DNA of 43,594 nucleotides from an uncultured cyanobacterium. GTDB taxonomy: Bacteria > Cyanobacteriota > Cyanobacteriia > Leptolyngbyales > Leptolyngbyaceae. Shown here one piece after another: positions 1-43,594 of this stretch. The position numbers and the translations under genes are program-made. The first letter of the stretch is position 1, and the number at the start of each line of letters is the position of its first letter. The notes under the pieces are model-generated. The model ran no database searches and was not told where the DNA came from. It saw only the letters and a list, made by a program, of their open reading frames with translations. The stretch covers positions 1-43,594 of the forward strand of contig CAVYAN010000022.1 in NCBI GenBank assembly GCA_963766075.1, written 5' to 3'.

Positions 1-89
1 CCATATAATTGGACTGACTTAACCATCCTAATCACCGAAAATCACTGAAATAGGATGCTTGTGTCATCCTAACACCCCTAAATTGACTG

Positions 90-155
90 TTTCGCATGAC
101 TCAATCATCCGAATCCCCTCGGATAGGTTATTTCGCATGACTCAATCATCCGAAT
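90..155. repeat. 25-bp perfect direct repeat, 2 copies (TTTCGCATGACTCAATCATCCGAAT)
   Basis: Identical copies at 90-114 and 131-155 in an AT-rich non-coding stretch. Confidence 0.85.
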
Positions 156-461
156 TCAGCAGTCATCTAAATTCTACAATCAGTGCCTAAAAAGCGGTCT
201 AAACTTTTAGAAAAGTTTTAGATGCAGACAGAAATACGAGTTCTTTATACTACTCAGTGTAAACTCTACTACTCGCTGGCTACCCGCAGGGGAGTGGAGT
301 TTAACAGCAATTGCCTTAGCCCCAGAGTTCGGAGAGCATCGCCCACCGGATGGCATTCCCCCATGTCCCCGGCCCGATCGCTGAGTTCATCGCGATCGCC
401 CCCTTCACCCAACGCCCCTACATTTCTGAGATAGCCACCACCCATCGCCTCAAAATAGGGC

Positions 462-490
462 TTGCAAAGTGCGGCGCAATTCGGTATTCT
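462..490 (+). promoter_or_regulatory. Putative sigma70-type promoter (-35 TTGCAA, 17-bp spacer, -10 TATTCT)
   Basis: TTGCAA 462-467 and TATTCT 485-490. The paralogous copy has an equivalent promoter at the same relative position (14962-14990). Confidence 0.6.
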
Positions 491-496
491 CTTGCG

Positions 497-682
497 TTAA
501 GGTGAGTGCGCTTAGGTTTAGCACTCGCCCAGACGCCCAAAGGCCATAGCCTCAAACGCGATCGCCCAGTGCTGGCAACCACCGAGCGATCGCTAACCCC
601 CAAGCTGAACAACCAGCATGGCGGCTTGTCACATTTTACAAGCCACCCTGCTCTGCAACGCATCGGGGTGGCTTTGGTTTTT
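497..682 (+). ncRNA. Structured leader / candidate ncRNA, copy 1 (three hairpins, last one terminator-like)
   Basis: Stems GGTGAGTGC/GCACTCGCC (501-529), a HIP1-armed hairpin (558-593) and AAGCCACCC/GGGTGGCTT (640-674) followed by a T-rich tail. All three are conserved in the copy at 14997-15190. Confidence 0.55.
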
Positions 683-721
683 GGGTTTCCCTCCCCTGCA
701 AACAAACAAGGAGACCCAATC

Positions 722-994
722 ATGACCACTCAACCCGTGAGTGATAGAAACGCCTGCGAAAACGCGCCTGCCGATTTCATTACCGCCCTTACCCAGCGCG
801 ACCCCGACTGGGTCAACCTCACCCTCACCGGCTCCCGCCCCGCCGTCACCGCCATGATCAACCTGCTGCATCAGGTGAATGTGATCGGAGCCAGCGAGTG
901 GAGCAAGGCCATTGCCCTTAAATCCAGTCCGATGATTATTCGGGTGGCCTCGCGGGGGATTGGCACGGGCGGTGGTGACGGGGTGACAAGGTGA
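722..994 (+). CDS. Small hypothetical protein (90 aa), cyanobacterial multi-copy type
   Basis: SD AAGGAG at 708-713 and ATG at 722. Core DWVNLTLTG..AVTAMINLLHQVNVIGASEWS is paralogous to the product at 15279-15446. Confidence 0.7.
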   Translation: MTTQPVSDRNACENAPADFITALTQRDPDWVNLTLTGSRPAVTAMINLLHQVNVIGASEWSKAIALKSSPMIIRVASRGIGTGGGDGVTR

Positions 995-1080
995 CAGGGT
1001 GATGGATAGGCGATCGCAACGGGCGATTTGCCGATGGCGGCTCAGGGGAAATCGGGCCGTGGCGCAGCGGCTGAGTTCCG

Positions 1081-1285
1081 AAAAAGAGGTTCTTCGTCCA
1101 CAAGAAGAGGCACTTGGTTCACAAGAAGAGGTTCTTCGTTAACAAAGTGAGCCTCTTCGTCCACAAGAAGAGGCTTTTCATCCACAACAGGAGGCACTTG
1201 GTTCACAAGAAGAGGCTCTTCGTTAACAAAGTGCAGTTCTTCGTCCACAAGAAGAGGCGCTTGGTTCACAAGAAGAGGTTTTTTG
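1081..1285. repeat. Degenerate 21-bp tandem array (9 full units + 1 partial; consensus about AAGAAGAGGNNCTTSGTYCAC)
   Basis: Units start at 1081, 1102, 1123, 1144, 1165, 1186, 1207, 1228, 1249 and 1270, with an 84-bp higher-order period. No unique spacers. Confidence 0.9.
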
Positions 1286-1351
1286 CCCGATCGCCCCCTT
1301 ACCCTGCGTAAAAACCCTGAACGTTCAGCCTAAACCCATAAAAATGGCATA

Positions 1352-1390
1352 CAGTAAATATCCCCCGGCACAGCCGAGGGATATTTACTG
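1352..1390. terminator. Long hairpin, REP-like or bidirectional terminator downstream of csbD
   Basis: CAGTAAATATCCC/GGGATATTTACTG perfect 13-bp stem plus an inner CGGC/GCCG stem. Confidence 0.55.
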
Positions 1391-1495
1391 CAATTATCAG
1401 ACTAGACTATTTTAGGATTTCACCGAGCTATCGGGATCACTGAACCGCGTATTTAGGGCGGTTGAAAGAAACACCGTTTCGGCAATCTCTAATTA

Positions 1496-1678
1496 CTAAT
1501 CAATGGCTTTTTTCACTTCGTCCTTAACATCTTCCGTTGCATGACGAACCTTTGCCTCGGCTTGTTTAGCCTTGCCTTCAGCCTTTTGTCGAGGATCGCC
1601 AGTGACTTCACCAACGATTTCTTGAGCCTTGCCTTCGACATTCTTAACCGTTGCCTTAATCCGATCTTCAGTACTCAT
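1496..1678 (-). CDS. csbD: CsbD family general stress protein
   Basis: 60 aa MSTEDRIKATVKNVEGKAQEIVGEVTGD..KAEGKAKQ, the typical CsbD pattern; SD AAGGAG upstream. Confidence 0.9.
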   Translation of the reverse strand: MSTEDRIKATVKNVEGKAQEIVGEVTGDPRQKAEGKAKQAEAKVRHATEDVKDEVKKAID

Positions 1679-1813
1679 AATGTTCTCCTTTTGTTAGTCC
1701 CAGTATTGATTTCTTGGGATATACCTACAGTATCGAAATTCTCAGGCTGACTCATCTACTGAAGGGTATGGTTTGTTCTCCATCTAAAGGGATAGACCAT
1801 TCTCATCCCCTTG

Positions 1814-2596
1814 TTAGACAGCTACTTTTGCCTTTGACCAAACACCCTTTTCATCCTCATCAAATTGCTGATGAATGGCTTTCCAGGCCGCCTGTTCAGC
1901 CTTCATTTCATCACCCTGCTCACTGAATGCAGCGTTATAAACTTGCATAAAAACCGCCTGAGCTTCCGGAGACAAATGGTTGATCACTTCAGGGGACAGA
2001 TCCTTCAAGCTATTGCAGCGCCCCATACAGGCCCGTGGTAAGGCCGTCTCACTAGCATGAATATCTTCACCACCGACCCCCTCCAGCAGCAATTGATACT
2101 CTCCGGCGCGATCGCTCGGCACTTCCACCATTAAAACAAACTCACCCGCCTGTAACCGGGTTTGATAAATAGCGGCCTGCTTCTCCGGCATGCCCAGGGC
2201 CATCAGCACCGAGACCAGACCCGCACCCGCACTGCCCGCGATCGCCCCACTGGCCGCACCCAGTAATAGAGCACTAATAGGCCCTGCCGCCACAACTGGC
2301 CCCACAAAGGGAATAAACAGCACCCCAATACCGGACAGCAGACTCAGAAAAGAGCCAAACAACGAACCGAACACAGCCCCGTTTCGCAGCCCTCCCAAAA
2401 TCACATCTTGCTTTGAGATAAACCCAGTAATCCGGGTTTGCGATTGGAAGTTGCGCCCCATCACGGAAATATGATCGTTAGCGATACCGCGTTCAATCAA
2501 CCGACGAATGGTGCTATCCACGTCACTTTCGGTCTTAAAAATCGCGGAAATAGTACGCTCCGCTTTATCCTGTGCAGATCCCTGTACAGACATCAT
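1814..2596 (-). CDS. General-stress (17M/YflT-like) membrane protein with C-terminal ChaB domain
   Basis: Gly-rich hydrophobic hairpin ([12 protein letters not shown]) and C-terminal [16 protein letters not shown]...[18 protein letters not shown] typical of ChaB. Confidence 0.8.
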
Positions 2597-2643
2597 TCAT
2601 CCTCCTGAAATTGTTGATAAAAGAGTGAGATGGGAAAATGGCC

Positions 2644-3186
2644 CTACACGCCAACCGCAGCCTTTTTGCTGAGGGTAGGTTGACTACCGTTAGGCGCAAC
2701 CGCTTCGCCTTCAATAAACGATCGCAGCATCCACGCCATTTGCTCATGCTGCTCCATTAATCCCGTCAAGAAATCAGCCGTCCCTTCATCGTGAAAGTCT
2801 TCGGTACAGGCATCAATATGTTGGCGCAAGCTCCGAATAATCTGTTCGTGATCATCGACTAATTGCACCACCATATCCGTTGTGGAAGGCACAGCGCCCG
2901 CTTGCTCCTTCAGGGAGGTAAGTTTCAGGAATCCCTCTAGCGTGCCCACGGGATATCCCCCTAAGGTCCGCACCCGTTCTGCGCAAGCATCAATACTTTG
3001 GCCCAAAATTTCGTATTGCTCTTCCCATAGCTGATGCAGGGTTCGAAATTGAGGACCGATCACATCCCAGTGATATTTTTTTGTTTTGACCAGCAGTAGA
3101 TAAGCATCCGCCAAGTCATGATTGAGCAGATCAATAACACCCTGTCTTTGTTTATCGGTCAGACCAATGTTGATACTACGACTCAT
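2644..3186 (-). CDS. dps: Dps family DNA-protection ferritin-like protein
   Basis: KTKKYHWDVIGPQFRTLHQLWEEQY...DACAERVR and HEQMAWML motifs; ATG 3186 preceded by GGAG. Confidence 0.92.
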   Translation of the reverse strand: MSRSINIGLTDKQRQGVIDLLNHDLADAYLLLVKTKKYHWDVIGPQFRTLHQLWEEQYEILGQSIDACAERVRTLGGYPVGTLEGFLKLTSLKEQAGAVPSTTDMVVQLVDDHEQIIRSLRQHIDACTEDFHDEGTADFLTGLMEQHEQMAWMLRSFIEGEAVAPNGSQPTLSKKAAVGV

Positions 3187-3432
3187 GGCTGTATTCTCCA
3201 ATTACTTCAGTTAGTCCCACACCTTATCAGTGAACCAAAAATAGTTCTTAGAAGTATCACTCCAAAGCATGACTATCTCAAAACTTGGATCTCTGCCTTA
3301 ATGCAGATTCTTATTCAAAATTCCAGCATTCTGATGATCGATTTGACGATTTCTATCGACCTGTCCCTAGAGGATGTTTTAAAGGGTTCGAGATGAAACA
3401 TCCGTAACTACTCAACTTGTGCCATCCGTTGC

Positions 3433-3519
3433 ACCCACCCCTAGCCCCTCCCAGGAGGGGAATGCTCGAAAATATCCCCGCCTGGGAGGGGTGCCCGTAG
3501 GGCGGGGTGGGTCAAACTC
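3433..3519. repeat. Short dispersed palindromic repeat (MITE/SDR-like), copy A
   Basis: ACCCACCCC...GGGGTGGGT inverted termini and internal CCCCTCC/GGAGGGG stems; second copy at 5199-5287. Confidence 0.8.
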
Positions 3520-3569
3520 GGCAACTACAGAGAGGCGATCGCGATCGCTGAGTAGTTACAAACATCCTC

Positions 3570-5096
3570 TTATTTTTTCGGAACCCAGACAGACACGGAA
3601 CCACCGTTACAGCGGAATTCGCCCCAGCCGTCGTCATTCGTCACCACAGGCTCGTGGATATGTTCAGTAATATCGATGTACGTGCAGTTAGGCTGACCCA
3701 CTTCCATAGATTTATTGCCATCCGCTCCATTGCTTACAATCACCGCCATGCCGCCGGGATGCTCGGCGTCTCCCAAACGAGTCCAGCCAATGGTGTTGGC
3801 ATGGTCGAAGTAATCATACTGATCGCCATAGGCATAGGTCTGGCGTGCCAATAAGAATTTATCCAGCAGAAATTGGTGCTGTTCTAACCAAATTTCGCAC
3901 ATATTGCCATCATGTCCCGCGTCCTCATAATGCGCTCCGTAGTAGTCCCCATAAAAGATACAGGGATATCCGTCACGGCGCAGCAAGATCAAGGCATAGG
4001 CGATGGGTTTAAACCAAGCTTCAACAATGGATTCCAGGGATTGTAGCGGCTGCGAATCGTGATTTTCGACCAAGGTTACCGCTAGAGCGGGCTGCTGCTG
4101 CACCAAGGTATTATCGAAAATCTGGCGCATATCATAGTCACTGCCAGACGTGCTCGCGACATGGAAATTGTAATGGAGAGGGGCATCGAAGAGAGAGACC
4201 TTGCCATCGGTAGACTCAATAAAGTGGTGTAAAGCTTCCACGGCGTAGGACCAGTACTCGCCTACCGCAAACAAATCACGTTTCGCATAGCGGCGGACAT
4301 GCTCTAGCCATTGTTGAAAGAATTCAGCGGAGACATGCTTTACTGCATCAAATCGGAAGCCATCCACTCCGGTTGTGTCGATATACCACTCCCCCCAGTA
4401 CTTTAATTCTCCGGTGACTTCGGGGTGCTCCATATCCAGATCACACCCCATCAAGTAATCAAAGTTGCCTTTCTCGAGGTCAACATTGTCATCAAAAGAT
4501 TTACCTTTCAGGAGATAAACGGCATGCTCATCGGTGTTGTAAGCATTGTAATCAATCGCATCAAAGTGCCACCAATGCCATTCCATCGTCGAGTACTTCC
4601 CTTGGCGACCCGGAAACGTAAAATGCGTCCAGGCATTGATGGTTTGATAGTCACCCATGGGGGTGGTGCGATCGTCAGGATTAAAGGGCGTTGCCTCCAC
4701 GTCTTCGGCTAGATCAGCACCCATCTTATGATTAAAGACAACATCCGCGTAGACCTGAATCCCCGCAGATTGGAGCGTTTGAATGGCCTGGAGATACTCA
4801 TCTTTAGTGCCATATTTTGTCCGAATTGATCCTTTTTGGTCGAACTCACCCAAATCAAATAGGTCATAAACGCCATACCCCACATCGTAGCCGCCCCCGG
4901 TACCTTTGTAGGCGGGCGGTAGCCAGACAGAGGTAATGCCAACCTTCGCCAAGGCTTCGGCTTTTTCTGTGAGGTCATTCCACAGGCTGCCATCATCCGC
5001 TGTATACCAGTGGAAATATTGCATCATGACGCCATTGGGCTGAGACATAAAATCGTTCACTCCATCGTGAGGACTAGGGTAATTATTATTAGGCAA
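3570..5096 (-). CDS. amyA: Cytoplasmic alpha-amylase, GH13 (AmyA/AmyS-like)
   Basis: NGVMMQYFHWY, DVVFNH, GFRFDAVKH, VGEYW and VENHDSQP conserved regions. True start may be a downstream Met. Confidence 0.92.
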   Translation of the reverse strand: MPNNNYPSPHDGVNDFMSQPNGVMMQYFHWYTADDGSLWNDLTEKAEALAKVGITSVWLPPAYKGTGGGYDVGYGVYDLFDLGEFDQKGSIRTKYGTKDEYLQAIQTLQSAGIQVYADVVFNHKMGADLAEDVEATPFNPDDRTTPMGDYQTINAWTHFTFPGRQGKYSTMEWHWWHFDAIDYNAYNTDEHAVYLLKGKSFDDNVDLEKGNFDYLMGCDLDMEHPEVTGELKYWGEWYIDTTGVDGFRFDAVKHVSAEFFQQWLEHVRRYAKRDLFAVGEYWSYAVEALHHFIESTDGKVSLFDAPLHYNFHVASTSGSDYDMRQIFDNTLVQQQPALAVTLVENHDSQPLQSLESIVEAWFKPIAYALILLRRDGYPCIFYGDYYGAHYEDAGHDGNMCEIWLEQHQFLLDKFLLARQTYAYGDQYDYFDHANTIGWTRLGDAEHPGGMAVIVSNGADGNKSMEVGQPNCTYIDITEHIHEPVVTNDDGWGEFRCNGGSVSVWVPKK

Positions 5097-5198
5097 TAGA
5101 TAGGAAATAGATAGGCAATAGAGAGTGAATTACCATCACTCGGTGCTATCCACATTACGTAAGAGACTTCCAAGAAATAAATAGTGCCTATAGGGGCC

Positions 5199-5287
5199 TT
5201 GACCCACCCCTAACCCCTCCTAGGAGGGAATTGGTCCGAAAATCCCCTCCTGGAAGGGGTGCCCGTAGGGCGGGGTGGGTCAAACTC
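5199..5287. repeat. Short dispersed palindromic repeat (MITE/SDR-like), copy B
   Basis: 12-bp perfect terminal inverted repeats TTGACCCACCCC/GGGGTGGGTCAA (5199-5283); homologous to 3433-3519. Confidence 0.8.
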
Positions 5288-5517
5288 TGCCATCTCAGCC
5301 CACCTAGCGCGATCGCTGGGTCATTACGTGGGATGGTTATTTCCTTGGAAGTCCCTAAGGGTAAAGCATGTGGATTTAGGCGTAGGATGGGCGAAGCATG
5401 CGGATTTAGCTTTGGCATCACCTGCTGCGCCTCGGTGGGGAGCGTTCTTTTGCGGCATGGTTACTTCCATAGAAGCTCCTAAGAGCAATTTCCCGCTCCC
5501 CGATTCAAGCAAGGCGA

Positions 5518-6549
5518 CTACTGCAAATTAGCCGCTAGCTTGTCTTGTAGTTGGCTTTTAGCCGTTTTGAATTGCGTAGCCAGCGCTTCGCGTTGAGTAT
5601 CGTTGAGATTCTCGCGAATTTTGGCAAACATATCGCGTTCTTCTTGACGAACGTGATCGATCACTGCGTCCTTTAACCGTTGAATTTCAGACTTAAACTC
5701 TGATGTTGCCGGATTCAGCGATCGCAGCGACTGAAGCATAATCTTCATCTCAGCCTGATCGTCATACAGCGCCTGAGTGTCTTTATAGAAGGGACGAACG
5801 GCGGGGTAAACCACTTGCTCTTCTGCTTCTGCATGAACACTCAGATCTTTGTAGAGCTGACCAAAATATTCTTGGATTTTGTTAGGCTCGTCAGTGTGCT
5901 CAATCTGCTCAAACAGCTTATTTACCTTGGTGTGATCTAGATGAATGATGCCTTGAATATCTAATTCATCATCTATTCGACTGGCCGCACTCCCCACGAC
6001 ACCCGTCAGGGCAGCAATAGAGTCTTGCACCCTTGCCCAAAGTCCTTGCTCGGCCCGCTGTCCTGTCATTTCCTCCACACCCAGCACTTCCAGGATGCCC
6101 TTCATCTGTTCTTGGTGAGCGCGATTTTCAAAGTTGACCACATTCAGGGGCTTAATCGCCGACTCTACATCGGTGCCGACCACCTGGGCCGCTTTATGGA
6201 TCAGAAGTCCACTCATCACTTGTTGGTGCTTGAGCAGTTCATGTTCAAATGCCTTTTCGTAGAGGCTTAGATCGGAACCTTCCATGGTGTGCTGCACCTG
6301 TTTAAGCATCGTGGATACTGTTTTTTCGGGCTCAGACTTCAGCCCATATTGGACAATCACGGTATCCAGAATGCCAAGGTTTTTCCGGTCGTCTGCCAGC
6401 ATCTTTTCCAGGCGATCGCGGATTTCTGTGTCTGTACAACTTGACATCAACGTTTGCTCATTGGCAATCAAAAGGTTTTGCACCGCTTTCATGCTTGCCA
6501 GTTTGCCAGCGATCGCAGTCCGTTTAGCGTCATCAAGAGTCGTGACCAT
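5518..6549 (-). CDS. Hemerythrin (HHE) domain protein with ferritin-like N-terminal domain
   Basis: DH..V..LF, HAEAEEQVVYP and HVRQEE motifs; N-terminus MVTTLDDAKRTAIA is typical of this cyanobacterial family. Confidence 0.88.
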   Translation of the reverse strand: MVTTLDDAKRTAIAGKLASMKAVQNLLIANEQTLMSSCTDTEIRDRLEKMLADDRKNLGILDTVIVQYGLKSEPEKTVSTMLKQVQHTMEGSDLSLYEKAFEHELLKHQQVMSGLLIHKAAQVVGTDVESAIKPLNVVNFENRAHQEQMKGILEVLGVEEMTGQRAEQGLWARVQDSIAALTGVVGSAASRIDDELDIQGIIHLDHTKVNKLFEQIEHTDEPNKIQEYFGQLYKDLSVHAEAEEQVVYPAVRPFYKDTQALYDDQAEMKIMLQSLRSLNPATSEFKSEIQRLKDAVIDHVRQEERDMFAKIRENLNDTQREALATQFKTAKSQLQDKLAANLQ

Positions 6550-6862
6550 TTTGCTTCTCTCCTAGATAAGTTATGAGTCGAATTGCGTACGTAAACTGCT
6601 GCACACGTCTTCAACTTAATTCACAAGCTCTTAGGACTCTTCTATCAATTGATAGATTAACTAGAAAATCTAAACACTGAATCTCACAACGCAGAATTTC
6701 ATACCCGCCTAAATATTCGGCAATCAGCTTCGCGGGATGCCGCATCGCGCTGCTTGGCAAGGCGATCGGCAAGATCCGTGATGCGGGCCTGTCCATACAA
6801 GCTGATCATGGCACTGATCACAGCCACCCCAGCGGCGACAATGGCGGTGATAATTTCAGGTT

Positions 6863-8905
6863 TCATCGGGATTTCTGCCAGGTGGCAAGGCGCTGTTGAG
6901 CCTGGGCATAGGCAGCAGTACCCGTCGGAATCCGCTGGAGCAAGCGAATCGCTCCCGGCAAATCATACCCCGCCTGACTGTCCGCCATGTTCAGCAGTTG
7001 GTTGCTCCACTCCGCGATCGCCCCTTCAGCCTCGGCCCGCAGATCGCTGACCGTGGGCACTTGCTCCGCTAACTGAATCGCCCGGATCAAGCCATCGGCA
7101 GAGGCAGAATTAGCCGCCGAGCGTGCCGACTCCAAGCTTTGTTGCGCCGCACCCCGCACCGCCTGTGATTGGATTTGCTTTTGCCAGGTGCGGATATCGG
7201 CTTGGGCCTCAGCAGAAAGCGATCGCCCAGAGCCAATGGACTGGGCCGTGGCGATCGCCCCATTCAAGTCCCCAACCCCGGCTAAAGCCCGCGCCCGGTC
7301 CATCGTGGGTTGATCTTCATAGCGCTGAATTTGTCCCGTCCAGTCAGCAATTTTGGCCTGCGCTTCCCCAGCCAGGGCACGTCCCGGTCCAATGTTGCGG
7401 GCCACCGTGATGGCCGCCTGTAGCGCGCTGACATCACCACTGGTAGCCAAGGCGACCGCTTGGTCCAAAATAGGGCGGTCCTCACTGCTTTGTACCTGCT
7501 TGGTCCATCCCGATACTTCTTGATTCACCTGTCGCCAGCGGGGATTACTGGGAGAAATCTGAGACGCTTGGGCGATCGCCGCCGCCAAATCCGCCATACT
7601 GCCGCCTTGAGCCAAAGCACGGGCTTTTTCCAGTTGGGAAACGGCCTCAATTTCAAGCTGCCATTGGGCAATCAGCCGCTGGGCCTTGGCGAATAGGGGG
7701 CGATCGCGACCAATCCGTTGGGCCTGGGCGATCGCCTCCTCCATCGAAGCAGGCGAATCCTTCCACATCTGAGACTGGGCATTCGCCAACAGGGCCAGGT
7801 CCCGCGCTTGTTCCTTGACGTTTCCCACATCGGGCAACTGATCCAAAATCGCTAAGGCTCCGTCCAAATCGCGCCGATTCAAATTGGCCTCCGCCACCTC
7901 GATCAACCGATTGGCAAATTTGGGCAGTAAGTTCTGAGCCCGCTCGAAGAGCAGACTGTTGGGGCTAATGGCCTGAGCTAATTTAATCGCTTCCAGAAGG
8001 TTTTTGCTGCCCCCTTCTTCAGCTAACCGCTCAGCGCGGCCCAGCTTGCTGCCATCTTCTCGCGTTTGCGTAATTTTGGCGCTCAGTTCCTCATACTTAG
8101 TCGTTTGCCAATACCGATTGTCCACATCCGTCAAGCGGACCGCAAGGCTAAAGGCTTCGCGCCAGTCCATTTTGCGCAGGGCCGCTTCTGCCTTTTGATA
8201 CCACGCTTCGGCTTGGCCCCACACTTTTTCCCAGCGCTGTATCCGGGCTTCCACCAGCTTGGAAGCCGCTGTTTTGGCAGGAATTTGGCGTGCTGCGGCA
8301 ATGGCGTCCTGTAATTTTCCATTGTGAAAGGTTTCTTCCGCCAGATTCAACACATCAGTGGACCACAGCTCAACCAGGCGATCGGCCTCGGCACGCAGGG
8401 GATGATCGGCAGGCAGGGAATCCACCAGCTTGATAGCTTCCAGTAAATCCTGGGCGGTTTGCTTGCTGGCGGCAATTTGGGCACATTGCATGCGCATGGA
8501 GGCAGAGGCAAAGGGCCAAAAAATGGCAGGGCAATTGGGCAAGGTCGGTAGGTGCAGCAACAACGCCAGAGCCAAACCGCCGCTGCCCACACAGACGAAA
8601 ATGCCTAAGGTGAGCCAAAGTTGCCATTTGTGTAACCAGGTGGCTCGATCAAGCCAGGAGGGGGGCACTTCGGGCACGGCCAGGGTGGTGGCACGGGCTA
8701 GGGCCGTAGCGCGGGGGGGCGCGGGGGGCGGTAAGGAAACATCGGCCCAGGGATCGGCCAATGGATCGACTTTACGCTGGGGAAGTTGCGGAGGTCGCGG
8801 GGCGGCACTTTGACTGACATTTTGACTGACATTTTGACTGGGCAAGCCATTTCGCCCTGGCTGTAGGCGATCGCGACGCTGAGAATGGTTTTGATCTTTA
8901 GTCAT
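6863..8905 (-). CDS. Conserved cyanobacterial single-pass membrane protein with helical repeats (often labelled 'chromosome segregation ATPase')
   Basis: 680-aa ORF with Pro-rich N-terminus, TM helix, LPNCPAIFWP..SASMRMQCAQ motif and repeated AIA.A..I.....L..EAQ..I..W units. No P-loop visible. Confidence 0.75.
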   Translation of the reverse strand: MTKDQNHSQRRDRLQPGRNGLPSQNVSQNVSQSAAPRPPQLPQRKVDPLADPWADVSLPPPAPPRATALARATTLAVPEVPPSWLDRATWLHKWQLWLTLGIFVCVGSGGLALALLLHLPTLPNCPAIFWPFASASMRMQCAQIAASKQTAQDLLEAIKLVDSLPADHPLRAEADRLVELWSTDVLNLAEETFHNGKLQDAIAAARQIPAKTAASKLVEARIQRWEKVWGQAEAWYQKAEAALRKMDWREAFSLAVRLTDVDNRYWQTTKYEELSAKITQTREDGSKLGRAERLAEEGGSKNLLEAIKLAQAISPNSLLFERAQNLLPKFANRLIEVAEANLNRRDLDGALAILDQLPDVGNVKEQARDLALLANAQSQMWKDSPASMEEAIAQAQRIGRDRPLFAKAQRLIAQWQLEIEAVSQLEKARALAQGGSMADLAAAIAQASQISPSNPRWRQVNQEVSGWTKQVQSSEDRPILDQAVALATSGDVSALQAAITVARNIGPGRALAGEAQAKIADWTGQIQRYEDQPTMDRARALAGVGDLNGAIATAQSIGSGRSLSAEAQADIRTWQKQIQSQAVRGAAQQSLESARSAANSASADGLIRAIQLAEQVPTVSDLRAEAEGAIAEWSNQLLNMADSQAGYDLPGAIRLLQRIPTGTAAYAQAQQRLATWQKSR

Positions 8906-9161
8906 AGTCGTAACAAGAGCGGCAGCACCGCACTAAACTCCCGAAGCCACACCAACTCATCCGCATTCAGTCCACGGTCAATCAATCACGTCTATCCGCT
9001 CCATCCTGTTTAATCAATCCTGCTCAATCAATATAGACGTATCTGGCTCAGAGATGCATCCGCACTGCAATCCGGATCCCCTGCTCCACTACCAACCGGC
9101 AATTCCGACACCTACTATAGACCCATCCGGTCAAATGGGCACAGGCAACTCTTGGTTTCGT

Positions 9162-9228
9162 CCCCATAGCCCCCCAAGTCTGGGGGAAACCGAATCGAAA
9201 GCCCACCAGATTTGGGGGGTTGGGGGGC
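9162..9228. repeat. Short dispersed palindromic repeat (CCCCCAAG..TGGGGG type)
   Basis: C-run/G-run inverted pairs immediately upstream of the truncated gene at 9292. Confidence 0.6.
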
Positions 9229-9291
9229 TTTCCAGAAATGATGTAAGCAAGGTTTAAGCAAACACAGATCTGGCACCCTGTCGTGGGCTGA

Positions 9292-10577
9292 GTGCAGGCG
9301 GCGGTGCAGGCGATGATCGCGGCGAAGTGTTCGGATTGGCATTTGCTGCGGGTGTATCGGGATTCGCGATCGCTGGCGGAACTCGTCACCCCAATGGGTA
9401 CACCGAAGCGGGCACGGCTGGTGCGGATTCAGCCGGAGCTGGATTTTTTGGATGTCCAGGATCAGGTGAAGGTGGCGAGGGCGTTTGCCTTTGTGGGGCG
9501 CAAGCGATCGCTGCAACGGTGTTTGAAGGTGATGGGGCCGACGAGCGATCGCGTGGGGGTGTTCATTCAGGGCATGGGCGGGTTGGGCAAGAGTACCCTG
9601 GCAGCGCGGGTGTGTCGGCGGGTGCAGGCGTTGCGGACTGGGGTGCAGCGGGTGGTGCTGGTGGGGGTGGCGCTGGTGGGGGGAGAGGCAGAGATTGCTG
9701 GGAAAATTGGCCATTCCGTAGCTACGCAATGGGTGAATGATTCGCGATTTGTGGAAGCCCTGGATCTGTGCCAACGGATTTTAGCTGTGTTTACGGATCA
9801 ACGGATTTTGCGCACTATTGCCCGCGCCGAAGTGATCCTAGGGGCTGTGGAATCTGCCACGGCCCACTATACCGAAGCCCTGAACCTTTGTCCTGAAGAT
9901 GATTTGGCGGGGCGATCGAGCATTCTGTTTAACCATGCCACCCTGATCGCTCAGCAAGGGGACATCGATCGCGCCCTCGACCTTTGGCAGCAATCCTTGG
10001 AAATCTATGAGCGAATCGGCAATATCCAAGGCAAAGCCGCCACGCTGGCCAACATGGGGGCAAACGCATATAAACAGGGAGACATCCAACGAGCCGCCGA
10101 ATTGCTGCAACAATCGGCTCAAGCTTTGGGACAAGTCAGGGCCTATACCGATTTGGTGACGGCTCTTAGCAACCTGGGGGGCATCACTGAAACAGGCAAT
10201 CTGGCCTATTTCGCCCAAGCCCTCTGGCTCTGCCTGCGGATTCAATCCCCCTTGATGGCTGCCCTGAGCTGATCAAAATTTCTACGAACTGAGTCCCCCA
10301 AGGCGACCCCCTCGAAGCCCTGCTGGCCGCCTACGCCCTCCACCTGTGCGCCCAACGTGGGGCCACCCATCCCCAACTCTCCCAACTCCAGGAACTCAGC
10401 ACCCAAATGCTATCCGGGGCCGCCCACGCCCAAGGCATCGAAGCTGAAGACGTTTTGGCCTGGTTCAGCCAACAGCAGCTCAACGACCCCGCCGCCTTCC
10501 TGCCCCGCTTCAACCAGCACCTAGAAACCCTGATTGGCGACGGCTGGGCCTTCGACCCGACGCCCTTAGGCCGTTAA
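9292..10577 (+). pseudogene. Truncated and internally deleted P-loop NTPase-TPR gene
   Basis: No clear start. Walker A GMGGLGKS is followed within about 40 aa by TPR-like helices. After a frameshift near 10270 the reading continues FYELSPQGDPLEALL...DPTPLGR* (stop 10575-10577). Confidence 0.65.
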
Positions 10578-10689
10578 AACACCGCGTCCGGATCGCGCTC
10601 CCGGTGTTTACCGCGACAGGGTTTTTGCCGCAACAATCGCTACGCTGAGCACTAGGATAAAAACGACACCTCTCCCCGCCATTTTCCCC

Positions 10690-11058
10690 ATGAACGACGC
10701 CAAAAATGTCCTCGGCCAACCCCTGCAACCCTGCGGCACCGATCCAATCACCGGCTTCTTTCGCGATGGCTGCTGCCAAACCGGCCCCCAGGATCGCGGC
10801 ACCCACGTCGTCTGCGCCCAAGTCACCGCCGAATTTTTGCGCTTCACCCAAACCCAAGGCAACGATCTCAGCACCCCCATGCCCCTCTACGGCTTCCCCG
10901 GCCTCAAACCCGGAGATCGCTGGTGCCTCTGCGTCTCCCGCTGGCAAGAAGCCTTCGCCGCCGGATTCGCCCCCCCGGTCATCCTCGCCGCCACCCACGA
11001 AGCCACATTGAACATCGTGCCCCTGCCCGTCTTGCAGGAATATGCGATCGATATCTAA
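10690..11058 (+). CDS. DUF2237 family protein
   Basis: NVLGQPLQPC..DPITGFFRDGCC, GLKPGDRWCLC and PPVILAATHE motifs. Confidence 0.93.
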   Translation: MNDAKNVLGQPLQPCGTDPITGFFRDGCCQTGPQDRGTHVVCAQVTAEFLRFTQTQGNDLSTPMPLYGFPGLKPGDRWCLCVSRWQEAFAAGFAPPVILAATHEATLNIVPLPVLQEYAIDI

Positions 11059-11183
11059 GGGACTTCCCCATAAATAGTCATGCCATCAGAGCGTCACAGC
11101 CGCCCCGTGAATGAAGGATCCCGGTGGCGAATGGGAACCAGAAAATGGACGCGCGATTTGAGCGTGATCGGCGATCGCATCCT

Positions 11184-11355
11184 CCGCGCCGGAATGAAAT
11201 TCGGCGCTCTCACGGCGAAGTCAGTTTCTAACTGACTGGAACGGCTAGGATCGCTGACTCCGTCCAGTGGATCGGATGGAACGCAAAGCCCCGGATCTTA
11301 CAGTCCACTTCTAGTGGACTTCGCTCTAGGAGCGCCGACTTCTAGTCCGGCGCGG
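11184..11355. repeat. Inverted pair of ~55-bp REP-like units
   Basis: 11184-11238 aligns with the reverse complement of 11301-11355 (CGCGCCGGA-N7-TCGGCGCTC-N5-GCGAAGTC-N11-GACTG). Confidence 0.8.
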
Positions 11356-11442
11356 GTCCGAGCGATCGCCGATGAATGTCCAAAGGTATCTTTCTCTTGA
11401 ATTCGCCACGGGTATGTTGAATGGCGGGGTTGGGATAATGAT

Positions 11443-12348
11443 TTACAATCCCGCAAACCACTCATAGCCCTGATCCTCCCAATAGCCCTTGCGACGGCGA
11501 TCGAGCTGACTCACAAACGTCACCCGCGTCACCCACTTACTCAGCTTATAGCCCAGCTTAATCGGCGACGCCAACCGCAACGGCGCACCAAAATCCACCG
11601 GCAACGGCTCCCCATTCTTCTCATCCACCAAAAGCGTCTGAGGATGCAACGCCGAAGCCAAATCCCAGCTCTCGTAATAGCCATCCGCCGACTGGAAATA
11701 GACATACCGCACCCCCGCCTGGGGCCGTGCCAAACGCGCCAACTCCACCAGCGGAAACCCCGCCCATTGCACGATCGCCGCCCATCCCTCCACACACACA
11801 TGCCGAATCACCATCGACTGGCGCGGCAGCTTTTGGATCGCCGCCAAATCCAAACTCAGCGGCACCGCCACCTCCCCATCCACCGTTAGGCGATAGGTCA
11901 CCGGATCCAGACGCGGCGTAAACCGAAACGTATTTTCAATCAGCGCATCCGGCTCAATCGCACTCATCGGAAACTCCGGCACCCGCTGCTGCGGCTTCAG
12001 CAACAACTCCTCCACCCGCTGATTCAGCGGCTCAAACCAAGCACTCGGACTCAGCACATCCAAGCCCTGTCCCTTCGCCGTTGCCTGCTCCCACAGCGTC
12101 AGCACCGAAGTCCCCATCAGCCAACTGCCCCCAGAAAACCCCAAAATCCGCACAAAACTCCGCCGAGTAAAGCGACTAGCCGCCACCTTCGGCAACACAG
12201 GCGACGACGATGGAGAGGCCAACGGAGCATCCGGCTTGGAGTCTAATTTAGGCTCCAATCTAGACTCCAGATTAGAGTCTAGATTGGAGTCCGGCTTAGA
12301 GTCCAGATTGGCATCTAAATTAGCGTCAAAATTCTGATCCAGTTTCAT
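11443..12348 (-). CDS. Molybdopterin-dependent oxidoreductase (sulfite oxidase/MsrP-like), probable Tat substrate
   Basis: RHVCVEGW, GAPLRL..P.KLGYKLSKWV and GYWEDQGY motifs; FTRRSFV twin-arginine motif; N-terminal 4-aa repeats. Confidence 0.88.
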   Translation of the reverse strand: MKLDQNFDANLDANLDSKPDSNLDSNLESRLEPKLDSKPDAPLASPSSSPVLPKVAASRFTRRSFVRILGFSGGSWLMGTSVLTLWEQATAKGQGLDVLSPSAWFEPLNQRVEELLLKPQQRVPEFPMSAIEPDALIENTFRFTPRLDPVTYRLTVDGEVAVPLSLDLAAIQKLPRQSMVIRHVCVEGWAAIVQWAGFPLVELARLARPQAGVRYVYFQSADGYYESWDLASALHPQTLLVDEKNGEPLPVDFGAPLRLASPIKLGYKLSKWVTRVTFVSQLDRRRKGYWEDQGYEWFAGL

Positions 12349-12358
12349 AGTGCCGCCC

Positions 12359-12988
12359 TCATTCCTTTGGCGAATCAATAGACTGCCCATCGATAAACAT
12401 CGAATTCACCAAGCGATCGCCCCCCGCCTGCAACGCCAGCCACGAATGGGCGATCGCAAACAAAATCACCGCCGGCACCGTCAGAAAATGCATCACCCGC
12501 AGCGCAAACCAATCCCCAAAGCAATCGACAATCCAAGGAAATTGCGCCGGTTTATACATCCCTACCCCCGTAAACACCGCCAGCAGCAGCACCCCAATAA
12601 TCCCCGTATAAGCCAACCGGTGCCACGCATAAATCCGCCGCTGCGGATTCCGACTTTCCCGCAGCGCCTTCACATCCTTCCCCCCCACAAACCGATGCCG
12701 CCAGCGCCGCGTCACCAAGATATACACCCCATACCCCAGCAAATTCAGCGAAAAAGCCCACATCGCCATAAAGTGCCAATGCCGCCCCCCCGCCAGCCAG
12801 CCCCCCAACAGCCCAATCGGCGGCACATGCAACCCCGCCCGCCCCCCAAACACCGGATTCGCATTGTAAATCTGCAAACCACTCGTCAGCAGCATCAACA
12901 AACTAACAATATTGATCCAATGAAAAACCTTAGCAGGCAAAGTCTGAAGCGATCGCGGCGATTTAGGAGTCGGTACAACGGCAGCCAT
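12359..12988 (-). CDS. Cytochrome b/b6-domain membrane subunit (thiosulfate reductase/hydrogenase b-type)
   Basis: FHWIN, SGLQIYNA.P, GGWLAGGRHWHF and LRVMHF heme-His motifs; ATG at 12988. Confidence 0.88.
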   Translation of the reverse strand: MAAVVPTPKSPRSLQTLPAKVFHWINIVSLLMLLTSGLQIYNANPVFGGRAGLHVPPIGLLGGWLAGGRHWHFMAMWAFSLNLLGYGVYILVTRRWRHRFVGGKDVKALRESRNPQRRIYAWHRLAYTGIIGVLLLAVFTGVGMYKPAQFPWIVDCFGDWFALRVMHFLTVPAVILFAIAHSWLALQAGGDRLVNSMFIDGQSIDSPKE

Positions 12989-13076
12989 TGTTAAGCATTT
13001 GTAATAGTTCCACCACCACTGTACAAGACTCCCCCACCCCCCGCACCCCAAATTCCCAAAATCCCCACCCAGAAAC

Positions 13077-13152
13077 GCAACAGATATCAAAAAGTGCAAC
13101 AGATACCTATCAAAAAGTGCAACAGATACCAAAAAAAAGCGCAACAGATACC
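13077..13152. repeat. Four direct repeats of GCAACAGATA separated by A-runs
   Basis: Cores at 13077, 13096, 13119 and 13141. Confidence 0.85.
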
Positions 13153-13387
13153 ACCCCCCTCCCCAGCCATCATCCACCCAGCCCCCCACCCCCACCCCAA
13201 AACCCTTTCAGGGGGCTTGGGGGAGTTAGGCCCCCAAAAAGCGGGGGTTTGGGGGGAAGTCCCCCAAGGTTCGGTGGCTCGGTAGCTCGGAGGTTCAGAA
13301 GTCGAAGCCACCCCCAAAAATCCATCCCCCCCGCAAGCCCTCCCCAGTAGATAATAGACAACAGCACCCCCCCAACCCCCGTGACCG

Positions 13388-14746
13388 ATGACCTCGTTTT
13401 ACATCGCCCCCCGCTTCCTCGATCGCCTCTCCATCCACATCGCCAAAAACTACCTCACCCTCCCCAACGTCAAAGTCCCACTCATCTTAGGAGTCCACGG
13501 GCGCAAAGGCGAAGGCAAATCCTTTCAATGCGAATTAGTATTTGAACGCATGGGCATCAACGTCGTGCACATGTCAGCCGGAGAACTAGAAAGCCCCGAC
13601 GCCGGCGACCCAGCCCGACTAGTCCGCGTCCGCTATCGAGAAGCCGCAGAACTCGTGCGCGTGCGCGGCAAAATGGCCGTCCTCATGATCAACGACATCG
13701 ATGCCGGAGCCGGACGCGTCGATCAATACACCCAGTACACCGTCAACACCCAGTTGGTCAACGGCACCCTCATGAACATTGCCGACAACCCCACCAACGT
13801 CCAACTCCCCGGCAGCTACGAAGCCGAACCCATTCGCCGAGTCCCCATCATTGTCACCGGCAACGACTTTTCCACCCTCTATGCCCCCTTGATCCGCGAC
13901 GGACGCATGGAAAAATTCTTCTGGGAACCCGATCGCCGCGATCGCATCGGCATTGTCAGCGGCATTTTCCAAAGCGATGCCGTCACCAAGGCCGACATTG
14001 AGCGTTTAGTCGATACCTTTCCCGACCAAGCCATTGACTTTTATGGGGCACTGCGATCGCGGCTGTATGACGAACAAGTCAAACATTTAATTGATACCGT
14101 CGGGCTTGACCATATTTCCATGCGCCTCGTCAACAGCAAAGAAGCGCCCCCCGAATTCCACCCGCCCGACTTTAGCCTGCCCCATTTAATCGAAGTCGGC
14201 CAAGAACTGCTGCGAGAACAGCAGCGCGTCCAGGAAATGAATCTTGCCGAAGAATACAACAAATCCCTCTACTTCAACCGCAAGCTCGGCTATACCGACA
14301 CGGCAGCCGCAGCCCCCAATGCCGAAGCCAATGCCGCCCGCCAGAACAGCACCTTCTACCGTGCCTATGATGCCACCAATGACCGTGCCACCAATGGCGG
14401 TGCCACCAATGACCGTGCCGCCGCGTCCCCAGCGTCCCCAGCGCCCCCCGCCAGCTACGCAGGCCAGCCCTCCAGCACCCGCCTAACGCCAGAAATGGTC
14501 ACCACCGTGAATCAAATCTTGACCCAAGGCTATCGTCTGGGCATTGAATATGTCGATCAGCGCCGCTTCCGCACTAACTCCTGGGCCTGCTACGGCACCT
14601 TTGACCAAGCCGGAGCCGCCGCGATCGCCGCCCTAGAAACCTGCCTCACCGACCATCCTCGGGACTACATTCGCCTCGTGGGAGTGAATCCGGGCGATCG
14701 CCGTCGCTTGATCGAAACAATCATCCAGCGACCTGCTGCCGGATAA
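13388..14746 (+). CDS. rca: Rubisco activase-like AAA+ protein with C-terminal RbcS-like (SSUL) domain
   Basis: GRKGEGKS, INDIDAGAGR, TVNTQLVNGTLMNIADNP and LIRDGRMEKF motifs; C-terminal GIEYVDQRRFRTNSW...YIRLVGV...IIQRP. Confidence 0.93.
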   Translation: MTSFYIAPRFLDRLSIHIAKNYLTLPNVKVPLILGVHGRKGEGKSFQCELVFERMGINVVHMSAGELESPDAGDPARLVRVRYREAAELVRVRGKMAVLMINDIDAGAGRVDQYTQYTVNTQLVNGTLMNIADNPTNVQLPGSYEAEPIRRVPIIVTGNDFSTLYAPLIRDGRMEKFFWEPDRRDRIGIVSGIFQSDAVTKADIERLVDTFPDQAIDFYGALRSRLYDEQVKHLIDTVGLDHISMRLVNSKEAPPEFHPPDFSLPHLIEVGQELLREQQRVQEMNLAEEYNKSLYFNRKLGYTDTAAAAPNAEANAARQNSTFYRAYDATNDRATNGGATNDRAAASPASPAPPASYAGQPSSTRLTPEMVTTVNQILTQGYRLGIEYVDQRRFRTNSWACYGTFDQAGAAAIAALETCLTDHPRDYIRLVGVNPGDRRRLIETIIQRPAAG

Positions 14747-14755
14747 TGCTTTGCC

Positions 14756-14820
14756 CCCTTCGACTCTGCTCCCTTCGACCCTGCTCCCTTCGACTACGCT
14801 CAGGGAGCAGGGTCGAGGGG
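14756..14820. repeat. 15-bp tandem repeat x3 (CCCTTCGACNNNGCT) folding back on AGCAGGGTCGAGGGG
   Basis: Seen directly after the rca stop; REP-like and possibly a terminator. Confidence 0.7.
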
Positions 14821-14961
14821 AGTAATCTTGGTTGATATAATTTTCCTGGAAATTGCCGCGTGATGCGTGCTCCTGCACCCCGCTGGTCGATCTCGAGGGG
14901 CCATCCTGGGGCAGTCTGGAACTGGGCCGAGCGATCGCGATGAAAAAAATGGGTGACCCGG

Positions 14962-14990
14962 TTGCATTGACCAGGATTTTCCTGTACTAT
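14962..14990 (+). promoter_or_regulatory. Putative sigma70-type promoter (-35 TTGCAT, 17-bp spacer, -10 TACTAT)
   Basis: Positionally equivalent to 462-490; followed by GCGTCAAGGT versus GCGTTAAGGT in copy 1. Confidence 0.6.
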
Positions 14991-14996
14991 TTGGCG

Positions 14997-15190
14997 TCAA
15001 GGTTGGTGTTTCGGTGTATCACCCGCCAGCCCCAAGGCCAAAAACCATAGTCTTAAAGCGCGATCGCCCGGTGGTGACACACCAAAGCGATCGCTGACCC
15101 CCACGCTGATCGGAGCCAGCATGGCAGCTTGTTGTATTTTACAAGCCACCCTGCCGACACGCACCAGGGGTGGCTTTGGTTTTTGGTTTT
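14997..15190 (+). ncRNA. Structured leader / candidate ncRNA, copy 2
   Basis: GGTTGGTG/CACCCGCC stem, HIP1-armed hairpin at 15060-15094, and AAGCCACCC/GGGTGGCTT at 15143-15176 followed by a T-rich tail. Confidence 0.55.
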
Positions 15191-15232
15191 CCTACCCCAT
15201 TTGTACCCATAGGTACCCAGGAGAACCAAACC

Positions 15233-15446
15233 ATGAATATGTCTGCACCGAACCGCGAGCGCAGCGGTTCACAGTTCCGATTGGGTGAACATTACCCTCA
15301 GCGGGCAGGCCCACGCGGTGGAGGCGATGATCCATCTGCTGCATCGCCTGAATGTGATTGCCGCTAGCGAATGGAGTCCGCCCGTGGCCTTGCGCGATTC
15401 GCCGATAGTGATGCGGGTGGCGGCGCGGGGGATGCGATCGCAATAA
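15233..15446 (+). CDS. Small hypothetical protein, paralog of 722-994 (one frameshift near the 5' end)
   Basis: SD AGGAG and ATG 15233. The +1 frame gives SDWVNITLSGQAHAVEAMIHLLHRLNVIAASEWSPPVALRDSPIVMRVAARGMRSQ*. Missed by the ORF track. Confidence 0.65.
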
Positions 15447-15491
15447 GCCACCGGCGATGCGGCCCCACTGAGCGGCATCGTCCCAAGTACT

Positions 15492-15636
15492 GCGATCGCC
15501 CGCTAAATCTACCGATCACCGCGCTTAATTTGGCAGTGCGATCGCCTAAATTTGCGTGAGATGCGGAATGTTAAGGGCGATCGATCCCAAATTTGGGGCG
15601 ATCGGGCCTAATTTAGGGGCGATCGCCCTCAGATTT
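15492..15636. repeat. HIP1-rich degenerate ~21-bp units arranged as two opposing arrays
   Basis: CTAAAT-like cores at 15503, 15524 and 15546; inverted ATTTRG-like cores at 15591, 15611 and about 15633. Confidence 0.5.
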
Positions 15637-15739
15637 CGCTCCAATTATGAATTTCCCATCAACTTGGCAGGGATTTATCCGCGTTGAGTAAAGCGGTTGG
15701 GCAAAGCCAGGGGATGGGGCGATCGGGCAGCGGGGTCGC

Positions 15740-18552
15740 CTAATCAGAACATTCGCGGCTGAGGATGAGTTGCCCATCGGGGAGTTGATACACGCCATCA
15801 GGTTCGACAATCGGATCACCCTTCTGCCACCGTTTCCCCGGTACCCGAGGAACTGAACTGACTCCTGACTCCTGACGACCGACGACCGTCGCCCGCAATT
15901 CCCCTGTCGGGTAGGGCACCGCAGGCGGATCGCCGGGGCGGAGGGGCAGGCTGCTGGAGCCGGTGACGTAGAAGCTGTTGTTGCGGTTGGGGGTGCGGAC
16001 AATGCAGGTATTGGCGAGGAGGGCGTTGGTGTCGATTTGGGTATTCGGCAATTGATTGAGACCGTTTTGGAGGAAGCTGAGATCGGGGAGGGTAATAGTT
16101 CCAAAAATACTACCACTAGCGTTAATATCTACGCGGTTATTGCCATCTAGCGTCAGTGGATCGGTGCCAAAGGGAGCAGGGCGATAGTTTTGTCCAAAGA
16201 AAGCGCGGGTGTTGAGAGTGATATTGCCACCACGACCATCTTGGGCAAAAGCCAGAATGTCACTATCATCTAAAGCAATAATGGAGTTTGCAGTGATAGT
16301 AATATCCCCCCCATCGTCAGCGCCGCTGAAAACTGAAGTGACGATATTACTGTTACCCGATAAGCGAATTGCATTAGCTGCAACATCAATGCTGCCGCCA
16401 GCGGTTAACGACGAAGATGTTGCGATCGTACCATCAATAACTTTTAGGGTATCTCGGACTTGCAGCACAATATCTCCCGCATCCCCTTGTCCAAAGGAAC
16501 TAGAATTCAATTGCGCCCTATCAGTAACCTGGAGTGAGCCTGCGGAGAGTGTCAGCCTCCTCCCTGCCCCACAGCGCCAGTTTCTAAGGTACTTGCAGCA
16601 CCGCTCGAAAACCCATTGATACCCACCCCATCAAAGATAGCGATATCACGCACGGTAATCCAGATATTGCCGGCATCCCCTTGCCCAAAAGTGCTAGAAC
16701 TCAATTGCGCCCCATTGGTGACCCGGAGCGAGTCTGCGGAAAGTGTCAGTGTACCGCCCTGTCCCACGGCCTTAGGTCCCACTTGACTTCTGACACCACT
16801 TGAAAATTCATTGCTACCAGTGCCATCAAAGATAGCGATATCACGCACGGTAATCCAGATATTACCAGCATTCCCTTGCCCAAAAGTGCTAGAACTCAAT
16901 TGCGCCCCATTGGTGACCCGGAGCGAGTCTGCGGAAAGCGTCAGTGTACCGCCCTGTCCCACGGCCTTAGGTCCCACTTGACTCCTGACAATACTCGAAA
17001 ATCCATTACTGCCAGTGCCATCAAAGGTGGCAGCATCACGGATGATAATCGAGACAGTCCCCGCACTCCCTTGTCCAAAGGTTCCAGAACCCAACACAGC
17101 ACCATTGGTGACGTTAAGTGAGCCTGCGAAGAGTGTCAGGCTTCCTCCCTGTCCTACAGCACCAGCTTCTACCGTACTTTCGGCATCGCTGGAAAACCCA
17201 TTGGTACCCACCCCGTCAAAGATGGCGATATCACGTACGCTAATCCAGATATTGCCTGCATTTCCTTGCCCAAAGGTACTGGAATTTAATTGTGCTCCAT
17301 TAGTGACGCGAAGAGAACCGACGATGAGCGTTAGCGTCCCTCCATTACCCATCGCGTTAGGTGCCACTTGACTCCCAACACTACTGGAAAATCCATTGCT
17401 GTCTGCCCCATCAAAGATGGCGGTATCACGGACAGTAATCGAGATATTCCCCCCATTCCCTCGCCCAAAAACGTCAGAGGTCAATTGTGCTCCATTAGTA
17501 ACGTTGAGGGAGCCTACGTTGATCAGAGTATTTCCGGCATTACCTGTTGCTCCAGCTTGAACAAGATTGAATACGCCGCTCATTCCCTGAATTTGGAGCA
17601 CTCCAGTGGCATTCAAAGTAATGTCACCTGCTTGGCTAGTGACCGTTCCCAATCCAGGCCGAATACCAGCCTGCAAAAAACTGCTGTCTAAAATATCTAG
17701 GTTACGAGCATTGATGACGATGCTACCCCCGCCCCCCGCGGCAACATTCACCGCAGAGAAACTGAGAGATGAATCACTCAGGGATATATTCGATCTCTCC
17801 ACCCCATCCGGGAACTGCAACTGCAACTCATTTCCACTCGTCACCAACTCCACCCGTCCAGCCGCCGCCAATCCTCCTAGTTCCACTCGCCCACCGGGAG
17901 CCTGCAAAATGCCCCCTTCCAGTGTCACATTGCCTCCCAGCAACATTAAATTCTGCCCATTCGGCACCCGCAAGTTCACTGAACGATTTACCATATTGCC
18001 CGTCGGCACCCGATCAAACAGATACACCGAGGGGTTAATCGTCAGCAACGACAAGTCATTACCGGGTGTCGTTGCGCCAAAACTGCCCCGATCTCCAAAC
18101 CCAATCGCATTTGCCGTTGTCGCCGCAAACGAACCGCCCACATCCAATTGAGCACTCGCACCAAAAATGATGCCATTGGGATTCAGCAAAAATAGATTGG
18201 CAGTAGAAACTGCAAAAGTGTTATCCAGACGAGTACCTAAAACGCCATCAATCTGAGACAAGTTTTGTCCCGTAACTCGTGCAAACACATTTTGAATGGT
18301 GTCATTGGGAATCAGAAAAAATGCCGCACGATCTGGGCTAATATTAAATTCTTGAAAACTGTGAAACAGGTTTTGCCCCCGCACTGCACCATCCCGAATC
18401 GCCTCAATCGGGAAACCCAAGAAATTGGGAACTACGGTAGTCCCAGCCGTAGGATCAGCAACAATATTGCTTTGGGCAAGGGCAGGCAGAGAAAATCCGA
18501 TCGCCCCCATCATCCCCAACCCGATCGCCACCCGCAGCTCCTGAATCTTCAT
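15740..18552 (-). CDS. Filamentous haemagglutinin-like (TpsA-type) exoprotein 1; single frameshift near 16555
   Basis: Signal peptide, NLFHSFQEF and NLFLLNPNGIIFG haemagglutination-activity domain, 65-aa beta-helix repeats. The two ORF-track pieces join if one base is restored. Confidence 0.88.
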
Positions 18553-18850
18553 CCGATCGCCCCCTACCCCAATCCCGTGAATGGCTGAGATCGTACCAGG
18601 AGAACAAGCGATCGCCCGCTAAATTCAATCAAACTTCCAAATTGCGATCGGTCTTGCCGTCTCGGAGCACATCTCCCCAACCCGTTCAGCCTCACCCCAA
18701 CCCCATCCAGTACAACTGTGGGCAACCCGCCCCACTCTGCTTCAGTCATTGCCCCCAGTCATTTTGAACATCCCACGATCCAGCCCCACTTGAACCAGGT
18801 AATATACCTTTAGCGTTCAACCTCACGCCCTCTACCCCTGGAACTTGCCC

Positions 18851-21598
18851 ATGCGTAGCCGCCACTCCGGTCCCCGTGTTCACCCCTGGCTCATCAGCTT
18901 AGCCCTCAGCACCCCCCTCCTCAGTCTGGGAGCCCATCCCGCCGCACTGGCCGCATCCCCCAACCCGGCCCAGCTTGTGCAACAAGGCATCGATCGCTAC
19001 CAACAAGGCGACTACCCCAGCGCCATTCAAGCCCTCCAGCAAGCCCTCCAGCAATACGAGCAAGCCCGCGACCAACCCAACACCGCGATCGTCCTGGAAA
19101 ATATTGCCCGCACCTATCAACAACTCGGCCAAAGCGAACCCGCGATCGCCCACTGGCAAAAAGCCATCACCCTGCACCACCAACTGGGCAACACCCCCCA
19201 ACTAGGCCGCGCCCTCACCGAACAAGCCCAAGCCTACAGCAACTTTGGTCAACCCAAGCAAGCGATCGCCCTGCTCTGCCATGAGATGGAAACCGCCACA
19301 GATGACACCAACATCGACCTCATCGAGCAAGAAAATCCCCTTCCAGTCACCTGCGCGGCCAACAGTGCCCTCGCCCTCGCAAAAAACAACCCCGATCAAA
19401 CGCAAGAAATCGCAGCCCTAGGCAGCTTAGGCGAAGCCTATCGGTTGCTGGGAGAGCATGACCGGGCGATCGCCCGCCTAGAAGAAGCCAAAACCAAAGC
19501 AGACACCCTCGGCAATTCCATCTACAAAATCTCCGTCCGCAACAGCCTCGCCACCGTGCTCACCAGCCGCGCCCAACTCAGCTATCATCGCGCCCAATCC
19601 GCCCAACGTCGCCAGCCACAAACGTCCGCCGACAGTCCGGCACCCACCGTCCCCACCACCCTGGCCGCCGATGATGCGAAAGCCCTCAGCTATCTCACCG
19701 AAAGCTACGCCCTCGCCAAAACTGACCCCCAAGCCCAAATGCGAGCCTTGCTCAGCACCTTTCCCATCTATGCCCGCCAGCAAAATCAAGCGGCCATAGC
19801 TACAACATTGCAACAAGCCCTGCCTCTCCTGAACCAACTCCCACCCAATCGATCGCGCGTTTATGCCAGCCTTGATCTCGCCCGACTTTTATCCGTAACG
19901 GCCACCATACCGGCCACCGACGCTACTCCCCCACGATCACCCGTTTGTGTAAGCCAGCAGCCCCCTGCCCAGGCTGAAACCCTGCTCAAACAAGCGATCG
20001 CCACCGCCCGCCAAATCCAAGATCCCCGCGCCGAATCCTTTGCCCTCGGTGAACTCGGCAAACTGTACGAATGTCGCGGTGACCTGCCCCAAGCCCTACA
20101 ATGGACGCAACAAGCCAAATTCGCTGCCGCCCAAGATGCCAAGGCCCAGGACAGCATGTACCAATGGGAATGGCAAACCGGGCGCATCCTGAAAGCTCAA
20201 GGACAAGCCGAAGCCGCGATCACCGCCTATGAACAAGCCCTCGCCACCTTAGCCACAATTCGGGGGGATATTCTGAGTGCAAACCGCGATCGGCAATTCG
20301 ATTTTCGTGACACGATCGAACCGATTTATCGAGATTTAATTGATTTGCGCATCGGTTCAGAAACCAACTCAGCGAATAGAGATAGTGGCAGATATTCACA
20401 GAAATCTGCTCGCAAAGAGAATGCTAAACCGGAATCCGTTGGGAGTAATCTCGACGCAGTTTTGAAGATTGCTGATTCACTCCAGCTAGCCAGACTGCAA
20501 AACTACTTTGGTAGTGAATGTATCATCACCGCCATCAATACCGATCTCGCAGAGTTAAGAAAAGAAATTGATAAAGACCAACAAACGGCAATCATCACGT
20601 CGATTATTCTGAAAGATCGGACTGTGATGGTCTTGAAATTGCCCAATCAAGCCCCGCGTCAGTTTATAGTTACACGCAGTCAAGCAGAGTTAGAGAAAAA
20701 GATCAATGCTTTTCGGCGCAGCGTCGAAGACGGGACGAATCCGGCTGGCTTTGATCGCAAAGAAGCGGAAGAACTCCATAAGTTGCTAATTCAACCGTTA
20801 CTCTCCACCCTACAAACACAACCGATTAAAATCCTGGTCTTCGTCCAAGATGGCTTGCTGCAAAGCATTCCGATGGCCGCTTTGTACGATCGCCAGCGCC
20901 AAAAATATTTGATCGAAGACTACGCGATCTCCACCACTCCCAGTCTAAACCTGACGAATTTAGCCGCCCGCGATCGCACGATCGTCCCCCAGATTCTGGC
21001 CTTAGGGGTAACCAAAGCCCGCACCGTCGAGGGTCAAACCTTTACGGAGTTGCTGAACGTAAAAGGGGAGATCGATCAGGTCACCCAGAAGTTTCCCGGT
21101 AGTCAGGCGTTGTTAGATGAGGACTTTGGCCGCAAGACCCTCCAAAAAGTGATTACGCAAAAACCTTTCTCGATCATCCATATGGCCACCCACGGGCAGT
21201 TTGGGGCCGATCCTGACGACACCTTTTTGGTGATGGGAGACGAGAATAAACTGACGATCGCGGGCCTCGAACGCCTCTTGCGCCGCGTGGCTAAAAATCA
21301 AACGCCACTGGATTTATTGATGCTGACGGCCTGCCAAACAGGGGTCGGCGATGATCGGGCAATCTTAGGCTTAACGGGGGTGGCGGTGCAGTCGGGAGCG
21401 AATAGCGCGATCGGTTCCCTCTGGTTTATCGATGACGTGGCCACTTCAGAATTAGTCAACTTGTTTTATCAGAACTTACCCAACACCAGCAAAGCGGAAG
21501 CCCTGCAAACCGCACAAAAGGCATTGATTGCGCGGACGGATTCATATAGCCACCCGGCCTATTGGGCGGCACTGGTGTTGGTGGGTAACTGGCGCTAA
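18851..21598 (+). CDS. Secreted TPR-CHAT (caspase-like) domain protein
   Basis: Signal peptide, TPRs and intact CHAT dyad IIHMATHG / LTACQTG; C-terminal HPAYWAALVLVGNW. Confidence 0.92.
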   Translation: MRSRHSGPRVHPWLISLALSTPLLSLGAHPAALAASPNPAQLVQQGIDRYQQGDYPSAIQALQQALQQYEQARDQPNTAIVLENIARTYQQLGQSEPAIAHWQKAITLHHQLGNTPQLGRALTEQAQAYSNFGQPKQAIALLCHEMETATDDTNIDLIEQENPLPVTCAANSALALAKNNPDQTQEIAALGSLGEAYRLLGEHDRAIARLEEAKTKADTLGNSIYKISVRNSLATVLTSRAQLSYHRAQSAQRRQPQTSADSPAPTVPTTLAADDAKALSYLTESYALAKTDPQAQMRALLSTFPIYARQQNQAAIATTLQQALPLLNQLPPNRSRVYASLDLARLLSVTATIPATDATPPRSPVCVSQQPPAQAETLLKQAIATARQIQDPRAESFALGELGKLYECRGDLPQALQWTQQAKFAAAQDAKAQDSMYQWEWQTGRILKAQGQAEAAITAYEQALATLATIRGDILSANRDRQFDFRDTIEPIYRDLIDLRIGSETNSANRDSGRYSQKSARKENAKPESVGSNLDAVLKIADSLQLARLQNYFGSECIITAINTDLAELRKEIDKDQQTAIITSIILKDRTVMVLKLPNQAPRQFIVTRSQAELEKKINAFRRSVEDGTNPAGFDRKEAEELHKLLIQPLLSTLQTQPIKILVFVQDGLLQSIPMAALYDRQRQKYLIEDYAISTTPSLNLTNLAARDRTIVPQILALGVTKARTVEGQTFTELLNVKGEIDQVTQKFPGSQALLDEDFGRKTLQKVITQKPFSIIHMATHGQFGADPDDTFLVMGDENKLTIAGLERLLRRVAKNQTPLDLLMLTACQTGVGDDRAILGLTGVAVQSGANSAIGSLWFIDDVATSELVNLFYQNLPNTSKAEALQTAQKALIARTDSYSHPAYWAALVLVGNWR

Positions 21599-21659
21599 AT
21601 CAGGGAGCGGAGGTTGCTAAACGGAAGAAAATCATGGCTGCATCAGAAGAGGCGATCGC

Positions 21660-21821
21660 ATGAACACCCAAAGTTGGCTGGGGATTGGGGCAATTGGTTT
21701 GGGGATGATAGGGGCGATCGTTCTTTCCGCCAGTACGGTTGGGGAACAGAGTGTGATTGTGCCAGATGAGACGTTGGGGGCAGAGCGATCGCCGTCTGCA
21801 TCATCAAACAGAATCAAATAA
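21660..21821 (+). pseudogene. 5' fragment (signal peptide) of an FHA-like gene
   Basis: MNTQSWLGLGAIGLGMIGAIVLSASTVGEQSVIVPDETLGAERS matches the N-terminus of the gene at 23808; homology ends at HIP1 21785-21792. Confidence 0.8.
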
Positions 21822-21856
21822 TCGTACAATTGAACTGTTCTGTTGGGTGACGACAA

Positions 21857-22718
21857 ATGCGGCGGGATTCGATTTTTTATCAATTGTTCCAACAATCGCC
21901 GATCTTATTGTTTGACCTGCTGCCCTTGCCACCCGAAAATGCTGAACGCTATCGATTTGACTCCGTTGCGGTCAAGGAACCCAAATTTGAAATCGATGGG
22001 GTGTTCTTACCCCCGGACGATCACCCCGGTGCCGTCTATTTTTGTGAGGTGCAGTTTCAGCCCGATGAATTGCTCTACGAACGGCTGGTGAGTGAATTAT
22101 CCTTGCTACTTCTATCGAAATCGATCGCGGTTTTCTGATTGGCAAGCGGTGGTGATTTATCCATCACGCCGGATCGAGCAAAGGGAAATCTATCCCCATC
22201 GATCGCTGCTGTCTGGTGAACAACTGCATCGGATTTATTTGGATGAGTTGGATGATTGGCGACAATTGCCCTTAGGTGTGGCCTTGATGGTGCTGACGAC
22301 GCTGACGACACAGGATGCTCCTGAAGATGCCCGCTATTTGTTGGCAAAATCTCAACGGGAATTAACCGATCCTACGGCGTGTCGCGCCATAATGGAAATG
22401 TTAACGACGATTCTGGTGTATAAATTTGATCAATTGAGTCGAGTGGAGGTGGAAGCGATGTTGGGCATCAGTTTGCAGCAAACGCGGGTGTATCAAGAGG
22501 CCAAGGCTGAGGGGGAAGAGATTGGTGAACAGCGCGAGCGATCGCTGATTCTCCGCCAACTCACCCGCCGGGTCGGTGAATTGCCTGCACTGGTACAATC
22601 GCACATCGACGCGCTTTCTCTTGATCAGTTGGAAGCCTTGGGCGAGGCATTGCTGGATTTTGCGGGGTTAGCCGATTTACAGCAGTGGCTGACGGCACTG
22701 GCGGATGATCGGGGGTGA
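21857..22718 (+). CDS. Rpn family recombination-promoting nuclease / putative transposase (DUF2887 + DUF4351); frameshift near 22105
   Basis: MRRDSIFYQLF, FEIDGVFLP and YFCEVQFQ (PD-(D/E)XK); C-terminal LILRQLTRRVG...LEALGEALLDF. Confidence 0.88.
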
Positions 22719-22799
22719 CGGCTGAAATCCTGGCATCTCAAGAAATATAACTTTGTCGCGTCCGGTACGATCGTTCCTTTTCTGCTGCCGATATGATTT

Positions 22800-22928
22800 G
22801 TGCCGGGGTAGATACGTTTTTCTTTTCAGGCTTATTTTATTCTTTACTGCCCGGTTGAGGGTTACATTGAGATTCTGCGCAGGGTCAGTGGCTATCGAGA
22901 TCTCGAAGCGCTATTTGTCGAAGGGTAG
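22800..22928 (+). pseudogene. C-terminal remnant of a RelE/ParE-type toxin
   Basis: The frame ending at TAG 22926-22928 reads ...AYFILYCPVEGYIEILRRVSGYRDLEALFVEG*, resembling the ParE tail (YIIFY...IEILRVV.G.RDL..LF). The N-terminus is absent. Confidence 0.55.
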
Positions 22929-22959
22929 CCGCGATCGCAATCTGGAAGTTTGATTGAAT

Positions 22960-23343
22960 TTAGGGGGTGCTTTTACGGTCCACGCCAATGATTTGCTGCA
23001 ATGTCTCAAACAGCGGTTGATACTGATCGGTGGGCAACGTACCGATGTAGCCGATAATTCTTTGCATATCCAGGCTCCGGATTTGATCCAGCAGCACGAT
23101 GGAATTCTGGGTCAAACCCGCGATGCCTGCATGGATGTCAGGATACAGAGCGGGGTTGCGATTCGTCCAATCACCGCGCTGGGTGGTCAGCGGTGCGACC
23201 CAAATCATCGGATAGCGCAACTGTCCTCGTGGTAAGCCGACCACAATTGCGGGTCGTCGTCCAGCTTGTTCGCGACCGGGGGGTTGCTGGGTGGGTAGGG
23301 CGATCAGCAATACATCGCCTATATCGATAGGAGTCGTCGTCAA
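22960..23343 (-). CDS. mazF: PemK/MazF family endoribonuclease toxin
   Basis: GDVLLIALP..QPPGREQAGRRPAIVV, VAPLTT and VLLDQIRSLD..RI motifs. Confidence 0.9.
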   Translation of the reverse strand: MTTTPIDIGDVLLIALPTQQPPGREQAGRRPAIVVGLPRGQLRYPMIWVAPLTTQRGDWTNRNPALYPDIHAGIAGLTQNSIVLLDQIRSLDMQRIIGYIGTLPTDQYQPLFETLQQIIGVDRKSTP

Positions 23344-23618
23344 GATTTACCGCCTTCGACCACTAGACCAACGCCAGGAATGTAACGCACGGGATGAGTT
23401 GGGGGTTCTGTTCCCTCGACCCACTCATAGTCAGGCAGTTCCTCGGCTAAATCGGCTTGCTGCCATGTCACCGTTTCTTCATCTATTGTGGCGTTGGACA
23501 GGTCTGTAGAGTTGGACAGGTCGCGCTGGAGCGCTGCCAAGACTTCATGTTTGGCGGCTTGAGGGAGCTGGCTGAAGAGTTCTATGACTTGGGTGATGGT
23601 GATGGTCAGGTTGGGCAT
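23340..23618 (-). CDS. Probable antitoxin for the MazF-like toxin
   Basis: Small acidic protein with a 4-nt overlap onto the toxin start; no recognisable AbrB or RHH fold. Confidence 0.65.
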   Translation of the reverse strand: MPNLTITITQVIELFSQLPQAAKHEVLAALQRDLSNSTDLSNATIDEETVTWQQADLAEELPDYEWVEGTEPPTHPVRYIPGVGLVVEGGKS

Positions 23619-23807
23619 GGTGAGTAATGCTCAAAAGGGGGAAATCCTTCACGCTGTTAGATTATAGCCTGTGGGCAGTCTCAGGACAGACCTGTAAGAA
23701 CGGCAGTTCCGAATGCAATCTGGAAGTTTGGTTGAATTTAGGGGGCGATCGCTCATTCTGCGGGTACGATCGCAGCAATTTACCGGATTGGGTAGGGGGG
23801 CAATCGC

Positions 23808-26800
23808 ATGAACACCCAAAGTTGGCTGGGGCCTGGGGTCATTGGATGGGGGATGATGGGGGCGATCGTTCTTTCCGCCAATACTATTGGGGCGCAGAGT
23901 GTGATTGTGCCAGATGAGACGTTGGGGGAGGAGCGATCGACGGTTATGCCTGCGGTAATTAAGGATCTGCCGAGCGATCGGATCGAAGGTGGAACCATTC
24001 GAGGCATCAATCTATTTCATAGTTTTGAGAAACTTAGTGTGGGTACCGGACGGGGGGTGTATTTTGCTAATCCCACGGGTGTTGAGAATATTCTAAGTCG
24101 GGTGACAGGGAACAATCCTTCGGGAATTTTGGGCCGATTGGGGGTGCTGGGTAATGCCAATTTGTTTTTGCTGAATCCGAATGGAATTGTGTTTGGGCCA
24201 AATGCCAGTTTGGATGTGCTGGGTTCGTTTGTGGCGACGACAGCAAATGCTATCGGGTTTGGCGATCGGGGGAGTTTTAGTGCAACTAATCCATCGGTAC
24301 CATCGGAGTTGCTAACCATTAATCCTTCGGTGTTTTTGTTTAATCAGCTTCCAGTAGGACAAATTATCAATAACTCAAATTCGCCCACTGAGTTTACTAG
24401 TCCATCGGGAAGTCCCATATCTGGTCTGCGGGTTTCCGATGGGCAAAGCTTGCTCCTGGTCGGTGGTGACATCAGTATGGATGGCGGTAGATTAAACGCT
24501 TTGGGTGGGCGGATAGAGTTGGGTGGATTATCATCTGTCGGGACTGTGGGGTTGCAATTTACCGGGAATATTTTAAGCCTGAATTACCCGCAAAACAGTT
24601 TGTTAGCTAACGTGACTCTAGCAAATGATGCCAGAGGTGCTGTGCGAGGAGCAGGGGGGGAGATATTGTCATCAATGTTAGTGCTTTTACCGCTACAAAC
24701 GGTGGACGCTTAGTGGCCGGAACGGAAGGAGTCGGCAATGGAGGAGATATTTCTGTTAATTCTAATCAGTTCAATATTTCTGGAGTTGGCGCTAGCGGAA
24801 TTGGTGCAGGTCTCTATGAACAAGTTCTAGCTAATGCTTCTGGAAAATCGGGAAATATTTTGATTAAGACACAACTTCTAAAAGCATCATCAGGTGCAAA
24901 TTTAGTCAATGACGTCCGGCCTAGAGCAATGGGAAATGCAGGAGACTTAACTATAAACACCAACCGTTTAATTGTCGAAGATGGTAGTTACGTATCATCG
25001 AGTACTTTTGGTATGGGGAATGCTGGAAATTTAACTATTTACGCCACTGAGTTAATTCAAGTGACTGGTACTTCTCCTGATGGCCAAACATTAAGCAAAA
25101 TTTTCACGGATGTTGAGTCTGAAGCATCGGGGCAGGGAGGAAGTCTGAAACTTGACACTCCACAACTGATCGTGGCCGATGGCGGTCAAATATCATCGAG
25201 TACTTTTGGACAGGGAAATGCCGGAAGTATTACGATAAATTCTGATTCTATAGATATACATGGAATAGGGGCAGGTGGAATAGATGCTTATCCGGCTGGG
25301 ATCTTTGTTGAAGTGGTCAATTCAGTTACAGACAAAGGAGTTCGTGGAGGCGATCTGACAATTACCACCCAAAGCCTGAGCATTCGTGATGGTGCAAAGA
25401 TTTCAGGCACTACCTCTGGAAGAGGGGATACAGGTAACGTAACTATTTATGCTTCTGGTAAGGTCGAAGTCGTCGGAACGAGAATTGTTGGACCTTCTCC
25501 TGGTGTTTATTTCATAAGCAAGATAAGCACTGATGTTATTGATGGCGCTATTGGTAATAGTGGTAATTTGACAATTGAAGCCTCTAGATTAGTTGTAAAG
25601 AATGGTGGAGAAGTGTCGTCCAGCACATTTGGGATGGGTAACGCCGGAACATTAATCGTTCGTGCTTCAGACTCTGTAGAACTGAAAGGGGAAAGTCCAG
25701 GAACAGGAGAAAGAAATGGCTATCCCAGTGGGTTATTTGCCCAAGTAGAGCCAACAGGTGAAGGGTCGGGAGGTAATCTAACCATTGAAACTGGACGCTT
25801 GGATGTGAGTAATGGTAGTAAAGTGCAAACAGCAACTTTTGGGCGGGGGAATGCAGGTGACTTATTTATTCGTGCTTCTGAAGTTAATGTATTCGAGACA
25901 GACACTCCCGGTGTTTTCACCGCAGCAATTAATGCTGGTGTTTCTCTTGGTCCTAGCAGTTTCACCGTACCTAGGGGCAATGGAGGCAATCTAACAATCG
26001 AAAACCAAGCGCTTCAGTGTCAGAAGCGGTGGGGAGGTTACAGTTGGAACTTTTGGAGATGGCAATGGAGGAACATTGCAAATCATTGCAAGTGACTCAG
26101 CAGAGGTTGTTGGCACATCGATCAATGGTCTACGCCGTAGCCGAGTAAGTGCTGAAGTTGGGGCAAACAGTACAGGTAATGGGGGGATTTGATTTTTGAT
26201 GCTGGTCAACTGAGTATTCGAGATAGAGGAATTATTACTAGTCGTAGTAGGGCGCAGCAACCAGCAGGCAACGTTTATATTAGTGTCCGTGGAACCCTAC
26301 AAGCCAGAAATAGTGATATTTCTACAAGTTCTGTTAAGTCTGGAGGCGGTAACATCAATATTGTTGCAAAAGACATTTTTCTTCGAGGTGATAGCAATAT
26401 TACAACTAATAGTGTCGCAGGAAATGGCGGTAATATCACCTTAACGGGAAAAGCGATTATTGCTCTTGATGACAGCGATATTTTAACGTTTGCGCAGCAA
26501 GGGAGAGGTGGAAATATTACCCTCAACACTCCTGCTTTCTTTGGGCAAAACTATCGTCCTGCGCCTCCCGGTACTGATCCAGTTGCATTAGACGGTAATA
26601 ACCGCGTAGACATCAACGCCAGCGGTACCGTATCTGGCATCATCACCCTCCCCGATCTCAGCTTTTTGCAAAATGGCCTCAACCAACTCCCCAACAGCCA
26701 AATCGACACCAATGCCCTCCTCGCCAATAGCTGCATCGTCCGCACGCCCAACCGCAACAACAGCTTCTACGTTACTGGCTCCAGCAGCTTGCCCCTCCGC

Positions 26801-26998
26801 CCCGGTGATCCGCCAGCGGTGCCCTATCCCACAGGGGAATTGCGGGCGACGGTCGTCAGGAGCCAGGAGTCAGGAGTCAGTTCAGTTCCTCGGGCACCCG
26901 GAAAACGGTGGCAGAAGGGCGACCCCATCGTCGAACCCGACGGCGTGTATCAACTCCCCGATGGACAACTGATCCTCAGCCGCGAATGCACCCAATAG
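23808..26998 (+). CDS. Filamentous haemagglutinin-like (TpsA-type) exoprotein 2; three apparent frameshifts (~24655, ~26003, ~26185)
   Basis: NLFHSFEKL and NLFLLNPNGIVFG, STFG.GNAG repeats, C-terminus nearly identical to exoprotein 1. Breaks fall in G or A homopolymers. Confidence 0.85.
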
Positions 26999-27030
26999 TG
27001 GTCGGCGGCGTGAGTTTGAAGATATTGAAA

Positions 27031-27464
27031 TTACTGCGGCACTTGCACGATCGCCGCAATTTCATCTCCCAACCGTACAAAATGCTTGGGATTCAGCGTC
27101 AGCAGGACATCGACATTGGCTTTCACTGCCGCTTGCGCAATCAACGCATCAAAAATCCCACCCCCAGGCAAATTGAGTTCAGCCATTCGCGCGATCGCGC
27201 CTTCATAGTCCACTTCATCCAAGCAAACCTTCTCAAAACCCTGAAGGTTTTCTCGGATCTGGCGCTGTGCGATCGCTGGACTAATCACCGGACGATAGGG
27301 TAATCGAGTCAACACCGAAGAGAGTTCAGCCAATGTATGCATCGAGACCACCCCCTGAATTTTCTGAGTTCGAGCCTCTTCTAACCAACGCCAACAGACG
27401 GAATTTTGAGGATGATTCACAATCATGGCCGCAACTAACCGGAGGTATCGAATAAGACCTTCAC
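27031..27464 (-). CDS. vapC: PIN-domain VapC-like toxin; frameshift after codon 8
   Basis: GTG start overlapping the antitoxin stop (GTGA); VKVLFDTS, HTLAEL, GGGIFDALIA and LLTLNPKHF motifs. Confidence 0.82.
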
Positions 27465-27769
27465 AGCCCCATTTGCTCCTGAATTCGTTCCTCGCGTAAG
27501 TCATCAATGAATTGATTAATATCAACATTGTCCGCCTCACTAGTTTCGACGACCAGAACATTACCTTTGTAGTAAACCTGAGGTTCATTCGGCTTAAGAT
27601 GGGTTGGCGGAATCGTTGTGGGTATCGGGATTAAAATCATGGCACCATCCCGCACTTCCAAAGAAAGTTGCACTGCATCAGTCAACCCAAACTCCTGTCT
27701 GATTGTTTCAGGAAACTGAACTCGCCCAGAGGCATCCATGTTCAAAATAGTCATGACAGTTTTTGCCAA
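27461..27769 (-). CDS. AbrB/MazE/SpoVT family antitoxin
   Basis: MDASGRVQFPETIRQEFGL...LEVRDGAMILIP and acidic tail DDLREERIQ. Start may be ATG 27754. Confidence 0.85.
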   Translation of the reverse strand: MAKTVMTILNMDASGRVQFPETIRQEFGLTDAVQLSLEVRDGAMILIPIPTTIPPTHLKPNEPQVYYKGNVLVVETSEADNVDINQFIDDLREERIQEQMGL

Positions 27770-27929
27770 CTTTAATCGGCGTCTATCTTAGCATTTCTCC
27801 AACCTCTCTTCCGGTCAGATCCCTGCTCAAGGGGCGTTCGGAAGGGCGATCGCCCCTCCGAACCCAGGTACCAAACTTAATGGAGGCTGAGCATCTGGAC
27901 TTCATGATTTCTGGGTACCCGTAATATCG

Positions 27930-28727
27930 CTACTTGAGGTTAAGAATCGCATTGAGGTTCGCAACATGTTGCCGCAACGCTCGCTGTTGCTGACACACTT
28001 CATCAAGGCGATTTATCGTACAATTGACTGGCTTTTTCTCCAGGTCTTGCAGCGTTGACTGTTCCATTGCGACCAAATCACTCAAGAGCGATCGCGTATT
28101 TTCTTGACTAGCTGGTTTCGGCGACAGAGTGAGGACTTCTGCCAAGGCATCATACCAGAACCCCTTATCGGCATAGAGTTCTGCTTTTTTTAGCCCACTG
28201 ACCTTCCCTAACTCTTTTTGCAAATCGGGCGTGGGCGTAACCACTTGAATATGCGCCTTAGCCACTAGCTTAGAACCTGAAGGGCAATCCGCCAGCACCC
28301 GCCAACTGTAAACTTGATTAACGGTTAATTCCTGCGGTAATTGCAACTGCACAATTCCGGGATAATTAGGGTTCACTATTAAATTTTTAGTCGAGATCGG
28401 AGTTTCCTGCGTATCCCCCGATCTATACAACATCACGGTTACCGGCAACGCGGGATTCGAGGTAAACCAAGCGATCGTGGGCCGAGGGGATGTGGTTTGC
28501 CCCACATGGTCGATCGGGGCCAGCGCGGTTAACCCAATGGCGCTCTTCCCATCACAGCCCCCCCGTACCCCGCCACCGGTGGTCGATCCTTTTGGGGCAG
28601 TGGGATTGGGCGGCTTTTGATATTTTGCCAGGGCCGCTGGGGCCACCAAGAGCGAGCAGCCAATGGTTAGACTCAAAATCAATTGGCAATGCCGAGATTT
28701 GCTCAGTATTTGAATGCGGTGCAGCAT
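27930..28727 (-). CDS. DUF928 domain secreted protein
   Basis: Signal peptide, GGGVRGGC...LTALAP..HVGQTTSPRPTIAWF, YSWRV and YADKGFWYDALA motifs. Confidence 0.88.
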   Translation of the reverse strand: MLHRIQILSKSRHCQLILSLTIGCSLLVAPAALAKYQKPPNPTAPKGSTTGGGVRGGCDGKSAIGLTALAPIDHVGQTTSPRPTIAWFTSNPALPVTVMLYRSGDTQETPISTKNLIVNPNYPGIVQLQLPQELTVNQVYSWRVLADCPSGSKLVAKAHIQVVTPTPDLQKELGKVSGLKKAELYADKGFWYDALAEVLTLSPKPASQENTRSLLSDLVAMEQSTLQDLEKKPVNCTINRLDEVCQQQRALRQHVANLNAILNLK

Positions 28728-28828
28728 AATGATTACCCTGTAGCAACTTGCTCCTACCATACGAGAAATTACGGGCAAACGCTAGGGGCAAAACGGGCCA
28801 ATCCTATTGCTGGTTTCGGCCAACGCGC

Positions 28829-30772
28829 TTACCAAAATCCCCGCTTTGCCACCGGCCAGCGCAACTCGCACACCGTCCCTTGGGGCGCATGGGGCATCCG
28901 GCGAAACGTGCCGCGCAGTTGCTTGGCCAGCCCGATCGCCTGTCGCGTGCCTAATCCTCGTCGCGCTATCCGTCATGCGATCCAGGGGTGTGCCGACAGC
29001 CGTATCGATCAGTGCGACCATCCCAGTCCCATTATCCGTGACCCGAACCACTTGGTCGCCATTTTCCTGGCCACAGAACACCCAGAGCTTCGTAGCCGCC
29101 ACCGCATGTTTTCCCACATTGCACAGCGCTTCTTCCAAAAATCGACAAAGACTGCGTTTTTGCGCGGGCGTGAGGTGGCGATCGACCATCGGGTCAAATT
29201 GGGGAATCACCAGTTTCAGGGTTAAAAAGCCCGTTAAGTCACGGTTGAGCGTACTGTCGTAAACGGCCTGTAACAATTCCGCTAGGGGGGTTTGCAAGTC
29301 GAGGTCTAAATCATGGGAGAGCGATAGGCGATCAGCGTGATGGACCGTTTCTTGCTGCATCGAATCATAGACCGCCCGCAAATTTTGATTCAGCGCTTGC
29401 AAGTCCGTCACCACCGGGCGGGGTACAGCGGGATTTTCCTGCACCTCCCGCAGCAATTTAGCGAGCTGTTGCAAAGGCCCATTGTGAATCGCATCAAAGG
29501 TCTGGTCAATCACCTGTTGCCGATCTTTAAGGCGGGCGCGGATCTCCTGCTCATACCGATAAAACAACGCCGCCGTTAATCCCGCCCCATTAAAAATCAG
29601 CCCCATCATTGCGGGCACAATCGGCACCCACCAGCCCACCAGCAGCAAGCCATAACAGATGCCCCCCAGTCCCACACTGGTGATTCCGACGGCGAGGAGA
29701 ACTTTCCACGGCGATCGCAGCACCCGCCCTAACCCCATGCCAATTACCCCCCAACCCACAATCCACAGATATTCCCAGCCCTCCGCCCAAGTTCTCAGCA
29801 AGGGGCGACCGTCTAGCACAGCGCTCAGTAGTTGACTAATCCCATGGGCCTGAAGCTCAACCCCATTCACCAACCCCGGATTCGGACTGGGAATCGCCGC
29901 CGAATTGACAACATCCTTCACACTCACCGCCGTAATGCCAATCAACACAATCCGTCCCCGAATCCAGTCGGGTTGAAAGCGCCCCGCTTTCATATCCCCC
30001 AGCGACAACATTCGGAACGGTTGACGACGATTGCGCCCGTTCAAAAATATCTGGTTACCGCCCCATCAGCCCCGACATACCCCCCCGAGTCGGGAAAGAA
30101 GCGGGGCAGCAGCGTTGTCCCAAACCGCATGGCATAGGGATCATCCGGGCTATTGGTAAGTTCGATGTTGTGCATCGCTTTGAGATAGGTCTCAGCTAAT
30201 CGCATGGTCAGCGAGAACTTATAATCGCCCTGGGGATTATGCGGATCAACCATGCCTAATAAGCTCCGCCGCACATAGCCATCGGCATCAAGGACTAAAT
30301 CGGCAAAGCCCACCCGTTCTGGGGGTAGTAGAGCAGGCGGGGGACGATCGCGTCAGGTTATCAACAGCCACTCGTTCAATCGCAAATAAATTGGGCGTAG
30401 TTTTAAACACACGGGCCAGTTCAACTTGACCGGGAGCGATGGGGAAGTCACGAAAAATATCCAACCCGATCGCAATCGGTTGATACTGTTTTAACTGAGT
30501 CACTAAATTAGCAAGTTCGCGATCGGGAACAGGATAGGTGCGAAGTTTTTGAATATCCGCTTCGTTAATGCCAATGATCACAATCCGTTCATCGATGGGT
30601 TCATCTGGACGCAATAACAATAGCCGATCGAAAGCCATCCATTCCAGCGGTTGCAGTAAGCCCATCAGCCGAGCCATCACCACGGCCGCAATCACTGCCA
30701 GCCCCGGGAAGGCATGACTGCGCCAAAGGATCGCTTCTGCGCGCCATCGGTTTCCCAAGTCCGTTGCCTCAT
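28829..30772 (-). CDS. CHASE2-domain sensor histidine kinase (NarX/HisKA_3-like); several frameshifts
   Basis: DERIVIIGINEADI, IGLDIFRD, GFADLVLDADGYVRR, GVELQAH, three TM helices, H-box AIHNGPLQ, N-box EEALCNVGKHA and DNGTG. The corrected tail is GLGTRQA...GTVCELRWP..GFW* (stop 28829). Confidence 0.82.
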
Positions 30773-30802
30773 CCCCTCATCTCCGTTCTATCCGGTGTGC
30801 AA

Positions 30803-31474
30803 TTAATCCAATAATCCGGCTGAGCGTGCCTGAATCTCGGTTTGGATCCGAATATTTTTGCCTTCCTCGGGATACACCTCTAGAGCATCCTGAATCTTCG
30901 TCCAATAGTGCCGGACGGTGCGTTCTGCCACATGCATCTGTTCCGCGATCGCCTTATCCTGCAACCCTTCCTGAAAAGCTAACCGCAGGACCTCTAGCCA
31001 TTCCGGTTTGATTTCTAAGCGATGCCGCATATCCTTCGGTGTAAAAATCAAGCCCTGCAAAGACCAATCCACTTTGGTCAGCATCTCACGCATCGGCAAA
31101 CTCTTATCCGCCACGGTGAAGCCCCCCTCATGGGCCGTAATCCCCGCTTTTAATTGGGCCAGCGATCGGGTATGGGCACTTTGCACGACGATATTTAACC
31201 GAGGGTACTGTTCCATCAACGTTTTGAGCAATTGAATGCCCGTTCGAGTTTGCGCCGATTCGCCCAGTGCTTCTGGCATCGACAGATCGACAATCACCAA
31301 ATCGGGTTGGTGGTGTTCCACCGCCGCGAGGGCCATCTGGGAATTTTGGACTGGCGTAATTTCAGCATTAGTATACTGTTGCTGTAACGCGCTAACTGTG
31401 GCTTCCAGCACGAGCTCATGATCATCCACCAGCAAAATTTTGAGTGGTGTGGATGGTGCAATTGATTCAGACAT
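30803..31474 (-). CDS. NarL/LuxR-type response regulator
   Basis: LLVDDHE, phospho-acceptor VDLSMP and C-terminal HTH GLQDKAIAEQMHVAERTVRHY. Confidence 0.93.
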   Translation of the reverse strand: MSESIAPSTPLKILLVDDHELVLEATVSALQQQYTNAEITPVQNSQMALAAVEHHQPDLVIVDLSMPEALGESAQTRTGIQLLKTLMEQYPRLNIVVQSAHTRSLAQLKAGITAHEGGFTVADKSLPMREMLTKVDWSLQGLIFTPKDMRHRLEIKPEWLEVLRLAFQEGLQDKAIAEQMHVAERTVRHYWTKIQDALEVYPEEGKNIRIQTEIQARSAGLLD

Positions 31475-31494
31475 TGGGACTCCTCAGGTGTGAT

Positions 31495-32319
31495 TTATCG
31501 GTGGCTCACTGCGGGCGATCGCTGTTCCGAGTCTCCCATATATTTCCAGCGAAAGTGCATCGTCAATTGATTCTGCTGGTGCTGATAGGTACAGGTACCG
31601 CCGGTTAAGGCCCCAAAGGCGCGGGCTAAGTGGCTCAGATCGTCTGATTCTGGAGAGAATTCTTCAGGGGTCAACAGTTGAATCCGCAGTACCGCCATGG
31701 CTGACTCTATCTGCAACCGCAGTTGAATGGATTGGTTCGGTACAGGCCGAGAGCAGACCAGACGCAATAACTCATCCAACGCCGTGAGAATAACCGGGCC
31801 GTGCTCAGATGGCGCTGAGTGCCAATGCGTCGGGAGATCGAGGGTGAACGCACAGCCTGGATAATGGCTCTGCCATTCCTCCAGCCGGTACTGGATCGCC
31901 AGGGGTAAACTTTCCTCCAGGTAGGGGGGGGAGAGGCGATCGCTCAGCCGTTTGAAATCATTGTGAAAATCTTCCAGCGCGTTCAGCCAAGCCTGATTCA
32001 AGGGGATATCACCCGCCGCATCCCCCAGAGCGACCTCCAGATTACGCCGCAGCGAGAACGACTTCTGCAATAAGCCATTGCGGATGTCTTCGGCAACTTG
32101 GTGCGATTGTATCGCTTGTCGGCTCTGCCACCAGCGTAAGGCCCGCTGCGTCTTTAGCAAGGATACGAGGAGAAGAACTAGGACGAGGATACTAACGGCT
32201 AAAATAACAATCACAGGACGAGCAAAGAAATGAACGGTTCGGAGATTTTCATCAGAATGCTTGGCTCTTGAACAGAACGGTAAAGGAATACGCAAACATC
32301 CGCAATCGGACGAGGCCAA
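31495..32319 (-). CDS. Degenerate membrane-anchored histidine-kinase-like protein (pseudo-kinase)
   Basis: One TM helix, AEDIRNGLLQ (Arg at the His position) and LSPPYLEESLPLAI; no N or G boxes. Start uncertain, possibly GTG 32214. Confidence 0.7.
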   Translation of the reverse strand: MASSDCGCLRIPLPFCSRAKHSDENLRTVHFFARPVIVILAVSILVLVLLLVSLLKTQRALRWWQSRQAIQSHQVAEDIRNGLLQKSFSLRRNLEVALGDAAGDIPLNQAWLNALEDFHNDFKRLSDRLSPPYLEESLPLAIQYRLEEWQSHYPGCAFTLDLPTHWHSAPSEHGPVILTALDELLRLVCSRPVPNQSIQLRLQIESAMAVLRIQLLTPEEFSPESDDLSHLARAFGALTGGTCTYQHQQNQLTMHFRWKYMGDSEQRSPAVSHR

Positions 32320-32756
32320 GAGGCTCTCCCCCTGCGTGCTTCCTAGAATATCTCAGCCTCCTGAAGAATGCACTGGCGATACAGACAAGTCCGATTGCAC
32401 TTTTCGGCAATCTTTTTGGACAATAGCCGCCAGACAGCCACACTAAGCTCTTGCCCGCAACGAATCTGATGCCGGAAATCTCAATGCCGTCACCTCCTTG
32501 GTCCTCACACTTTGTCCTCAAAGCCGGTGCAAAAGCTGCCATGACCTTGCTCTAGAACGTCAGTAACACCCCCATCGGCCACCCCTACTACGGGTCACTC
32601 TTTATTTTAATTGGCAATGGACTATAAACCAACTTGGAAAAGTCATGGGGAATTCTGCATAACTTCCAGGGATTTGAGGATAGAAGTACATGTGGGGGGA
32701 ACGCAATAGGCTACCCCAACGACAACTCTAAAATCCTAAACAATTGAGGCAAATTC

Positions 32757-33032
32757 ATGACTACTGAACTTCACATGGAAACCATGACTGTAGAAACCAC
32801 ATCAATCGCACCAATCGCACTAGCAAAAGACAACGCTACTGGACTTGTATTAATTGACGATGAAGCGCTCCTGGATGAGTGTTCAGGGGGAACAGGCTCT
32901 TCGACTCAGGGATATACCCGTGATCGAAAAAGCCTCATGCATATGAGCGGAGCCGGACCCGATGGAGCGTTCAGCATGCGAGAAGAAAAGTCTGAAAATA
33001 TTGCTTCCTTCTCGCAAGACTTCTTTGACTAA
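32757..33032 (+). CDS. Double-glycine-leader secreted peptide precursor 1 (bacteriocin-like)
   Basis: SD GAGG; leader ends LIDDEALLDECSGG; 46-aa core with SGAGPDGA; lies upstream of a C39 peptidase exporter. Confidence 0.75.
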   Translation: MTTELHMETMTVETTSIAPIALAKDNATGLVLIDDEALLDECSGGTGSSTQGYTRDRKSLMHMSGAGPDGAFSMREEKSENIASFSQDFFD

Positions 33033-33170
33033 GGCTTCGTAGCGTTAGTTTGGATAGGGCACAGCACTGCTGTGCCCCTCCATAAATCATTGCTAAGGGG
33101 GCACGATCGCCCGTCTGATTGCGCTTTAGCTAATCTCACATTGCAGCATTATCAATCTAGGAAAATTGCA

Positions 33171-33464
33171 ATGGTTACTCCACAGGATTCTGAACCCAAA
33201 AATCCCCAAATTACCCCGCTTTCCGAAGAAGAACTCGCAGCTATTTCCGGAGGGTTGGTCACGGTATCGTTTACCCTGCTACTTTCCGAAGAAAGCAGTG
33301 AATTCATGACTCAGGAATTTTTGAGTGGCGGGCATTCCCAAATGACAGTCTCGGGGTGCAAGCGGCGATCGTCCTTCGGATTGCAATTTTCCGGCAGCTT
33401 TGAATCGATGGATCAGCTTTCTTCCTTTTTTACGGGATTCATGAAATTTTTCGGCCTGCGGTAG
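33171..33464 (+). CDS. Double-glycine-leader secreted peptide precursor 2
   Basis: 28-aa leader ending ITPLSEEELAAISGG (canonical LSxxELxxIxGG); 69-aa Ser/Phe-rich core. Confidence 0.85.
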   Translation: MVTPQDSEPKNPQITPLSEEELAAISGGLVTVSFTLLLSEESSEFMTQEFLSGGHSQMTVSGCKRRSSFGLQFSGSFESMDQLSSFFTGFMKFFGLR

Positions 33465-33622
33465 ACGCCGTTCCTATCGGCAACGGGCTGAAGTTCTCCA
33501 GCCCAGTGTGACCTCTAATCTCAATTGAGTTCAGGAAGATCGGCTGCTGTCCTCTCGCTCAACAGCAGTCCCGCCCATCCCCTGAAGCCAGTCTCGGCGA
33601 TCGCGCCTTGATCACAGCCCCG

Positions 33623-34741
33623 ATGAAAAGCCAAATCCAAAATCTAGAATCCTCAAATGGTCTCCCTATGGAATCCCTTCTGCTCCAGGAAATGAGTAAT
33701 GCCGATATTGATTGGTTCCAGTACGTTGGCACAGTGCAGGAACTGATGCCAAACCAAGTCTTAATGCAACCTGACTCCCCCGATCATCAAGTGCATCTAT
33801 TATTACAGGGAGGATTGACAATAGCATTCCCCGCTCAAGAAACGCTAACACCTCAGGAACTCATGCCGCTGGACAGGGGTGATCTCATTGGTGAAGTTCC
33901 CGCATTGGAACCGTTCTACGGTACGGCGACAATTCATGCCAGGACTCCCTGCCAAATTTTATCAATTGATCAACACCACCTAGCCGAAAAATTAGCTCAG
34001 GACACCCTATTTGCCGCCCACTTCTATCGCGTCCAAGCCCTCTTAATCATGCAGCGGCTCCAGACGTTGATGTTCCAGTTTCAACTGAATCCAGATAGCC
34101 TCTATCAAATTAATGTCAAGGAAGCCTCTAGCCTGTTTGCCGAACTTCAGGATAGCGATTTAGATTGGTTCATCGCCGTGGGAGAGTGGCAATCGCTACC
34201 CAGAGCCGCGATTCTACAGCCCGCCGATCGCCCCATTGAAGCGCTATATTTTGTCCTGGAAGGGGCGTTGAGTCTTGGGGCATCCCGTGAATCTCCCCAC
34301 GATTTAGCCCAGATTTTTTATCCGAGGCCGCAGGATACAGCCTCCGCTCCCCTGCAGGAGCTGACTCGAATTGCTCGAGGGGACATATTCGGGGAAATGC
34401 CATTTGCACAGGTCAATGCTGTGACAATGCCCCTGTCTCGGGTTCAAGTACAGGCGGTGCGCGACACAGAGGTGCTTTCAATTCCGCGCTGGCGACTGAT
34501 CTCTAAGCTTCTGCATGATCCGGGGTTTGCCTTCCGGTTCTACCGCGTGTTAGCTGTCTTACTTGCCAGTAAATATCACACCCTCGTCACCCACTTAGGA
34601 TTTATTACCCAACCCAACCCGCAAGGATTAGGCAGCAGCGATCGCCTACTGACTCAGATGGCTCGGGCAGAGAAGCGGTTTGAGTGGATGGTCCAACGCA
34701 TTCAAACAAAAATTGCCACCAGAGGAGATATGCAATGGTAG
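33623..34741 (+). CDS. Tandem cyclic-nucleotide-binding (cNMP) domain protein
   Basis: Two repeats of ELxDxDxDWF...L.G.L...GD(L/I)xGE...FAxxFYRV.A; stop overlaps the HlyD start by 7 nt. Confidence 0.85.
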   Translation: MKSQIQNLESSNGLPMESLLLQEMSNADIDWFQYVGTVQELMPNQVLMQPDSPDHQVHLLLQGGLTIAFPAQETLTPQELMPLDRGDLIGEVPALEPFYGTATIHARTPCQILSIDQHHLAEKLAQDTLFAAHFYRVQALLIMQRLQTLMFQFQLNPDSLYQINVKEASSLFAELQDSDLDWFIAVGEWQSLPRAAILQPADRPIEALYFVLEGALSLGASRESPHDLAQIFYPRPQDTASAPLQELTRIARGDIFGEMPFAQVNAVTMPLSRVQVQAVRDTEVLSIPRWRLISKLLHDPGFAFRFYRVLAVLLASKYHTLVTHLGFITQPNPQGLGSSDRLLTQMARAEKRFEWMVQRIQTKIATRGDMQW

Positions 34742-36237
34742 TTCAACTTGTAAACTCAGAAGCATCAAATCAGCACCGCGAACACAAACCGACTCAGAAT
34801 CGGTTATTTCGACAGCAGGCTCTAGAGCAAACGGCTTCTCCGGAACAACTGGATCTTCCCATCCAAATTATTTCTCCCAAACGCTGGTTGTCTTTATTGG
34901 CGCTAGGGTTACTGGTTACGACAGGGGCGGTGTGGAGCGTTTGGGGGTCGATTCCGATTACTGTGACCGGAAAAGGTGTATTGACCTTCCCCAGTCAGAT
35001 TCAACCCCTGCAAAGTCCCGGTGCCGGACGCATTGCCCAAGTTGCTGTCAAAGTGGGTGATCGCGTTACTAAAGGACAATTACTCGCGGCCTTAGATCAA
35101 TCAGAACTGAAACAACAACTGGAACTTGTCCGTAATAAATTGAGTCAGTTGCAAGCCCAGGATCAATCCGCCAAGTTGGCTCAAACGCAGCGCGGTACCC
35201 TAGAGCAAACTGCGATCGCCCAACAGCGCCAAACCATTCAACAAGACTTGCGCACGGTCCAAGCCATGACCCCCGATATCTATGCCAGGGGCATGGCCGC
35301 AACCCAACAAGAACGAAAGTTTCTCCAGGAAAGGCTCACAAAACTGCGGCAACAAGCCGCTGAATATGCCCAAATCTGGGAGCGGATGCAAACCTTAACC
35401 CGTGACGGTGGCTATCCTCCCAACTCCCTGATTAAAGATAAGCAGGAATATCTGGTCAAACCTCAAACGGACATCCTAGAGGCGGAAGCTCAACTGAAAC
35501 AACTGGATGCGAAGGAAACGACAGCCCAACAGGAGCATTTGAAAAATGTCAATAAAGTGAATGAACTCCAAGCGCAACTACAAGAACTTGATAGCAAGTC
35601 GGCAGGCCAAGCGGAACAGGATTTAGCGACGACGACCGGACGCAGCAAAGAAATTCAGGATACCAAAGATGCGATCGCCCAATTGGAACTGAAGCTGCAA
35701 CAGAATGCTCAAATTGTCAGTGAGGCTGATGGCTACATTCGCGAACTCAACATCAGTCCCGGCCAACGGATTGAAGCCGGAGCCGAGATTGGGGTCATGG
35801 CGGCCAATCAGCCTAATACCCCCCTCGAAGCCATTACGTTTGTCCCCGTAGAAGAGGGCAAAAAACTTGATGAGGCCCTGGTGAAACGAGGGATCAAGGT
35901 GCAAATCACTCCCACCACGGTGAAGCGGGAAGAATATGGGGGAATCTGGGGGGAAGTGACTCAGGTATCTCACGCTTCCATTACCCAGGCGGGAGCGGTC
36001 CACCTAGTGGGTAACCCGACCATTCTGCCGACGCTGATGGAACAAGGCAAAGCCTATATCGTGGTTTCTACCCGGCTAGAACCTGCTGCTACACCGGGCC
36101 AGTATCGTTGGACCTCCTCTAAAGGGCCAAATCAACAGATTACCGATGGCACGACGACCACCGCCAGCATCACGATTGAGGAGCGGCGGCCTATTTCTTT
36201 TGTCATTCCCTTGTTGAAATCCCTGGTGAGTCAGTAG
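34735..36237 (+). CDS. NHLP-system secretion protein (HlyD family membrane fusion protein)
   Basis: LFRQQALEQ..SPEQLD, TM helix, WGSIPITVTGKGVL, coiled coil, TVKREEYGGI.G.V and IEERRPISFVIP; SD AGAGGAG. Confidence 0.92.
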   Translation: MVVQLVNSEASNQHREHKPTQNRLFRQQALEQTASPEQLDLPIQIISPKRWLSLLALGLLVTTGAVWSVWGSIPITVTGKGVLTFPSQIQPLQSPGAGRIAQVAVKVGDRVTKGQLLAALDQSELKQQLELVRNKLSQLQAQDQSAKLAQTQRGTLEQTAIAQQRQTIQQDLRTVQAMTPDIYARGMAATQQERKFLQERLTKLRQQAAEYAQIWERMQTLTRDGGYPPNSLIKDKQEYLVKPQTDILEAEAQLKQLDAKETTAQQEHLKNVNKVNELQAQLQELDSKSAGQAEQDLATTTGRSKEIQDTKDAIAQLELKLQQNAQIVSEADGYIRELNISPGQRIEAGAEIGVMAANQPNTPLEAITFVPVEEGKKLDEALVKRGIKVQITPTTVKREEYGGIWGEVTQVSHASITQAGAVHLVGNPTILPTLMEQGKAYIVVSTRLEPAATPGQYRWTSSKGPNQQITDGTTTTASITIEERRPISFVIPLLKSLVSQ

Positions 36238-36316
36238 AGTCGTCGGGATTATTCAAGCGCTCCCTGCAGGCTAGTCATTCACACGTTTAATTCACGCTCA
36301 ATCATTCTAGAAACCG

Positions 36317-38641
36317 ATGTCAACCCGATCTTTCCCCGCCCTGTCCTTCTCGTCTTTGTCCTTCCCTCCCCTTTCTAGGGCCAGCCTCTCACAGCTCTGG
36401 CAGCAGGGAATAGATCAGCTGAAAGATCCCTTTATCCGGCGCAAAGTCATTCAGCGCACTCCGTCTGTTTTGCAAATGGAAGCGGTCGAATGTGGTGCTG
36501 CCTCCCTGAATATGATTTTGGGCTATCACGGTTACATTGCCTCATTAGCAGAGCTGCGCCAAGCCTGCGGCGTGTCCCGCGATGGCAGCAAAGCGTCCAA
36601 TGTGCTGAATGCGGCACGGCTCTATAAGCTAGAAGCCAAGGGCTTTAAGGCCGATATTCCAGCCCTCCAGCAATTAGCGCCGCCCTATATTGTGTATTGG
36701 AATTTCAATCACTTTCTAGTTGTGGAAGGCTTCTATCGCGATCGCGTCTATCTTAATGATCCGGCCACCGGACCGCGCAGTGTCCCACTGGCTGAATTCA
36801 GCGAATCATTTACGGGTGTTGTGCTGACGTTTGTCCCGGGAGCGGAGTTTCAACCTGGTGGTGAAAAGCCCAGTATTCGGCGATCTCTGTGGGCAAGACT
36901 GCGCAGTTCTGTAGGTTCGCTGGCCTTCTGCATCCTGATTGGCTTTTTGCTGGTGCTGCCCGGTTTAGCCACGCCCGCGTTTTCTCAGATTTTTGTGGAT
37001 CAGGTGATCCTACAAGGACGGCAGGAATGGCTACGCCCCCTGATTCTGGCGATGGTGGTGACGGCGGTGCTGACTGGATTGCTGAAGCGCATGCAATTGC
37101 AAGTGCTGCGCCAATTGAAATTAAAATTGGCGGTCTCCATGTCGAGCCGATTTTTGCGGCATTTACTGTACTTACCGGTGAGCTTTTACGATCAGCGATT
37201 TGCTGGGGAAATTAGTAATCGCACCCAACTCAATGATCGTCTGGCGCAACTTTTATCGGGACAGTTAGCCACTACAGTGATTTCAGGCGTGATGGTGGTA
37301 TTCTATGCCGTTGTCATGGGAATGTACGATTGGGTGCTCACTCTGATTGGTATTGCCTTTGTTGCTCTGAATCTTCTAGTTTTGCAATTGGGAGCCCGCC
37401 AGCGATCGGATACCAATATGCGGCTGATGCAGGTGCAGGGAAAAGCCGATGGCCAAGCGATCGCAGGCTTGCAAAATATGGAAACCCTCAAAGCCTCCGG
37501 GGCTGAATCCGATTTCTTTACCCGCTGGGCGGGCTACTATGCTAAAGCCGTCAATGCCCGCCAGGAGATGGCCACCCTGAATCAGCGGATGAGTCTTTTA
37601 CCTACGCTCTTGTCGAGCTTGAGTGTGATGCTGCTGTTGGTGGTGGGCGGGTTTCGGGTGATGGAGGGTGTCCTCACCATTGGTAAACTGATTGCGTTTC
37701 AATCGCTGATGCAGCAGTTCATGCAGCCCGTGGGCCAAATTGTTCAACTGGGGGGAGATTTCCAGGAGTTAACGGGCAATCTAGCCCGGTTAGATGATGT
37801 CTTAAAAAATGACATTGATCCCCTGGTCAAACAGCACTTGATGGGTTCTAGAAATACCCTAGAACCGGTGAGATCGCACCCCAGAATTCTTCAGCCTAAA
37901 TTGGAAGGCTATTTAGAAATTCGCAATCTCACCTTTGGCTACAATCGCACTGCCGCTCCCTTAATTGAGAATTTCAGTGTGTTTCTAAAACCGGGGCAGC
38001 GGGTGGCATTAGTGGGGGGCAGTGGCTCCGGCAAATCGACGATTGCTAAGATCGTGGCCGGTTTATATCAACCGTGGTCTGGCGAGATTCTATTTGACGG
38101 CAAGTCTCGGCAGGAGATTCCGCGATCGGTACTGGTCAATTCCCTAGCCATGGTGGAACAGGATGTCTTGCTCTTCTCTGGTGCTGTGCGGGATAACCTC
38201 ACCCTGTGGGATCCCACCATCCCCGAAAGTAATCTGGTGCAAGCTGGTCAGGATGCCGCCATTCATGACGTGATCACGGCCTTGCCCGGTGGCTACAATG
38301 CCGATTTGCTGGAAGGGGCAACCAACTTAAGCGGGGGACAGCGGCAGCGCCTGGAAATTGCCCGCACCTTAGTGAACAATCCATCCATTCTGTTGATGGA
38401 TGAAGCAACGAGTGCCTTAGATACCGAAACCGAACGCATCATTAACGGCAATTTGCGATTGCGTGGCTGTACCTGTTTAATTGTGGCCCATCGTCTCAGC
38501 ACGATTCGCGATTGTGATGAAATCATCGTGCTAGAGCGGGGCAAAGTCGTCCAGCGCGGCAGTCATGATCAGTTGCGGAAACAGCCCGGGCATTACTTAG
38601 ATCTAATCCGGAGCGAAGGTGGGTCCTTAGAAAATACCTGA
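36317..38641 (+). CDS. NHLP-family peptidase-containing ABC transporter (C39 peptidase/permease/ATPase)
   Basis: QMEAVECGAASL (Cys), WNFNHF (His), LNDPA (Asp); GGSGSGKS, LSGGQ and DEATSALD. Confidence 0.95.
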   Translation: MSTRSFPALSFSSLSFPPLSRASLSQLWQQGIDQLKDPFIRRKVIQRTPSVLQMEAVECGAASLNMILGYHGYIASLAELRQACGVSRDGSKASNVLNAARLYKLEAKGFKADIPALQQLAPPYIVYWNFNHFLVVEGFYRDRVYLNDPATGPRSVPLAEFSESFTGVVLTFVPGAEFQPGGEKPSIRRSLWARLRSSVGSLAFCILIGFLLVLPGLATPAFSQIFVDQVILQGRQEWLRPLILAMVVTAVLTGLLKRMQLQVLRQLKLKLAVSMSSRFLRHLLYLPVSFYDQRFAGEISNRTQLNDRLAQLLSGQLATTVISGVMVVFYAVVMGMYDWVLTLIGIAFVALNLLVLQLGARQRSDTNMRLMQVQGKADGQAIAGLQNMETLKASGAESDFFTRWAGYYAKAVNARQEMATLNQRMSLLPTLLSSLSVMLLLVVGGFRVMEGVLTIGKLIAFQSLMQQFMQPVGQIVQLGGDFQELTGNLARLDDVLKNDIDPLVKQHLMGSRNTLEPVRSHPRILQPKLEGYLEIRNLTFGYNRTAAPLIENFSVFLKPGQRVALVGGSGSGKSTIAKIVAGLYQPWSGEILFDGKSRQEIPRSVLVNSLAMVEQDVLLFSGAVRDNLTLWDPTIPESNLVQAGQDAAIHDVITALPGGYNADLLEGATNLSGGQRQRLEIARTLVNNPSILLMDEATSALDTETERIINGNLRLRGCTCLIVAHRLSTIRDCDEIIVLERGKVVQRGSHDQLRKQPGHYLDLIRSEGGSLENT

Positions 38642-38746
38642 CTGAATCTCTCCCCACCACTGCTGTCATCGACATATTTCCCCACTACTAGACACTGCTC
38701 ACTAATCACTGCCTATCCTAGCCCCCCTTCATCCCTTAAATCTCCC

Positions 38747-41670
38747 ATGTTTACCGAAGTCAAGCCACTGCCAAACCCACAAAAAATCTATCATTTGAAT
38801 AGCAATGAGCGCGTATTTCTCAACGATGCCAACTGCATTTGGCGCGTCACCTCTGGTGCCCTCGATGTATTTGCGCTGCACCAAGGCGTGCGCCGCTATC
38901 TATTCAGTGTCAAACCCGGTGACCTACTATTGCCCATGGGTTCTTCAGCTCCAACACCCACCTGCCAGTTATTTGCCCAGGCAGCCCAAGCTACTACTCT
39001 GGAGCCATTTTCCTCCGAGGGTTTTCAGGATTGGCTGCGGCAAGAACCCACAGTTGCGATCGCGGGGTTAGAAGCCTGGGTGACCGCTCTTAGCAGCACC
39101 GCCGCCAATGTCGCCCCCCCGATTCTGCCTACCCCTCTGCTCAACTCTGGAATTCTCGATCGAGGTGAAGTTTTTCAGCCTACCCATGGGCAAATGTCCT
39201 GGATCCGCCTGTGCCAGGGGGAAGCCACCCTTTTGGGCGAGCGAGCCCTAACAATTACACCGGACTGTAGCTGGCTACCCTTGGCAGATTCCCTCTGGCT
39301 GCAAGCCACACACTTGGTTGAATTGGATCGATGTTCCCACACCCATCTGACTCACGCCCACATTCTGCTCCAGGGCGTGATGCACCTGCAACAATTGCTG
39401 GGACAATTACTGGAAACTCAATTGCAGCAGACTCAGCAGGATGAGCTAGAGCGGCTATATCGGCGCGAGCAAATCAATCAGGATGCGCTAAATCAGACAA
39501 ATGCGAGATTCATTACGTTATTCCAATCGCCAAAGCGCCCCAAAACAGCGCACCCTGCCATAGCCCAAGACTTTGATACGGCGCTGATGATGGCCACTGG
39601 CGCAGTCGGGCGTCTCCTGGGTGTGACTATCCAGCCTCCATCGGCATCGGAAGATCGGCGGCGGCTGGGCAACCCACTGGATGCGATCGCTCGGGCTTCC
39701 CAACTGCAAATTCGCCAAATTAGCCTGCGAGATGAGTGGTGGACAAAGGACTGTGGTCCGATGGTGACCTATGCATTGGAAGATGGACGACCAGTGGCCC
39801 TGCTACCACTGGCTGGAGCGGCCTATGAACTCTATGATCCCTGTGGCCAAATGCAGACTAATCAGGCACCAGCTAATCAAACGCGGGTGCGGTGCGATCG
39901 CGCATCTCCAGTCAGCTTTCTCCCACGGCATACACGTTCTACCGCGCTTTACCCACGGTTTTACGTCCCATCGATCTCCTCAAATTCGCCACCCACGGTC
40001 TGACCAAAGAACTGATCACTATCCTGGTGGTCGGTGTGGTGACTACTCTCTTAGGCATGGTGACACCCTTGGCCACGGGCCTGCTGATCGATACCGCCAT
40101 TCCCGCTGCCAATCGCCAGATGGTGTGGCACATGGCCTTGGGATTAATCGCCGTCACCTTTGGATCTACCCTGTTTCAGATGACTCAAAGCTTTGCCATC
40201 ATGCGTGTGGAAACCTATGCTGATTCAGCGACCCAGGCCGCCGTGTGGGATCGGTTACTCAAGCTGAAACCTTCCTTTTTTCGGCAGTATACCAGTGGCG
40301 ATTTGAGTTCTCGGGTTTCGGCGATTAGTCAAATTCGGCAACGTTTGGGCAGTACGGTACTCAAGAGTTTATTCTCAGGGATTTTTTCATTTCTTAACTT
40401 AGGCTTATTGTTCTATTACAGTATCCCTTTAGCGTTGATTGCTGTTGGAGTCGCAGCGATTAATATTACCGTAACGGTGATTGCGGGCCGCCTGACTTTG
40501 CAGAAAACCAAACCGCTGCTGGAGCGGCAGGGCAAGCTGCTGGGCGTGATGATGCAACTGATTAACGGGGTCACTAAATTTCGAGTGGCGGGGGCCGAAT
40601 CCCGCGCCTTTGCCTACTGGGGACAACAGTACAGTCAGCAATTGAGCCTGATGCTGGGCACACAGGGCATTGAAGATAACCTCACCCTAATTAATAGTTT
40701 GCTGTCTACGCTGACTCCGGCGGTGCTGTTTGCGATGGCTACTCATCTGTTGGCCACCTCGACCGGTGAGTTTTCCATGGCCACATTTCTGGCTTTTAAT
40801 GCGGCCTTTGGCACTTTTATTAGTGGGGCTACGAGCCTGAGCACCATTGTGGTGGATATTTTGGAGGTACAGCCCATTTGGCAGCGGGCGCAGCCGATTC
40901 TCAAAGCGGTGCCGGAAGTGGATCTTTCAAAAGCTAATCCAGGCCGACTGACGGGCCGACTGGCGATCGCCCATGCAGTGTTCCGCTATCGTCCCGAGGG
41001 GGCTTTGAATTTGGATGATGTCAGCATTCATGCCGAACCGGGCGAATTTATTGCCTTGGTGGGGCCTTCGGGCAGTGGTAAATCAACATTGCTGCGGTTG
41101 CTGCTGGGCTTTGATGTGCCCGAGTCCGGCGTGGTTTCCTTTGATGGTCAAGATTTGGCCAGTTTGGATGTGAAGGCTGTGCGTCGCCAGTTGGGAGTGG
41201 TGCTGCAAAATAGCCGCCTGATGTCGGCGTCAATTTTTGAAAATATTGCTGGGAGTGCCTTGATTGCAATGGATGAGGCGTGGGAAGCGGCGCGGATGTC
41301 GGGATTGGCGGCAGATATTGAAGCGATGCCCATGGGGATGCACACGGTAGTGAGTGAAGGGGGCACGAATCTTTCCGGTGGCCAACGACAACGCCTGTTG
41401 ATTGCGCGGGCGCTGGCCCTGCGGCCTCGAATCCTGCTGTTTGATGAAGCGACGAGTGCGTTGGATAACCGCACGCAGCAAATTGTTAGTGATAGCCTGG
41501 ATCGCCTCAAGGTGACACGTATTGTGGTGGCTCATCGGCTCAGTACAATTCGCAATGCCGATCGCATTTATGTGTTACAGCAGGGGCGCTTGATGCAGCA
41601 GGGTAACTTTGACCAATTGGCGGCTGCACCGGGTCTGTTTCAACAGCTTGTGGCCCGCCAGAAAGTTTAG
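38747..41670 (+). CDS. NHLM-system second ABC transporter (no peptidase); frameshift near 39905
   Basis: Degenerate cNMP-like N-terminus, WWTKDCGP..GRPVALLP, AYTFYRALP, QAAVWDRLL, GPSGSGKS and LSGGQRQR. Confidence 0.9.
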
Positions 41671-41699
41671 AACGTTTAATGTTAATTTGAAGCCCAAAT

Positions 41700-42000
41700 G
41701 CCCGGGTACCTATGCCCGTGTAAGCATCCGCCTTAGGGGTTTCGAGGATTACAGCCAAGCAAGCTGCCTCGGTCAGTGCAGCGTTCTGCGGCAATCTTTT
41801 ATATATTTCTGCCCAATGAACTTTCCAGGTTGCATCGGACAATGTTCGTTGTCGCTTTGCCGGTCCTCCACCCGCTTTTTCTGGCAGTGTCGCTCGGAGA
41901 CTGAGCGCATCTCCGGATGCTCTACGAGCACGGGTAACTTTGCCGCCTTGAGCCGAGCATTCACCTGCTGCTGTTGTGCCACGGGGGTAAGTTCTCGCCT
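41700..42000 (-). pseudogene. Remnant of a cyanobacterial tyrosine integrase (N-terminal part)
   Basis: With one frameshift it reads VNARLKAAKLPVLVE/ASGDALSLRATLPEKAG..AKRQR then SDATWKVHWAEIYKRLP..AALT. It lies just downstream of the tRNA 3' end; no catalytic domain. Confidence 0.6.
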
Positions 42001-42141
42001 AAATCTCGCCTAGAATCCCGTTACATTACGCTGTTTTATGCTGCTTTTAACAGCGTAGACAAAAAGGTCCGCACGTCGGATTTACTAAAAGGATTCACTG
42101 GAATCCCCCGGAACTCGTTGCTTCTGGGTAGTCAGGGACTA

Positions 42142-42215
<74 letters not shown>

Positions 42216-42408
42216 GAATAGCATGATGATAACAAGACTTGGGAAAAGTTGGACCGATCCCAGCGGGGATTTAACCCATCCCCTTTGCGGATGACCTCAG
42301 GTCTAAAGTGTACCCCGTTGTCTAGACACAAAAAGTTGAAATATAAGATAGTTGCCTGCAAAGTCTGACTATGATTGAGTTTGTGCTAATTCATACCATC
42401 CTCCTGGT

Positions 42409-43240
42409 TTAAGCAAAGTGGATCATTTCCGGGGTGCGATAGCCCAGTGATTGATGTAAGCGCTTCTGGTTGTAGAAGTGGAAGTAGGCGTTGAGTTGGT
42501 TACTGGCATCGACGACGGAGGTATAAGACTTGAGATAAACCTCCTCATACTTGACCGAGCGCCATAAGCGTTCGACAAAGATGTTATCCAAGGCGCGGCC
42601 TCTGCCGTCCTGGCTAATCTGAATACCATCGCGCTCTAACCGTTGGGTAAACACCAGACTGGTGAATTGCGACCCTTGATCGGTGTTAAAGATCGCGGGT
42701 TGTCCGAACTGTAAAGACTGCTCCAGCGCTGCCAAACAGAACCCGACATCCATCGTGTTCGACACCTGCCAGGAGAGCACATAGCGACTAAACCAATCGA
42801 TCACTGCCACCAGATAGATGAACCCTTGGGCTAAACGGATATAGGTGATGTCTGTACTCCAGACTTGGTTCGGGCCGGTAATCGCCAGTTCCCTCAGCAG
42901 ATAGGGATAATGGCGAGCATTATCCGCCGGACGACTGAGATTGGGCTTTGGGTAAATTGCCTCCAACCCCATCTTTCGCATCAACCGAGCCACGCGTTTA
43001 TGATTCACGGGTTCCCCTTGGGTGTGTAACCAAGCCGTCATCCGCCGAATTCCGTAGAACGGCGTTTCAGTAAATTGTTGGTCAATCAACTGCATCAGAT
43101 GTTCGTTATACGGCGTTTCCTGAGCGGCGGTGTAATACCAGCTCGAACGTGGCAAACCGATTAACTCACACTGTCGCTGGATGCTGATTTGGGGATGGTC
43201 TGGCTCAATCTGGAACCGTTTAACGGCTACCGGCCAATCC
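42409..43240 (-). CDS. IS3 transposase OrfB (DDE integrase core)
   Basis: PFYGIRRM, WSTDITYI, NTDQGSQF and DNIFVERLWRSVKYE; the frame is open up to the A-tract. Confidence 0.93.
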
Positions 43241-43510
43241 AGCTTTTTTTTTCACCCAGTCCAACTCTACTTTTAGCTGACCGATTTGTTGATACAGTTG
43301 GGCGGTTAAATCCTCCTGTTGCTTGGGGGCTTGTCCGCGACGAGTTGAAAACGCTTCCGGCAGGACATCGAGCGCTTGTCTCTTCCACAGGGCGATCTGG
43401 CTGGGATGAACACCCAGTTCACTCGCCAGTTCGTTCACTGTTTTCAGTCCTTTGATGGCCTCAATCGCCGTTTTGGTCTTGAATTCTGCGCTGTATTGCT
43501 TGCGTTGCAT
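43220..43510 (-). CDS. IS3 transposase OrfA (HTH)
   Basis: RKQYSAEFK..AIEAIKG..TVNELASELGVHPSQIALWK...LYQQIGQLKVELDW. Confidence 0.92.
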   Translation of the reverse strand: MQRKQYSAEFKTKTAIEAIKGLKTVNELASELGVHPSQIALWKRQALDVLPEAFSTRRGQAPKQQEDLTAQLYQQIGQLKVELDWVKKKAGLAGSR

Positions 43511-43594
43511 CTGAGTTTACTGCTCCGTATTTATGCGAGTTCCTGGTGCAGTCAGACTACCTTATTCCTCTGTGCAGTTTATGGGGGACATTAT

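Follow-up and report, generated by a model that had tools for sequence, protein, structure and literature searches.

In the ComABCDE, Blp and Agr systems a kinase-regulator operon is autoregulated and a secreted peptide belongs to the regulon, and in the Cpx system CpxP inhibits CpxA and the regulator induces its own operon together with this periplasmic sensor partner. In S. meliloti, the CHASE2 cyclases CyaD1, CyaD2 and CyaK, with NsrA, are reported to respond to a protein signal that is relayed through the envelope (excerpted text of PMC13001267). Cyanobacterial quorum sensing is termed largely unknown in the excerpts of PMC9981879. The group V/NHLM peptide-export cassette (Wang, Fewer, Sivonen 2011, PMC3140520; Haft et al. 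2010, PMC2887384) shares with the locus described here an HlyD adaptor, a short C39-peptidase ABC exporter (PCAT), a peptidase-less ABC exporter, a double cNMP-binding (CAP_ED) protein and GG-leader precursors. A word search of PMC3140520 returned no mention of response regulator, two-component or kinase.

We read the window (the whole stretch of DNA analysed, 43,594 nt) as two separate units that adjoin, a mobile peptide-export cassette on the right and a widespread sensor module on the left. This reading and that of an autoregulated loop in the sensor module form one explanation, to which we give about even confidence. The features are as follows:

15740..18552, minus strand: TpsA/FHA-like exoprotein 1, one frameshift near 16560 (PF05860, TIGR01901)
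18845..21598, plus strand: TPR-CHAT protease, signal-like N-terminus, intact (PF12770, 203 bits; colinear with orthologues)
22092..22718, plus strand: Rpn-like DUF2887/DUF4351 gene, passenger (domain search)
22960..23618, minus strand: MazF-like toxin and small antitoxin-like gene, passengers (weak NCBIfam matches below cut-off)
23808..26998, plus strand: TpsA/FHA-like exoprotein 2, three ORF pieces (domain search, orthologue comparison)
27031..27769, minus strand: PIN-domain gene and small upstream partner, passengers (PF01850; weak match for the partner)
27930..28727, minus strand: DUF928 exported protein (PF06051, 105 bits)
28805..28824, no strand: second candidate regulator box (PWM score 12.5; shuffle p 0.007)
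28829..30758, minus strand: CHASE2 histidine kinase, three frameshifts near 30350, 30065 and 29000 (domain search, orthologue comparison)
30803..31474, minus strand: NarL/LuxR-type response regulator, intact (PF00072, PF00196)
31495..32214, minus strand: pseudo-kinase with membrane anchor, Arg in place of the H-box His, N-box Asn absent (hhalign, motif counts)
32393..32412, no strand: main candidate regulator box, GATTGCACTTTTCGGCAATC (score 23.8)
32656..32662, plus strand: TGCATAR, the cassette's own conserved promoter element, 101 nt before pep1 (conserved position)
32757..33032, plus strand: pep1, GG-leader CTB-like peptide (ORF, NCBIfam search)
33171..33464, plus strand: pep2, GG-leader peptide (ORF, homologue comparison)
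33608..34741, plus strand: double cNMP-binding protein (TIGR03896, 189 bits, cut-off 161)
34684..36237, plus strand: HlyD adaptor (TIGR03794, 328 bits, cut-off 156)
36317..38641, plus strand: C39-peptidase ABC exporter, PCAT (TIGR03796, 1116 bits, cut-off 853)
38747..41670, plus strand: second ABC exporter, ABC2, one frameshift near 39903 (TIGR03797, C-part 862 bits, cut-off 709)

The genes listed in the initial annotation are real, although the kinase, both TpsA genes and ABC2 turned out to be frameshifted. Its divergent layout was recovered, with two GG-leader peptides, the cNMP protein, HlyD, PCAT and ABC2 on the right (all four transport-cassette models above cut-off), and the pseudo-kinase, the REC and GerE regulator, the CHASE2/HATPase kinase and DUF928 found by domain search on the left; TPS domains were detected in both FHA-like exoproteins, and the sequence motifs of CHAT agree with the annotated His-Cys dyad being intact (His783 in HMATHG, Cys830 in TACQTG). 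Two points of the layout were revised: the DUF928 and CHAT genes, described as adjacent, lie 6.3 kb apart and enclose the Rpn-like gene, the MazF-like pair, TpsA2 and the PIN pair, and the intergenic region given as 32320-32756 (437 bp) becomes about 540 bp with the likely pseudo-kinase start at 32214. No TpsB match was found on the window's contig, and thus no two-partner secretion pair (TpsB beside TpsA) at the locus; TpsB-like genes lie on five other contigs.

On the right, the exporter belongs to the known group V (NHLM) type and is accompanied by two CTB-like peptides. Their presumed NHLP type was not upheld, with no match to NHLP (TIGR03793) or N11P at E 0.05 in NCBIfam or E 0.01 in Pfam; the cassette thus differs from the described group V/NHLM systems in its CTB-like precursors, and the window holds no modifying enzyme. 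The CTB family model NF038167 gave 16.2 and 14.8 bits against a 32-bit cut-off, and one pep2 homologue carries PF28158. CTB look-alikes of the peptides in the Atlas, at 0.86-0.87, are a lead only. The pep1 core (46 residues) has a net charge of -2 and a conserved (F/G)AGPxG motif, while the pep2 core (69 residues) consists of 54% Ser/Thr/Gly/Phe with a family identity of 54-65%. From this composition the cassette would export two unmodified, near-neutral, beta-prone peptides, closer to matrix or adhesion peptides of the EbfG type than to cationic bacteriocins. It probably landed at the edge of a protease-rich island. In 12/19 cassettes, among them those of G203, G222 and G226, three genomes in which no regulator was found, the element TGCATAR lies between -89 and -106.

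The left unit (pseudo-kinase, NarL-type regulator, CHASE2 kinase, DUF928, TPR-CHAT and TpsA) is conserved. Orthologues of the regulator were found in 40/201 phylum genomes and 50/90 family genomes, and among 111 regulator loci flanked by at least 7 kb on each side the regulator was accompanied by the pseudo-kinase in 52, DUF928 in 57, CHAT in 39 and TpsA in 28. All kinase motifs (H-box IHNG, N-box, G1 and G2) are present across the frames of the window's CHASE2 kinase. The annotated pseudo-kinase status was confirmed, with kinase homology in the absence of the phospho-His and ATP-binding motifs: the protein aligned to the kinase tail by hhalign (E 8e-4), its look-alikes are HisKA_3-like, and the H-box position holds Arg in 64/68 pseudo-kinases versus His in 70/70 kinases.

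A new element of the module is the palindrome TTGCA-S-WWWW-S-TGCAA, located upstream of pseudo-kinase, DUF928 and tip-mimic genes. The core pattern TTGC-N8-GCAA was present in 23/70 pseudo-kinase upstream regions versus 0.4 expected, and PWM matches were obtained in 39/70 of these regions (about 2% when shuffled), before DUF928 in 17-20/65 and before TpsA in 5/38. The box was also seen before TpsB-like genes. The match at 32393 is the best of 24 genome matches scoring at least 15, with the window outside the training set, and lies 178 nt from the pseudo-kinase start, within the usual 42-330 nt (median 148), and 344 nt from pep1. The second box stands 5 nt past the true stop of the kinase and about 80 nt ahead of DUF928, and the window's DUF928 locus is the only one of nine in the genome with a box of such score; the second regulator module of the genome, C33, has none before DUF928. 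The exact pattern was detected in 31/49 regulator-positive and 11/40 regulator-negative family genomes, which as kin are not independent, and a control pattern gave 18 matches in 89 genomes. With those 11 regulator-negative genomes, the box could be the site of another factor.

DUF928 was found only alongside a CHASE2-bearing kinase, and full CHASE2 was present in 60/60 DUF928 loci of the 5-kb-flank table. In the literature searched (8.4 million papers), DUF928 came up in one paper. Its mature N-terminal tip, Y-x-x-PP...G-x-RGG-C, holds an Arg that is invariant in 61/61 alignment rows. Downstream of CHASE2 kinases, DUF928 was recorded in 69 cases (24 with the box, 45 without), whereas in 15 others (12 with the box) it was replaced by a tip-only ORF, a tiny signal-peptide ORF of 55-120 aa that keeps only the tip-like Y-x-PP...R motif in a mature part of about 35-45 residues, and the same box. 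For a further 40 CHASE2 kinases (7 with the box), DUF928 was missing and no tip ORF was detected next to the gene. No tip ORF was seen among 19 other kinases that lack CHASE2 or DUF928, and the background in this comparison was 24/553. Some tip-only ORFs, such as that of L013, could be DUF928 remnants.

These observations favour, at the even confidence given above, an autoregulated loop in which the regulator controls its own operon and DUF928, and the likely input of CHASE2 is the Sec-exported DUF928 tip and not the GG peptides; the S. meliloti precedent for a proteinaceous CHASE2 input, as excerpted in PMC13001267, was counted for this reading. Counted against it were the 45 DUF928 genes without a box, the 40 CHASE2 kinases lacking both kinds of neighbour, and the boxless DUF928 of module C33. 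The regulator would bind the predicted 16-bp palindrome and so activate both DUF928 and the operon from which the regulator itself is expressed, and the exported tip might then bind CHASE2 in the periplasm, with the invariant Arg as a possible cut or binding residue. The TPR-CHAT protease may release or clear the tip, the His-less pseudo-kinase may tune the kinase by pairing with it, and TpsA/TpsB and other secreted proteins are putative further outputs. As to the sign of the loop, we lean only slightly towards autoinduction.

A broader form of this idea, tentative and well below even chance, is that Pro/Arg tip peptides act as widespread Sec-exported autoinducers in filamentous cyanobacteria: made under a NarL-type regulator bound to the palindrome, the CHAT-released DUF928 N-terminus or the product of a tip-only ORF would activate the CHASE2 kinase and spread through periplasm or medium, and GG exporters, TpsA filaments and matrix proteins would be lineage-specific outputs, of which the window holds one co-option. 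Somewhat less probable is an envelope monitor of the Cpx kind, in which the kinase would be inhibited in the periplasm by induced DUF928, which CHAT would degrade when TpsA secretion fails. It uses the same parts with the opposite sign and no diffusible signal. The boxes before DUF928, TpsA and TpsB-like genes and the periplasmic protease in 39/111 loci are in keeping with it, but at 15 loci tip-only ORFs take the place of DUF928, and at several of these no CHAT or TpsA lies within 10 kb, a pattern that suits a ligand no less well than a protease-gated inhibitor.

The initial annotation joined both units in one circuit. In its first form, peptide export would be a sensor output in this lineage, with the regulator acting from the shared box at 32393 on the divergent GG-peptide operon as well; we regard this as unlikely. 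In the gene-neighbourhood survey it had proposed, the regulator had a group V exporter at a distance of up to about 10 kb in 2/111 loci, both on one contig of genome G002, and in none of the 79 closest GTDB loci. The cassette is independent by gene neighbourhood, phyletic pattern and promoter: it occurred with the regulator in eight and without it in five of 13 family genomes (Fisher p 0.77), no regulator box was found before 18 unlinked cassettes (Fisher 0.32), and the window's strongest box, although it falls in the intergenic region common to both units, is separated by 244 nt from the promoter element of the cassette and stands at a normal distance from the pseudo-kinase. Control of pep1 by this palindrome is nevertheless possible, since a palindrome can act both ways. 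Local co-option of a GG exporter is also possible because one regulator clade, read as Nostocales, is tied to another one, a GG array-PCAT-HlyD set that immediately precedes the regulator operon in 19/22 loci; 2/17 GG promoters of the clade have individually significant box-like sites, a clear one before the array in L026 and a weaker one in L029 (Fisher 6e-4, not independent). Other points in favour are G002:C38, which has all parts, its cNMP-HlyD genes being preceded by a tip ORF with a box ahead of it, L135, where a group III HlyD precedes a 51%-identical pseudo-kinase, and, outside the clade, a PCAT nearby in three replicons among 91 loci versus about one expected (p about 0.08). CHAT or caspase genes are frequent neighbours of pep1/pep2 cassettes (9/14 scorable). 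EACC2-caspase-CHASE2-type genes were noted near two such cassettes. Of the original proposal, peptide-sensing feedback around CHASE2, CHAT and DUF928 thus gained support, whereas its tie to the GG-peptide exporter mostly failed the linkage test.

Still less probable is a pseudogene reading, with the sensor module and ABC2 of this genome in decay within an accessory island beside an IS3 element and no working circuit. At least seven frameshifts were counted over about 21 kb of coding sequence versus 1.6 expected (one each in TpsA1 and ABC2, at least two breaks in TpsA2, and three within 1.95 kb of the kinase, versus 0.15 expected from the genome background), and toxin-antitoxin passengers and an IS3-type element are close by; the kinase copy may itself be decaying. 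However, frameshifts also affect 6/75 unrelated genes of the same assembly, and two breaks are absent from relatives' contigs, each restored by one extra G, at 30063 in the kinase (90%-identical contig) and at 39903 in ABC2 (98.5%-identical contig). The TpsA1 frameshift appears as two frames in tblastn of intact orthologues. No break affects the regulator, pseudo-kinase, DUF928, CHAT or either box, and the frameshifts are probably in large part assembly errors. A ligand role of the GG peptides for the CHASE2 kinase, as in ComC/BlpC-type quorum sensing, is very improbable despite the neighbouring GG leaders, PCAT and kinase/regulator pair, being contradicted by the GG-exporter clade (10/18 exporter-linked kinases without CHASE2 and with two TM helices or fewer left). 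The tracking of CHASE2 with DUF928 instead, the core lengths and the conservation of both cores in genomes without a regulator found also speak against it.

Adjacency of a GG peptide, a PCAT and a two-component system should therefore not by itself be equated with quorum sensing. If true, a secreted protein tip that feeds back on its sensor would give cyanobacteria a peptide-feedback circuit of a rare kind, and the input of the CHASE2 kinase is directly testable because of the predicted operator, the small regulon and the naturally minimal tip peptides.

The ComABCDE/Blp layout, with GG peptide and PCAT beside kinase and regulator, is found in the window and does not extend across its relatives. 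ComABCDE, Blp and Agr have in common with the loop proposed here that a kinase-regulator operon controls itself and that the regulon includes a secreted peptide, but the boxed peptide would be Sec-exported (DUF928 or a tip-only ORF) and not a GG peptide, and the locus has a periplasmic CHASE2 sensor, a NarL/LuxR regulator, an added pseudo-kinase and a periplasmic CHAT protease. CpxAR-CpxP-DegP has in common own-operon induction, a periplasmic sensor partner, a periplasmic protease and surface-structure secretion, in unrelated protein families. EbfG1-4/PteB of Synechococcus elongatus (excerpts of PMC9981879 and PMC12267927) resembles the right unit in its small unmodified GG-leader proteins, C39 PCAT and HlyD export and possible matrix role; its exporter group differs (the Anabaena homologue alr5148 belongs to group III, PMC3140520), and the likeness is one of peptide composition. 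The EACC2-caspase-CHASE2 systems with ECF sigma and DUF1822 (PMC8195603) likewise couple a caspase-family protease to CHASE2 sensing in multicellular bacteria, although their caspase is fused and cytoplasmic and their output a sigma factor. The S. meliloti CyaD1/D2/K system, as excerpted in PMC13001267, responds to a plant-derived signal with cAMP/Clr output, whereas the present locus has a histidine kinase and a self-encoded candidate input.

All the genes named by the initial annotation were recovered by gene calls and domain searches of the window, whose assembly is 85% complete and cyanobacterial; what it observed was borne out in part, and the superlocus that it proposed is most likely a juxtaposition. 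The right unit (pep1, pep2, a cNMP protein, HlyD, ABC1 and ABC2) scored over the cut-offs of the NCBIfam models TIGR03896, TIGR03794, TIGR03796 and TIGR03797. Both precursors carry GG leaders and score under the CTB cut-off; their assignment to NHLP or N11P was rejected, as neither family was matched. The unit has the make-up of group V (Wang et al. 2011, PMC3140520), and its exporter corresponds to the cassette of three genes that Haft et al. 2010 (PMC2887384) described. The left unit is arranged as follows.

Order of the left unit in the window
Pseudo-kinase, NarL-type regulator, CHASE2 kinase, DUF928
6.3 kb between DUF928 and TPR-CHAT: PIN pair, TpsA2, MazF-like pair, Rpn-like gene
TPR-CHAT, TpsA1

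Other features of the window
1814-6549: ChaB/YflT, Dps-like ferritin, alpha-amylase and hemerythrin gene cluster, a set typical of stress or desiccation
9292-10272: NB-ARC and TPR fragment, seemingly truncated
13388-14746: AAA protein resembling Rubisco activase; its C-terminal domain is small-subunit-like
42409-43510: IS3-type transposase pair at the contig end, 0.7 kb past ABC2

Frameshifts were detected in the kinase (n = 3), TpsA1 (n = 1), TpsA2 (n = at least 2) and ABC2 (n = 1). In contigs of relatives an additional G was present at 39903 (contig 98.5% identical) and at 30063 (~90% identical), so that assembly error is likely, yet the local count exceeded the background (7 vs 1.6 expected; background in this assembly, 8 frameshifts in 102 kb, with 6/75 genes affected) and may reflect real decay of the genes. 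The contigs from sequencing runs were all short, and none spanned both units end to end.

Regulator orthologues were present in 40/201 genomes of the phylum and 50/90 of the family. About 10 kb on each side of the regulator were examined for these matches and for the best 79 of 180 GTDB matches, yielding 181 distinct regulators, of which the 111 with both flanks of at least 7 kb were counted and the 70 shorter-flanked loci were left out. The neighbours among the 111 loci were the pseudo-kinase (n = 52), DUF928 (n = 57), CHAT (n = 39) and TpsA (n = 28), together with exporters of group III (n = 18), group V (n = 2) and the long-type PCAT (n = 2). Both group V cases lay on a single contig of one genome (G002:C38), and no group V exporter was found among the best 79 of 180 GTDB regulator loci. 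This 71-kb, probably circular contig (loci L037, L132, L133, L044 and L134) harbors two regulator/CHASE2 pairs, DUF928, CHAT, two TpsA, a TpsB-like gene, two NHLP-like precursors and the group V exporter, with phage-like genes splitting the HlyD at both ends of the contig. The group III cases formed one regulator clade (support 0.89), read as Nostocales, all of one family or Calothrix, with the exporter linked in 19/22 members and the order GG array, 716-aa PCAT, HlyD, pseudo-kinase, regulator and kinase on one strand. Outside this clade any PCAT was nearby in 3 replicons among 91 loci (~1 expected, p ~0.08), and a metagenome contig carried a group III HlyD ahead of a 51%-identical pseudo-kinase. 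These counts indicate that the regulator-kinase system has ties to GG exporters, ancient ones in one lineage, and that the layout of the window is not conserved. In another contig (G000:C124, 313-4899), a frameshifted group III PCAT and a HlyD face each other around an inserted gene.

The left module is the interesting part of the region. Its pseudo-kinase aligned with the cytoplasmic part of the kinase (hhalign E 8e-4, 135 columns); the phospho-His position is Arg in 64/68 pseudo-kinase rows and His in 70/70 kinase rows. Run against the sequences of the PDB, the profile of the pseudo-kinase gave no matches at E 10, and no related loci were found in metagenomes with a single-protein query or in GTDB genomes; the alignment used as query gave two related metagenome loci. 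A blind spaced-palindrome search detected TTGC-N8-GCAA ahead of 23/70 non-redundant pseudo-kinase genes (vs 0.4 expected). With the refined matrix TTGCA-S-WWWW-S-TGCAA (site threshold at least 11; 0-2% in shuffles), this candidate box was found upstream of the pseudo-kinase (39/70), DUF928 (17/65), TpsA (5/38), CHAT (2/28) and the regulator (23/147). Close to the module it also preceded genes for TpsB-like and further secreted proteins. The exact pattern occurred in 31/49 regulator-positive and 11/40 regulator-negative family genomes; position and co-occurrence point to the regulator as the putative binder. The best box of the genome, at 32393-32412, lies in the window, which was outside the training set. 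This box stands 178 nt away from the start of the pseudo-kinase (42-330 in others, median 148), with pep1 at a distance of 344 nt; it was also the only terminator-like match in a scan of 32150-33700. A second box (28805-28824) precedes DUF928, making this the only one of the nine DUF928 loci of this genome with a box. A genome-wide regulon here was rejected (24 sites of at least 15 vs 15-19 in shuffles, most intragenic). Downstream of the module in five loci (L015, L016, L027, L030 and L035), further copies of the box precede secreted proteins that contain Gly/Asp-rich, RTX-like repeats.

The cassette from pep1 to ABC2 is self-contained. Its order (pep1-pep2-cNMP-HlyD-ABC1-ABC2) was found in 19/20 loci examined, with pep1 in view in 18, the remaining locus belonging to a different type of group V; matches to the pep2 profile occurred in 9/401 genomes of the class. 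Eight of the 13 cassette-bearing family genomes had a regulator match and five had none (Fisher p 0.77). No box of at least 11 preceded the first detected peptide gene in 18 unlinked cassettes (combined shuffle p 0.32); in five of them the region scored was that before pep2, and a whole-locus scan found none near pep1 either. The GG arrays of the group III clade gave a weak box signal (2/17 significant; combined p 6e-4, from non-independent sequences). We regard juxtaposition of two units as the probable origin of the superlocus, and a local co-option of the cassette by the regulator module as rather improbable. The element TGCATAR lies 89-106 nt ahead of pep1 in 12/19 cassettes, including that of the window (32656), and also in three genomes without a regulator match; it was rejected as a half-box because its left arm is not conserved and it occurs where the regulator was not found. 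A sigma-70 scan of 32150-33700 gave one site vs 1.8 expected.

Among the pep1/pep2 cassettes L228-L246, TPR-CHAT or Tat-type caspase genes lay no more than ~12 kb away in 8/14 scorable cases, and a ninth cassette adjoins CHASE2-DUF928-DUF1822, the expectation being ~5-14% from 8-44 CHAT matches per genome; this count had 20 loci as its base, with five cassettes on short contigs left out. Kinship or common accessory islands could be the cause. The peptide cores are near neutral or acidic (pep1, 0 to -6), and Ser, Thr, Gly and Phe make up 54% of the pep2 core; pep1 and pep2 may have a matrix role resembling that of EbfG1-3, which are reported to form amyloid (PMC9981879).

The GG peptides, also proposed as the CHASE2 ligand, are unlikely to be so, since CHASE2 is missing from 10/18 kinases of the exporter-linked clade; these ten kinases (267-322 aa, at most two TM helices) never have DUF928. 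Full CHASE2 was present in 60/60 DUF928 loci of the table with 5-kb flanks. CHASE2-less kinases still stand behind GG array-PCAT-HlyD in L009, L011, L012, L019, L022, L023, L025, L029, L036, L204 and L222, and the partner of the same regulator is a CHASE2-less 6-TM kinase in L024, L034, L039, L040, L103, L104 and L117.

Mature DUF928 starts with Y-x-PP, and an Arg of this tip was invariant in 61/61 rows. Where no DUF928 follows the CHASE2 kinase, 15/55 loci had in its place a short ORF that combines a signal-like segment with a Y-x-PP...R tail:

Tip-only ORFs replacing DUF928
Directly after the CHASE2 kinase: L069 (12366-12800), L081, L082, L087, L091, L095, L098, L099
Also directly after the CHASE2 kinase: L210, L213, L217, L013, L014, L021, L037

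The box preceded 12/15 of these ORFs (background rate 24/553), and none of the 19 kinases with neither CHASE2 nor DUF928 had a tip-only ORF. On the simplest reading, the tip would be the working part of DUF928, and its action on CHASE2 would complete a feedback loop. Two counts speak against this reading: 40 CHASE2 kinases have neither DUF928 nor a tip-only ORF alongside, and the box is missing from 45/69 DUF928 genes. A CHASE2 and DUF928 complex prediction with the intact orthologue L147 scored 0.10, short of the 0.32 mark, and counts for neither side.

In the literature searched, whose coverage mostly excludes subscription journals, no earlier description was found for the module, for its box or for the linkage, and DUF928 appeared in a single paper; neighbouring regulators may be named in the tables of clusters in PMC3140520 and PMC12267927. 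The left module is conserved and apparently undescribed, and would form a feedback loop for which an operator is predicted and minimal peptides exist in nature. Among known systems, the CHASE2 cyclases of S. meliloti are reported to respond to a protein signal (PMC13001267).
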